DNA of 64,000 nt, taken from contig OZ245838.1 of NCBI GenBank assembly GCA_965228735.1, forward strand, positions 5,472,001 to 5,536,000, in the 5' to 3' direction. The position numbers were made by a program, and so were the translations under genes. How positions within the stretch are numbered: position 1 is the stretch's first letter; the number at the start of each line of letters is the position of its first letter. The notes under the pieces are model-generated. The model was given only the letters and a program-made list of their open reading frames with translations. It had not been told where the DNA came from and did not search any database. Source of the DNA: Planctomycetota bacterium (lineage in GTDB: Bacteria; Planctomycetota; UBA1135; UBA2386). Positions 1 to 64,000 of this stretch are shown here, piece by piece.

Positions 1-852
1 CTGCTGCACGAACGCGTCGGGCTCGGTACGCCGCAGATGTCCGAGCACGGATTCGCGACGGCGCGGATCCCGGAGCAGGTGCTCGTAGGCGATCTGGCGT
101 TGGCACGGGTTGCCCGTCGTGAGCCAGGTGTGCGCAGTGCTCGTGAGGTGGGCCGCGACGCGTGGGCCGCCGCGGAGCCGGATTCGCCAGTGGCTGCGCA
201 GCAGCGCGAGCCGCGTGACCGCCGGGACGTGTTCTCGCGTCGTGAGCATTTCGATCGCGGGAGCATGGGCTGCGCCGAGCCAGTCGCCGTCGGCCAGCCC
301 GTCGATCGCGAGCGCGACCGCCACGCTGCGGCCGGCGGTTGCAAGGGCCGTTGCAACGAGGTGGTCGGGGTCGTCGCGTCGCTCGCAGTCGATCGTGAGC
401 ACGCGCCGCGTGACCTTGACGAGAGCGGCGTGCCGTCCGTCACGCTGATTCGCCAACTCGGCAAGCGCGCACTCGCCGGCGTCGGCCCGGCTCGCGACGA
501 GTGCGGCGAGCCGCGCATCGCACTCGCGATCGAGTTCGGCCGCGGCCGTGGGGCGGGCTGCGTCCCAGAGCTCACCGATTCTGTTCACAGCGTTGGCGAT
601 GGCCTGCAGTTCGCGCCCGAACTCGGTCCGTTGGGCAACGTCGTGCGGGCCCGTCGATGGCTCGGGGACCGGCGGTGGGAACGCCTCGGATCGTGGCGCG
701 GGGGCCGGTCGCGTCGGGGTTGCCGGTTCGGGTCGTTCGCCGAGGAGTTGACCCGTGCGGAACCCGATCGCGAAACCGATCGCGAACAGGGTCAGGAGGA
801 ATGCGAGCCACAGTGCGCGGCGGTTGCGTAGGGACGATTGACGTCTGCACAT
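1..852 (-). CDS. Hypothetical membrane-anchored protein (3' end runs off the window)
   Basis: ATG at 852, open to position 1: MCRRQSSLRNRRALWLAFLLTLFAIGFAIGFRTGQLLGERPEPATP..., an N-terminal TM helix then a Pro-rich linker. The + strand ORF 37..831 is its shadow. Confidence 0.6.
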   Translation of the reverse strand, partial: MCRRQSSLRNRRALWLAFLLTLFAIGFAIGFRTGQLLGERPEPATPTRPAPAPRSEAFPPPVPEPSTGPHDVAQRTEFGRELQAIANAVNRIGELWDAARPTAAAELDRECDARLAALVASRADAGECALAELANQRDGRHAALVKVTRRVLTIDCERRDDPDHLVATALATAGRSVAVALAIDGLADGDWLGAAHAPAIEMLTTREHVPAVTRLALLRSHWRIRLRGGPRVAAHLTSTAHTWLTTGNPCQRQIAYEHLLRDPRRRESVLGHLRRTEPDAFVQQ

Positions 853-896
853 GGTTGATGCTGTCGCGGCGCCGGGCGAACTCAGGTTCGTGCGGC

Positions 897-950
897 GCCG
901 CGGTTTTTCTCGGCCGCGGTTTACGGCTGCGGTTTTCTTCGCCGCGGTTT
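897..950. repeat. Four copies of GC(C/T)GCGGTTT in an intergenic region
   Basis: Copies at 897, 913, 926 and 941. Confidence 0.6.
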
Positions 951-1101
951 CACGGTCGCGATCCATCGGTCGCGATCTACTGGACGCGGGGACGGTTGGT
1001 TGGCTTCGCGCCCGCAGCGGTTGCCGGGGTGCACCAGTGGTACGTGCGAGACGGGGGGGAAGCCGGGTCGAAAAACCGCCCTCGCGCGGCCGAGCCGAGG
1101 G

Positions 1102-2073
1102 TCAGCGCGCGAGGTCGCGCGCCGCCGCCTCAATGCCGGCGTCGACCGGGCCGGCGCGCCAGCCGAGCTCGCGTTCGGCCTTGGCCGACGAGTACCAGAG
1201 GTAGCGCGGCGCCAGTCGCAAGATCTCGCTGGTGAGCGGCGGCCGGCTGCCGAAGAGTCGTTCCTTGCCGGCGAGCAGGCGCGCCGCGAGCTTCGTCAGC
1301 GTTGCCGGAATCGTCCGGCGTGGCGGCGTGCCGCCGACCAATGCCGCGATCCGTTCGGCCAGTTGCCGGCCGGTGAGGTTCTCACCACCGAGGATGTAGC
1401 GCTCGCCCGTCCGGCCGCGCTGGATGGCGGCCAGGATCCCGGCGCAGACATCGGTCACGTTCGCCACGTTCAAACCGCCGGGCGCGGCCCATCGCAGCTT
1501 GCCATCCAGGATCGCGGTGATCAGCGAGCCGTCGCCGCCCTTGCGCGGATCGCCCGCGCCGAACATCGATGGCGGGTTGACGATCACGGCGTCGAGTCCG
1601 CGAGCCACTTCGGCGGCGACGGCGGCCTCCGCGCTTCGCTTCGTGTCGCAGTACCCGATTCGGAGCGGGCCGAAGTTGAAGGGCGCGGTCTCGTCGACCG
1701 CCTCGGGGCGATCGCGATAGGCCACCGCGCTGATCGTCGAGCAATGCAGGAATCGCCGCACGTTCGCGGCCCGGGCGAGTCGCGCCAGCCTCGCGGTCGC
1801 CTCGACGTTCACCCGCTGCATGAGTTCGCGGTCCTCGGGCCGGAACGAGACCACGGCCGCGAGGTGCACGACGATCTCGGCGCCGTCGACGCCGCGGGCC
1901 AGCGCCGGATCGTCGGCGAGCCGGCCCTCGATGGGCTGGTAGGGCACGTCGGTCGGCAACCGTTGCCCAGGACGAACGAGCGCCCGCACGTCGTGCTCGC
2001 GCGCGAGCAGCGGCAGGAGATGGCGGCCGACGAACCCGCTGCCGCCGGTGAGCAGGCAGATGGGGCGAGTCAT
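1102..2073 (-). CDS. NAD-dependent epimerase/dehydratase (extended SDR, HpnA/dihydroflavonol-reductase-like)
   Basis: TGGSGFVG Rossmann motif, HLAA, YCDTK (YxxxK), VNPPSMFG. Confidence 0.9.
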   Translation of the reverse strand: MTRPICLLTGGSGFVGRHLLPLLAREHDVRALVRPGQRLPTDVPYQPIEGRLADDPALARGVDGAEIVVHLAAVVSFRPEDRELMQRVNVEATARLARLARAANVRRFLHCSTISAVAYRDRPEAVDETAPFNFGPLRIGYCDTKRSAEAAVAAEVARGLDAVIVNPPSMFGAGDPRKGGDGSLITAILDGKLRWAAPGGLNVANVTDVCAGILAAIQRGRTGERYILGGENLTGRQLAERIAALVGGTPPRRTIPATLTKLAARLLAGKERLFGSRPPLTSEILRLAPRYLWYSSAKAERELGWRAGPVDAGIEAAARDLAR

Positions 2074-2474
2074 CGGCGCCGGCCTGCTGTGGGGCGCCGG
2101 GTTGCGGGGTCAGAGGCAGGCACGGGCTCGCCGAGCGGCATGGGAAGAACGCTAACGCGGCTCGCGGCGGCCGCATCCGGTAGCTGGTGCATTGATTGTG
2201 CATGGGGGGCCGGCGGTCGTCCGGTGGCCGCGGCGGACCGCCCAAGCGGCTGCGTGCCAGGGCGTTGTCGCGTCTTCGCCGGGTTGCTTCACCCGAGCGC
2301 GTTCGCCGCGAACGCGCCGTGCACACGCAATGCACCAGGTCTCGGTCGCGAGTTCCGCTCGAGGGTAAGCGGCCCTGGAGGTCTGCCGTTCGCGTCACGC
2401 CATGCCACGGCGCGTTGCCCGTGGTTAGACTGCCGGGTCGCCTGCTTCCCCTTCCCCTCCGCCCCAAGAGCTTC

Positions 2475-5315
2475 ATGTTCCAAGCTACATCACAGGCCGC
2501 CTTCCTCGTCGCCGCCCTCGGCGTTTCGGTCGCAATCAGCGCCCAGGCTCCGACCGCGCCGACGAACGAGTCGTCGTTCGTCTTCCTGCGCTACGAGACG
2601 TTCAACCCGTTGCAGGGTGAGCCGGAGATCCCGGCGACGCTCCAGAGCCGCGAGTCCGACCGGCTCTTCATCGTCCAGTTCCACGGCACGCCCCAGCAGG
2701 CCGATCGCGACGCGATCGCGGCGCTCGGCGGCGAGGTGCACGGTTACCTGCCCGACAACAGCTACGTCGTTCGGATGCCGGGTTCGCGACGGGACGCCGT
2801 GATGGCGCAGACCGGCGTGCGTTGGGTTGGCGCCTATCACCCGGCCTACCGGATCGATCCGGAGATCCTCGAGGTGCTCGCCGACGGTGACCTCGGGGCC
2901 GCGCGCTACAACATGGTCGTTGTCGACAAGCACAACGACAAGCCGGCGCTCGCGGCCGGGATCCAGGGCATCGGCGGGATCGTCGACAACGAGCACACCG
3001 GCAGCCTGCTGTTCACGGCCACGCTGACCGCGGAGCAGCTCGTCCAGACCGCGCACTTCGATCAGGTGCTCTGGATCGACGCTTGGGGCGCTCCCGAGAA
3101 CGATGTCGACAACGCGCGCGCGCAGAGCGGCGCCAACTACGTCGAGACGCAGGGTGGCTACACCGGCAACGGTATCAACCTGCACATCTACGAGGGCATC
3201 CTGCAATCACACCAGGCCTTCTCGGGCCCGGTCGTCAACGTCAACAGCGGCGGCCAATCGACGGGCCACGGCACCAACACGGCCGGCATCGTCTTCGGTG
3301 ATGGCACGGGCAACCCGCAGTTCCGGGGCTATTCGCCGGACTCGGGCAAGTTCTACACGAACTACAGCTCGGTCAGCACGTCGCGTTGGCAGGTCGTCAG
3401 CGACCTGATCAACGTGCACAACGTGAGCCACACGACGGCGTCCTGGGGTGACCCACGCACGCGCAACTACACGTCGGTCTCGGCGGAGGCGGACGACATC
3501 ATCTTCGACCACGACATCGCGTGGACGCAGAGCCAGAGCAACGCCGGCAACCAGGATTCGCGGCCGCAGGCATGGGCGAAGAACATCTTCTCCTGCGGTG
3601 GCTTCGGTCACGGCAACAACGCCAACCCGCAGGACGACTCGTGGCAGGCCGGTAACGGCAGCACCGGGCCGGCGGCCGACGGGCGCATCAAGCCGACGCT
3701 GGCCGCGTACTACGACCAGATCGGTACGACGAGCAGCAACGGTGGCTACACGACGAACTTCGGTGGCACGTCGGGTGCGACGCCGATCATCGCGGGCAAC
3801 AACGCGCTCGCGATCGACATGTTCACGGACGACTCGGCGATGCCGGGATTCGGCATCTTCGGTAACCAGCTCCGCAACCCGGGTGCGTCCAAGCACGTCA
3901 ACCGCCCGCACTTCACGACGCTGAAGTGCCTGCAGGTCGCGAACGCGAGTCAGTACCCGTTCAACGCCACGAGCTCCGACAACCGTCGTGAGCACGTCGG
4001 CTGGGGCTACCCGAGTCTCGAGCGGATGCACGACTACCGCGACAAGACGTTCATCGTGGACGAGACCGACATCCTCACGAACGGCAACACGATGGTCTAC
4101 AGCGTGTTCGTGGCGCCGGGTGAGACCCGCTTCAGCGCGGTGCTGCACTACGCCGAGCCGGGGGCCAACCCGGCCGCGACGATCACGCTGATCAACAACC
4201 TGTCGCTGCGCATCACCGCGCCCGACAGCACGACCTACTGGGGCAACAACGGCCTCGAGCAGGGCAACTGGTCGGTTCCGGGCGGCAGCGAGGACGGGAT
4301 CAACCCGATCGAGTGCGTGTTCGTGCAGAACCCGACGCCGGGTGCCTGGACGATCGAGGTCATCGCGACGTCGATCGTGCAGGACAACCACGTCGAGACC
4401 GCGGCGGTCGATGCCGACTTCGGCCTCGTCGTCACGGGTGGCACGGGCCAGCCGCCGACGAACGCGTTCTTCACGACGTTCGGCGTCGCGTGCGCGGGTT
4501 CGTCGAGCACGACCTCGCCTTGCGTCGAGGTCAACGGCAGTGGCGGCACGCTCACGGGTCTGACGAGCAACAAGGAGTTCGGCATCATCCCGGCGCAGGC
4601 TCAGGCCGACATCGAACGATTCGAGGTCTTCCTGCAGTCGACGGGTGGCACGGTCTCGGTGCCGGCGGCGATCTACCCGCTGCTCAGCCCGACGCCGATC
4701 GCGACGACGACGATCACCGTCGGACCCAACGCGGCGTTCTACGAGGCCGACTTCGGTGCGCCGGTTGCCTTGGCGGGCGCGGTTTTCCTCGGCGTCGATA
4801 CCTCCGCGGGCAACGTGTTCGTGCCGAACCTCGCGACCGGCAACTCCGGTGCCGTGTTCTCGCGTCCGAACGCGACCGGCAGCTGGACGTTCGATCCGTC
4901 GGTGAACCGTCCGTCCTACCGCGTGTACTGCACGGCCGGCACGGTCTTCGACGTGCCGGAGCTCGGCAACACCGGCCTGCCGATTCTCGGCACCAGCTAC
5001 GACATCACGCTGAGCAACGCGCTGCCCTCGACGGCTGCGTTCGCCGTGACGGGCCTGTCGGACCAGACGTTCAACGGTCAGTCGCTGCCGGCGCCGCTGC
5101 CGGGTGCTCCGGGTTGTGACCTGCAGGTCTCGGCCGACGCCACCCGGTTGGTCTTCGTCGACGCGAACGGTGCGGCGAGCGTCTCGACGCCGGTGCCCTC
5201 GAACACCTCGTTCATCGGCGTCGTGCTGTTCCACCAGTGGGCGATCGCCGACCCGACCAAGAACGCGCTCGGCATCGTCGTGTCGAACTCGGGCCGTGCC
5301 TTCCTCGGGAACTGA
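2475..5315 (+). CDS. Secreted S8 subtilisin-like serine peptidase with propeptide, beta-barrel domain and shared C-terminal domain
   Basis: Signal peptide MFQATSQAAFLVAALGVSVAISAQ; HGTNTAG (His); GGTSGATP (Ser); GRIKP motif; NNLSLRITAP...NPIECV beta-barrel. Confidence 0.88.
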   Translation: MFQATSQAAFLVAALGVSVAISAQAPTAPTNESSFVFLRYETFNPLQGEPEIPATLQSRESDRLFIVQFHGTPQQADRDAIAALGGEVHGYLPDNSYVVRMPGSRRDAVMAQTGVRWVGAYHPAYRIDPEILEVLADGDLGAARYNMVVVDKHNDKPALAAGIQGIGGIVDNEHTGSLLFTATLTAEQLVQTAHFDQVLWIDAWGAPENDVDNARAQSGANYVETQGGYTGNGINLHIYEGILQSHQAFSGPVVNVNSGGQSTGHGTNTAGIVFGDGTGNPQFRGYSPDSGKFYTNYSSVSTSRWQVVSDLINVHNVSHTTASWGDPRTRNYTSVSAEADDIIFDHDIAWTQSQSNAGNQDSRPQAWAKNIFSCGGFGHGNNANPQDDSWQAGNGSTGPAADGRIKPTLAAYYDQIGTTSSNGGYTTNFGGTSGATPIIAGNNALAIDMFTDDSAMPGFGIFGNQLRNPGASKHVNRPHFTTLKCLQVANASQYPFNATSSDNRREHVGWGYPSLERMHDYRDKTFIVDETDILTNGNTMVYSVFVAPGETRFSAVLHYAEPGANPAATITLINNLSLRITAPDSTTYWGNNGLEQGNWSVPGGSEDGINPIECVFVQNPTPGAWTIEVIATSIVQDNHVETAAVDADFGLVVTGGTGQPPTNAFFTTFGVACAGSSSTTSPCVEVNGSGGTLTGLTSNKEFGIIPAQAQADIERFEVFLQSTGGTVSVPAAIYPLLSPTPIATTTITVGPNAAFYEADFGAPVALAGAVFLGVDTSAGNVFVPNLATGNSGAVFSRPNATGSWTFDPSVNRPSYRVYCTAGTVFDVPELGNTGLPILGTSYDITLSNALPSTAAFAVTGLSDQTFNGQSLPAPLPGAPGCDLQVSADATRLVFVDANGAASVSTPVPSNTSFIGVVLFHQWAIADPTKNALGIVVSNSGRAFLGN

Positions 5316-5326
5316 CGCTGGCTGAG

Positions 5327-5353
5327 AGCCGGGTGGTCCGAGGCCGCCCGGCT
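5327..5353 (+). terminator. GC-rich hairpin after the S8 gene (possible terminator, no U-tract)
   Basis: AGCCGGGTGGTC-CGA-GGCCGCCCGGCT, 12-bp stem with G-U pairs. Confidence 0.45.
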
Positions 5354-5528
5354 GGTTCGGTGTGCGCAAGCGCGCCGAGTCGAACGCGCCCGATGACGCG
5401 GTCATCGGGCGCGCTCGTGTACGGTCGGTGGCTGCCGTTGCGAAGCCGCGACTGGTAAATGACCCGCAGCTGCAGAAGCTTGCAGGCAGGCGGCGCGGCC
5501 ATCCCGGCGCCTGCTCGACGGCGGCAGC

Positions 5529-6935
5529 ATGCGCATCCTGCACACGGCAGACTGGCACCTGGGACACACGTTGCGCGGGCATTCCCGGCAACGTGAGCAC
5601 GAGCACTTCCTCGGATGGCTCGTCGACACGGTCGTCGAACGCCGGGTGGACGCGGTCCTCATCGCGGGGGACGTGTTCGACAGCGCCAATCCGCCGCCCT
5701 TCGCTTGGCGGCTCTGGTTCGAGTTCCTCGGGGCGCTGCGGCGGCGGCGGCCGGGTGTGCAGGTGGTGGTCATCGCCGGCAATCACGATTCGGCCGCTCG
5801 CCTCGAAGCGCCGCGCGACCTGCTCGCCGCGTTCGATGTTCACGTGTTGGGGCGAGTGCGGCGCGATGCCGACGGTCGCTTGCTCGCGGACCAACTCTTG
5901 ATTCCGCTGGTCGGGGTGGAGGATTCCGAGGCCCGCGCGCTCGTCGTCGCGATTCCGTTCTTGCGGGCGAGCGACGTGGCCGTCGTTCGCGACGTCGAAC
6001 GGGATGGGGCCGAACGGGATGGGGCCGAACGGAAGGGGACCGAGCGGGAGGGCGGAGCGGGCGAGTCGAAGGCCGTTGCGATTCCGCGGGCCGGTGAGTC
6101 TGTCGAGCGACACGAGCTGGGCAGCGCGGACGGCGATGACCCGCTGATCGTCGGCATGCGGGCGCTGCACTCGGAGCTCTTCGAGGCGGCGCGGTCCCGG
6201 CTCGAGTCGGGGCAGGCGCTCGTCGCGATGGCGCATGGCTATCTCGTCGGCGGCATGTTGAGTGAGCTCAGCGAACGCAAGGTGCTCGGTGGCAATCAAC
6301 ATGCACTGCCCGTCGACCTGTTCCCCGACGATTGCGATTACGTGGCGCTCGGCCACCTGCACCGGCCGCAGAAGGTCGCGATGCGCGAGAACGTGCGCTA
6401 CTGCGGTTCGCCGATCCCGTTGTCGATGCCCGAGCGCGAACACCCGCATCACGTGGTCTTCGCGGACCTCGCGGATGGCGCGCTCGAGAAGGTGTGGTCG
6501 TTGCGGGTGCCGCGTCTCGTGCCGTTGCTGCGGATTCCGGAGCGCGGCGAGCTCGAGCCCGAAGCTGCGATGGCCGCCGTCGCCGCGTTGCCGGCGCGGG
6601 ACGCCGAGGACGGCCTTCTCGACGAGGATCTGCGACCGCTGCTCGAGATCGCCGTGCGGGTGCCGGAGCCGATGCCGAGCCTCGCCGAACGCCTCGTGAC
6701 GGCGGCCGCAGACCGCGACGTGCGGCTCGCGCGGATCGAGCTCAAGACGACCGCTGCACCGTCCGGCGGCGAGCCCGATGGTTCCACGTCGCGCGACCTC
6801 GCCACGCTGTTGCCGGAGGAACTGTTCCGGTTGCGCTACGCGCGCGAGCACGAGGGCGCGGTGCCGAAGCGCCTGCTCGCTGCGTTTCGCGAGCTCGTCG
6901 ACGAGGTCGAGAACGGCTCGGAGGTCGCGCCGTGA
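5529..6935 (+). CDS. sbcD: Exonuclease SbcCD subunit D
   Basis: MRILHTADWHLG, AGDVFD, AGNHDS, YVALGHLH, YCGSP; overlaps sbcC (GTGA). Confidence 0.95.
   Translation: MRILHTADWHLGHTLRGHSRQREHEHFLGWLVDTVVERRVDAVLIAGDVFDSANPPPFAWRLWFEFLGALRRRRPGVQVVVIAGNHDSAARLEAPRDLLAAFDVHVLGRVRRDADGRLLADQLLIPLVGVEDSEARALVVAIPFLRASDVAVVRDVERDGAERDGAERKGTEREGGAGESKAVAIPRAGESVERHELGSADGDDPLIVGMRALHSELFEAARSRLESGQALVAMAHGYLVGGMLSELSERKVLGGNQHALPVDLFPDDCDYVALGHLHRPQKVAMRENVRYCGSPIPLSMPEREHPHHVVFADLADGALEKVWSLRVPRLVPLLRIPERGELEPEAAMAAVAALPARDAEDGLLDEDLRPLLEIAVRVPEPMPSLAERLVTAAADRDVRLARIELKTTAAPSGGEPDGSTSRDLATLLPEELFRLRYAREHEGAVPKRLLAAFRELVDEVENGSEVAP
5997..6056 (+). repeat. In-frame 15-bp tandem repeat inside sbcD (ERDGA-ERDGA-ERKGT-EREGG)
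   Basis: GAACGGGATGGGGCC x2 followed by two degenerate copies. Confidence 0.75.
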
Positions 6936-9900
6936 AGATCCTCGCGATCCGCGGTCACAACCTCGCGAGCCTGGCGCGTGAGTTCGAGGTCGACCTCGAA
7001 GCCGGCGATCTCGGTAGCGCTGGCATCTTCGCGATCTGCGGCCCCGTCGGCGCCGGTAAGAGCACCCTGCTCGACGCGCTCTGCCTCGCGTTGTTCGATC
7101 GCACGCCGCGGTTGTCGGGGCGCGGCGGCGTCGCCGTCGCCGAGGCCGAGCTGCCGGCCGCCCACTGGCTGCACAGCCACGATCCGCGCACGCTGCTGAG
7201 ACGTGGCGCCGCATCCGGGTACGCGGAGGTCGATTTCACGGGCCGAGATGGCCAGCGCTATCGATCACGCTGGTCCGTGCGGCGGGCGCGCCGACAGGCC
7301 GATGGCCGGATCCAGCCGCAAGAACTCGTGCTCACCGACATCGACCGGGGTGTCGTCGTCGCGGGTGGCGGCAAGGGCGAGGTGCTCAACGCGATCCGGG
7401 CGCGGCTCGGTCTCGACTTCGCGCAGTTCTGTCGGTCGGTGCTGCTCGCGCAGGGCGACTTCGCGGCGTTCCTCGCGGCGCCGGCGGACGAGCGCGCGAG
7501 TTTGCTCGAGAGCCTCACGGGCGCGGACGTTTACCGCCGCATCTCGCGCGCGGCCCATGAACGCAGTCGGGTCGCGCGACAGCGGGTCGAGCAGCTGCGT
7601 GCGCAGGTCGGGACCCTCGATCTGCTCGATGGCGGCGAACGCGCGCAGCTCGAAGGGCGCGCCGCGGCGTTGACGCAACAGGTCGAGGTCGCCGAGGTCG
7701 CGGTCGAGCTCGCGCAGCAGGTGGTGTCGTGGTATGCCGCGGCTGCGGAGTATCGGCGTGAGGAGCAGGAGCGCACCGCCGATCTGCAGCGAGCGCAGCA
7801 GGACAACCGTGCGGCCGCCAAGGCGCGTGAACGCAACCGGCTGCTCGTGCGCGCGCTGCCGATCGCGCCGCGCGTCGAGGCGCTCACTGCGGCGCAGCAG
7901 GCTGTCGTTGCGGCGGTGCAGCGAGAACAGGAACTCAGCGTCCAGCTCGCCACCGAACGCCAGGTCGCGACCGAGCTCGAGCGCGCAGCGCGCGCGCAGG
8001 TCGAGCGCGTGTTCGGCGTCGAGGCGTCGGCGGCGCCACCGATGCTCGTCGCCGAGTTCGAGCGTTGGCAGCCGACGTTCGCGCGGTGGTTGCGTCGGCA
8101 CGCCGAGTGGCGCGCTTTCGGGGTGTCCACGGCGGCCGCGGCGATGGCCGAGCGCGATGCCGCCGATGCGGCCAAGGCGGCGGCGGCAAACCTGGAAGCG
8201 GCCGAGTTTCGCGAGCTGCCAGCGCGCCGCCAGCGCTTGCTCGCCGAGCGCGAGGCCGTCGCCGCGATCACTGCCGCGGTGCGCGAGTGGCAGGGAGCGC
8301 GCTCGGTCGCGAGCGAGCGCCAGGCCGAGCTCACCCGACTCGAGGGCGAGCGCGAACGGTTGGCTCGAGGGTTCGACGAGCTCGCGCGCGCCGTCGAGGT
8401 CGCGGACCGGGAACTGCACGCCGCGCAGCAGGCTGCCGAGCACGCGCGGATCCGCGGCGATCTCGCCGCGTTCCGCGAACACCTCGAGTCCGGCGAGCCG
8501 TGTCCGCTCTGTGGTTCGATCGAGCATCCCCATCCCGTCGATGCGCCGTCGCCCTCCGGCTCTGGCAATGACAACCCCGAGACGGCGGCCGTCGAGCGGG
8601 CCCAGAAGCAGCGCGAAGCCGCGCGCGACGCGGTGGCCGCGCGTGAGGCCGAGCGGCGGGCGTGTGAGCGCGCGCTTCGGGCGGCGCGCTCGGCCGCGGA
8701 GCGCGCGGCGGATGCCGTTGCCGCGTGTGAGCGCGTGGCGGTCGAGGCTCTCGGTGGGGCGGGCGCGATGGCTCGCGGAGCTCGCGAGTCGGAGCTTCGC
8801 GAGCGGCCAGCGGCCGCGGAGTCCGCCGACGAACCGGAAGCCTCCGTCACGTTGACCGAGACCGAGGCCGTGGCCGTTGCCGAGCGTCGCACGGCCGGGC
8901 TCGCCGATGAAGAACGTGCCGTCGCCGCGTTGGCCGATCGTCACGACGAACTCCGGGCCGCGTACCAGACCGCCGTCGATGCCGAGCGGCGGGCGCAGTC
9001 AGCGGGCACGGCGGCGGCCGCGTTCCTCGAGGCGAACGAGGAGCTCGCGCCAGCGCTCGTTGGAGTCAGCGATCCAGTGCAGCGGCTCGCGGCACTGATC
9101 GAGGATGCCGGCTCACCGGCAGCAGGCGATGCTGCGGTGCGCGATTTGGTCTCTGCGCACGAGCAGAGCGCTCTGGCCGCGACCCGCGCCGCGACCTTGG
9201 AGCGTGAACTCGTCGATGCGGCGGCGGCGCGCCAGGCCCGGGAGGGTGAGTTCGCCGCGGTGAGCGCCGAGGTCGAGGCCGCCGCACGGGCGGCCGAGAT
9301 CACGGTTGGCTCGGTTCGCGAGGCGGCCGCCGTTGGCGCCGCGGCCGTCCTGGCGGAACAGCAAGAACTCGACCGACTGCAGGCCGCCGAAGAACAGGCG
9401 CGGGCCGTCGTGCAGCAATGCGCCCGCGTTCGCGGCCGCCACGAACGCACGAACCGGCCCGCGATCGACGAGGGCGACGCGGCGCAGGCGCTCGAGGATT
9501 CGCGATCCGCGCGGCAGAAGGCGCGCACCGAGCGCGACGACGTGCGCGATCGGTTGAGTGCCGACGACTTCCTTCGGCGGCAACGCGAAGAGCTCGCGCC
9601 GCGTCTCCGCGCCGCCGAACGCGAGTGCGAGACCTGGGTCGCGCTCGACGAGCTCATCGGGCACAGTCGCGGTGATCGGTTCGCGGTGTTCGCCCAGGGG
9701 CTGACCCTCGATCTGCTGCTGCAGGAGGCCAACCGGCGGCTCGCCGATCTCGCGCGCCGCTACCGGCTCGAGAAGAACCGCGGCCGCGACATGGACTTCG
9801 TCGTCGTCGACCTCGATCTCGGCGGTGCTCGCCGCGGCCTGCAGTCGTTGTCCGGTGGCGAGACGTTCCTCGTCTCGCTCGCGCTCGCACTCGCGCTCGC

Positions 9901-10135
9901 GACGCTGGCCGCGCCGCGCTCGCGCGTCGAGACGCTGTTCCTCGACGAGGGGTTCGGCACGCTCGACGCTCAGAACCTCGAGGCCGCACTCGGTGCGCTC
10001 GATTCACTGCAGGCGACGGGCTGCCAGATCGGGATCATCTCGCATGTCGACGGCATCGCTGAGCGCATCGGGACCGTCGTCGACGTGGAGCCCGAGGGCT
10101 CCGGGCAGAGCCGGATTCGCGTTCGGGCGCACTGA
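6932..10135 (+). CDS. sbcC: Exonuclease SbcCD subunit C (Rad50-like ATPase)
   Basis: GTG start; Walker A GPVGAGKST; coiled coils; CPLCGS zinc hook; LSGGE signature; LFLDEGFGTLD Walker B. Confidence 0.95.
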   Translation: MKILAIRGHNLASLAREFEVDLEAGDLGSAGIFAICGPVGAGKSTLLDALCLALFDRTPRLSGRGGVAVAEAELPAAHWLHSHDPRTLLRRGAASGYAEVDFTGRDGQRYRSRWSVRRARRQADGRIQPQELVLTDIDRGVVVAGGGKGEVLNAIRARLGLDFAQFCRSVLLAQGDFAAFLAAPADERASLLESLTGADVYRRISRAAHERSRVARQRVEQLRAQVGTLDLLDGGERAQLEGRAAALTQQVEVAEVAVELAQQVVSWYAAAAEYRREEQERTADLQRAQQDNRAAAKARERNRLLVRALPIAPRVEALTAAQQAVVAAVQREQELSVQLATERQVATELERAARAQVERVFGVEASAAPPMLVAEFERWQPTFARWLRRHAEWRAFGVSTAAAAMAERDAADAAKAAAANLEAAEFRELPARRQRLLAEREAVAAITAAVREWQGARSVASERQAELTRLEGERERLARGFDELARAVEVADRELHAAQQAAEHARIRGDLAAFREHLESGEPCPLCGSIEHPHPVDAPSPSGSGNDNPETAAVERAQKQREAARDAVAAREAERRACERALRAARSAAERAADAVAACERVAVEALGGAGAMARGARESELRERPAAAESADEPEASVTLTETEAVAVAERRTAGLADEERAVAALADRHDELRAAYQTAVDAERRAQSAGTAAAAFLEANEELAPALVGVSDPVQRLAALIEDAGSPAAGDAAVRDLVSAHEQSALAATRAATLERELVDAAAARQAREGEFAAVSAEVEAAARAAEITVGSVREAAAVGAAAVLAEQQELDRLQAAEEQARAVVQQCARVRGRHERTNRPAIDEGDAAQALEDSRSARQKARTERDDVRDRLSADDFLRRQREELAPRLRAAERECETWVALDELIGHSRGDRFAVFAQGLTLDLLLQEANRRLADLARRYRLEKNRGRDMDFVVVDLDLGGARRGLQSLSGGETFLVSLALALALATLAAPRSRVETLFLDEGFGTLDAQNLEAALGALDSLQATGCQIGIISHVDGIAERIGTVVDVEPEGSGQSRIRVRAH

Positions 10136-10155
10136 CCGGATAAGGTCCGCCGCCG

Positions 10156-11460
10156 ATGCCCGAGGCCAAAGCCCCGCGCCGTGTTTCGCTGTCGACGAAG
10201 ATCCTCGTCGGCCTGCTCATCGGTTTGATCGCCGGAGTCGCGCTCAACCTCGCGTACGCCCCCGAACTCGGGCAGCCGCCGTCCGCGACGTGGACCGAGA
10301 TCGACTGGTTCGCCGATCGCATCAGCAAGCCGATCGGCGACCTGTTCCTGCGGCTGTTGTTCATGGTCGTCGTGCCGATCGTGTTCTGCTCGTTGTTCCT
10401 CGGCGTCGCCGCGCTCGGCAGCGTGCAACGCCTCGGTCGGATGGGCGGGCGGGCCCTGCTGTGGTTCCTCGGCACCGGGTTCGTCTCGGCGATCTTCGGC
10501 GTAGTGCTCGTGACCACGGTCGCGCCCGGGCGACGGCTCGACCCCGCGGTCGCCGAGCAGGTCAAGCAGGAGTACCTCGCGGCCGCGCAGGAGAAGGTGT
10601 CCCAGAGCGCCGCGGCCAAGAGCTGGCTCGAAGTGCTCGTCGAGATCGTGCCGACGAACGTGATCGGCGCCGCCAGCAGCAACAGCGGATTGCTGAGCCT
10701 CATCCTGTTCGCCGTGCTGCTCGGCGCGGCATCGATCGCGGTTGCCAGCGAACGCACCCGGGCGTTGCGCGAGGTCGTCGAGGGGCTCTACGAGCTCTGT
10801 ATCAAGCTGCTCGATTGGGCGATGCGGCTCGCCCCGCTCGGCGTGCTGGGGCTGATCTTCCACGCGGCCGTCAAGCTCGGTCTGCCCGTGATGCGCCTCG
10901 TGGGTTGGTACTTCGTCACCGTGATGGCGGGCCTCGTGGTGCTGCAGTTCGTCCTGCTGCCGTTGCTCGCATGGTGGTTCGGCAAGGTGTCACCGGTGCG
11001 CTTCCTGAAGCAGTGTCGCGGCCTGTTCGTGACCGCGTTCTCCACGTCGTCATCGAACGCCACGATGCCCACGACGATGCGCACCGCCGAGATCGAGTTC
11101 GGGGTCAGCAAGTCGACCGCCGGTTTCGTCATGCCGCTCGGGGCGACGATGAACATGAACGGCACCGCGATGTTCCTCTGCGTCGTCGTGCTGTTCCTCG
11201 GTCAGGTCGCTGGCGTCACGCTCGAGTTCGGCGACTACGCGCTCGTGATCGGCATGGCGATGCTCGTCGCGATCGGCGCGGCCGGCGTGCCCGGGGGCTC
11301 GCTGCCGTTGATCGCGATCGTGCTCCTGCGCGTCGGCGTGCCGCCCGAACTGCTGGCGCTGATCCTCGGCGTGGATCGCATCGTCGACATGACGCGGACG
11401 CTGCCGAACATCACGAGTGATCTCGTCTGCAGCATCTGGCTCGAGCGCGACTCCGCGTAG
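10156..11460 (+). CDS. Dicarboxylate/amino acid:cation symporter (GltP/DctA family)
   Basis: AFSTSSSNATMP, GATMNMNGT, GVPGG and DRIVDMTRT motifs; multiple TM helices. Confidence 0.93.
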   Translation: MPEAKAPRRVSLSTKILVGLLIGLIAGVALNLAYAPELGQPPSATWTEIDWFADRISKPIGDLFLRLLFMVVVPIVFCSLFLGVAALGSVQRLGRMGGRALLWFLGTGFVSAIFGVVLVTTVAPGRRLDPAVAEQVKQEYLAAAQEKVSQSAAAKSWLEVLVEIVPTNVIGAASSNSGLLSLILFAVLLGAASIAVASERTRALREVVEGLYELCIKLLDWAMRLAPLGVLGLIFHAAVKLGLPVMRLVGWYFVTVMAGLVVLQFVLLPLLAWWFGKVSPVRFLKQCRGLFVTAFSTSSSNATMPTTMRTAEIEFGVSKSTAGFVMPLGATMNMNGTAMFLCVVVLFLGQVAGVTLEFGDYALVIGMAMLVAIGAAGVPGGSLPLIAIVLLRVGVPPELLALILGVDRIVDMTRTLPNITSDLVCSIWLERDSA

Positions 11461-11484
11461 CTGCGTCGCAGCCGATCGCTGCGG

Positions 11485-11859
11485 TCAGCTGCCTGGGCCG
11501 CACGGGAACTCGGGTTGATCGACGACATATCCGAGGAAGCGAACCTTGCGGATCGTCACCGGATGGAACGTCAGTCCCGTGCATCGCCAGACGACGAGCA
11601 CCCGTGGTCGCTCACGGGCATCGCCGGGATTGAATCCGGTGTGCGGCGCCGGTCGGCGATGCGCGGGAGTGAAGAGGTGCCAGGTCGGCCACGTCGGCGC
11701 GCCGCTGCAGCCGAGCGGTGACCCACTCGACTCCCATCGCGCCGGGGTCGGGATCGAACCGAAGTCGTAGCAACCGGTCTGGGCCCGCACTGCCGGCAGG
11801 ATCATGAGGAGCATGACGAGGCCGAGGCAGAGCAAGAGTCGATTTCGCAGAGGTCTCAC
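11485..11859 (-). CDS. Small secreted Cys-containing hypothetical protein
   Basis: GTG start; signal peptide RNRLLLCLGLVMLLMILPAVRAQ; four Cys in the mature part. Confidence 0.5.
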   Translation of the reverse strand: MRPLRNRLLLCLGLVMLLMILPAVRAQTGCYDFGSIPTPARWESSGSPLGCSGAPTWPTWHLFTPAHRRPAPHTGFNPGDARERPRVLVVWRCTGLTFHPVTIRKVRFLGYVVDQPEFPCGPGS

Positions 11860-12030
11860 ACCCTCGTGCAGTCGGATGGCCAAGAACGGGTCGGAAAAAG
11901 GTCCGTAGTTCCGGAACGCAGGGGTGCAGCCGCGACTCGGCCCTGACGCCGCTGGCACCGGGCGCTTCGAGCACCCATGCAACTGGCGTCCAGTTGGTCC
12001 GGGAGCGGGCCCGATAGCGCTGGCGTAGCC

Positions 12031-12699
12031 ATGCCCAGAGGACTCGCGTTCGCCCTGACGTTCGTCGTGCTCGTTGCCTGCGGGGCAGGCGAGCCGAGGA
12101 GCAGCAGTGCGCCGCCCGCCACGGGTCGAGCGCCGCGCCGCCAGCCCGGCGCGACGCCGATCGTGCAGCCGCGGGTCGCGGCCGCCGCGCCGATGCCGCG
12201 CCGCACGGGCCAAGAGGAGTACTTCCGCCAGCGGATCATCGACGAGTTCCTGATGCGGTTGCGCGACCTCACGGAAGCCGAGCCGGTTCTGCGGGCGGTA
12301 CGCGAGGCCAACGAGCGGCCGGATCGAGCGCTCGCCGAGCTGCAGGAGCTCGACGCTCGATGGCGGGCCGCGCGCGACCCGGCGTTCTTCGCCCCCTACC
12401 TCGAGAGCGAATGCGCAGTCTACCTCCAATCCGTGACTGCGGATCACCCACGGATTCCCGAGGTGTTCGTGATGGACGACGTCGGCGGGCTCGTTGCGAG
12501 CTCGGCGAAGACGTCGGACTACTGGCAGGGCGACGAAGCCAAGTGGCAGCAGTCGTTCAACAAGGGGAAAGGCCAGCTGTTCGTCGATGAGATCGCCTAC
12601 GACGAGAGCACGCGTGAGTACGTCGTGCAGATCTCACTGCCGATCTTCGACGACGGCAAGACGATCGGGGCCATGACCGCGAGCGTCATCTGTCGATGA
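12031..12699 (+). CDS. Stand-alone Cache/PDC-type sensor lipoprotein
   Basis: Lipobox LVAC; EVFVMDDVGGLVA..KTSDYWQGDEAKWQ..YDES..VQISLPI pattern typical of PDC sensor domains; ATGA overlap with the kinase. Confidence 0.75.
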   Translation: MPRGLAFALTFVVLVACGAGEPRSSSAPPATGRAPRRQPGATPIVQPRVAAAAPMPRRTGQEEYFRQRIIDEFLMRLRDLTEAEPVLRAVREANERPDRALAELQELDARWRAARDPAFFAPYLESECAVYLQSVTADHPRIPEVFVMDDVGGLVASSAKTSDYWQGDEAKWQQSFNKGKGQLFVDEIAYDESTREYVVQISLPIFDDGKTIGAMTASVICR

Positions 12700-15374
12700 T
12701 GAGCGTCTCCGAGACAGAGCCGGGGTCGTCGACGTCCGAGGAGCTCGGGCGGTCCGGCGGCAAGTGGTGGTACCTCGTCGGCATCTTCGCGGCCGTCGTC
12801 GTCCCGCTGCTCATTCACGACGCGGCGACGTCGACGATCATTCACCGTGAACTCGCGGATTCGGGCCGGCGGCAGAGCCGTGCCGTGCTCGCCGGTGTGG
12901 CGAACAACGTGCGGATGTTCTTCGCCGAGTGCCTCAACCTCGGTGAGTCGTTCGCGGACGCGAAGGCCGTTCGTGACGCGTTCGAGTTCGAGCGCGAGAA
13001 CGGCTTCGTCCCGTTGACCCTCGTCGACCGGATCGGTCAGAACGTCGCGCGCTCCGGTGCGTTCGACGCGGTCATCATGCTTTCTCGCGACGGCCGCGCG
13101 ATCGGTGCGACCGCGGCGGTCGACGGCGCCGCGCTGGACTCCGTGTTGCGCAACGCGATCAACAGCGGGCCGAGCGGGACGGTCGCCGTGGAGAGCGCGA
13201 ACGACGTGCGGCTCGCGACGTTCGTCGAGGTGCGGGACGTGCAGGACGGTCACTCGATCGGCATGGTCGTGTGCTTCCTGCGATCGCAACGACTGCTCGA
13301 GGTGATCGACACCGCGACGTTCGGTCACGACTCGAGCGGGTTCACGTTCGTGCTCGACTCGCAGCAGCGCCGCCTCGCCGAAGGCAGTCCGGCGGGGGCG
13401 TCGACACTAGCGCAGGGGGCGGCGATCGCCGTCGAGCCGCTCGACCTGTCTGCCGAGCTACAGCAGACGATCCGGGCAGGCGAGGGTGTCGACTGGCGTG
13501 AGGAGCACGTCTTCGGTCGCGGCCACTTCGTCACCACGGTCCCGCTCGGCATCGCGGACTGGAGTCTCGCATTCGCCGTCAGCAAGGCCGACTTCCTGCG
13601 GCCGATCGAGGACGCGACCAGCTCGACGCTGTTCGCCGGTTTCTTCGCGCTGCTCGGCGCCGTCGGTCTCGCATGGAGCAGCGCGTGGGCGATGCGACAG
13701 CACGTGCGCCGGCTGACGCTCGTTGCGCACGATCTCGATCAGGCCGGGCAGGCTGCGGATGCCGCGAGCAAATCGAAGAGCGAGTTCCTCGCGAACATGA
13801 GCCACGAGATCCGGACGCCGATGAACGGCGTTCTCGGGATGGCCGAGCTGCTGCTCGCGACGGAGTTGTCGGGACAGCAGCAGGACTACGCGATCACGGT
13901 TCGCAACTCGGCCGAGGCCCTGCTCGGGATCATCAACGACGTTCTCGACTACTCCAAGCTCGAGGCCGGTCTGTTCACCCTCGAGTGCATCGAGTTCGAC
14001 CTCGGTGACTGCGTCGAGGACGTTGCGCAGCTGCTCGCCGTGCAGGCCCGCGCCAAGGGCCTCGAGCTCATCGTCCAGTACGCGCCGACCGCGCCGCGCG
14101 CCGTGAAGGGCGATCCGGTCCGTATCCGACAGGTGCTGACGAACCTGCTCGGAAACGCGATCAAGTTCACGCGCGAGGGGCAGGTCGTGATCGGCGTCGA
14201 ATGCGAACTCGGAACGGACGGCGCGGCCGGCACGTTCCGCATCCGGGTCGAGGACACCGGCATCGGGATCGCGGAGGACAAGCTCGCGCTCGTGTTCGAC
14301 AAGTTCGTGCAAGCGGACTCGTCGACGACGCGCCACTACGGCGGCACGGGCCTCGGCCTCTCGATCAGCCGGATGCTCGTCGAGCGCATGGGGGGGCGGG
14401 TCGAGGTCCGCAGCGCCCAGGGCGTCGGTTCGGTGTTCACGGTCATCGTGGAGCTCGCGACCGGCGAGGGCGGCGCCGAGGTCTCGCCGAGCAGCCTCGA
14501 AGGGCGGCGCGCGCTCATCGTGGACGACAACGAGGTCAATCGCGCGGTGCTGCACGACCACCTCGTTACCTGGGGTGTGCAGTGTGACATCGCCGCGAGC
14601 GCGGAGGACGGCCTGCAGCTGCTCGAAGCCCGCGCCGCGGCGAAGGAACGCATCGATCTGCTGCTCGTCGATCAGGAGATGCCGGGCATGCGCGGCTCGG
14701 AGTTCAGCTCGGTCGTGCGTGAACGCAAGCTCGCGCCGGATGGCAAGCTCCTGCTCTTGAGTTCGTCCGCGGCCGTGATGGACGAGTCGTTCCGCAAGGA
14801 GCACGGCCTCGACGAGTGCCTGGCAAAGCCCGTGCGACGGAAGCAGCTGCAGCAGCGCATCCTCGCGTCATTGCAGCCTGGCGACGGCCAGGGCAGCAAG
14901 CGGCCGCAGCCGCTCGACACGGCCGTTCCGCCCGGGCTCCGGGTGCTCGTCGCCGAGGACAACCCGATCAATCAGAAGGTCGCCCGTCAGCATCTCGAGC
15001 GGTTGGGCTGCGAGGTCACGATGGTCGCGGACGGCATCGACGCGCTGCAGCAGGCCTGCTATCACAGCTTCGATCTGATCTTCATGGACTGCCACATGCC
15101 GGTCATGGACGGCTTCAAGGCGACGCGCGCGCTGCGCGAGATCCAGCCCGCGGAGGATCGGACGACCGTGCTCGCGCTGACGGCGAGCGCGCTCGACGAA
15201 GACCGGCAGCGGTGTCAGGAGGCCGGGATGGACGACTTCCTGTCGAAGCCGATCAAGCGCACGGTCCTCGAGGAGATGATCATGCGCTGGACGGTCCACC
15301 GCGGGACTGAATCCGACGGTGCTGCGGGTGAACTCGGCAGTGGGTTCCGCACCGGCGCGTCGCCGACGCCCTAG
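12696..15374 (+). CDS. Membrane hybrid sensor histidine kinase with two receiver domains
   Basis: FLANMSHEIRTPMNG H-box; NLLGNAIKFT; DTGIGI; GGTGLGL; REC domains (LIVDDN, LVAEDN...FMDCHMP). Confidence 0.95.
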   Translation: MMSVSETEPGSSTSEELGRSGGKWWYLVGIFAAVVVPLLIHDAATSTIIHRELADSGRRQSRAVLAGVANNVRMFFAECLNLGESFADAKAVRDAFEFERENGFVPLTLVDRIGQNVARSGAFDAVIMLSRDGRAIGATAAVDGAALDSVLRNAINSGPSGTVAVESANDVRLATFVEVRDVQDGHSIGMVVCFLRSQRLLEVIDTATFGHDSSGFTFVLDSQQRRLAEGSPAGASTLAQGAAIAVEPLDLSAELQQTIRAGEGVDWREEHVFGRGHFVTTVPLGIADWSLAFAVSKADFLRPIEDATSSTLFAGFFALLGAVGLAWSSAWAMRQHVRRLTLVAHDLDQAGQAADAASKSKSEFLANMSHEIRTPMNGVLGMAELLLATELSGQQQDYAITVRNSAEALLGIINDVLDYSKLEAGLFTLECIEFDLGDCVEDVAQLLAVQARAKGLELIVQYAPTAPRAVKGDPVRIRQVLTNLLGNAIKFTREGQVVIGVECELGTDGAAGTFRIRVEDTGIGIAEDKLALVFDKFVQADSSTTRHYGGTGLGLSISRMLVERMGGRVEVRSAQGVGSVFTVIVELATGEGGAEVSPSSLEGRRALIVDDNEVNRAVLHDHLVTWGVQCDIAASAEDGLQLLEARAAAKERIDLLLVDQEMPGMRGSEFSSVVRERKLAPDGKLLLLSSSAAVMDESFRKEHGLDECLAKPVRRKQLQQRILASLQPGDGQGSKRPQPLDTAVPPGLRVLVAEDNPINQKVARQHLERLGCEVTMVADGIDALQQACYHSFDLIFMDCHMPVMDGFKATRALREIQPAEDRTTVLALTASALDEDRQRCQEAGMDDFLSKPIKRTVLEEMIMRWTVHRGTESDGAAGELGSGFRTGASPTP

Positions 15375-15390
15375 ACTAGACTAGTCTAGT
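15375..15390. repeat. Perfect 16-bp palindrome ACTAGACTAGTCTAGT between convergent genes
   Basis: Read directly; four CTAG within 15371-15389. Confidence 0.7.
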
Positions 15391-15404
15391 TGTCGGTCGG
15401 CGCC

Positions 15405-15647
15405 CTACTCCGGCAGTCCGCTGTGGGTGCCGTCGCAAAAGGGCTTGTTCGCGCTGTGCTTGCAGCCGCACCAGGCGATCTTCTTGCCCGCCTCGATCAC
15501 TTCGATCTTGGGCACTATCCCGGTGCCGGCGTGGGCGCCGTCACAGTAGGGCTGGGTCTTGCTGCGCCCGCACGCGCACCAGGCGTAGGTCCCGGGTTCG
15601 ACGTCGAGGACGTAGGGGGTGCGCGATGCGATCTTGGGTTCGGCCAT
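15405..15647 (-). CDS. Double CDGSH iron-sulfur domain protein (MiNT/CISD3-like)
   Basis: [17 protein letters not shown] and [17 protein letters not shown]. Confidence 0.92.
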
Positions 15648-15690
15648 GCATTGCATTGTGCGGGATCGGGTCTGGTGATTCACTGCCAGC

Positions 15691-16014
15691 ATGGATCTCG
15701 ACCCGCAGGCTCGGATGAACCTCATGAAGTTCGTCTGCTCGTTCGCGTGGACCGACCTCAAGGTCACGCAGGCCGAACGCGACATGGTCATGCGCATCTC
15801 GGGGCGGCTCGGATTGAACAACGACGAGACCGCGCAGGTGCAGCGCTGGCTCGAGGTGCCGCCGGCCCCCGACGATGTCGATCCGACGCTCGTGCCGCCC
15901 GAGCATCGCCAGGCGTTCCTCTCCGCGCTCGAGGCGACGGCGCATGCCGACGGCGCGGTGCCGCCGGCCGAACGCGAGACGCTCGCGTTGTTCCGCGAGT
16001 TGCTCGGCGGCTGA
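15691..16014 (+). CDS. TerB-like protein
   Basis: [13 protein letters not shown] and [13 protein letters not shown] duplicated helical motifs. Confidence 0.75.
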
Positions 16015-16082
16015 CCGCGCGCCTCCCGGCGAGCGGGGGCCCGTCACTCGGGCCCGCGCTGCTGGGGTGAACGCCGCCCGGC

Positions 16083-16559
16083 TCAGCGCGCCACGACCGC
16101 GCCCGGCGTCGGACCGACGTGCGCGACGCGCGTCATCGCGTCGTGGCGGCCGAGGTCCGGGCGCCACACCATCTGCGTCGTGCTGAACGAGCCGTTCGCG
16201 TGCTCGTACCACTCGACGCCGGCCTCGCTGCGCTGCACGCCGACGATCGGGCTCCACGGCTTCGGGCCCCAGAACGTGGCCAGCGGCGCGGCGTCGACGG
16301 CGCCGTTGAGGGTCTGCACGAACGAACCGTCCGGCAGCTCGAGGAGTTTGCTGCGGTCCTCGGGGGTTTCGGGGGCTTCGGGGGCCGACGGCGCGGCTGA
16401 CCCGGCGAGCGGCGCGGGCGCGTCGACATTGGCGGTCACGGCGGCAGCGGGAGTGGCCCCGGGCGTCGACGTCGGGGTGGGCCGCGTGCCGAGCCACAGT
16501 TGGCCCAAGCCGAGCACCGAGATCCCGGCGAGCGCGAGGATCGTGAGTGGGGTCTTCAT
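16083..16559 (-). CDS. Hypothetical exported protein
   Basis: N-terminal hydrophobic segment, Pro/Ala-rich linker, globular C-terminus; 11 bp downstream of the preceding gene. Confidence 0.7.
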   Translation of the reverse strand: MKTPLTILALAGISVLGLGQLWLGTRPTPTSTPGATPAAAVTANVDAPAPLAGSAAPSAPEAPETPEDRSKLLELPDGSFVQTLNGAVDAAPLATFWGPKPWSPIVGVQRSEAGVEWYEHANGSFSTTQMVWRPDLGRHDAMTRVAHVGPTPGAVVAR

Positions 16560-16570
16560 CGCTCGCTCTC

Positions 16571-17731
16571 CTAGAAGTACGTCGCCTGAGCGTTCGTCCA
16601 GTTGCCGATCCCGGTGTTGGTGTCCCAGACGATCGCCTGGAACACGAGGTGTTCGCCGAGCATGAACGTCGGAATCGTGTTGGGTACCGCGACGGTGTAC
16701 TCGTACTGCCCGTTCTGCAGCGACGCGACGTCGAGAGAGAGGATCGGTAGGGCAGAGGGCCCGCTGATGTGGCTGTTGCCGATGAGCGCTCCCTGGAACT
16801 GCCACGCGTAGTTCGGCGGCAGGAAGCCGAACTGCGCGCCGAGGAACACCAGTCCGAACGGCGCGAGGTTGTCCGTCACGCGCACGATCAGGCCGTCGCT
16901 ACGCGGGTTGCCGCTGACGTCCGGAAACAGCCCATTCATGCTCAGGTTGGCACCCGGGGCGCCGAGACGATTGCTCGTCGGATCGACGCCGCCCATGTGC
17001 AGGTTGGGAGTCGTGACGAACGGGCCGAGGATGTAGGTCCACTTCGTCGAGAACGAGCCGTTCACGATGCCGGCCCACGTCGGATCCGGAACGCCCGGGG
17101 CGTGATTCTCACCGAGAGTCGCGCCGGTGTTGGCATTGAGCAGGTCGGCGCGAAACAACGAGTGTCCGTCCGTCGCGGGCCACAGCGGATTGGCCGGCAG
17201 GTCGATGCCGACGTAGACGCGATCGGTCTGGGTCGGCCAGACGCTGCCGGCGATCACGCCGCCCTGCATGTTGAAGCCGTCGTACATGATCCAGGTGCCG
17301 CGGTTCTGGTTGCTCGACGGCGGCGTTGTCAGACCCGCGATGCGGGTGATCTCGGCGGTCGGGCTCATGTCTGGACCAGCGACGGGATCGGCTCGGCGGA
17401 TGATCAGATCGTAGGTTTCGATCGTCGACAGCTTCTCGTCCGCGACCCAGTGGTAGATGCCGAACAGCCGCATCGAGTGGTTGTCGTCACCGACGCCGCG
17501 GAAGTGATCGATGTTCAGCTCCATGAGCGCTTCGGCGCGGTTGCTGACATCGGGCCGACCGACGAACGACGTGCACGTGACCGTCTGCCGTTCCGGGTCC
17601 TGGGGGTAGAACACGAACGGGTTGACCTGCGCGCTGGCGGCGGCGCTCAGGACGAGAGCGACGGTCGCCGCAGCGGCGGTGCGAACGGACGAATGGGTGG
17701 AAACGTTGGCGGCGGTGCGAGCGTGCTGCAT
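16571..17731 (-). CDS. Secreted hypothetical protein with a divergent copy of the shared C-terminal domain
   Basis: Signal peptide ...ALVLSAAASAQ; ends LGEHLVFQAIVWDTNTGIGNWTNAQATYF. Confidence 0.8.
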   Translation of the reverse strand: MQHARTAANVSTHSSVRTAAAATVALVLSAAASAQVNPFVFYPQDPERQTVTCTSFVGRPDVSNRAEALMELNIDHFRGVGDDNHSMRLFGIYHWVADEKLSTIETYDLIIRRADPVAGPDMSPTAEITRIAGLTTPPSSNQNRGTWIMYDGFNMQGGVIAGSVWPTQTDRVYVGIDLPANPLWPATDGHSLFRADLLNANTGATLGENHAPGVPDPTWAGIVNGSFSTKWTYILGPFVTTPNLHMGGVDPTSNRLGAPGANLSMNGLFPDVSGNPRSDGLIVRVTDNLAPFGLVFLGAQFGFLPPNYAWQFQGALIGNSHISGPSALPILSLDVASLQNGQYEYTVAVPNTIPTFMLGEHLVFQAIVWDTNTGIGNWTNAQATYF

Positions 17732-17882
17732 GAGAACTGCGTCGAGTTCTACGGGATGCAGCGTGGGAGGAGCGACAGCTCTCCTAGCCCAGGTCGGGGC
17801 CCAGGAAACAGGAGGTGGCCGATTTCCTCACCCGACTTGTGGTCCGAGCCGCGCCCGACCGCACATCGGGATACCCTTCTCC

Positions 17883-18914
17883 GTGCCAAATCCTTGCCCA
17901 GGCTCTGGTTCTGCCGGTGTGAGCGCCGGGATAGCCGCGCTCATCGCTGTTCTTTGGCTACCGGCCGAGCTGCCTGCACAGCTCGTTCTCCGGAGTGAGT
18001 CCGGTGGGATCGGGGCCCACCTCGGGGCCCTGAGCGCCGTGGCAGCGAACGGTCAGGACCTGTCGAACGGCGTCCATCTCGAGCCGGTCGGCTTCGGTGG
18101 GGCCGCCCGCTTCGACCTCGCCCCGCGGTCGGATCCGACGGCGGGTGAGTTCGTGCACGCGGTCGTGGCCGACGCCTGGCAGGCGGTCACCAGTCAGAGC
18201 GGCGGCGCGCTGCGTCACGAGTTCGACCTCGCGCGGCCCGTGATGGGTCGAGTCGTCGTCGAGTGGCAGACGGTGACGTCCGGCACCGGTGCGTCCGCGT
18301 TCACGCTCGACCTCGGCGCCGACGGTTCGATCGAGGTCGACGACGGCATGGGCGTCGGCTCCGTCGCGTTGCCCGTCGCTCTGCCGGCCGGGGTGACGCG
18401 GCTCGCCGTCGCGCTGTCGGCGTCTGCTGTCGCCGGCACGATCCAGGGGCCGTGGGGCATTCAGATCGACTACCAGGGTGCGGCGACAGCCGAGCTGCGC
18501 GTGCGGCTCGAGCCGACGCGCGGCACGGTGACCCAGTTCGCTGGCGGCTGCGCCGGCGCCGGCACCCCGGGCCTCGCGATCCCCGCGACCACGATCGTCG
18601 GCAACTTCGACGGCGCGGTGTCGGTTCTCGTCGCGCCGGACGGCGTCCATGACGTGGTGATCCTTGCTCTTGGATTGACGCCGACGAGTTCGTCATTGCC
18701 GGTGCCGCCGTTCTGCGTGCTCGAGGTCGATCCGCTCATCACGTCGTGGCAGCCGCTCGACGGTGTCGCCGGAGCGGCGTTCCATCTCGCCTTGCCGGTC
18801 GGGGCGCCGGCGATCGGGTTCGCGACGCAGGTCGTGGGTCTCGATCTCGGCAGTGGCGCGCCCGGCGGGCTGAGCGCCGCGACGAGTGCGGCGCACTACG
18901 TCGTACTGCCGTAG
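17883..18914 (+). CDS. Secreted hypothetical protein with shared C-terminal domain (start uncertain)
   Basis: Signal-like IAALIAVLWLPAELPAQ; FAGGCAG...LPVPPFCVL...FATQVVGLD. Confidence 0.7.
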   Translation: MPNPCPGSGSAGVSAGIAALIAVLWLPAELPAQLVLRSESGGIGAHLGALSAVAANGQDLSNGVHLEPVGFGGAARFDLAPRSDPTAGEFVHAVVADAWQAVTSQSGGALRHEFDLARPVMGRVVVEWQTVTSGTGASAFTLDLGADGSIEVDDGMGVGSVALPVALPAGVTRLAVALSASAVAGTIQGPWGIQIDYQGAATAELRVRLEPTRGTVTQFAGGCAGAGTPGLAIPATTIVGNFDGAVSVLVAPDGVHDVVILALGLTPTSSSLPVPPFCVLEVDPLITSWQPLDGVAGAAFHLALPVGAPAIGFATQVVGLDLGSGAPGGLSAATSAAHYVVLP

Positions 18915-18983
18915 CTGGGTCTTGCTGGCGTAGCTGGCAGCGGACGCGCGCCGTCGGCGATCCTGTTGGTTGACGGCGACGCC

Positions 18984-19733
18984 TCAGCCGGTGTCCACCT
19001 CGTCCCGCAACCAGCGGTAGACCGGCAGCATCGCGCGCCAGTCGGCGAGACAGTGCTTCACGACGTCCGCGGTGCGCGCCGCGCTCGCGGGGTAGCGCGC
19101 GACGACGAACAGCTCGCGGTGGCGCAGCAGCTCGGCCGTCGCCGCCGGCAGCGGTGCGGTGGCCGCGGTCTCGAACCCGCGCGGCACGCGTTCTGCCCGG
19201 TCGCCGCCGAGGACGAAACCGCGGCGCTCGAGCCGTCTGACGAGGCGCGCGAGCGCCTTGCCCTTGTCGGGACTCGCGATGGCCGAACGCAGTGCGCGGA
19301 CGGCCGCGGCATCCGGTCCGCGGCACCCGGCGCCGATCTCGAGCCCGCGCGGCGCGAGCCGCAAGAACAACGCGGGCATGCCGGGGCGCGGCTCGCCCTC
19401 CCAGAACGACAACCCGAGGTGATCCTTGAACGGCGCACCGTCGCGCACGAACCGCGCGTCGCGGTGAACGCGCCGGATCGAACCGCCGATCTTCGGTTCG
19501 ACCACGAGCTCCGCGACGAGCCGCCGCAGCCCCGGGGCAACGGCGGCCACGAACCCGCGCGCGGGCTCGACGTAGGCGGCGAGGTACTCGTCGCGATGCG
19601 CGGCGAACCACTCGCGGTCGTTGTTCGCCTGCAGCGCGCGCAAGAACGTGAGGGTCGCCCGCGGGAAGCCCCCATAGTTCGATTCGCCGCGGACCGATTG
19701 CCCGGGTGCCGTTGTCTGCTTGCTGAGTGCCAC
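18984..19733 (-). CDS. DUF2461 (TIGR02453) family protein
   Basis: FLRALQANNDREWF, RVHRDARF..DGAPFK and RVPRGF motifs; start uncertain. Confidence 0.85.
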   Translation of the reverse strand: MALSKQTTAPGQSVRGESNYGGFPRATLTFLRALQANNDREWFAAHRDEYLAAYVEPARGFVAAVAPGLRRLVAELVVEPKIGGSIRRVHRDARFVRDGAPFKDHLGLSFWEGEPRPGMPALFLRLAPRGLEIGAGCRGPDAAAVRALRSAIASPDKGKALARLVRRLERRGFVLGGDRAERVPRGFETAATAPLPAATAELLRHRELFVVARYPASAARTADVVKHCLADWRAMLPVYRWLRDEVDTG

Positions 19734-19887
19734 ACCTCTGTGCAGCGGGCCGGTGCAGAAACGCATCGCGGCTTTCGATTTCCTCGTGAGCGGCCGATCA
19801 CCGCGCTGAAACCCGGTGTCGGGCCCAGCATGAACGCCGGTATCCTGCTGGCCGGACCCGCGGGCGCCCCCTAACCTCGCCGCCCGC

Positions 19888-29942: not shown

Positions 29943-30796
29943 CGCAGGCGCGTTGCGGCGAGCCACGCGCCGCCGGCGACCGACAGCAGGATGACGGCGC
30001 CGCCGGCGAGCGCGAGCGGGTGCGGGGTCTCCCCGTGCACGAAGTAGGCGATGACCGGGTTGAGTGCGGGTTCGATCATCAGCAGCAGGCTCACGCGCAC
30101 CGCGTTGACGTGCGGGGTCGCGCGCACGAGCAGGACGTAGGCGAGGCCGACCTGGATCGTGCCGAGGTAGGTGATCGTCAGCCAGTCGCTCGTCGTCCCG
30201 AGCACGAACCGTTGACCGACGATCGGCATGAGCAGCAGCGCGAGCGGGGCCGCGGCCGCGTTGCCCCACCCGATCGCGGCGGGCGCGGACGTGCGACCGT
30301 GGCGCGACAGTGCGCGCATGCCGAGCAGCAGGAGGCCGAAGCCGAGGCCGGAGGCGAGCGCGAACATGTCGCCGAGGCGCGGTGACGGCGCGGTCGCACT
30401 CGCCTCGCTCGGCGCGCCGAAGAACAGCGCCATCCCGAGCAGGATCCCGACCATCGTGAGGATCTCGATGCGGCTCGGCTTCTCGCGCAGGATCACCGGG
30501 CTCAGCATCGCGACCCAGAACGGCGCGGTCGACTGCATGAAGATCGTGTTGGCCGCGGTCGTCAGCGTGTTGGCGATGACGAAGCCGCAGGTCGCCATGA
30601 AGTAGGGAACGACGAGCAGCAGCGTCGAACGGTCGGGGCGGCGGCGCGCCTCGGGCAGCAGCAGGAAGACCGTGAGCGCGGCGATGAACGCGCGCAGCGC
30701 GGCGCGCTGCAGCGCCGGGAACTCGCAGGTCTTGATCACGGCGCCGCCCGTCGCGAACAGCGCGCCGGCGGCCAGGACGCGCAGGGCGGGGGGCAC
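29924..30796 (-). CDS. DMT/EamA family transporter
   Basis: About 10 TM helices; TTAANTIFMQSTAP, LLLMIEPALNP. Confidence 0.9.
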   Translation of the reverse strand: MPPALRVLAAGALFATGGAVIKTCEFPALQRAALRAFIAALTVFLLLPEARRRPDRSTLLLVVPYFMATCGFVIANTLTTAANTIFMQSTAPFWVAMLSPVILREKPSRIEILTMVGILLGMALFFGAPSEASATAPSPRLGDMFALASGLGFGLLLLGMRALSRHGRTSAPAAIGWGNAAAAPLALLLMPIVGQRFVLGTTSDWLTITYLGTIQVGLAYVLLVRATPHVNAVRVSLLLMIEPALNPVIAYFVHGETPHPLALAGGAVILLSVAGGAWLAATRLRQTGRR

Positions 30797-30823
30797 GCGT
30801 TCGTTGTGCCATCTGCCTGCGCC

Positions 30824-30881
30824 CGCGTCCAGGCCGGCGTCCCGGCCCCCTCGTCCAGGCCCTCGCGTCCAGGCCGGCGTC
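30824..30881. repeat. Direct repeats in the divergent intergenic region
   Basis: CGCGTCCAGGCCGGCGTC at 30824 and 30864, core CGTCCAGGCC at 30852. Confidence 0.65.
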
Positions 30882-30934
30882 GGGCACCCGACAGTGGACA
30901 CGAACTCGGCTCTGCCCGACGCTAGTCGGCCCCG

Positions 30935-31720
30935 ATGAGCAGCTATGAGACCCTGGAGGTCGTCCACGACGGCCCCGTCCTCCATATTCGCCTCGACCGG
31001 CCCGACGTCCGCAACGCGTTCAACGGCGTCGTCGTCGACGATCTGCACGCGGCGTTCGCTGCGGCCGACGCCGACGCGACGGCGCGCGTCGTCGTGTTGT
31101 CCGGTAACGGCAAGAGCTTCTCCGCCGGCGCGGATCTCGGCTGGATGAAGGAGCAGGCCGACCTGCCCAAGGACCAGAACGCGGCGTCGGCGGATCACAT
31201 GGCGCGCGCGTTCCTCGCGATCGCGCGCTGCAAGAAGCCGGTCGTCGGTCGCATTCACGGTCACGCGCTCGGCGGCGGCACGGGACTGACCGCGGCCGTC
31301 GACCTCGCGATCGCGACGGAGACGTGCCTGTTCGGGCTGACCGAGGTCAAGCTCGGCATCGTGCCCGCGGTGATCTCGCCGTTCGTCATGCAGAAGATCG
31401 GCGCCGGTCGCGCGCGGGCGTTGTTCCTCACGGGCGAGCGCTTCGATGGTCGCGAGGCCGAGCGCATCGGGCTCGTGCATCGGGCGGTCGCGGAGGGTGA
31501 GCTCGACGCGGCGGTCGAGCAGGCGGTCGGCGAGCTGCTCACGGCCGGGCCCGCGGCGGTCGCCAGCGCGAAGGAGCTGATTCGCGCCGTCGACGGCAAG
31601 ACGCTCGAGGACGCGATCCCGGTGACGTCGCAGTGGATCGCGGAGCTGCGCGCGACGCCGGAGGCGAAGGAAGGCTTCACCGCGTTCCTCGAGAAGCGCA
31701 AGGCGGGGTGGATCCAATGA
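30935..31720 (+). CDS. liuC: Enoyl-CoA hydratase, methylglutaconyl-CoA hydratase-like
   Basis: RPDVRNAFN, FSAGADLGWM, HGHALGGG, TEVKLGIVPAVISP, EGFTAFLEKR. Confidence 0.75.
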   Translation: MSSYETLEVVHDGPVLHIRLDRPDVRNAFNGVVVDDLHAAFAAADADATARVVVLSGNGKSFSAGADLGWMKEQADLPKDQNAASADHMARAFLAIARCKKPVVGRIHGHALGGGTGLTAAVDLAIATETCLFGLTEVKLGIVPAVISPFVMQKIGAGRARALFLTGERFDGREAERIGLVHRAVAEGELDAAVEQAVGELLTAGPAAVASAKELIRAVDGKTLEDAIPVTSQWIAELRATPEAKEGFTAFLEKRKAGWIQ

Positions 31721-33171
31721 GTCGTCGACATCTCGTGCCGGTGTTCGCGTTGGCGGTCCTGTTCGTCGCGTGCAACGCGCCGACGGCGGGTTCTTCGCCG
31801 GCTGGCGGCGGCCGCGGTGCCGCGAGCAGTGCGCCGCCGAACGCGGCCGCCAACGCCGCGGCCGCCGATGACGACCCGCTCGTCGCGCGCTGCTTCGCGC
31901 TCGAAGAACGCGCGCTCGAGGACAACAACGCGATCGCGATGCTGCGCTCGCTCGTCGAAACCGCGCCCAAGCGCCTCGCCGGTTCGCCCGGCATGGTCGC
32001 AGCGGAGGACTGGGCGCTGCAGCTGCTGCGCGACGTCGGTTGTGACAGGGTCTACGGCGAACTCTGCATGGTGCCCAACTGGCAGCGCGGCGTGGAGACC
32101 GCGGCCGCGGGCGGCGCGACGCTGCCGCTCCGCGTGACCGCGCTCGGCGGCAGCGTCGGAACGCCGGCCGGCGGGCTCGAGGCCGAGGTCATCGAGGTGC
32201 GCACGTTCGAAGAGCTGCACGAACTCGGTGACGCCGCCAAGGGCAAGATCGTGTTCTTCAACCGGCCGATGCCGCGCGCGTTCCGCCGCACGGGCCGGGC
32301 CTACGGTGCGGCGGTTCCGCAGCGCAGCAACGGCGCGATCGAGGCGAGCAAGGCCGGCGGCATCGCCGCGATCGTGCGTTCGATGACGACCGCGATCGAC
32401 GGCCACCCGCACACGGGCGCGATGCGCTACGACCACGCGGTCGAGCGCGTGCCCGCCGCGGCGGTCGCGACGGCCGATGCCGAGGCTTTGTCCAAGATGC
32501 TCGCGGACGGTCCCGTGCGCGTGCGGCTCGAGCTCGGCTGCAAGACCCTGCCCGACGTCGAGGCGCGCAACGTGATCGGCGAGCTCCGCGGCAGCGAACG
32601 TCCCGACGAGGTCGTCGTCATCGGCGGCCACCTCGACGCGTGGGACCTCGGCACCGGAGCGCACGACGACGGCGCGGGGGTCGTGCACTGCGTCGAAGCG
32701 ATCCGGTTGCTCAAGGTGATCGGGTATCGGCCGAAGCGCACGATTCGGGTTGTGCTCTTCGCCAACGAGGAGAGCGGGCTGGCCGGCGCCAAGGCCTACG
32801 CCGCGGCGCGCGACGCCGACGGCACGATCGGCAAGCACGTCGCCGCGATCGAGACCGACTCGGGCGGCTTCATGCCGATGGGGTTCTCGTGCTCACTGCG
32901 CGGTGACGAGGCGGCTGCGATCGAACAGCTGTTCGCCCCGCTCGATCGCATCAACGTCGGCCTGTTCTTGCCGGGCGCAGGCGCGGGCGGTGCCGACATC
33001 AGCCAGCTGCACGCGCGCGGCGTCCCGTGCTTCGGCCTCTGGGTCAACGGCCAGCGCTATTTCGACTACCACCACACGGCGGTCGATGACCTGCCCGCGG
33101 TCAACGAGCGTGAACTGGCGATCGGTGCGGCGGTGATCGCGTATGCGGCGAGCGTGTTGGCGGATCGGTAG
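31717..33171 (+). CDS. M28 family peptidase (carboxypeptidase Q-like lipoprotein)
   Basis: Lipobox FVAC; RLAGS, GGHLDAWD, GAHDDGAG, FANEESG, YFDYHHT; PA domain. Confidence 0.9.
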   Translation: MSRRHLVPVFALAVLFVACNAPTAGSSPAGGGRGAASSAPPNAAANAAAADDDPLVARCFALEERALEDNNAIAMLRSLVETAPKRLAGSPGMVAAEDWALQLLRDVGCDRVYGELCMVPNWQRGVETAAAGGATLPLRVTALGGSVGTPAGGLEAEVIEVRTFEELHELGDAAKGKIVFFNRPMPRAFRRTGRAYGAAVPQRSNGAIEASKAGGIAAIVRSMTTAIDGHPHTGAMRYDHAVERVPAAAVATADAEALSKMLADGPVRVRLELGCKTLPDVEARNVIGELRGSERPDEVVVIGGHLDAWDLGTGAHDDGAGVVHCVEAIRLLKVIGYRPKRTIRVVLFANEESGLAGAKAYAAARDADGTIGKHVAAIETDSGGFMPMGFSCSLRGDEAAAIEQLFAPLDRINVGLFLPGAGAGGADISQLHARGVPCFGLWVNGQRYFDYHHTAVDDLPAVNERELAIGAAVIAYAASVLADR

Positions 33172-33245
33172 CTGCCGCGGGCGGGGTCACGCCGCGAGAC
33201 GTGACGACCAATGTCGCGCTCGTGATCGAGGGCTGTCGAATTCGA

Positions 33246-33850
33246 GTTGGACGGATCCGTGGGAGACCTTGCCAAGAGTGTGACCCGTTCGCTGGCGAAC
33301 GTGATCGGCGTTCCACTCCGACGAGTCGTCATCCGCACCCTCGACGGCGAGATCAGCCACCGAGAGGAGCTTGCAGATCCGCGGCTCTACATCGGCGGCG
33401 AGGTGCGGCTCGACTTCGAGCCCCAGCCGGTGTTCGTGAGTTGGATCCAGAACGAGGGATGGCCGGTGTTCTGCTCCATCGGCGTGCGTTCGGACTCGCT
33501 ATTCATGCGGGAGTCGACGCTCGTTGATTGGGACGTCAGCAACTTGGTCCCTTGGAGCAAGTGCATCGATCAGCACCTACTCGCGGCCCGGGTCTTCGCC
33601 ATCGACGAGACACCACAGGTCGTGGAGTTCTCCTTCCACGATCAGGACTTCTGGATGGCGTGTGGTCGCGAGCAGGACGTCGGTGATGGTGACGACCTCC
33701 TGATTCGACCGGGCCCCTTCCCGGCGAATGAGCGCGCGACACTCGTTTGGCCGGTATCGCTCGACGGTCCAACAAGCCCCAGGAGCTGACGAGTCGCGAG
33801 GAAACCCGTAGAAGAAGGAGCCCCGGCGATCTCGCGACGACCAGGGGCGG
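33246..33850 (+). mobile_element. Integron-type gene cassette with degenerate attC
   Basis: GTTGGAC (33246-52) ahead of the ORF is exactly complementary to GTCCAAC (33767-73), which is followed by AAGCCCCAGGAGCTGAC and a GTCGCGAG/CTCGCGAC hairpin. Confidence 0.55.
33259..33789 (+). CDS. Hypothetical protein (cassette ORF)
   Basis: Open frame in a lower-GC patch, starting 7 nt after the GTTRRRY site. Confidence 0.7.
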   Translation: MGDLAKSVTRSLANVIGVPLRRVVIRTLDGEISHREELADPRLYIGGEVRLDFEPQPVFVSWIQNEGWPVFCSIGVRSDSLFMRESTLVDWDVSNLVPWSKCIDQHLLAARVFAIDETPQVVEFSFHDQDFWMACGREQDVGDGDDLLIRPGPFPANERATLVWPVSLDGPTSPRS

Positions 33851-33999
33851 AAACGGCGGGCCGACCTTCCCGTCTGTCGAAGCATGGTGCAGCTGATGCT
33901 CGATCAAGAGGGCGAATCCTTCTGGGCCCGTACGGCCCAACACGGCGCAGCAGCCGATGATCGAAGACAACCGGATGATCCAAGCTCGCAGCACAGTCC

Positions 34000-34923
34000 A
34001 TGACGCACGAAAGAGAGAAGTTGAAGTGGGCAGTCCAGGTCTTGGCCATGCCGGGCGAGGTTCAGCGGCGGCTGTATCCAGACTTCGCGTGCAAGCCCGA
34101 CGAGTTGGCGCTCGAGTGGGACGAGGAGTTCCGCATGACGGCTGGATCTGAGCTGAGGCAAGTCCAACTGGAGGCCATGCAGCGTCTGGATCGCAAGCTC
34201 GAGTCGATGTCTCGGGATGGTCCGGACTTCAGTGAGGACCTCTGGGACGAATCAGCGTTGTGCACCTCTGCGCACGGGGCCTTGGTGCGAGAGCTCGGTG
34301 ACGCGGTGCTTCAACAGATGGCTTGGCCCAAGGAGTCTCCACCGGAAGTCCCGAGGCTCGTGGTGCCCATTACATTCCGGGGTAGTCTGGGCGTCCAGTC
34401 GAGTCAGGCAAACGAGATGGCGACCAACCGCAGTCTGGAGCAGCGATGGGAGACGCCTGTTTCGGATGCGCAGAGTCTCGCGATGGTCTCGTTGGTTGAT
34501 CAGGATGGGCTGCACATCACGGTGCAGGACAACCGTGACCGAGCCGGTCGGCGCTTTCGATTCTCCTTCGATCGCGTCGCGGCCTACCGGAGCATTCTGG
34601 AGGAGTATCGGACTAGCGATCCTCCGGCAGTCCAGCACGCCGGTTGGACCCGGGTCGCCCCAGGTTCGGCCTGGCTGTCCGACTTGCGTAGCCGTGAGCC
34701 GCTGCTCGATGTCCACAGCCCGGACTGCCGCCACTACATCATCGTGACCGAGGACGATGTCATCGATGTGCTCACACCGGAGGAGCCTCGAATCGTCGAG
34801 GTCGCGCCTGCGGGTGCCGGCGACCCCGCGCCAGGGAAGTCTGGCGTGCTCCACGACCCAGAAGATCGCGAGCAGATCGATGAGCTGCTTGATGATCTTC
34901 GCACTGATCGAGATGGTGCCTAA
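34000..34923 (+). CDS. Hypothetical protein, apparently a fusion of two small genes (internal ATG at 34417)
   Basis: N-half LAMPGEVQRRLYPDF..DELALEW..WPKESPP; C-half from MATNRSLEQRWETP; atypical codon usage. Confidence 0.65.
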   Translation: MTHEREKLKWAVQVLAMPGEVQRRLYPDFACKPDELALEWDEEFRMTAGSELRQVQLEAMQRLDRKLESMSRDGPDFSEDLWDESALCTSAHGALVRELGDAVLQQMAWPKESPPEVPRLVVPITFRGSLGVQSSQANEMATNRSLEQRWETPVSDAQSLAMVSLVDQDGLHITVQDNRDRAGRRFRFSFDRVAAYRSILEEYRTSDPPAVQHAGWTRVAPGSAWLSDLRSREPLLDVHSPDCRHYIIVTEDDVIDVLTPEEPRIVEVAPAGAGDPAPGKSGVLHDPEDREQIDELLDDLRTDRDGA

Positions 34924-34950
34924 TCTGAGCTAGACGGATGAGTCAGGCGA

Positions 34951-35595
34951 ATGCCCGAGGTCATTCTCGAAGAGCAGCTCCTTGGCCTGCCTCCGCGGAT
35001 CAAGGTTGCGATCGGTGGCGTGTTGACCATCGGAGGCGGCGTCGCGTTCCGTGTTCTTTGGGACAAGGGTTGGCTGGCGGGCGCGGCCATCTTTGCTTTG
35101 GCGATGGGCGTCACGCTCGTGCTGTCCGGACGCAGCGAGCTTTCTCGAATCCGTGCGCACGATGCGGAGATGGAGAGGGCGCGACGGGAGTGGAACGAGC
35201 TCGAGCGCGGTGTTGACGGCGCCTTGCGAGACGGGCAGAGCGTCGTCCGCTTCTTACAAGCTCGTGGGTATCGTGATTACGCCGTCAGGCGATGGATCGC
35301 GGCAGAGCTGCGCGTCGATGCTCGTCGCGGTCAGCTCGAGTTCGAATCCGCGGGCGCGCCCTTCTCCGCCGATCAGTTCCGGCAGCTCTTCGAGCGGTTG
35401 GATGAGGTGAGTGGCACTGGCTACGAGTGCGATCATGAGTTCACTCTCACTCGTCGGTTCCTGGCGGAGCGGCAGCTGCCGACCGATGCCTCGCTCCGTT
35501 GGCTGGGGGAGCACGGAGCTGGCTGTGACTGCGAGGTCATCTTCAACGTCGCGCCGCAGTGGGGCTATCGAGTCGGTTTCGAGCCGCGGCCGTAG
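34951..35595 (+). CDS. Membrane protein with C-terminal DUF2695 domain
   Basis: Two TM helices; CDHEFTLTRRFL...WLGEHGAGCDCEVIFNV. Confidence 0.75.
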   Translation: MPEVILEEQLLGLPPRIKVAIGGVLTIGGGVAFRVLWDKGWLAGAAIFALAMGVTLVLSGRSELSRIRAHDAEMERARREWNELERGVDGALRDGQSVVRFLQARGYRDYAVRRWIAAELRVDARRGQLEFESAGAPFSADQFRQLFERLDEVSGTGYECDHEFTLTRRFLAERQLPTDASLRWLGEHGAGCDCEVIFNVAPQWGYRVGFEPRP

Positions 35596-35601
35596 AGTGG
35601 G

Positions 35602-36141
35602 CTACAACCCGACCGTCAGCGTCCCACCATTCGTCGCCAGCGGCGGGACGAACACCTGGCCCTGCTGCAGTCGCGACAGCAGGATCTGCTGATGCAGCTG
35701 CACGCCGACGAGATTCGACGTGTTCGGCACCGTGATGTCGAAGCTCGGCGAAGCATTGCTCGGCCAGCCCGGGGCGCAGCCGCTGTTGCTCATCACGTTC
35801 ATCGTCGTGACGGCATCGGGTGACACGAGCAGCGTGAAGCCCTGGGGCAGCTGCGCCGGCAGCGGGACGCCGCTCCAGGTCTGCTTCGAGAAGCCGGTGA
35901 GCAGCCACATCGCCCATGGCGTGATCGCGAGGGTGCAGCTGATCGGAGCGGGCGTGTAATCGACGGCGACGGAGAACGTCGTCCCGAGCTGCGGCAGGCC
36001 GGTCACGGTGAGGGCCTGGCCGTAGCTCGTCTCGCCGCTCGCCGAGCCGAAGAACGTGTAGCTCGCGGCCTGGGCCGAGAGGCCGACGGCGAGGGCGGCG
36101 GTGGTGACGCCGAAACGGATCATGGAATGCAGGGGGGTCAT
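35602..36141 (-). CDS. Small secreted protein consisting almost entirely of the shared C-terminal domain
   Basis: Signal peptide ...AVGLSAQ then YTFFGS..GLPQLGTTF..LVGVQLHQQ..TNGGTLTVGL. Confidence 0.75.
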   Translation of the reverse strand: MTPLHSMIRFGVTTAALAVGLSAQAASYTFFGSASGETSYGQALTVTGLPQLGTTFSVAVDYTPAPISCTLAITPWAMWLLTGFSKQTWSGVPLPAQLPQGFTLLVSPDAVTTMNVMSNSGCAPGWPSNASPSFDITVPNTSNLVGVQLHQQILLSRLQQGQVFVPPLATNGGTLTVGL

Positions 36142-36304
36142 CTCGACAAGGGTAGCCCGCTGCGGCCTCGGGGTAACGGGGGCCTGCGGTGGCAGCGGTG
36201 GCAGCAGTGGCGGGCCTCCTTCGAACAGAAAGCCTGGCACCGGTCGCGCCCGAACAGCGCCTGACCCGGCGTATCCACGAACCAACTTCAAAGAGACCCC
36301 TCTG

Positions 36305-37699
36305 ATGCGAAACTCTACTGCATTTCCTTCCCCGCTCGCCGGCGTCCTCGTTGCCGCCGCATTGAGTCTGACCGCCCTGCCCGCCCAGGAGTGGTATCGC
36401 GACGCGGCGAACTCGGCGCCGCCCGCGCGTCGCTTCCACGCCGTGGCGCACCTGAACGGCGAGACGTTGCTGTTCGGCGGCATCGACGAACGCTCCAACA
36501 CGGTCTACGGCGACCTCTGGTCGTACGACGGCCTCGAGTGGCAGCAGCGGACCGTCACCGGCCCGACACCGGGGCCGCGCCAACGCTTCGCGTACTGTGT
36601 CGACACCGCGCGTTCTGTTCTGGTGCTCTTCGGCGGCCTCGACGCGGCTGGCCAGGTCCTCGGTGACACCTGGGAGTTCGACGGCTCGGCATGGTCGGCA
36701 GTCGCCACGGCGACGGCGCCGTCGGCGCGGACCGGCGCCGCGATGGCGTTCGATTCGGGGCGCGGTGTCGCCGTGCTGTTCGGTGGCGGCGACGCCAACG
36801 CCGCGAGCGACGAGACCTGGGAGTTCGATGGTCTGACCTGGCAGCAGAGCGCCGCGGCGACGCCGCCCGGTGCCCGCCAGGGCCACGCGATGGTCTACGA
36901 CCCGACCCGTGGCGTCACCGTGTTGTTCGGTGGCTTCGACGCCGGGCAGTCGACGTTCGTCGAGGACACCTGGACGTTCGACGGCGCGAGCTGGTCGCAG
37001 ATCGTCACGCTGACCACACCGAGCACGGCCGTCTTTCCGGCGATGACCTTCTTCGCCGCGCACGACGTCGTCGTCATGACGGGCGCGCTCGGCGTGCCGA
37101 GCCAGCCCGTGCGCACGTGGGCTTTCGACGGCGTGGACTGGCACCCCGGCCCGACCGCACCGCCTGAGTTCGGCGGTCGCCAGGCCCACGGCATGGCCTA
37201 CGACGGTTCGCGCGACCTGATCGTCGTCTTCGGCGGCGCGCGCATCAGTTTCGGTGGCGCCCTGCCGCTCGACGAGACCTGGGAGCTGTCGACGCCGGCG
37301 GTCTTCGAACGCTTCGGCGCGGGTTGCCCGATCGGCCAGCGCATCCCCGACCTGGATCCCGTCGCGGGCGCGCGACCGCAGATCGGCAGTCGATTCGAGC
37401 TCGAGCTGCGCAGCCCCGGCGTCATGGCATCGTTCGCCTTCGGCTTCGACGACACCACGTTCGCCGGCGTGCCGCTGCCGGCCGACCTGTCGGTGGTCGG
37501 CCTGCCGGGGTGTCAGCTCCACACGAGCATCGACCACGCCCTGCTCGCGCCGATCTCCAACGGGACGGCAATCGCCGCGCTCGACCTGCCGCTCTACCCA
37601 GCGCTGCTCGGACTGCAGTTCTTCGCGCAGGCGTTCGTCCTCGATACCGCTGGTCCCGCCGCGATGTCGAACGCCGGGCGACTGACGGTCGGCAACTGA
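36305..37699 (+). CDS. Secreted Kelch-repeat beta-propeller protein with shared C-terminal domain
   Basis: Six LFGG...DTWEFDG repeats; C-terminus FGAGC..PGCQL..QAFVLD..SNAGRLTVGN. Confidence 0.88.
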   Translation: MRNSTAFPSPLAGVLVAAALSLTALPAQEWYRDAANSAPPARRFHAVAHLNGETLLFGGIDERSNTVYGDLWSYDGLEWQQRTVTGPTPGPRQRFAYCVDTARSVLVLFGGLDAAGQVLGDTWEFDGSAWSAVATATAPSARTGAAMAFDSGRGVAVLFGGGDANAASDETWEFDGLTWQQSAAATPPGARQGHAMVYDPTRGVTVLFGGFDAGQSTFVEDTWTFDGASWSQIVTLTTPSTAVFPAMTFFAAHDVVVMTGALGVPSQPVRTWAFDGVDWHPGPTAPPEFGGRQAHGMAYDGSRDLIVVFGGARISFGGALPLDETWELSTPAVFERFGAGCPIGQRIPDLDPVAGARPQIGSRFELELRSPGVMASFAFGFDDTTFAGVPLPADLSVVGLPGCQLHTSIDHALLAPISNGTAIAALDLPLYPALLGLQFFAQAFVLDTAGPAAMSNAGRLTVGN

Positions 37700-37821
37700 A
37701 TCACGCGAGTCGTTCTCTTCGAAGCCGCCGGGTCAGCACTCGTTGTCGAGCGCTGGCCCGGCGGTTTCTTCGTAGCGGTCGAATCGTGGCACCGTGCCCG
37801 CGGCTCTGGCGCCATGCCGTC

Positions 37822-39465
37822 ATGCAACGATGCGCTCTGTGGCTCTCTTTCGCGCTCGCCGGCTGTGCGATCCGCGACGCCGGTACTCCCGCCGACCCGG
37901 CGATCTCGACCGAACTCCGCGCGCTTGGCGGGCACACGTTCCGCGTCACGACCGCGAACGCGGCCGCGCAGGACTGGTTCGATCGCGGGCTCGCGTGGTG
38001 CTACGGCTTCCATCACGAGGAGGCGAAGCGCTGCTTCCGCGCGGCCCTGGCGGCCGATCCCGATTGCGCGATGGCGCACTGGGGGCTGGCCTACGCGTCC
38101 GGCCCGCACATCAACAACATGGAGATGTCGCCCGAGGCCGCGCGGCTCGCACACGAGAATGCGCAGCGTGCCGTGGCGCGCAGGATGCTCGCCTCGCCGG
38201 TCGAGCGCGCGCTGATCGACGCGATCGCGGCGCGCTACACCTGGCCCGCGCCAGCGGAGCGGCGCGCGCTCGACGAGGCCTACGCCGCGGCGATGGCCAA
38301 GGCCTACGCGCTGTTCGGAGAACATCCCGACGTCGGCTCGCTCTACGCCGAATCGCTCATGGACCTGCGGCCCTGGGACCTGTGGCGGGAGGACGGCAGT
38401 CCGCAGCCCGAGACGCCGACGATCCTCGCGGCGCTCGAGCGGGTCATGGCGAGCTGCCCGCGCCACCCGCAGGCCAACCATCTCTACATCCACGCGGTCG
38501 AGGCGTCCCGCACGCCCGGTCGCGCGTTGCCGGCGGCGAATCGCCTGCGCGGCCTCGCGCCCGCGATCGGTCACCTGCAGCACATGCCGGCCCACATCGA
38601 CATCCGCCTCGGGCGTTACGAGGCCGCGGTCGAGGCCAACCGGCAGGGCATCGCGGCCGATCTGGCGGTCGTGGCCCGCACCGGACGCGAGGGCTTCTAC
38701 GAGATCTACCGCGCGCACAACTACCACTTCCTGGCCTATGCCGCGATGTTCGCCGGCAACGAAGCCGAGGCGATCGCCGCGGCGCGCGAGCTGACCCGCG
38801 AGCTGCCGGCCGACGTCGTGCGCGCGCTGCCGGAGTTCCTGGAGTTCTACGTGGCGGTGCCGCTGCACGTGCTCGTGCGCTTCGGCCGCTGGGACGCGAT
38901 CCTCGCCGAGCCGCGCCCGCCCGAGTGGCAGCACAGTCATCGCGCGATGTGGCACTACGCGCGCGGCGTCGCGCTCGCCGCGCTGGGCCGCGTCGACGAA
39001 GCCGTGCTCGAGCGGTCGGCGTTCGATGCAGCTGCCGAGGTCGTTCCCGCGGAGTGGATGGCCGGCAACAACCCCACGCGCACGGTCCTCGCGATCGGGG
39101 CGAAGTTCCTCGAGGGCGAGGTCGAGTTCCGGCGCGGCAATCACGACGTGGCGTTCGCCGCGCTGCGCCGGGCCGTCGCGCTCGACGAGGCGTTGCGCTA
39201 CGACGAACCCTGGGGCTGGATGATGCCGCCAGCGCACGCGCTCGGCGCGTTGCTCCTCGAGGCCGGCCGGGTGGCGGAGGCCAGGCCCGTCTACGAGGGG
39301 GATCTGCGGCGCCACCCCGAGAACGGCTGGGCGCTGCAGGGCCTCCGGGAGTGCCTGCAACGGACGGGCGCGAGCACCGCGGCTGCGGCGGTCGACGACC
39401 GGTTCCGGACCGCCTGGCGGCACGCGACGGTCGAGATCGCGGCCTCGTGCTTCTGCCGGCAGTAG
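37822..39465 (+). CDS. TPR-containing lipoprotein
   Basis: Lipobox LAGC; AQDWFDRGL..YGFHHEEA, HLYIHAVE, HLQHMPAHI, YDEPWGW, PENGWAL. Confidence 0.85.
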   Translation: MQRCALWLSFALAGCAIRDAGTPADPAISTELRALGGHTFRVTTANAAAQDWFDRGLAWCYGFHHEEAKRCFRAALAADPDCAMAHWGLAYASGPHINNMEMSPEAARLAHENAQRAVARRMLASPVERALIDAIAARYTWPAPAERRALDEAYAAAMAKAYALFGEHPDVGSLYAESLMDLRPWDLWREDGSPQPETPTILAALERVMASCPRHPQANHLYIHAVEASRTPGRALPAANRLRGLAPAIGHLQHMPAHIDIRLGRYEAAVEANRQGIAADLAVVARTGREGFYEIYRAHNYHFLAYAAMFAGNEAEAIAAARELTRELPADVVRALPEFLEFYVAVPLHVLVRFGRWDAILAEPRPPEWQHSHRAMWHYARGVALAALGRVDEAVLERSAFDAAAEVVPAEWMAGNNPTRTVLAIGAKFLEGEVEFRRGNHDVAFAALRRAVALDEALRYDEPWGWMMPPAHALGALLLEAGRVAEARPVYEGDLRRHPENGWALQGLRECLQRTGASTAAAAVDDRFRTAWRHATVEIAASCFCRQ

Positions 39466-39582
39466 GCGAGGCCCGGGGGGGAGCCGGGGAGCTGGCGATT
39501 CGAGAATTCCTGGCACCCCCGAAATGCTCCTGGCGCGAGGGCACCGACCCCCCTGATCCCTGACTCCCTCGGAGGCTTCGCA

Positions 39583-40704
39583 ATGCTCGCTCTCTCTGCT
39601 CCCCGCTCTGTCCTCTGCGCCGCGGTGCTGTTGCCGCTCGCGGCTGCTGGGCTCGACGCCCAGACCCTCGTGCCGGTGCCGGCCCACGCGCCCGTGGCTG
39701 ATGGCCACGAGTCCGTGGCGCTGCCGTTCGGCGTGCCGGGATTCCGATCGCAGATCCTCGTCGACGCCACGCGCCTCGGCCCCGCCGGCGCCGTCGTCAG
39801 CGCGCTCCGGTTCCGCGCGGATCGCGGTGCGGCGCCGCAGCCGGCGGTGACCGTGCCGAACGTGACCGTGCGGCTCTCGCACTCCTCGGTGCCGATCGGT
39901 GGGTTGTCCCCGATGTTCGCGAACAACGTCACCCAGGCGGCGACGACCGTCTTCCAGGGGACGGTCACGCTGCCGGCGCAGAGCGTCAGCTTCGGCGCGC
40001 CGCAGCCGTTCGATGTCGTCATCCCGCTGACCGCGCCGTTCACCGTCGTGGCAGCCAACGGCAACCTGCTGATCGACATCACCGGCCTCAACGCGGTAGG
40101 TGGCACGCCGGCGTTCTACCTCGACGCGATGCTGGGCGGCGGCTCGGCGACCGTCTACGGCCAGCCGGGCACGAATCCGACCGCGGACACGCTGCGGCTC
40201 AACGTCGCCACCGGCAACTCGCTGTCCGCGCGACGGCTCGTTCCCGGGCAGCTCGTCGACTTCAACTCGATGCTGTCGTTCACGTCGCCGCCGGGGTTCT
40301 TCGGCCTGGCGTTGAACGGGCGGACGACGCCCCTCGACCTCGGTCCGCTCGGCGCGCCGTCGCACGCCGCCTACATCGACCCGGTCGCGCTCGCCCCGCT
40401 CGTGTGGCAGCAGTCGTTCATCGGCTACTTCGCGACCGTTGGGGTCGCGGTGCCGCTGGATCCGAGCTACGTCGGGCTGCGGCTCTACGGTCAGTCGGTC
40501 CTGCTCGATCCGGCCGCGAACGCGCTCGGCGTCCTCACCGGTCCCGCAGCCGAAGTGCGGATCGGCGACGCGCAGCTCGCCTTCCCGATGCAGCAGGTGG
40601 ATGCCTTCGACCCGCTCTCGTCGAGCGGCACGGTCCTCGATTTCGGGTTCGGCAGCCCGGAGTTCGGCGCCACCCCGATCGCGTTCGACGCGGTCCCGTT
40701 CTAG
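39583..40704 (+). CDS. Secreted hypothetical protein carrying the shared domain near its C-terminus
   Basis: Signal peptide ...GLDAQ; PLDLGPLGAP..YVGLRLYGQSVLLDPAANALG. Confidence 0.8.
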   Translation: MLALSAPRSVLCAAVLLPLAAAGLDAQTLVPVPAHAPVADGHESVALPFGVPGFRSQILVDATRLGPAGAVVSALRFRADRGAAPQPAVTVPNVTVRLSHSSVPIGGLSPMFANNVTQAATTVFQGTVTLPAQSVSFGAPQPFDVVIPLTAPFTVVAANGNLLIDITGLNAVGGTPAFYLDAMLGGGSATVYGQPGTNPTADTLRLNVATGNSLSARRLVPGQLVDFNSMLSFTSPPGFFGLALNGRTTPLDLGPLGAPSHAAYIDPVALAPLVWQQSFIGYFATVGVAVPLDPSYVGLRLYGQSVLLDPAANALGVLTGPAAEVRIGDAQLAFPMQQVDAFDPLSSSGTVLDFGFGSPEFGATPIAFDAVPF

Positions 40705-40856
40705 CCCGAGTGATGGCTGCGGCGGCATCGGTCGACACGGCGCTCGGCGGTCCGGCTCGGAACGTCGGAGCGCGGGACAGGATCGCGACGCCTCGGCGGT
40801 CGCACTCGGCCGTTCGGGGCTTGCCCTCGCCGGTTCGCGGTGGCCGAATTGCGGGC

Positions 40857-41462
40857 GTGGAGTCGCCGGAACACGAAGGCCAGGACGCGCGCGCCGAGCC
40901 GCCGCTCACCGAACTGCTGCAGCAGGCGGCCAACGGTGAGGCGGGCGCTGCCGACGCGGCGCTGCCGCTGGTCTACCGCGAGCTGCGTCAGCTGGCGCAG
41001 TCGCGGATGGCGGGCGAACGCCGGGACCACACCTTGCAGGCGACGGCACTGGTCCACGAGACCTGGCTCAAGCTCGTCGCCGCGGGCGACGGGCGATGGG
41101 CCGACCGCGGCGCGTTCTACCGCGCGGCGGCCGTCGCGATGCGCCGCATCCTCGTGGATCATGCGCGGCATCGGGCCCGGTCGAAGCGCGGTGGGGGTCG
41201 GCGGCGTGAGGCGATCCCCGTCGATCAGCTGACCGCGCGCCCGGACTCCGAGGATGCGGCGACGTTCCTGGCCATCGACGAACAGATCGAAGCGCTCGAG
41301 ACCGAGGATCCGCGGGCCGGTGAGATCGTGCGGCTGCGCTTCTTCGCCGGACTCAGCGTGGACGAGACGGCTGCGGCGATGGGGCTGTCGCGGCGGACGG
41401 TGCTGCGCGAGTGGTCCTACGCGCGGGCCCGGCTCTATGCCGCGTTGCGCGATGGGGAGTGA
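40857..41462 (+). CDS. ECF sigma factor, TIGR02999-type
   Basis: LPLVYRELRQLA, HTLQATALVHETWLKL, AMRRILVDHAR, LRFFAGLS..REWSYARARL. Confidence 0.92.
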   Translation: MESPEHEGQDARAEPPLTELLQQAANGEAGAADAALPLVYRELRQLAQSRMAGERRDHTLQATALVHETWLKLVAAGDGRWADRGAFYRAAAVAMRRILVDHARHRARSKRGGGRRREAIPVDQLTARPDSEDAATFLAIDEQIEALETEDPRAGEIVRLRFFAGLSVDETAAAMGLSRRTVLREWSYARARLYAALRDGE

Positions 41463-41465
41463 CCC

Positions 41466-44045
41466 GTGGACCGCGTGAAGACCCTGTTCGAGAACGCCGT
41501 CGAGCTGCCGGCGTCCGAGCGAGCGCGGTTCGTCGCCGAATCGTGTGGCGATGACCTCGCGCTTCGACGGCGACTCGAAGGTCTGCTCGCCGCGCACGAC
41601 GAGGCCGGTGACTTCCTGGAGCACCCGACGGGTCTCGTCGACGCTGCCGTTCTGGCCGCGCGGGAGGGCGTCGGGACGCCGAACGAGGCTGCCGGTGACA
41701 GAGTCGATCGCTTCGTGCTCATGACGGAGCTCGGCAGCGGCGGTTTCGGCACGGTTTGGCACGCGCGGCAGGAGGAGCCGGTGACCCGTGAGGTCGCGCT
41801 CAAGGTCCTGCACGCGCGATTGGATCAGCCGAGCCTCGCGGAGGCGTTCTACGCCGAGCGGCAGAATCTCGCGCGCATGCGGCACCCGTCGATCGCCAAG
41901 GTGCTCGATGCGGGCGTCGCGGATGGTCGCCCGTGGATCGCGATGGAGCTCGTCGACGGCGCCCCGATCGTGCGGGCCTGCGAGGCCCGCGCGCTCGACC
42001 TGCGGGCGCGGCTCGGCCTCTTCGTCGAGGTCTGTCGTGCCCTCCAGCACGCGCACGGCAAGGGCATCGTGCACCGCGACCTCAAACCGTCCAACGTGCT
42101 GCTCACGGATGACGCCGGGCGCCTGCGGCCGGTCGTGATCGACTTCGGCATCTCGGGTTCGCTGGACGGTCGGATCGGCCGGCCGGGAGTGGCCGGAACA
42201 CCCGAGTACATGAGTCCGGAGCAGGCCGCCGAAGACGACGACGCCGTCGACGTGCGGACCGATGTCCACGCCCTCGGGGTGCTGCTCTACGAACTCGTCG
42301 CTCGAGCGCGCCCGTTCGTTCGCTCGTCCGCCGACGAGCCTGCCACCGAGATCTTGCGGCGGGTGCGCGAACACGAGCCGGCGCCGCCGAGTCGGGTGAG
42401 GACCGCCATGCCGGGCGTTACCGGCGAGCTCGACGAGATCGTCGGGCAGGCGCTGGAGAAGGACCCGGAGGCCCGCTACCCGACGGCCAACGCGCTCTGT
42501 GAGGACGTCCAGCGTTACCTGCAGCACCGCCCGATCCACGCGCGCGAGGGCCGTCCTGGCTACGTCCTGCGCAAGTTCGTCCAGCGGCACCGGGTCGCGG
42601 TGTTCGCGGTCACGGTGATCGTGCTGACCTCGTTGACGGCTGCCGTCGTCGCGACGCGAGGCTACCTCGCTGCGCGCACGGCGGAGCAGAGCGCACGCCG
42701 CGCTCTCGACGTGCTGGACGAGGTCTGGCTCGCGGCCGATCTCTCGCGGTTCGGCAGCGCGGACTACCCGGTGCGCGAGCTGTTCGCCGATTTCGAGCGC
42801 GCGTTGCCGGGTTTGCTGCCCGACGAGCCGGCGGTCGAGTTTCGCATCCGGCTGTCGATGGCGCGGCTGCAGCGCGCGGCCGGCGTCTTCGATCGGGGGC
42901 TCGCTCACGCCGAGCGCGCGACCGAGCTGGCGCGCGGTATCGAAGGTACGGACTCGCCGTTGCCGGCAGCGCTGCTCGAGCTCGGTCGCATCCAGTACGG
43001 CCGCAACGAGGCGGCGGCTGCCGTCGCGACCGCGGTGGCCGGACTGGCGGCACTCGGAAACCGTGCCGCGCCGGGGCCCCGGGCCGAGTTCGAAGCACTG
43101 CGGGCCGAAGCGTTGCTGCGCAGCGGTGACATCGAGGCGGCGATGGCGGCGGGCGAGCGGGCTGCGGCGCTCTTCGAGGTGACCGGGGATCCCGCTCAGC
43201 GGCCGAACGGCGAGCTGCTCCTCGCGAGCCTGTTCGGCGCCATCGGTCAAGTCGACGTCGCGCTCGAGCACTTGCGGGCGGCGCAGGCGCACTTCGCCGC
43301 GGCCGGGGGCAGCATCGGCGACGAGCTCGTCGCCCGACAGCACGAAGCGATGCTGCTGGCTCGCCGCGGTGACCACGTCGCCGCCGAGGTCGCGATGCGC
43401 GATTGCCATGAGCGGCGGCGCGAGCTCTTCGGTCCCGGTCATCCACTGGTCGCGTCGACCGCGAGCGACCTGGCCTGGCTCCTCCACGAACTGAAGCGCG
43501 ATGCCGAGGCCGCGGACCTGTTGGTTCCCGCGATCGACGACCTGCGCACGCGACTCGGAGAGCGGCACCTGTTCGTCACCGAGGCCATGCAGCGGCTCGG
43601 GGCCGTGCGGGTCGCGCTCGATGAACCGATCGCGGCCGAGGAGCTGCTGCGCGCGGCGATGGACCGCTATCGGACGCTGCCCGCGCATCCGCCGGACGGT
43701 CTGATCGGCTGCATGAACAACCTCGCGGGCCTGCTGTGGCAGCGCGGCGATCGCGAGCAGGCTGCGGATGTCACCGGGCGCGCGCTCGCACTCGCGCGGG
43801 CCGAACTGCCGCGCACGCACTTCGTGCTCTCCGTGACGCTCACCAACCTCGCGTACATGCAGCAGGGGCTGGGCCGCGACGAAGCGGCGGCGACGTTGCT
43901 CGGCGAAGCCCTGACGCTCTCCGAGGAGAACGGCCGTGCCGGGGAAGCGCGGATCCAACGTCGTCGCCTCGTCGCGATGCTGCGCCAGCTCGGTCGCGAT
44001 GCCGAAGCGGATCGGGTGGCGGGGAACGGCGCCGAGGGCCGCTGA
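41466..44045 (+). CDS. Membrane Ser/Thr protein kinase with C-terminal TPRs
   Basis: LGSGGFGTV, VALKV, HRDLKPSN, IDFG, GTPEYMSPEQ; TM helix; TPR repeats. Confidence 0.93.
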   Translation: MDRVKTLFENAVELPASERARFVAESCGDDLALRRRLEGLLAAHDEAGDFLEHPTGLVDAAVLAAREGVGTPNEAAGDRVDRFVLMTELGSGGFGTVWHARQEEPVTREVALKVLHARLDQPSLAEAFYAERQNLARMRHPSIAKVLDAGVADGRPWIAMELVDGAPIVRACEARALDLRARLGLFVEVCRALQHAHGKGIVHRDLKPSNVLLTDDAGRLRPVVIDFGISGSLDGRIGRPGVAGTPEYMSPEQAAEDDDAVDVRTDVHALGVLLYELVARARPFVRSSADEPATEILRRVREHEPAPPSRVRTAMPGVTGELDEIVGQALEKDPEARYPTANALCEDVQRYLQHRPIHAREGRPGYVLRKFVQRHRVAVFAVTVIVLTSLTAAVVATRGYLAARTAEQSARRALDVLDEVWLAADLSRFGSADYPVRELFADFERALPGLLPDEPAVEFRIRLSMARLQRAAGVFDRGLAHAERATELARGIEGTDSPLPAALLELGRIQYGRNEAAAAVATAVAGLAALGNRAAPGPRAEFEALRAEALLRSGDIEAAMAAGERAAALFEVTGDPAQRPNGELLLASLFGAIGQVDVALEHLRAAQAHFAAAGGSIGDELVARQHEAMLLARRGDHVAAEVAMRDCHERRRELFGPGHPLVASTASDLAWLLHELKRDAEAADLLVPAIDDLRTRLGERHLFVTEAMQRLGAVRVALDEPIAAEELLRAAMDRYRTLPAHPPDGLIGCMNNLAGLLWQRGDREQAADVTGRALALARAELPRTHFVLSVTLTNLAYMQQGLGRDEAAATLLGEALTLSEENGRAGEARIQRRRLVAMLRQLGRDAEADRVAGNGAEGR

Positions 44046-44080
44046 TCACCCCGTTCGGTGGCCCTCGCGGTTCGGGCCCG

Positions 44081-46024
44081 TCACCTGGTAGCGGTCGAGC
44101 CGCCGTACCGCAGTCGTTCGTGGTGCTCGACGGCGGTCGCGAGGGCGGCGAGCTGCGTCGGCTTCGCCGCCTCGCCGCGCGCCCGTGCCAGCAGTTCGCG
44201 CGGGGTCTCGCCGGGGCGCAGCGCGAGGCCGAGTGCGCGGGCGGCGCCGACGAGCGCGGCGACGGTGGCCGGCGGCCGGCGCCTTCGCCAGCGGGCGTAG
44301 AGCAGCGCGATGGGGAGGCCCAGCAGCCCGAGCGTCGCGAACGGGTGCCGCCCGGCGAGCCGCGCGATGGCGCCCGGCAGCGCGCCCAACGTCGTGAGCA
44401 GGCGCGCGCGCCCGTCGTCGTCGAAGCCGACGATCGCGGCCCACGCGCTTTCCATGAAGCGCTTCGTATCGTGCCACCAGCCCGACTGGGTGTCACCGCC
44501 GTCCGGACCGGCGCTCGCCGGCGTCGCGTCGAGCGTCAGCCACGAACCGTCGGGCAACAGCGCTTCGACCCACGCGTGGGCGTGGCGCGCACGAACGATG
44601 ACGGCGCCGTCGTCGGCCCGCTCCTGCGCGAGGAAACCGCCGACGAGCCGACACGGCACACCCGCGTGCCGCAGCATGAGCGCGAGCACGGTGGCGAAGT
44701 ACTCGCAGTGGCCCGCGCCGCTGCCGATGGCGAACGCGTCGATCGAGCCCGCGAACCCCGGTCCGCCCGGCAGCGCGTAGCGGCGTTGGGCGCGCAACCA
44801 CGATGCGCAGTGGGCGAGGCGACCGGCGGTCGGCATCTCCTCGGGCAGATCGGCCGTTGCTTGCTCGAGCAGGTGCTTCGCGGTCCGCGTGACCGGCCGG
44901 CGCGGCAGCTCGACGAACAGTCGCGAGATGCGTTCGGGCACCGTGAAGCTGCGCGCGTCGCCGCTGCCGCGAACGGTGTAGACGAGCGGCTCCGCGGGCG
45001 CGTCCGCGAGGCGGAAGAACGCGAAGCCGCCGTAGGACTTCGGATCGACGAGGATGCCGTGCGTGTCGATCGGCGTCATCTCGCACGCCGAGAGCGGCAG
45101 CGGCAGCTGCTCCATGCTCGCGTTCGGCAGCTCGACGCGCAGCGCGCGCTCGGTCGGTCGGACCCCGTTGTGCCACGTGCCGGCGGCGTCGCGGTCCCAC
45201 GTCGGGTCCGTCGCGAAGCGCGTGCCGAGCCGCGACGCCTCCTGCGGCAGCCAGTTCTGGCCGTCGAAGTAGGAGAACGCGATCGCCCGCCAGTGACTCG
45301 GGACGTCGGCGATCTCGCCGTCGAATGACTCGATGCGCATCACGATGCGGTCATCGAGTTCGACGGCGCGGTCGTCGTCGAGGTCGATGATGTCGGCGAT
45401 GCCGGTGTCGAGACCCGCGTGCCGCGCGAGCGCGTCGCCGAGCCACCCCTCGTGCTCGAAGTCGCGCGGGCAGAACACGAACACCACGACGGTGACCGCG
45501 CCGATGATCGCGGTTCGCGGCAGGCTGTCGCGGATGACGCGGCGCGTGAGCGGCCACGACAGCGCACCTTCGCGGCGTGCGAGCACGTTGAGCTGGAGTG
45601 CCGGCACGAACACGACCGCGTGCGCGACGAACAACACGGACCACGTGATCGTCGCGGCGAAGAAGCTCGTCACGAACGCGATGAGGAACGAGTTGAAGAA
45701 CACCAGGTCGGGGCGCTGCAGGCGGCCGACGTTGTTGAGCAGGTGCACCTGGCACAGCACCGCGAGCAGCATGCCGTCCTCGAGCATGTGCAGCAGACCC
45801 GTCGTCGAGGCGTGCTGCACGAGCATGGCGAAGACGACGAGCACGCCGACGTTCCAGCACGTGCGATAGGTGACGCGGCTCTGCAGCTGGCGCAGCCACG
45901 GTGACACGAGCGCCAGCACGAGCAGCGGCAGCAGCGCGAGCATCGATACCGTGTCCGTGACGGCGACGAACGCGAGGTCGAGCAGCGTCAGGGTGACGAG
46001 CGCTGGATGGAGGCGGTCAGACAC
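44081..46024 (-). CDS. Transglutaminase-like membrane protein (TgpA/DUF3488)
   Basis: N-terminal TM helices; GHCEYFAT, GVPCRLVGGF, HAHAWVE, WLTLDATP. Confidence 0.92.
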   Translation of the reverse strand: MSDRLHPALVTLTLLDLAFVAVTDTVSMLALLPLLVLALVSPWLRQLQSRVTYRTCWNVGVLVVFAMLVQHASTTGLLHMLEDGMLLAVLCQVHLLNNVGRLQRPDLVFFNSFLIAFVTSFFAATITWSVLFVAHAVVFVPALQLNVLARREGALSWPLTRRVIRDSLPRTAIIGAVTVVVFVFCPRDFEHEGWLGDALARHAGLDTGIADIIDLDDDRAVELDDRIVMRIESFDGEIADVPSHWRAIAFSYFDGQNWLPQEASRLGTRFATDPTWDRDAAGTWHNGVRPTERALRVELPNASMEQLPLPLSACEMTPIDTHGILVDPKSYGGFAFFRLADAPAEPLVYTVRGSGDARSFTVPERISRLFVELPRRPVTRTAKHLLEQATADLPEEMPTAGRLAHCASWLRAQRRYALPGGPGFAGSIDAFAIGSGAGHCEYFATVLALMLRHAGVPCRLVGGFLAQERADDGAVIVRARHAHAWVEALLPDGSWLTLDATPASAGPDGGDTQSGWWHDTKRFMESAWAAIVGFDDDGRARLLTTLGALPGAIARLAGRHPFATLGLLGLPIALLYARWRRRRPPATVAALVGAARALGLALRPGETPRELLARARGEAAKPTQLAALATAVEHHERLRYGGSTATR

Positions 46025-47042
46025 CGATCGGCTCCTCGCTCGCGTCCCGGTTGCGATGGCCCGCGCGCGGCGGGCCGGCGTCGGCCTGCGCGGGCGTCGC
46101 GCCGGCGAGCCAGCGCAGGACGGGTGTCAGGTCCCGGCCGCCCTCGACCGCGGCTTCGAAGCCCTGGCTCACGAGTCGCAGCGGCCGCTCGGACTCGTGC
46201 GCCCGGAACACGGCGGCCGTGGCGTCCGCGAGCCGGAGTTCGAACTCGGCAGGGTCGCTGCAGCGACGGTCGACGAGGATCTGCTCCTCGATGTCCTGGC
46301 CGCCGGGTTCGCGTTCCTTCACCACGGGTTCGCCGCGGCGGGCCGACGCCTTCCAGTGCATGTCGCCGAGGCCGTCACCCGGGCGGAACGGCCGCAGGCC
46401 GGCGATCGCGGCGCTGCGACCGCCGCGGTAGGTGCCGTCGTCGCCGGCCAGTGCGCCGCGCCCGAACCGCGGGCCCCGGGCGTCGCCGTTCGTGCTCGGG
46501 TAGGTGACGAGCTCCGTCTCGGTGTCCGGCGTGAATGAGCGCGTGACGCGGAACAGCCCGAACGGGTACCGCGAACTGCAGTGCACCAGTGCGATGCGGC
46601 GCAGTCCGCGCTCTTGCCGTGGCAGCACGCACTCGAGTGGGCGTTCGCCTTTGGCGAGCGCGATGTGTGTCAGTTCGATCGGCGGCGATCGCTTGTCCGA
46701 GTCGTCGAACTCGAGCGTCACCGTCAGGTCGAACGCCGCGCGCCGGCTCGTGATGGCGAGCACGACCGGGCGGTCTGCGCCGGCGGGGGCGGCGGGCACA
46801 TCGGTGAGCCGCAACGTGACACCGGTGGTGTTGCGGGCGGACCACACGAGGCCGGTGAGCCCGAGCACCGCGCAGAACGCGATGATCAGGAAGAAGAGGT
46901 TGCTGTACGACGCGGCTAGGAACGCGATGACGAGCGCACCGAGCAGGAGCAGGCCCTTGAGGCCGAGCTCGGTCGGTCGCACTCGCGGGCGCGATCGCGT
47001 GGACGCGGAGCTCGCGCCCGAGGCTGCTGCGGCGCTTCGCAT
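46017..47042 (-). CDS. DUF58 family protein
   Basis: SRYPFGLF, LRPFRPGD...HWKASAR. Confidence 0.88.
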   Translation of the reverse strand: MRSAAAASGASSASTRSRPRVRPTELGLKGLLLLGALVIAFLAASYSNLFFLIIAFCAVLGLTGLVWSARNTTGVTLRLTDVPAAPAGADRPVVLAITSRRAAFDLTVTLEFDDSDKRSPPIELTHIALAKGERPLECVLPRQERGLRRIALVHCSSRYPFGLFRVTRSFTPDTETELVTYPSTNGDARGPRFGRGALAGDDGTYRGGRSAAIAGLRPFRPGDGLGDMHWKASARRGEPVVKEREPGGQDIEEQILVDRRCSDPAEFELRLADATAAVFRAHESERPLRLVSQGFEAAVEGGRDLTPVLRWLAGATPAQADAGPPRAGHRNRDASEEPIGV

Positions 47043-47046
47043 CCGC

Positions 47047-48015
47047 TCAGAGCGGCACGTGGACCGCGTCGAGGATCTCCTGCAGCGTGCCGTGCACGGC
47101 CTGCGCTCCGCCGCTGTCGTTGCCGCCACGCAAGAACACGCGGTGGGCTAGCGTTGCCAGCGCGAGCGCCTTGAGGTCGTCGGGCACGAGGTAGTCGCGG
47201 CCGTCGAGCAACGCACGGGCCTTGGCCGCGGCGAGCCACGACAGCGCCGCACGCGGACTCGCGCCGAGCGCGATGTCGCAGTGTTCTCGCGTCGCACATA
47301 CGACGTCGTAGACGTAGCCCGCGAGCTTCTCGTCGACCTTGACGGCTGCGGCAGCCGCACGCAACGCGATGAGGTCTTCGGCCTCGATCACGGGCTGGCA
47401 GTTCTGCAGCGCGGTCTCGGAGTCGCGGCCGCTGTAGAGCGCACGTTCGTCGGCGGGTGCCGGATAACCGAGCTCGACGCACACGAGGAAGCGGTCGAGC
47501 GCGGCCTCGGGCAGCGGGTAGGTGCCGTGGAACTCGATCGGATTGCGCGTCGCGATCACCGAGAACGGCTGACCGAGCTCGACGGTTCGGCCCTCGATCG
47601 AGACGCGGCCGTTCTCCATCGCCTCGAGCAGGCACGACAGCGTGCGCGGACTCGTGCGGTTGATCTCGTCGGCGAGCACGAGGTTGGCGAACAGCGGGCC
47701 CTTCACGAACGAGAATCGGCCTTGGTCCGGCCGCCAGACGGCGGTCCCGACGACGTCGCTCGGCATCAGATCGTTGGTGAACTGGATGCGGCGGAAGGTG
47801 CCGTGCACCGACTCCGCGAGCGCGCGGGCGAGCATCGTCTTGCCGGTGCCCGGAACGCCCTCGACGAGCGCATGCCCGCCGGCGACGAGCGCGCAGAGCA
47901 GCGGTTCGAGCGCCGAGTCGGGGACGGTCACGACGTCCGCGATGTTCTGTTGGATCGCGATGCGCGCTGCCGCGGCGTCGACGGAACGATGGACTGCGTT
48001 GGCTGCTGCTGGCAC
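47047..48015 (-). CDS. moxR: MoxR family AAA+ ATPase
   Basis: EGVPGTGKT, RIQFTNDLMPSD, LADEINR, NPIEFHGTYPLPEAALDRF. Confidence 0.93.
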   Translation of the reverse strand: MPAAANAVHRSVDAAAARIAIQQNIADVVTVPDSALEPLLCALVAGGHALVEGVPGTGKTMLARALAESVHGTFRRIQFTNDLMPSDVVGTAVWRPDQGRFSFVKGPLFANLVLADEINRTSPRTLSCLLEAMENGRVSIEGRTVELGQPFSVIATRNPIEFHGTYPLPEAALDRFLVCVELGYPAPADERALYSGRDSETALQNCQPVIEAEDLIALRAAAAAVKVDEKLAGYVYDVVCATREHCDIALGASPRAALSWLAAAKARALLDGRDYLVPDDLKALALATLAHRVFLRGGNDSGGAQAVHGTLQEILDAVHVPL

Positions 48016-48124
48016 GGCGTCGGAACCTCTACGGGATTCTCTTCGGCCAGACCGGACCGTTCCGTGAGCGCCGTTGTCTCGCCCGCGATGGCACGGGCGG
48101 TTCTGCGGCAGCTGTTGCGACGCG

Positions 48125-48649
48125 CTACAGGCCGCCGGGGTCCTTGCGCATGAGGTCGCGGAAGCGCGGGTCGTTGCGCAGCGTGTCGAGGTCGGGTTCT
48201 TCGCGGGCGTGATCGCGCAGGTCCTCGGAGATGCCGCACGCGATCGTGACCTCGTCGATGGCGCGGTCGCGCTGGCCCGCGAGCGCGAGGTAGCAGCCCA
48301 GGTTGTAGTGCCCGATGTCCGAACGCGGATTCCGTTCGACGAGTCGCTCCATGCAGCGGATCGCGCCGGGCAGGTCGGTGGTGCGCTTCTTGCACCACGC
48401 TTCGCAGAGGTCGAGCCAGTCGTCGAGCTCGGGTTCACCACGCAGCGCTGCGATGTCGTTCAGCGCATCCGTATGGCGACCGAGCGCGGTATTGGCGCGG
48501 ATGCGCATCGCGAGCCCGGCCGGCCGGGCGGCGTCGACCCGCAGCAGCGGATCGATGCGCTCGAGCGCCCGTTCGGGGCACTTGAGTTCGAGCCAGCCGT
48601 CGACCTCGTCGGCGACGCGGCGCAGCGCTGGGGGAACCGGCAGCATCAT
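48125..48649 (-). CDS. TPR-like protein
   Basis: GWLELK, HYNLGCYLALAG, AREEPDLDTLR. Confidence 0.75.
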   Translation of the reverse strand: MMLPVPPALRRVADEVDGWLELKCPERALERIDPLLRVDAARPAGLAMRIRANTALGRHTDALNDIAALRGEPELDDWLDLCEAWCKKRTTDLPGAIRCMERLVERNPRSDIGHYNLGCYLALAGQRDRAIDEVTIACGISEDLRDHAREEPDLDTLRNDPRFRDLMRKDPGGL

Positions 48650-48658
48650 GCGAGTTTC

Positions 48659-49807
48659 CTAGTCGGCGCTGCCGGGCGCAATCGGGGTGGGACTCGCGGG
48701 CGTGTTGGTCTCGTGGCCGCGCGCTGCAACGGGCACGATGTCGACGATCCGACCGTTGTCGACGAGCACCGCCTCGTCGGCCAGGTTGACGGTCGGGCAG
48801 ACGTGGCGCGGCACGAGCCGAACGAGCGTGCCGACGGGCGGCGCGTCGCCGCGGTCCATGACGAACGGCAGGTGCTCCTCGCTCGGCGTCTGCGCGGTTG
48901 CCTCGATGGCCGGCGTCACGAGCACGGCGCAGGGCGAGCCGGCGGCCGCGTCGAGCGCCTTGCTGCCGGCGTCGACGGTGAAGCGGTCGTTCGTCGGGCG
49001 TGACACGACCCGGCCGAGCACCTCCACGGCGAACGCGAAGCCCTCGATGCCGAGTTCGTCGCTGCGCGCGTCCCAGTAGACGACCGTGCCCGGGCTGACG
49101 GTGTGATGCAGGCCCGCGAAGCCGTCGTAGAACAACGCATCGGGGAACGTCGGCGTCCCGCTCGTGATGAGCTCGCCGGTGATGCCGAGCTGCGACGCGA
49201 GCGCGGTGAAGTTCGCATACACGGCGTGGGCCGCAGCGCGGCGGTCGGCCGGATCGTCGACGTGCAGGTGGCCGTCGTAGCAGTGCAATCCGCGCAACGC
49301 GTCGCCGGCTGCCGTCGCGACGGCACGAACGCGATCCGTCTCGGGCAGCGGGATGCCGGTGCGGTGATAGCCCGGGTCGAGATCGAGGAACACGCCGAGG
49401 CCGAGTTCGGCGCAGGCGTTGGCGTGTTCGGGGTCCTCGCTGAGCATCGACAGGCGGTGCTGCGGCCAGCGGTCGGCGAGCGCGGCGACGCGCGCGCGGC
49501 TCGGGCCGTGCTGCGCCATGGCGAACAGCAGGTCGATGCCATCCCGCGCCGCGCCCTCGTGCGCGTTCGCCACCTGCAGCAGCACTTCGGCCTCACGCGT
49601 CGTCGCGCACTTGAAGCGCCGCACGCCGACCTCCACCAGCTGTGCGAGGACCGCCGGCACCTTGCTCGTCTTGACGTGCGGCCGCCAGCGGTCGATGTCG
49701 CCCTTGAGCCACGAGTGCATCGTCGCGAGGTTGTGCCGGACGCGGTCGAGGTGGATCAGCAGCGCGGGCGTCTGCAGGTCGGCGAGTTCGTTCGGGGTGG
49801 TCGTCAC
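48659..49807 (-). CDS. Type III PLP-dependent enzyme (D-threonine aldolase / D-serine dehydratase family)
   Basis: TPALLI, RPHVKTSK, HRTGI, GLHCYDGH, SEEH, PRHVCPTVNL. Confidence 0.9.
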   Translation of the reverse strand: MTTTPNELADLQTPALLIHLDRVRHNLATMHSWLKGDIDRWRPHVKTSKVPAVLAQLVEVGVRRFKCATTREAEVLLQVANAHEGAARDGIDLLFAMAQHGPSRARVAALADRWPQHRLSMLSEDPEHANACAELGLGVFLDLDPGYHRTGIPLPETDRVRAVATAAGDALRGLHCYDGHLHVDDPADRRAAAHAVYANFTALASQLGITGELITSGTPTFPDALFYDGFAGLHHTVSPGTVVYWDARSDELGIEGFAFAVEVLGRVVSRPTNDRFTVDAGSKALDAAAGSPCAVLVTPAIEATAQTPSEEHLPFVMDRGDAPPVGTLVRLVPRHVCPTVNLADEAVLVDNGRIVDIVPVAARGHETNTPASPTPIAPGSAD

Positions 49808-50529
49808 GGTCGGGCCTCCAGCAGTTGGTCGAGCCGGGTCCAGATCTCGTTGGTGTGATCGGTGAGCGCATGATCGCCGCCGTCGACGATCCACAACGCC
49901 TTGCGTTCGTTCTCGATCGCGGCAAAGAACCGGCGGCTGCGGCTCACCGGCACGATGTCGTCGTTCGTGCCGTGGGCGATGAGGACCGGGACGGTGATGC
50001 GATGCGGGAGCGCGCGTTCGTCGAGCGTTCGCGCGTCGTCGAGCACGCGTCGTGCCAGCGGAAAACTGCGGCCGTCACCGGTCCGCATCATACCGTCGTG
50101 GTCGACGCTGCGTTCGAGCCGGTGCACGAACCCGAGCGCGGGCGCGATCAGGGCGAGCCCGCGCACGAGATCCGGCCGTCGTGCAGTGACGAACGCGCTC
50201 ACCATGCCGCCGAGGCTCGAGCCGACGACGATCGCGGGGCCGAACCGTTCGAGCACCGCGATCGTGTCCGCGATGAGTTCGCCGATCGTGACCACGCCGA
50301 TCGTGCCGCTCGAACCGCCGTGACCGCGCAGGTCGAAGCGCGTGAACGCGCGGCCGCGGGCACGGGCGTGGGCCCACAGCGAATCGCTCTTCTGGCCCGC
50401 GCGGTCGGAGCCGAGCCCGTGCAGGAACAGGTAGCCGGGCGCGGTCGGTGCGTTCTCGGACGCCGGCTCATGGTCGCCCACGACGTGGTGGCCGGCGTCG
50501 ATCTCGAGGCGAAACTCGCGGCGGTCCAT
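49804..50529 (-). CDS. Alpha/beta hydrolase
   Basis: FLHGLGSD, DLRGHGGS, GSSLGG, HGTNDDIVP, GGDH. Confidence 0.9.
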   Translation of the reverse strand: MDRREFRLEIDAGHHVVGDHEPASENAPTAPGYLFLHGLGSDRAGQKSDSLWAHARARGRAFTRFDLRGHGGSSGTIGVVTIGELIADTIAVLERFGPAIVVGSSLGGMVSAFVTARRPDLVRGLALIAPALGFVHRLERSVDHDGMMRTGDGRSFPLARRVLDDARTLDERALPHRITVPVLIAHGTNDDIVPVSRSRRFFAAIENERKALWIVDGGDHALTDHTNEIWTRLDQLLEARP

Positions 50530-50567
50530 CGGCAGATCGAACCGGGTACCGTACGCCGGGCCCGGGC

Positions 50568-52745
50568 TCAGATGATCTTCTCGATGCTCTGGATGGTGAC
50601 CTGCATCGGGCCGGCCGGCGTTGGGACGTTGGCGGTCTCGCCGACGGCCTTGCCGAGCAGTTCCTGCGCGGCCGGCGCCTTGTAGTTGATCGTGCTGTCG
50701 TCCGAGCCGTCCCACGGCCCGAGGATGCGGTAGGTGTTCTGCTCGCCTTCGCCGTTGACGATCGTGACCTTCGTGCCCGGCGCGGCGATGTCGTCCGGCA
50801 CTTCCTGGTCCTCGATGAGCTTGGCGCCGCGGATCATCTGATCCATCTCCTGCGCCCGCGACGTGAGATTGCGCTGCTCCTCCATCGCGGCTTCCCACTC
50901 GCTGTTCTCGCTGAGATCGCCGAGCGACGCCGCCGCGCCGATCGCCTTGCTGTTCGCCGGGATCTTCTCGTCGACGAGCACGCTGTACTCCGCCTTGATC
51001 CGGGTGAGTCCTTCCTGCGTGGTGAGGACCTCGTACTTCTCCCAGTACGGGATCTCTGGCTCGGCCAGGATATCCGGGTAGGTCTTGAGGATCTCGCGGT
51101 CCACGAGGTCCGACAGCTCCTGCGGGAAGTCCTCGCCCGCGCGGCGGATGATGCCGTGGTACTGCAGGACGTCCTCGCGGCTGATGCCCTCGAGCGCGGT
51201 GTAGATCAGCCCGCGCTTGCCGGCGAGCAAGCTCGTCAGGCGGTTGAGCAGGCGGCCGTGGAGCGCGTTCTTCTTGCGGTCCTCGTTGAGGATGCGGCCG
51301 AGGTGCAGCAGCACGCGGCCCATCGCGACCGGGTGCGGCTTGCGCTCGTGGCCGTCGAACAGCCCCTCGGCGTAGAGCTTGCCGAGCAGGTAGATCGCGA
51401 CGGGATGGCGCCGCGGGTAGGGCGCGATCTTGTCCCAGGTCGGCAGCAGCAGATCGGCCTTCTTGGCCGCGGCGATCTGGTCGACGACGCACTCCATCAC
51501 GGAGTTGGGCCAACGCGTCCACTTGACGGCGCACTGCTCGGCCCAGTTCTCGCCGAGCGCGGTCGGCAGCAGCGCGACCGCGTGCTCGCGCGACTCCTGC
51601 GTCGCGAGGCGGTCGAGCGCCGGGTGATCGAGCGTCCCGTCCTCCTTCACGAGGAGCTCCTTCACTTCCTGCGCCGCCGGAACGGACGCCGAGCGCTCGT
51701 GTTCTTCGAGGAACAGGATGCCGTCGAGGATGTGCGCGTGTGATGCCTGCTTCTCCGCGATCGCCTGCTCGACGACCGTCGTCGTGAGGTCGAGGATCTG
51801 CGTGCGCACCTCGTCGTCCTGGCCGCGCGCGAGGTAGTCGCGCAGGACGCCGATGCGCTGGCCGAGGTCGTTCTCGTGGTGCAGCGCGGCGGTCGCTTCC
51901 TCGAGCAGGCCGACGGGCTTCTTGCGCAGGATGAACGTCGGCCGCGTGCGCGAGCCCTCGACCTTGAGCCACGGGTCCTTGGTCGCCGCGGCGCGGGCGC
52001 GCTTCCAGTAGCTCGCCCACGACTTCTCCGGGATGACCGAGCCCGCGAGCTCCTTCTTGACCTGTGTGCTCGTGATCTCGCCGCGGTAGAGCGACGCGGC
52101 GCGCCGCACGAGCATGCTCGGGTCGTTCTTCGCCTCGTCCTGCAGCTGCTCCATCTGCAGCAGCTTCATCGCGCGCAGGTCGGTCGCCTCGAGCGGCTTG
52201 AAGCTCGAGAGCAGCGTGTCGAGCGGGAACGGCGAGCGCCGGCCGGTCGCGAACTTGACCGTGGCCTCCTCCGTCGCCACGTCGAAGTCGTCGATCACGC
52301 CTTCGCCCCAACCGGCGCCGTGGTAGACGACGTAGCCCTTCGTGTAGCGCCGCAGCCGATCGAACTCACAGATCGCTGCCGCGTCCGAACCATTCGTCAG
52401 TCCGGCGCGCTTCTTCAGCGTCTCGTAGTAGTCCTCGCTGCCGTAGATCTTCTCGACGAACTCGGCGATCTGCGTCGTCAGCGCGTCGTAGTGCGCGTTG
52501 CGCCGCACCATGCAGAAGCCCAGTTCCATCGCCGCCCGCTCGTGACCGCTCGCACTCAGCGCCTCGATCATCGTGCTGCCGAGGTTCAGCGCCTTGCTCG
52601 TTTGGTCGCGATCACACAGCAGGTCGATCACCGCCGCGTAGGCATCCACCTGCTCGGCTTGCGGCGATTCCGCCGCGGCTGCCCACTCGGTCTCCAGGGC
52701 GTCGATTTGGGAGGAACGCGCGAGGTGGACGAGATCTTGCGTCAA
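50568..52745 (-). CDS. greA: Transcription elongation factor GreA with long N-terminal extension
   Basis: C-terminal GDLSENSEWEAA and ILGPWD..INYKAP..LLGK; about 570 additional N-terminal residues. Confidence 0.88.
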   Translation of the reverse strand: MTQDLVHLARSSQIDALETEWAAAAESPQAEQVDAYAAVIDLLCDRDQTSKALNLGSTMIEALSASGHERAAMELGFCMVRRNAHYDALTTQIAEFVEKIYGSEDYYETLKKRAGLTNGSDAAAICEFDRLRRYTKGYVVYHGAGWGEGVIDDFDVATEEATVKFATGRRSPFPLDTLLSSFKPLEATDLRAMKLLQMEQLQDEAKNDPSMLVRRAASLYRGEITSTQVKKELAGSVIPEKSWASYWKRARAAATKDPWLKVEGSRTRPTFILRKKPVGLLEEATAALHHENDLGQRIGVLRDYLARGQDDEVRTQILDLTTTVVEQAIAEKQASHAHILDGILFLEEHERSASVPAAQEVKELLVKEDGTLDHPALDRLATQESREHAVALLPTALGENWAEQCAVKWTRWPNSVMECVVDQIAAAKKADLLLPTWDKIAPYPRRHPVAIYLLGKLYAEGLFDGHERKPHPVAMGRVLLHLGRILNEDRKKNALHGRLLNRLTSLLAGKRGLIYTALEGISREDVLQYHGIIRRAGEDFPQELSDLVDREILKTYPDILAEPEIPYWEKYEVLTTQEGLTRIKAEYSVLVDEKIPANSKAIGAAASLGDLSENSEWEAAMEEQRNLTSRAQEMDQMIRGAKLIEDQEVPDDIAAPGTKVTIVNGEGEQNTYRILGPWDGSDDSTINYKAPAAQELLGKAVGETANVPTPAGPMQVTIQSIEKII

Positions 52746-52855
52746 CTTCTAAGGCCTGGTTGCGGTCTATCAGCGAAAATGGGGGCAGGCACGATACCGA
52801 CTCCGAGACCCCGAGACCAGGACCCAAAGCGCAGAAGACCGGACCGCGGAATCTC

Positions 52856-53250
52856 CCGGCCCCGCGCCTAGCGGAAAATGCTGCTCGCAGAGCCCGTACG
52901 CCAAGCCGGGTACGACCGTCCGGCCCCTCTCCCTCGCCCGACCCCCCGAACCCTGCCCATGACAGTCTCCGTACGCCGTCGGCGAGCCTCGCCGTCCGGT
53001 GTTCCAGCCGGCTCCGCGCCTAGCGGAAAATGCTGCTCGCAGAGCCCGTACGCCAAGCCGGGTACGACCGTCCGGCCCCTCTCCCTCGCCCCACCCCCCG
53101 AACCCTGCCCATGACAGTCTCCGCACGCCGTCGGCGAGCCTCGCCGTCCGGTGTTCCAGCCGGCTCCGCGCCTAGCGGAAAATGCTGCTCGCAGAGCCCG
53201 TACGCCAAGCCGGGTACGACCGTCCGGCCCCTCTCCCTCGCCCCACCTCC
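52856..53250. repeat. 152-bp tandem repeat, about 2.6 copies
   Basis: CTAGCGGAAAATGCTGCTCGCAGAGCCCGTACG... begins at 52868, 53020 and 53172; few substitutions between copies. Confidence 0.95.
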
Positions 53251-53264
53251 AAATCCACCAAGCC

Positions 53265-53930
53265 CTACTCTGCGAGCCTGGAGATCAGCGTGTTCACATT
53301 CGTCGTCGAACAGCTCTCGTCGAAGCACGAGAGCGGCACCTCATCGAGCACGTCGTCACTCGCGACCACGATCACATAGAACTCCTGACCGTATTGCCCG
53401 CGGAACGCGGTGATCTTCTTCAGGATCGGCGACTTCGGATCCTCGACGCCCTCGATCACGACGCTCTTGCCCTCGCGGCCGCGACCGCGCAGGACGATCT
53501 GCGGAGCGTAGGCCGCGACCCGGCCGCCTTCCTCGAACCTGACCTCGTAGTGGCGCGGTGAATGGCTGTGGACGATTCCGGCCATGCCCAGACGATGGCA
53601 GATGTTCTGCTCGATCGCGCTCGACAGCAGTCGCCCACCGCAGCGGCCGAAACCGCCGCCGCCGCCGCCGTGTGCCATCAATTCGTCGTCATCGTCGACG
53701 TTGACGAGGGCGCGGGGGATGACCAGCGGCGGGGCCTTCTTGGTCGACTTCGCGGCTGCCGGCCGGCTGGCCTTGCCAGAACGGCTGCCGGCCTTCTTCG
53801 CAGGCGGACCCTTGCGAGTCGTCGAGCTGCTCGCGGCGCGCTTCGTCGTCTTCTTCTTGGCCTTCTTGGTGGCCTTGGAGGCCGCGGCCTTGGTCTTCTT
53901 CTTGGGTTTGGTCGGGGCTTTGGATGCCAT
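53265..53930 (-). CDS. Protein with Lys/Ala-rich histone-H1-like N-terminus and a degenerate PD-(D/E)XK-like C-terminal domain
   Basis: MASKAPTKPKKKTKAAASKATKK..., DDDDE/GGGGGG linker, EQNICHRLGMAGI..YAPQIV..VVIEG. Confidence 0.65.
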   Translation of the reverse strand: MASKAPTKPKKKTKAAASKATKKAKKKTTKRAASSSTTRKGPPAKKAGSRSGKASRPAAAKSTKKAPPLVIPRALVNVDDDDELMAHGGGGGGFGRCGGRLLSSAIEQNICHRLGMAGIVHSHSPRHYEVRFEEGGRVAAYAPQIVLRGRGREGKSVVIEGVEDPKSPILKKITAFRGQYGQEFYVIVVASDDVLDEVPLSCFDESCSTTNVNTLISRLAE

Positions 53931-54477
53931 CGGGTCAGCGCCTCGGAATCAGGGGTCTCATTGGGCCGGGCGGGCCCGGATCCGGTCTGGCCGCTGCGCT
54001 GCACTGGCTTCCGTCAGACACCGCCGCGCCGTCCTGCCGCGGTCGGGTCCGGAACCCGCGTGTACCGAGGTGCTTCCCGAACCCGCTGCCCGGAATGAGC
54101 TTGTGTGGGTCCGGCAAGAGCTTGAGAGGCAAGCGTCGGCTGGCAGTCGGAGCTTGGGCGGGTCGGTGGAGGCCCGATCGCGTTCAGCTGGCCGAAACGG
54201 CCATTGTAACACGGATCTGCGCTTCGGGAAGTCCTATGACGGCCGTCTCGGACATCTGCCCGTCCCCCTCGAGCCTACTGATGGCTTGCGTGTGGCCCGA
54301 CGTGCGTAACCCGTTGCCCAGGAAGCGATCCCGCGCGGTCGTTCGTCCGGGCGGACCCCAGCACGCGGAAGCTGGCGGCTGGCCGTGGGTGGGGCGCTGT
54401 GGCAGCCGGGAAATCCACACGCATGACATCAGTACCGTTGCTCCGGCGGGCTCGGTGGTCGACAGTCCGGCTCCGCG

Positions 54478-55065
54478 ATGTCCGAACCGTCGACCGACCC
54501 CGTAGCTACGCCCGACGCGAGTTCGAACGAACGGTGGCTGAGCCGGCCGCTGCTCGCGTTCTTGCTGCTGGTCGGCGGCGTTCTCGTCTACTCGGCGGTG
54601 TTGCGTTTCGCCGCAGTGGACCTCGAGACCGCGATCCGCGAGCTCGCGGACGGCGATCTCGAGGGGCCGTATCCGTCGCGGCCGGACGAGCCGAAGGGCT
54701 CCCGCGTGCGGATGCTCGAGGTCGCCCGGGACCTGGGCGCCATGGCCCCGGCCGCGGACGCTCGGGCGCAGTGGGCCGGGCTGCTCGCGGCGGTCGCGCT
54801 CGCGGATCGGCCGGCGTTCGAGGCGGCGGTCGCGCGGCTCGGCGGGGGGGCTGTTCCGAGCATCGTGCCGGTGGGCGAGGCGCGGCGTTTCCTCGATCTC
54901 GGGGACCCGATGCTGGGCAACCTCGCGGCCGCCTTTTGGTCCGAGGCGGCCGGCGATCGCGACCGGGCGCGGCTGCGCTGGCAGCAGGTTGCGGCGCAGT
55001 GTCGATATGCCCCGCGCCCATTGGCGGCGGCCTTGGCCGGCGAGGCGCTCGAACGTCTGCGGTGA
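54478..55065 (+). CDS. Hypothetical single-TM protein
   Basis: LLAFLLLVGGVLVYSAVL followed by a helical domain. Confidence 0.6.
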   Translation: MSEPSTDPVATPDASSNERWLSRPLLAFLLLVGGVLVYSAVLRFAAVDLETAIRELADGDLEGPYPSRPDEPKGSRVRMLEVARDLGAMAPAADARAQWAGLLAAVALADRPAFEAAVARLGGGAVPSIVPVGEARRFLDLGDPMLGNLAAAFWSEAAGDRDRARLRWQQVAAQCRYAPRPLAAALAGEALERLR

Positions 55066-55186
55066 CAGCGGGTTCTGCACGGTTGCCTGCGAACACCGGG
55101 CGCCGGAACGGGCGATTCCCATCAAGCTGATGGTCGGGTTCATCCGATGCTGAGGGGAAGGGGGCGACCCCGCGCGAGGAACGGCA

Positions 55187-56476
55187 ATGGAAGATACCCG
55201 GCTCGGAGCACTCCTGCTCGAGAGTGGATTGATCACGGAGGAGGACCTCGAACGGTGCCTCTCGATCCAGGCCCTGACCGGCTCGGTCCGGCCCATCGGC
55301 CAGGTGCTGGTGGAGCAGGGCTTCGTCGACCAGGCAACGGTCGGTCGTCTGCTCGCCCTGCAGAAGGAGCGGGCGGTGGCCGCCGCCGCCAAGGTCGCGG
55401 CAAGCGACACGATGAGTTCGTCCCTGCTCGGGGCCGCGGGCGCGAGCCGGGCTTCGGAGATGGTCGTCAGCGAGGGCCGGCGCGTGCGCGTGCGGGTCGG
55501 CGGTGACTGGCGCGATCTGACGAACGATGCGGTCGCGGGTCCGGAGGTCTGGGACTTCGCACGCGAGGTGGTCGGTCCCGAGGTGCTCGAGGAGGTCGCC
55601 GCTGGCAACTCCGTCCTGCGCCCGTTCGAGTCGGCCGACGGCGGCCGTGGCACCGCGCGGGTGTTTCGTCACTTCGACGGAGTCGGCGTTCGGCTGCAGT
55701 TCGAGGTCGCGCCGGACGCGGGTGAGTCGATCGGCGTGCCGGCGTCCGTCAGCGACCTCGTCGCCGAAGGGCGTGGCCTCGTGCTCGTCGCGAGCGAACG
55801 CGGCGAACTGCGCAGTGAAGCGATCGTCCACCTCACGGAACGCGCAGCGCACGATGCGAGCAAGCACGTTATCGTGATCGGTGACGATCCGCTCGCGTTT
55901 GCCGATGCGCCGGCGCTCTGCACGCAGCACCGCCTCGGCGACACGCCGCCGGAGCGGGCCGCCGCGTTGCGGCACGCGTTGCGCCACGATCCGGACGCGA
56001 TCGTCATCGCCGACCTCGGTGACGCCGCGGCGTTCGAGGTGGCCCTGCGAGCTGCCGAAGGCGGACGGCTCGTCATCGCGTGCCTCAGCGCCAGCAGCGT
56101 CGGGGCGGCGTTGCACCGCATCCTCGACTTCTATCCGGAGCACGACCTGCCGCGCGTGCGTTCTGCGCTCGCCGCCGTGTTGCGCGCGGTCGTCGTGCGC
56201 CAACGCCTGCCGCACAGCAGCGGCGAGGACAGCGTGATCGCGAACGAACTCCTGCTCGTCAACGACGCGGTGCGCAATGCGCTGCGGCGCGGCGGGCTGT
56301 CCGATGTCACGGCGTTGCTGCGGCTGCAGAGCGGCGAGTGCGGCCACGCGCTCGACAAGAACATGCTCGAACTGCTGGCGAAGGGCGACGTGCGAATCGA
56401 GGACGTGTTTGCCCGGGCCGAGGAGAAGGCCTGGGTGCTCGAACGAACGCGCGACGTGCAGAACGTCACGGAGTGA
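55187..56476 (+). CDS. PilT-like protein with N-terminal MshEN module and degenerate ATPase motifs
   Basis: RLGALLLESGLITEEDLERCLSIQ...IGQVLVEQG; ALRHDPDAIVIAD; AVRNALRRG; Walker A replaced by ASERGELRS. Confidence 0.8.
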   Translation: MEDTRLGALLLESGLITEEDLERCLSIQALTGSVRPIGQVLVEQGFVDQATVGRLLALQKERAVAAAAKVAASDTMSSSLLGAAGASRASEMVVSEGRRVRVRVGGDWRDLTNDAVAGPEVWDFAREVVGPEVLEEVAAGNSVLRPFESADGGRGTARVFRHFDGVGVRLQFEVAPDAGESIGVPASVSDLVAEGRGLVLVASERGELRSEAIVHLTERAAHDASKHVIVIGDDPLAFADAPALCTQHRLGDTPPERAAALRHALRHDPDAIVIADLGDAAAFEVALRAAEGGRLVIACLSASSVGAALHRILDFYPEHDLPRVRSALAAVLRAVVVRQRLPHSSGEDSVIANELLLVNDAVRNALRRGGLSDVTALLRLQSGECGHALDKNMLELLAKGDVRIEDVFARAEEKAWVLERTRDVQNVTE

Positions 56477-56483
56477 AGCAAGC

Positions 56484-57551
56484 GTGGACAACTCACGACT
56501 CGAAACCCTGTTGACGGCGCTGATCGAGGCCGATGCGGCTGCCGTTCATCTCGTACCCGGACGACCGGCCTGCCTGCGCGCGGCGCGGCGGGTCGTGCCG
56601 TTGTCGGGTGATCCGGTGACGGGCGAGCTCGTCAACGAGTTCGTCCGGGACCTGCTGTTCTCGGACCATCGCGCGACGCTGGCCGCGACGGGCCGCGTCG
56701 AGGTGCTCTACATGGGCCGCGACGGGCGCCGTTACCGCGCCGGCTTCACCGAGTGCGCCGGCGGTCGGGCCATGACGCTGCGGCCGTTGCCGACGGCAGT
56801 GCCGCGGCTCGAGGACCTCGACCTGCCCGCCGAGGTCAAGAGCCTCGTACGCCATCGGTCGGGGCTTGCGCTCGTCGCGGGTCAGTTCGGCGCCGGGCGC
56901 TGGACCACGATGACCGCGCTCGTCGACGCGCTCAACCGCGACCCGAGTCGGCACATCGTCACGATCGAAGATCAGATCGAACTCGTCCACGCGGCCGGCA
57001 ACGCGCTGTTGCACCAGCAGGAGCTCGGGCCACACGTCGAGACCGTGGCGCGCGGCATCCGCCAGGCGGTCGCCCTCGGGGCCGACACGATCGTCGTCGC
57101 CGAGCTGAGCGACCGCGATGCGACCGAAGCGGCACTGGCGGCGGCGGAATCGGGCTGTCTCGTGCTCTGCGGGATCGAGGCCGGGACCGTCGTCGGCGCG
57201 CTCGCCGCGCTCGAACTGCAGGCCGAGACGAACGAACGCTCCCGACTCATGCGGCGGCTCTCCAGGGTGCTGCGCGGCGTGACCTCGCAGTTCCTCCTGC
57301 CGCGCGCGGACTCGGAGGGGCAGGTGCCCGTCGTCGAGATTCTCGCGGGCACGCCGGCGGTCGCCGCTGCGCTGCGAACCGGTGAACTCACGCTGCTCGC
57401 GCCGATCATGGAGCGCTGCCGCGGCATCGGGATGCGGACGGCGGAAGCCGCGCTCGCGGAGCTGCAGTCCAACGGCCTCGTCAGCGCCGCGGATGCCCGC
57501 CTCTACGCGGGCGTCGACATCGGCCTCGGCCGCGCGCCAGCACGCGCCTGA
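56484..57551 (+). CDS. PilT/PilU-like protein with degenerate ATPase motifs
   Basis: HIVTIEDQIE, VPVVEIL, GMRT; Walker A GQFGAGRWTT lacks the Lys. Confidence 0.8.
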   Translation: MDNSRLETLLTALIEADAAAVHLVPGRPACLRAARRVVPLSGDPVTGELVNEFVRDLLFSDHRATLAATGRVEVLYMGRDGRRYRAGFTECAGGRAMTLRPLPTAVPRLEDLDLPAEVKSLVRHRSGLALVAGQFGAGRWTTMTALVDALNRDPSRHIVTIEDQIELVHAAGNALLHQQELGPHVETVARGIRQAVALGADTIVVAELSDRDATEAALAAAESGCLVLCGIEAGTVVGALAALELQAETNERSRLMRRLSRVLRGVTSQFLLPRADSEGQVPVVEILAGTPAVAAALRTGELTLLAPIMERCRGIGMRTAEAALAELQSNGLVSAADARLYAGVDIGLGRAPARA

Positions 57552-57752
57552 TCTGCGCGCCTGGTTCGCGCGTCTTGATTCGCGCGACCGACGCCACACC
57601 CGGAGCGCGACGCGGTCGCCGCGCCCGCGGTGACAGGGTCACCACGCAGCGGAACTCCGCCGCTGCTTCGTCGTTTCGGGAGAACCCGCGGAACGGCCCG
57701 TCGCGTCCGCACCTGCGGTTGCCGAACGCCTCAAAAAAGCGCGGCCCCGCGC

Positions 57753-57779
57753 TCAAGCCCAATGCCATGGGGCCGAGCA
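57753..57779 (+). promoter_or_regulatory. Putative sigma28 (FliA) promoter of flagellin
   Basis: TCAA-N15-GCCGAGCA versus consensus TAAA-N15-GCCGATAA. Confidence 0.6.
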
Positions 57780-57852
57780 TTCGAGTGACGGTCGGAGATC
57801 GAAGCCGGTCGTCACTCTTCGGCGAAACCAAGAAGGCAAAGGGAAACGACCA

Positions 57853-58680
57853 ATGGGACTTCGTGTCAACACGAACATCGCGTCGATCAACGCGCAGCGC
57901 AACACAGCGCTCGTGACGCAGCGGCTGGCCCGCAACTACAACCGGCTCTCTACCGGTCTCCGAATCTCGACCGCCGCGGATGACGCGGCCGGTCTGGCGA
58001 TCTCCGAACGGCTGCGTTCGCAGGTTCGCTCGCTGGCGCAGGCTTCGCGCAACGCCAACGACGGCATCTCGCTCGTGCAGGTCGGTGAGGGCGCGCTCAA
58101 CGAGGTGAGCAACATCCTCGTGCGGCTCCGCGAGCTCACGATCCAATCCGCGAACGGTTCGTCCTCGCCGCAGGACAAGAACACGATCAAGGAAGAGTTC
58201 GACAGCCTCGTCAACGAGGTGAACCGCATCGCGCAGTCGACCGAGTTCAACGGCATCAGGCTGCTGGATGGCTCGGCGTCGACGGTGACGTTCCAGGTCG
58301 GCATCAACACGACGGCGGGCATCGACTCGCTCGACGTGACGCTGACCCCGGCGCTCACGACGTCGCTCGGCCTGAGCACGGTGGACGTCGGTTCGGGCGG
58401 CAACACCAGCTTCGCGATCGGCGCGATCGACGACGCGATCAACCAGGTGTCGGCGTTGCGCGGCAAGTTCGGCTCGCTGCAGAACCGACTGCAGTCGACG
58501 ATCGCCAACCTCGGCGTGACGTCGGAGTCGCTGTCCGCTGCCGAGAGCCGGATCCGCGACGTCGATGTCGCCTACGAGACGGCGCAGCTGACCCGCAACA
58601 ACATCCTGCAGCAGGCCTCGATCTCGATCTTGTCGCAGGCCAACCAGCAGCCCCAGTCGGCGCTGCAGCTGCTGCAGTAA
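57853..58680 (+). CDS. fliC: Flagellin (minimal D0/D1 type, 275 aa)
   Basis: MGLRVNTNIAS, RLSTGLRISTAADDAAGLAISE, QNRL, SRIRDVDVA, ILSQANQQPQSALQLL. Confidence 0.97.
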   Translation: MGLRVNTNIASINAQRNTALVTQRLARNYNRLSTGLRISTAADDAAGLAISERLRSQVRSLAQASRNANDGISLVQVGEGALNEVSNILVRLRELTIQSANGSSSPQDKNTIKEEFDSLVNEVNRIAQSTEFNGIRLLDGSASTVTFQVGINTTAGIDSLDVTLTPALTTSLGLSTVDVGSGGNTSFAIGAIDDAINQVSALRGKFGSLQNRLQSTIANLGVTSESLSAAESRIRDVDVAYETAQLTRNNILQQASISILSQANQQPQSALQLLQ

Positions 58681-59039
58681 CGCGGCGCCGGCGGCGCGGT
58701 CTCCGAACGGAGTCGCCGAGTCGCTCGGGGCGCGCCGCGCGTCGCAGAACAGCATTCCAATGCCGGCGCAGCGGCTGCCGGCCGATCGGATTTCCTTTGC
58801 CGCAGCGGGCGACGCCCGCGGGATCGAGCCGGGCACGCCCGGCTCGATCCTTGTACCGGTAGTGCCGCGTACCGGGAGTCACCTTGCCGTTCGCGGGCCC
58901 TTCGCGCCCCTGGCTGCGTCGCGCGTCCTCGGCGTACCCGCCGATACTCCTGCGGATCGCTCCTTGCCAGGAACGCGACTGACCTCGCGAACGGCCAGGT
59001 GACTTCCGATCCACGGCACTCGCTGGCACGATCGTGGGG

Positions 59040-59648
59040 ATGGACTGGCCGCGCATCATCGGCATCGCCGCGACGACGATCATCAGTGGCGCCCTGTGTC
59101 TCGCGATGATTCGCGGCGGACTGCAGCCGCCCGTTCTCGTCGGCGAGTCCTACGAGATCGGACCATCGCCGATCGTGCGGTGGTTCGCGATCGGTGCCGG
59201 CGTGCTGCTGCTCGGGTTCGTTGCGTTGTGCCTCGGGCTGATCATCGCGGGCGAAGCGGACGAGGAGCTGCAGCGGATCGCCTGGATCGCCGTGCCGATG
59301 CTCGCCGCGCTCGGCATCGCGGCGCTCTGCGAGTCGCGCGTTCGCTTGTGGATGGACCGCGACGGCATCCGTGGCCGCACGGCGTTCCGCGGCCGGCGCG
59401 GGGTGCGCTGGGACGAGCTCGAGAAGGTCTCCTATTCCAACACCTCGTCCTGTCTCGTCCTGCGCGATCGACACGGCGAGAAGCTGCGCGTCTCCACGCT
59501 GCACCGCGGCCACAACTATCTGTTCGACGTGCTGATCGCGAAGGTGCCGGAGGAGGTGTGGGCCGAGGGCCTGCGGCGCTATGTCGCGCACCGCGGCGGT
59601 CGGATCAACGCGGGGCCGGGGCGTGACGATGCCTCCGGGCCGCCATAG
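59040..59648 (+). CDS. Membrane protein with bacterial PH-like C-terminal domain
   Basis: Three TM helices then DGIRGRTAFRGRRGVRWDEL. Confidence 0.6.
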   Translation: MDWPRIIGIAATTIISGALCLAMIRGGLQPPVLVGESYEIGPSPIVRWFAIGAGVLLLGFVALCLGLIIAGEADEELQRIAWIAVPMLAALGIAALCESRVRLWMDRDGIRGRTAFRGRRGVRWDELEKVSYSNTSSCLVLRDRHGEKLRVSTLHRGHNYLFDVLIAKVPEEVWAEGLRRYVAHRGGRINAGPGRDDASGPP

Positions 59649-59657
59649 GTCCGCCCG

Positions 59658-60527
59658 TCAATCGAGCTCGAGACCGCGCTCTTCCTCTTCGGTGATGCCT
59701 TCGCCGAACGAGTTGCCGAGGTAGACCCGGCGGACCTGTTCGTCCGCGACGACGGTCGCCGAGTCGCCCTCGGCGATCACCGTGCCCTGGTTGATGATGT
59801 AGGCGCGGTGGGTGATGCGCAGCGTCGCGATCACGTTGTGCTCCGTGATCAGGATCGCGATGCCCGAGCGGGCGAGCGCCGCGAGGATCTGCTGGATCTC
59901 CTCGACGGTGATCGGGTCGACGCCGGCGAACGGCTCGTCCAGCAGCAGCAGCGACGGGTCCGTCGCCAGCGCGCGCGCGATCTCGAGCCGGCGCTTCTCG
60001 CCGCCCGACATCGTCTCCGCGATGGAGTCGGCGACGTGCATCAGCTGCAGCTCGTGCAGCAGTTCACGGGAACGTTCTTCGCGATCGCGTCGCCGCATTC
60101 CGCGGGCCTCGAGCACTGCCCGCACGTTGTCGAGTGCCGACATCCGCCGGAACACCGACTCCTGCTGCGCGAGGTAGCCGAGCCCCGAGCGGGCGCGGCG
60201 ATACATCGGCTGGCTCGTGACGTCGGAGTCGTTGAGCCAGACGCGCCCGTCATCGGGCGTGACCATGCCGACGACCATGCGGAACGTGGTCGTCTTGCCC
60301 GCGCCGTTCGGCCCGAGCAGGCCCACGATCTCGCCGGCGTGCACCGTGATGCTCACGTGGTCGACGACCCGCCGACCGCGATACGCCTTCACGAGGCCGT
60401 CGGTCCGCAGGATCTGTTCGCCGTCGGGCGCCGCGGTCTGCGCGAGCGCGCGTTCGTCGCCGGTCGTCGCGAGCGCGAGTTCGTCCGCGTCGTCAACAGC
60501 GTCCCGGTTCTTGCGTTTGCCGCTCAC
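59658..60527 (-). CDS. lptB: LPS export ABC transporter ATP-binding protein
   Basis: GPNGAGKTT, PMYRRARSGLGYL, SGGEKRRLEIARAL, LDEPFAGVDP, VRRVYLG. Confidence 0.93.
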   Translation of the reverse strand: MSGKRKNRDAVDDADELALATTGDERALAQTAAPDGEQILRTDGLVKAYRGRRVVDHVSITVHAGEIVGLLGPNGAGKTTTFRMVVGMVTPDDGRVWLNDSDVTSQPMYRRARSGLGYLAQQESVFRRMSALDNVRAVLEARGMRRRDREERSRELLHELQLMHVADSIAETMSGGEKRRLEIARALATDPSLLLLDEPFAGVDPITVEEIQQILAALARSGIAILITEHNVIATLRITHRAYIINQGTVIAEGDSATVVADEQVRRVYLGNSFGEGITEEEERGLELD

Positions 60528-62164
60528 CGCACCGTACCGAAGCGATCGGGCCAGTTCTCGCCGAGCAGCCAGGAGAACGGGCGGACGGGGTAGAACACCA
60601 TGAGCGCGCGGCCCTGGATGTCGGCGCGCGGCACGAACGACACGCCGCGCGTGTTGGTCGTGTCCTCGGCCTGCCATTCCGTGCCGTCGTCGCTCCGGAA
60701 GATGACCTGGCCGCCGTCGGCCCAGCCGTCCGCGGCCTGCCCCTCGAGGCGCAGGATCTCGCCGTACTCGTCGATCATGACGATCGCGTTCTCGGACGGG
60801 ATCGGGATCGGCGTCTCGTCGCGGTCGGGCGGGTTCTGCAGGTTCATCGCGCGCTTGTTGCCGCGCACGCGGCGCGCGCCCGGGGTGTCCGGCGGCACGA
60901 TGCGGCCGTCGTCGGTGACGCCGACCGTGATCGCCGTCCAGCCACGCGAGTCGATCGACTGCAGCGTGTTGTCGCCCATCATGTAGTAGTGGCCCTCGGG
61001 CACCTTGATGAGCTCGGGCGCCTGATAGCGCGTGTAGTGCAGGTCGCGTTCGAGCACGAGGTCACGGATCGTGAGCATGCCCTCGCCGCTGCACGAGATC
61101 TCCGGCACGACCTTCTGGTCGGACGTGAAGCGCCAGTCGTTGAACGAACCCTGCGCGGCGCAGCCCTCGCGGCAGTCGAACTGCTCGCAGTCGATGCGCT
61201 GCACTTCGCTGCCGTCGACCCACGCGATCATCCGGTCGTCGACGTGGGCGAACGCGAGCCGCACGGGGTCGCCGCCGAGCGCGACGTCGAACGCCTCGGA
61301 CTCGAGCAGCACCTTGTCGCTCTTGTCCTGCACGACGAGCCTGCCCTGCTTGCCGGTGACGATCAGCGCGAACGTGAGCTGCTCATGCCCCTTGCGACTG
61401 ACGTGGAACGCGAGCGCCAGCTCGTCGACGTTGCCGCCCGCGAACGTCGCCGCCAATCGCCCGTCGGGCACGATCTCCGGCGGCTGCATCGCGACGGTCT
61501 TCTCGCGGATCGCCTGGGCGACCGCGGTCGGGTAGCCGTCCCAGTCGTGATCGATGAAGCCGGTGAGCTGGCCCTGCTGGGCCTGCTCCACGAAGCGCAG
61601 CAGGTTGGGGCGGTTGCCTCGCAGTTCGGTCGTGAACTCCTCGCCCTGCTCCTCGAAAGCCTTGCTGGGTGAACTGCGCCAGGTCTTGCCGAGCGCTTCG
61701 CTCTCGTTCCGCACGAGTCGCCGCGCCGGGTAGACCTCCTTCCAGAGATCCTCCTGCAGATCGTCGGGCTTGCGCAGCGGAGTGTAGGTGCGCTGGCCGT
61801 CCGCCTCGGAGACCTGGTAGACATTGCCGCCCGCGATGTGCAGCCAGTCGCCCGGCATGCCGACGATGCGCTTGACGTAGTTCTGGTTCTTCTGCAGCGG
61901 GTACTTGAAGACGGTGATGTCCCAGCGCTGCGGCTCGCGGAACGTCTGCAGCAGCTTGTTCACGAGGATGCGGTCGAACACCTTCGACGCCTGATCGCCC
62001 ATGAGCGTCGGCTGCATCGACGACGTCGGGATCTGGTACGCCTCGATGCAGAACCACTTGAGCAGCACGGCCGCGAGGATCGCGACGCCGAACGCTTCGA
62101 GGTTGGTGCGGATCGGCCCCATGGTCGGGACCTTCTTCTTCTTGTCGCCGGAGTTCGCAGCCAT
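60524..62164 (-). CDS. lepB: Signal peptidase I with large insertions
   Basis: IPTSSMQPTL (Ser), YVKRIVG (Lys), MMGDNTLQSIDSR, IQGRA. Confidence 0.92.
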   Translation of the reverse strand: MAANSGDKKKKVPTMGPIRTNLEAFGVAILAAVLLKWFCIEAYQIPTSSMQPTLMGDQASKVFDRILVNKLLQTFREPQRWDITVFKYPLQKNQNYVKRIVGMPGDWLHIAGGNVYQVSEADGQRTYTPLRKPDDLQEDLWKEVYPARRLVRNESEALGKTWRSSPSKAFEEQGEEFTTELRGNRPNLLRFVEQAQQGQLTGFIDHDWDGYPTAVAQAIREKTVAMQPPEIVPDGRLAATFAGGNVDELALAFHVSRKGHEQLTFALIVTGKQGRLVVQDKSDKVLLESEAFDVALGGDPVRLAFAHVDDRMIAWVDGSEVQRIDCEQFDCREGCAAQGSFNDWRFTSDQKVVPEISCSGEGMLTIRDLVLERDLHYTRYQAPELIKVPEGHYYMMGDNTLQSIDSRGWTAITVGVTDDGRIVPPDTPGARRVRGNKRAMNLQNPPDRDETPIPIPSENAIVMIDEYGEILRLEGQAADGWADGGQVIFRSDDGTEWQAEDTTNTRGVSFVPRADIQGRALMVFYPVRPFSWLLGENWPDRFGTVR

Positions 62165-62253
62165 GTCGGTGCGCGCAGGTTAGCGGCTCGCCACGGCCGG
62201 AAGGAAGGGGCGGCCGGGGCGGGGAGGCGGACTGGTCGAGACTCCAGCCGACA

Positions 62254-63198
62254 TCAGCCCCCGATCACCGCCCGGCCGGCGTTGCTCGCCGTGAGGCCGA
62301 GCGTGTTCGCAGCCGGATCGAGGCAGTAGTACTGATTCACGAGCTGCAGGCCGACGAGGCCGGGGTTGGCGGGGAACGTGGCCGGCACGACCGCCGTGCC
62401 GCTCGGGCCGACGGTCGTGAACGTGTTGACGAGTTGTTCGGCGAGGACCTGGCAGCCCGGTGCACCGAAGCCGCCGAGGTCGAACGGCAGGGTTTGTTGC
62501 CCGGACATCGAATCCGAGAAGCCGAACGTCAGGATCGCGAGCGCGCCGCTCGGCACGTCGCTGAGGTGCAGGTCGAACGAGCTGCCCGTGAGCGGCATGC
62601 CCGACCAGCACAGCCGCGGGATGCCGGCCGAGCCGACGCAGCCCTGGCCGTAGATCTCGTAGTGGCCGGCCGCGCCGGTCCAGATGCGGAACTTCCATTG
62701 CCGCGACGAGAACGGTCCGTTCCAGCTCGCGCCGCCGTTGAAGCTGCCGCGATACTCCTGCGCGCCCGGGCCGATGTTCGCGGCCGAAGCCTGCGCGCCG
62801 TTCTGCGGTCCCCACACGACCCAGAACGTCTGCCCCTGCAGGAGAACGACGGGCGTCGTCAGCAGCGCGCCCTGCCAGCCGTTGCGCGTGCACATCTGCC
62901 AGCTGCCGTCGCCGAGCGACGTGCTGGGCGCGTTCGCCGCGGCGTCGTGGTCCCAGAGCGCGATCGTGTTGAGGCCGGTCCGTTCGCCCGTGAAGATCTC
63001 GACGCGCGTCGCGACACCCGTGACCGGCATCTGCGTCTTGATCGCGAACAGCAGGTTGGGGCCGCCCATGCTCACGTTGTCGGCGTAGGTCGGGTTGTCG
63101 AACGCCGAGTGGATCGTGACCACCTGGGCCGTTGCGAGTTCGATCGGCGCGAGGGCGGCGCTGGCGAAGATGGAGAACGTGGCGATCGTGCGGAGCAT
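62254..63198 (-). CDS. Secreted protein with shared C-terminal domain
   Basis: Signal peptide ...LATAQ; YGQGCVG..LPFDLGGFGAPGC..LVGLQLVNQYYCLDPAANTLGLTASNAGRAVIGG. Confidence 0.82.
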   Translation of the reverse strand: MLRTIATFSIFASAALAPIELATAQVVTIHSAFDNPTYADNVSMGGPNLLFAIKTQMPVTGVATRVEIFTGERTGLNTIALWDHDAAANAPSTSLGDGSWQMCTRNGWQGALLTTPVVLLQGQTFWVVWGPQNGAQASAANIGPGAQEYRGSFNGGASWNGPFSSRQWKFRIWTGAAGHYEIYGQGCVGSAGIPRLCWSGMPLTGSSFDLHLSDVPSGALAILTFGFSDSMSGQQTLPFDLGGFGAPGCQVLAEQLVNTFTTVGPSGTAVVPATFPANPGLVGLQLVNQYYCLDPAANTLGLTASNAGRAVIGG

Positions 63199-63360
63199 GG
63201 CTGATGACTGGCGGCGGGTGGCTGGTGGCTGGCGGTCGATGGCAGGTCGCTGGGGGCCGCCGAGTGTATCCGCGGCCCGAGACGGTGATGTCGCGACCGT
63301 GTCCCGGGGCCGATCCGGGAGCGGATGGGGCCGTCCACCGTTATCCTCGTCATGATGAGG

Positions 63361-64000
63361 ATGACGGTGTCGAAGGAGTGGCTCGTCGCGCTGGTCGCCC
63401 TGGTTGCGGTGCTCTGGACCGGCGGGTCGGTCGTCGCGCAGGCCGAGCCCGCCGCGCCGGCCGAATCCGCCGGGAGCGCGACCGTTGTCGTCTACGGCCC
63501 GCTGATGGAGCCCGTTCCGAACGCGCGAGTCGTCGTGAAGACCGACTTCGACGAGGTCGTGCGCGAAGGCAAGACGGACGCGAACGGAGTCTTCGCGGTC
63601 GAGAAGCTGCCCGCGGGGTCGCTCTACGTGCACGCGAGCGCGCCGGACATGACGACGAGCGCCGCGGCCCTCGTGCCGTCGGTCGACCCGAGTTACCCCT
63701 CGCACGTCGACATCCGGCTGTATCCGGGCGCGGTCGTTCGTGGCCGCGTCGTCGACGCGGCCGGCGACGGGATCGGCGGCGCCGAGGTGATCGCCGGCGC
63801 CGACTATCTCGCCTACCAGATCTCACGGCGGCGGCCGCCCACGGTCGTCGCCGACAAGGACGGCTACTTCGAGCTCACGGGTGTGCCGCTCGGTGAGGTC
63901 GTCGTGCGGGCTTCCGCTGCCGGGTACTCGTTCGGCGAGTCCGCGCTCTACGTGCGCGAGGATGCCGAGGCCACGGTGATGTTGCGCGCCGGGCCGGGGC
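63361..64000 (+). CDS. Secreted protein with carboxypeptidase-regulatory-like repeats (partial, runs off the window)
   Basis: MTVSKEWLVALVALVAVLWTGGSVVAQ; TDANGVFAVEKLPAG; VRGRVVDAAGDGIGGAEV; ADKDGYFELTGVPLG. Confidence 0.8.
   Translation, partial: MTVSKEWLVALVALVAVLWTGGSVVAQAEPAAPAESAGSATVVVYGPLMEPVPNARVVVKTDFDEVVREGKTDANGVFAVEKLPAGSLYVHASAPDMTTSAAALVPSVDPSYPSHVDIRLYPGAVVRGRVVDAAGDGIGGAEVIAGADYLAYQISRRRPPTVVADKDGYFELTGVPLGEVVVRASAAGYSFGESALYVREDAEATVMLRAGPG

Follow-up and report, generated by a model that had tools for sequence, protein, structure and literature searches.

The window, that is, the whole 64-kb stretch of planctomycete DNA analyzed here, contains seven ORFs, named below by their start coordinates, for which a first-pass annotation had claimed a common C-terminal domain behind differing N-terminal parts. 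All seven lie where they had been placed (Table 1), and the four motifs quoted for the domain were all found in the sequence. Each product starts with a hydrophobic leader with an A|Q end (7/7), as had been proposed; the cleavage sites in the window were assigned by motif and by eye.

Table 1. Tail-bearing proteins of the window
Feature	Coordinates	Strand	Details
S8 (subtilase) peptidase, 946 aa	2475..5315	+	signal peptide 2475-2543, then Gln; PF00082 E 4e-7
Tail of S8 protein	4467..5312	+	profile match E 4e-28, envelope 4887-5312
Exported protein, 386 aa	16571..17731	-	signal peptide 17630-17731; weak Cys-less tail ~16574-16963
Exported protein, 343 aa, GTG start	17883..18914	+	signal peptide 17883-17978; divergent tail 18498-18908, both Cys present, E 3.6e-7
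Signal peptide and domain alone, 179 aa	35602..36141	-	signal peptide 36073-36141; domain 35605-36072, E 3.9e-13
Kelch beta-propeller protein, 464 aa	36305..37699	+	signal peptide 36305-36385; tail 37274-37696, E 1e-29
Exported protein, 373 aa	39583..40704	+	signal peptide 39583-39660; Cys-less tail within 40117-40605, E 2e-16
Protein with DUF4082-like N-terminal domain, 314 aa	62254..63198	-	signal peptide 63127-63198; tail 62257-62688, E 2e-32

The common domain, hereafter the tail, was clear in five of the proteins (2475, 62254, 36305, 35602 and 39583), which were interlinked in pairwise phmmer searches (best links E 1e-21 to 8e-11). The copies in 16571 and 17883, already described as more divergent, gave no pairwise phmmer alignment (E >= 0.06). 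With profiles trained on the genome, 17883 reached 31-36 bits and 16571 reached 16-22 bits, compared with at most 11.9 bits for shuffled sequences (1000 per protein). We regard 17883 as divergent and 16571 as weak; the latter falls under the genome-wide profile threshold and aligns over its full length to a paralog above it (E 4e-78). Two details of the annotation had to be corrected: the domain spans about 135-145 aa instead of 110-130 aa once its first strand is included, and the Cys pair thought to be conserved in all seven is complete in only four (2475, 17883, 36305 and 62254). In the S8 protein, a module of ~150 aa is inserted between the first strand (aa 665-673, with Cys673; positions 4467-4493) and the remainder of the tail (aa 828-946; main body at 4956-5312), and in 39583 the domain is followed by an extension of ~35-40 aa.

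Across the planctomycete genome, which is 93% complete, the tail was detected in 344 of 5415 called genes and in none of the reversed decoys. The window, with six matches compared with 3.1 expected per 64 kb, is a sample of this genome-wide family and not a dedicated locus. The tail is almost always present in a single copy per protein, and the suggested C-terminal bias was evident, as 316/344 copies end within 10 aa of the protein end. Another 17 of the 344 lie >30 aa from the C-terminus, many of them close to the N-terminus, and 14 tagged proteins have fewer than 200 mature residues. In a genome from a second order, 28 of 32 copies are C-terminal. Of the Planctomycetota genomes searched, 57 of 301 encode the tail, which was also found in 22,833 protein clusters; its proposed restriction to a lineage is supported. 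Members are only about 30% identical to one another. The cargoes are indeed unrelated: 312 of them form 99 clusters. Peptidases, oxidases, cytochrome c peroxidases and propellers are among the cargoes, which have no common substrate.

The tail is linked to export. A hydrophobic leader, scored by a criterion blind to Gln, was found in 254/344 tagged proteins compared with 1275/4452 other genes, consistent with the proposed co-occurrence with signal peptides, and 337 of the 344 tagged proteins have no further membrane helix. By a loose heuristic, a Gln motif follows the leader in 243 of the 254 tagged proteins and in 560 of the 1275 other leader-bearing genes. Because many exported proteins without the tail also have Gln at this position, the residue does not belong to the tail system. 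Its frequency suggests that the Q-rule may extend beyond the groups examined in the accessible portion of PMC5837995. The first-pass annotation had read the Gln as a sign of pyroglutamate formation, which is plausible since the genome encodes a type I/M28 protein that resembles glutaminyl cyclases of known structure (E 4e-19), but it would not be specific to the tail. No type II (plant-like) glutaminyl cyclase was found in the genome, while the positive control was matched. No cleavage motif was found ahead of the domain, nor any conserved linker motif in 216 linkers.

The tail, modeled on the copy of 62254, is predicted to fold into an eight-stranded, all-beta Ig-like sandwich. This agrees with the disulfide-bonded sandwich proposed earlier, as C17 and C79 are co-conserved and likely form the bond. 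Its loops contain conserved Pro, Gly and hydrophobic residues, and Gln119 is near-invariant (95%). Searches of Pfam and NCBIfam returned no family match, and no Pfam family was hit by more than one of 63 members at E <= 1. A PDB sequence search gave no match (best E 0.21), and Foldseek gave none at E <= 0.001 with the model; the NPC2/GM2AP lipid-binding folds in its top rows (TM 0.3-0.35) were not credited. The 30 nearest clusters in the Atlas have no common Pfam family. The best VIA structural match (Z 8.4, rmsd 3.2 over 108 residues) belongs to a set of generic Ig, FN3 and macroglobulin (MG) domains. MG domains of TEP1, A2M and complement C5 score Z 8.3-8.4 (rmsd 3.2-3.4 over 106-109 residues), but they are 10-17% identical to the tail and barely exceed unrelated Ig rows (Z 7-7.9). 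On this model, the resemblance would reflect a common fold, with no sign of shared function. Within the scope of these searches, no characterized catalytic or carbohydrate-binding family was matched.

Among homologs of the same cargo, the tail is exchanged for other end modules. The top 120 homologs of the window S8 peptidase end in the tail domain (99), in a sibling tail (19) or in neither (2, at least one of them labeled partial). For the cargo of a TonB operon, the top 120 homologs carry the tail domain (39), the sibling (40), a dockerin-like module (24, one of which was confirmed as NF041540) or others (17). The sibling, which we call the QxWxRD tail (e.g. Poly30_42810 of Saltatorellus ferox), sits on the same cargoes and matched no NCBIfam entry. 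It aligned to the core tail alignment (hhalign 91%, E 1e-6, 122 columns), although the probability was only 2% with a broader, noisier alignment; the strand order is similar in a moderate-confidence model, while the Cys spacing differs and there are extra loops. By these alignments, the two are likely homologous.

Tagged cargoes also differ in composition. The median K+R+E content was 8.2% in 289 tagged cargoes and 17.5% in 356 untagged signal-peptide proteins. No more than 37 of the 356 had values as low as those of the cargoes, and some 20 of these carry a divergent tail copy at the end as judged by eye. We also compared the cargoes with untagged paralogs of the same fold in 37 rows, of which 6 were dropped because the paralog is probably a divergent carrier. 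In 26 of the remaining 31 rows, which are not independent, the aligned region was richer in K+R+E in the untagged protein. Low K/R/E speaks to protein location only indirectly and is uncalibrated on this material. These results suggest that tagged cargoes have a destination other than that of untagged exported proteins. Nearly all exported proteins of this composition are tagged, which is the pattern expected of an export signal. The tail swap and the composition tests together support a sorting or anchoring role for the domain.

The tail works like the CTD of the type IX secretion system (T9SS) or like a dockerin, yet it is neither. The type A CTD of Bacteroidota (Por_Secre_tail, PF18962/TIGR04183) is likewise a C-terminal Ig-like sandwich on varied, unrelated Sec-exported proteins, and T9SS hosts share with the planctomycete the Gln after the signal peptide. 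However, the tail is about twice as long (~135-145 aa), is predicted to have eight strands and contains a Cys pair, compared with ~65-73 aa and seven strands in the CTD as given in the accessible portion of PMC4804311, which also describes PorU cleavage as sequence-independent. None of the 63 tail members matched the CTD models of Pfam or NCBIfam at E <= 1. Unlike the CTD, the tail also occurs at the N-terminus and alone, its carriers do not conserve a C25 peptidase, and no PorV was found. Neither a T9SS CTD nor a cohesin is among the 50 VIA matches listed, which excludes neither. Dockerins of other Planctomycetota (type I, PF00404; GC-type, NF041540) take the place of the tail at the end of the same cargo family, but the tail is modeled as all-beta, lacks calcium-loop repeats and has no profile similarity to them (hhalign 0.05%). 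Classically, dockerins serve for docking and do not signal export. The analogy with PEP-CTERM, which in PVC bacteria likewise tags the ends of many surface proteins, did not hold: the tail is folded and soluble, with no PEP motif, membrane anchor or basic tail, and two or more K/R within the last 10 aa were counted in 47 of 316 C-terminal tails. The genome encodes one exosortase, located in a polysaccharide locus, and three PEP-CTERM-like proteins as its own substrates.

The phylogenetic profiling proposed earlier yielded no machinery gene: among the candidates profiled over carriers and non-carriers, no receptor or translocon was co-distributed with the tail alone. Twin TPR-secretins were present in 24/24 carriers but matched in 22/25 non-carriers too, and a giant pseudopilin-like protein occurred in 23/24 and 10/25, respectively. 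The C25 peptidase was rejected as a sortase (1/24 carriers), as was an uncatalogued 739-aa protein as machinery (15/24 carriers, 5/25 non-carriers). Reciprocal best hits between genome G000 and 2.31 Mb of genome G177 (925 pairs) revealed no large unknown barrel, with 51 G177 proteins run against Pfam after a heuristic filter. In the 93% complete genome, PorV was absent while its positive control was matched; SprA, SprA_N, GldM and TIGR04183 also gave 0 matches, as did their positive controls.

We consider the chances about even that the tail is a folded address tag that routes several hundred signal-peptide proteins past the outer membrane, either to the surface or into the medium. Judging from the encoded signal peptides, these proteins would be exported by Sec and cut by signal peptidase I before the Gln, which the M28-type enzyme may cyclize irrespective of the tail. 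The tail would fold in the periplasm with a putative C17-C79 disulfide and could be read there by a shared receptor. Passage through an outer-membrane pore would follow, most likely that of a secretin-based type II-like machine, which we favor in view of the seven secretins of the genome and the lack of any detected T9SS part. Finally, the proteins would either be released or stay on the surface; the occurrence of N-terminal and stand-alone copies makes an obligatory cleavage improbable. The secretion or surface-display tag of the first-pass annotation is partly supported. Copies away from the C-terminus are unlike a strictly terminal, cleaved signal. These copies and the 14 short proteins fit a binding handle equally well. 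A more far-reaching version is unlikely: a deep Planctomycetota branch, probably overlapping the proposed Saltatorellota, would have its own secretion system, in which a proton-powered machine reads the tail, while other lineages would supply the same machine with dockerins or other tails. The machine would combine the giant pseudopilin-like protein as its tip with an ExbB-ExbD-ExbD motor and the twin TPR-secretins, making it a functional twin of type IX built from type II/IV parts.

A possible but doubtful alternative, which may hold together with the address tag, is that the tail serves only for docking: the fold of each cargo would signal its own passage across the outer membrane, and the tail would bind non-covalently to a scaffold protein, glycan or lipid at the surface, much as dockerin binds cohesin. 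That the tail takes the dockerin slot on the same cargo, occurs at either protein end and alone, and conserves its loops and Gln119 fits such binding. Dockerin expansions (12 or more matches) in 4/40 non-carriers and 0/40 carriers point weakly the same way; related genomes are not independent. However, neither dockerin nor cohesin was found in the genome, and the control for cohesin (PF00963) was matched in 2 genomes. The candidate scaffolds, giant Big_5 (Ig-like) lipoproteins, which evolve fast and were sought by single-protein queries, were detected in no non-carrier but in only 12/40 and 3/24 carriers, with none in 2.31 Mb of G177. An optional anchor should moreover leave many released proteins untagged, yet exported proteins that resemble the cargoes in composition are seldom without the tail.

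Ig-type folds frequently act as spacers or binding modules, and the generic Ig, FN3 and MG domains nearest to the tail would suit an accessory periplasmic module (carbohydrate-binding, peptidoglycan-binding or stabilizing) spread by domain shuffling with no sorting role. We find this rather improbable, as the tail is single and terminal in >90% of cases, whereas spacer or carbohydrate modules stand in tandem, no Pfam family is hit by more than one of 63 members at E <= 1, the cargoes share no substrate, and the K+R+E split from untagged exported paralogs would be left unexplained. Still less credible is a coat in which tails bind one another in a mosaic, S-layer-like lattice displaying hundreds of cargoes. 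The very high gene number, the stand-alone copies and a weak, non-significant Foldseek match to the HPI S-layer of Deinococcus (E 0.01, TM 0.40) are in its favor; the low identity among members speaks against a common lattice interface, and the Saltatorellota preprint contains 0 occurrences of S-layer.

The tail bears on the route by which hundreds of planctomycete enzymes and binding proteins cross the outer membrane. Carried by ~6% of genes and >22,000 sequence clusters yet absent from Pfam and NCBIfam, it would define a surface and secreted proteome by sequence across a whole uncultured branch. In light of the tail swap, the dockerins and other terminal motifs found in neighboring lineages seem to fill the same role, and a dedicated secretion system, if real, would account for the orphan dockerins of planctomycetes as well. 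In the cultured Saltatorellus ferox Poly30, the ortholog of the window S8 peptidase ends in the sibling tail, so that proteomics and pull-downs are feasible now.

All seven open reading frames (ORFs) singled out by the first-pass annotation, which we name by start coordinate, translated cleanly, with three encoded on the minus strand, and its four quoted tail motifs were exact in the translations. Its signal peptides ending in AQ were also recovered, as judged by motif, with a hydrophobic leader and A|Q in 7/7. The claim of one C-terminal domain common to all seven (the tail domain, ~135 aa) had to be graded. In an all-against-all phmmer comparison of the tails, the best links (E 1e-21 to 8e-11) joined five proteins, and the tails of 16571 and 17883 had no link to the others. 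Against genome-trained profiles, 17883 scored 31-36 bits and 16571 16-22 bits, compared with a maximum of 11.9 bits for 1000 shuffles of each, and the full length of 16571 aligned with a paralog that itself exceeds the genome-wide threshold. Thus, five proteins are clear members, 17883 is a divergent one, and 16571 is only a weak one. The conserved cysteine pair is complete in 4/7. A module inserted after the first strand splits the domain in the S8 peptidase 2475, 39583 has a short extension beyond it, and 35602 consists of the tail domain alone.

The genome containing the window is a single 7.19 Mb contig, 93% complete. An unfiltered HMM search (E < 0.01) of our own gene calls (5415 genes) found the tail domain in 344 genes and in 0 reversed decoys; one gene only had a double copy. 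The anticipated C-terminal bias was evident, with the domain ending within 10 aa of the C-terminus in 316/344 copies and within 30 aa in 327/344. So was the co-occurrence with signal peptides: a Gln-blind test found a leader in 254/344 tagged genes versus 1275/4452 other genes, and 337/344 tagged proteins lacked a further membrane helix. The remaining parts, or cargoes, are as unrelated as first described, forming 99 clusters among 312. In the 2.31 Mb searched of the genome G177, which belongs to another order, the domain was matched by 32 ORFs, 28/32 terminally. Across Planctomycetota it was matched in 57/301 genomes, with up to 13 candidates scored per genome and a blank counted as 'not found', and its distribution was mostly all-or-none per family (e.g. 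7/7, 6/6 and 5/5 versus 0/15, 0/15 and 0/10). The profile matched 22,833 clusters at 50% identity; source labels of homologs named Planctomycetota, and the named hits and Atlas clusters came mostly from this phylum.

The tail domain is a real, very large and uncatalogued family. Pfam, NCBIfam and the PDB sequences contained no match to it, and a common family was absent from all of the best 30 nearest Atlas clusters. The listings of full-text literature searches, with few subscription journals covered, showed no description of it, and passages of PMC11131199 mention no such domain. An AlphaFold2 model from a 63-row alignment (pLDDT 96.6) has eight strands. Foldseek returned no match to this model at E <= 0.001, and in a wide structural search macroglobulin domains (Z 8.3-8.4) scored slightly higher than generic Ig and FN3 entries; the predicted fold is therefore Ig-like and does not reveal the function. 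Conservation is strongest at Gly and Pro turns, Gln119, Ser135/Asn136 and two cysteines. Among 212 copies, 173 have both cysteines, 21 neither and 18 one, a co-occurrence consistent with a disulfide.

Tagged cargoes have a median of 0.5% Lys and 8.2% K+R+E (n=289), versus 2.5% and 17.5% in untagged proteins with a signal peptide plus Gln (n=356), which resemble leaderless soluble proteins. The cargo range takes in only 37 of these 356, about 20 of which end, by eye, in divergent copies. In a paralog comparison, 37 untagged proteins were aligned to tagged cargoes; after exclusion of 6 that are probably divergent carriers, the same fold was richer in K+R+E in 26/31 untagged paralogs and not in 5/31. 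Low K/R/E values also occur in G177 (59% GC). We read the composition as two exported populations with different destinations, of which the low-charge one is presumably extracellular.

Gln at +1 occurs across the genome, in 243/254 tagged and 560/1275 other leader-bearing genes. Because of this and a glutaminyl-cyclase-like gene (see table), the pyroglutamate proposed for the mature N-terminus is plausible, as a feature separate from the tail system. The gene and the Gln enrichment after signal peptides suggest a Q-rule in this lineage; PMC5837995 describes that rule as Bacteroidetes-specific and without control over T9SS.

The tagged protein at the head of a TonB-receptor operon is conserved between this genome and G177, and its homologs bear at least four kinds of tail. 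Among its best 120 homologs, scored by cargo only, 39 had the tail domain, 40 a related 'QxWxRD' terminal domain (sibling tail), 24 a dockerin-like tail and 17 others. The dockerin-like tails were classed by motif, one being confirmed as NF041540, and precomputed PF00404 annotations were present on ten of the 120. The best 120 homologs of the S8 cargo comprised 99 with the tail domain, 19 with the sibling tail, including Poly30_42810 of Saltatorellus ferox, and 2 with neither. The sibling tail is probably homologous to the tail domain: hhalign gave 91% (E 1e-6, 122 columns) against the core alignment and 0.1% for a reversed control, but only 2% against the broad alignment. Its model, of moderate confidence, has a similar strand order with a disordered linker in front, and 33/55 weak matches of its profile in the genome are tagged genes. 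Since homologs of one cargo end in different tails, the tail is an exchangeable module whose slot is filled elsewhere by known or suspected anchoring tags. An ORF at C1:1749660-1750790 of the genome matches the sibling profile (E 1.7e-7), so both types can coexist.

We favor the reading that the tail domain would act as a folded signal that takes proteins across the outer membrane, since almost every exported protein of the distinct composition bears it, and give this about an even chance. Swaps with dockerin and the N-terminal and stand-alone copies speak for a docking handle only, which is possible but clearly less probable; the two roles are not exclusive. That it is a generic accessory domain is unlikely, and a self-assembling coat more unlikely still. 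In line with the proposed analogy, its mode of action would resemble that of a T9SS CTD or dockerin, but the domain belongs to neither. It is eight-stranded in the model, whereas PMC4804311 gives the T9SS CTD seven strands, a signal within the last 22 residues and cleavage by PorU.

No machinery for the tail domain was identified among the candidates examined. PorV, dockerin and cohesin were absent from the genome (93% complete) with controls working; SprA, GldM and a T9SS tail model gave 0 matches, but control searches were equally silent. The genome encodes seven secretins. A block of twin TPR-secretins plus an ExbB-ExbD-ExbD motor matched in 24/24 carriers of the tail domain and 22/25 non-carriers at the threshold used, the block giving two matches in each of the 24 carrier genomes and also occurring in many non-carriers; its two bracketed proteins resemble periplasmic scaffolds, with TPR matches. 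A giant pseudopilin-like protein without a Pfam match was found in 23/24 carriers versus 10/25 non-carriers; its distribution tracks the twin secretins, and in several genomes it shares a contig with them. Both are compatible candidates, not ones linked to the tail domain. A C25 peptidase, present in 1/24 carriers, and a 739-aa uncatalogued protein were rejected. For giant Ig-like lipoproteins, a further candidate, close homologs were found mostly inside the order.

Coordinates of neighboring genes and candidate loci (G000, genome containing the window; C1 and L numbers, contig or locus handles)
Feature	Location	Strand	Remark
Signal peptidase I-like gene	window 60524-62164	-	named by eye
LptB-like ABC ATPase gene	window 59658-60527	-	named by eye
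M28-family glutaminyl-cyclase-like protein	G000:C1:2062283-2063359 (L071)		similar to solved mammalian-type glutaminyl cyclases
Two secretins (one with Pfam TPR match)	G000:C1:6769699-6784599 (L072, L073)		bracket ExbB-ExbD-ExbD and two scaffold-like proteins
Pilus or type II-like cluster	G000:C1:1397583-1412826; L111:10858-16008		has 1,735-aa pseudopilin-type protein
Giant Ig-like lipoprotein cluster, 1,100-1,350 aa	G000:C1:2689303-2703361 (L074)		low K/R/E
TonB-dependent receptor operon (TPR, MotA/ExbB, DUF3450, receptor)	G000:C1:4007090-4019012; L155:7461-18913		syntenic in two orders

A tagged ORF lies within the twin-secretin block, and a MamK/MreB-like actin gene adjoins. Saltatorellota isolates have a MamK-like actin, and their genetics is not yet developed (10.1101/817700); 'secret' and 'signal peptide' do not occur in the abstract and passages of that source. 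In the window, the signal peptidase I-like and LptB-like genes are directly downstream of tagged 62254-63198 on the same strand, and a pair of genes for an ECF sigma factor and a Ser/Thr kinase (identified by eye; 40857-44045, plus strand) directly follows tagged 39583-40704. The window also contains a flagellin-like gene (57853-58680) and an SbcD/SbcC-like pair (5529-10135).
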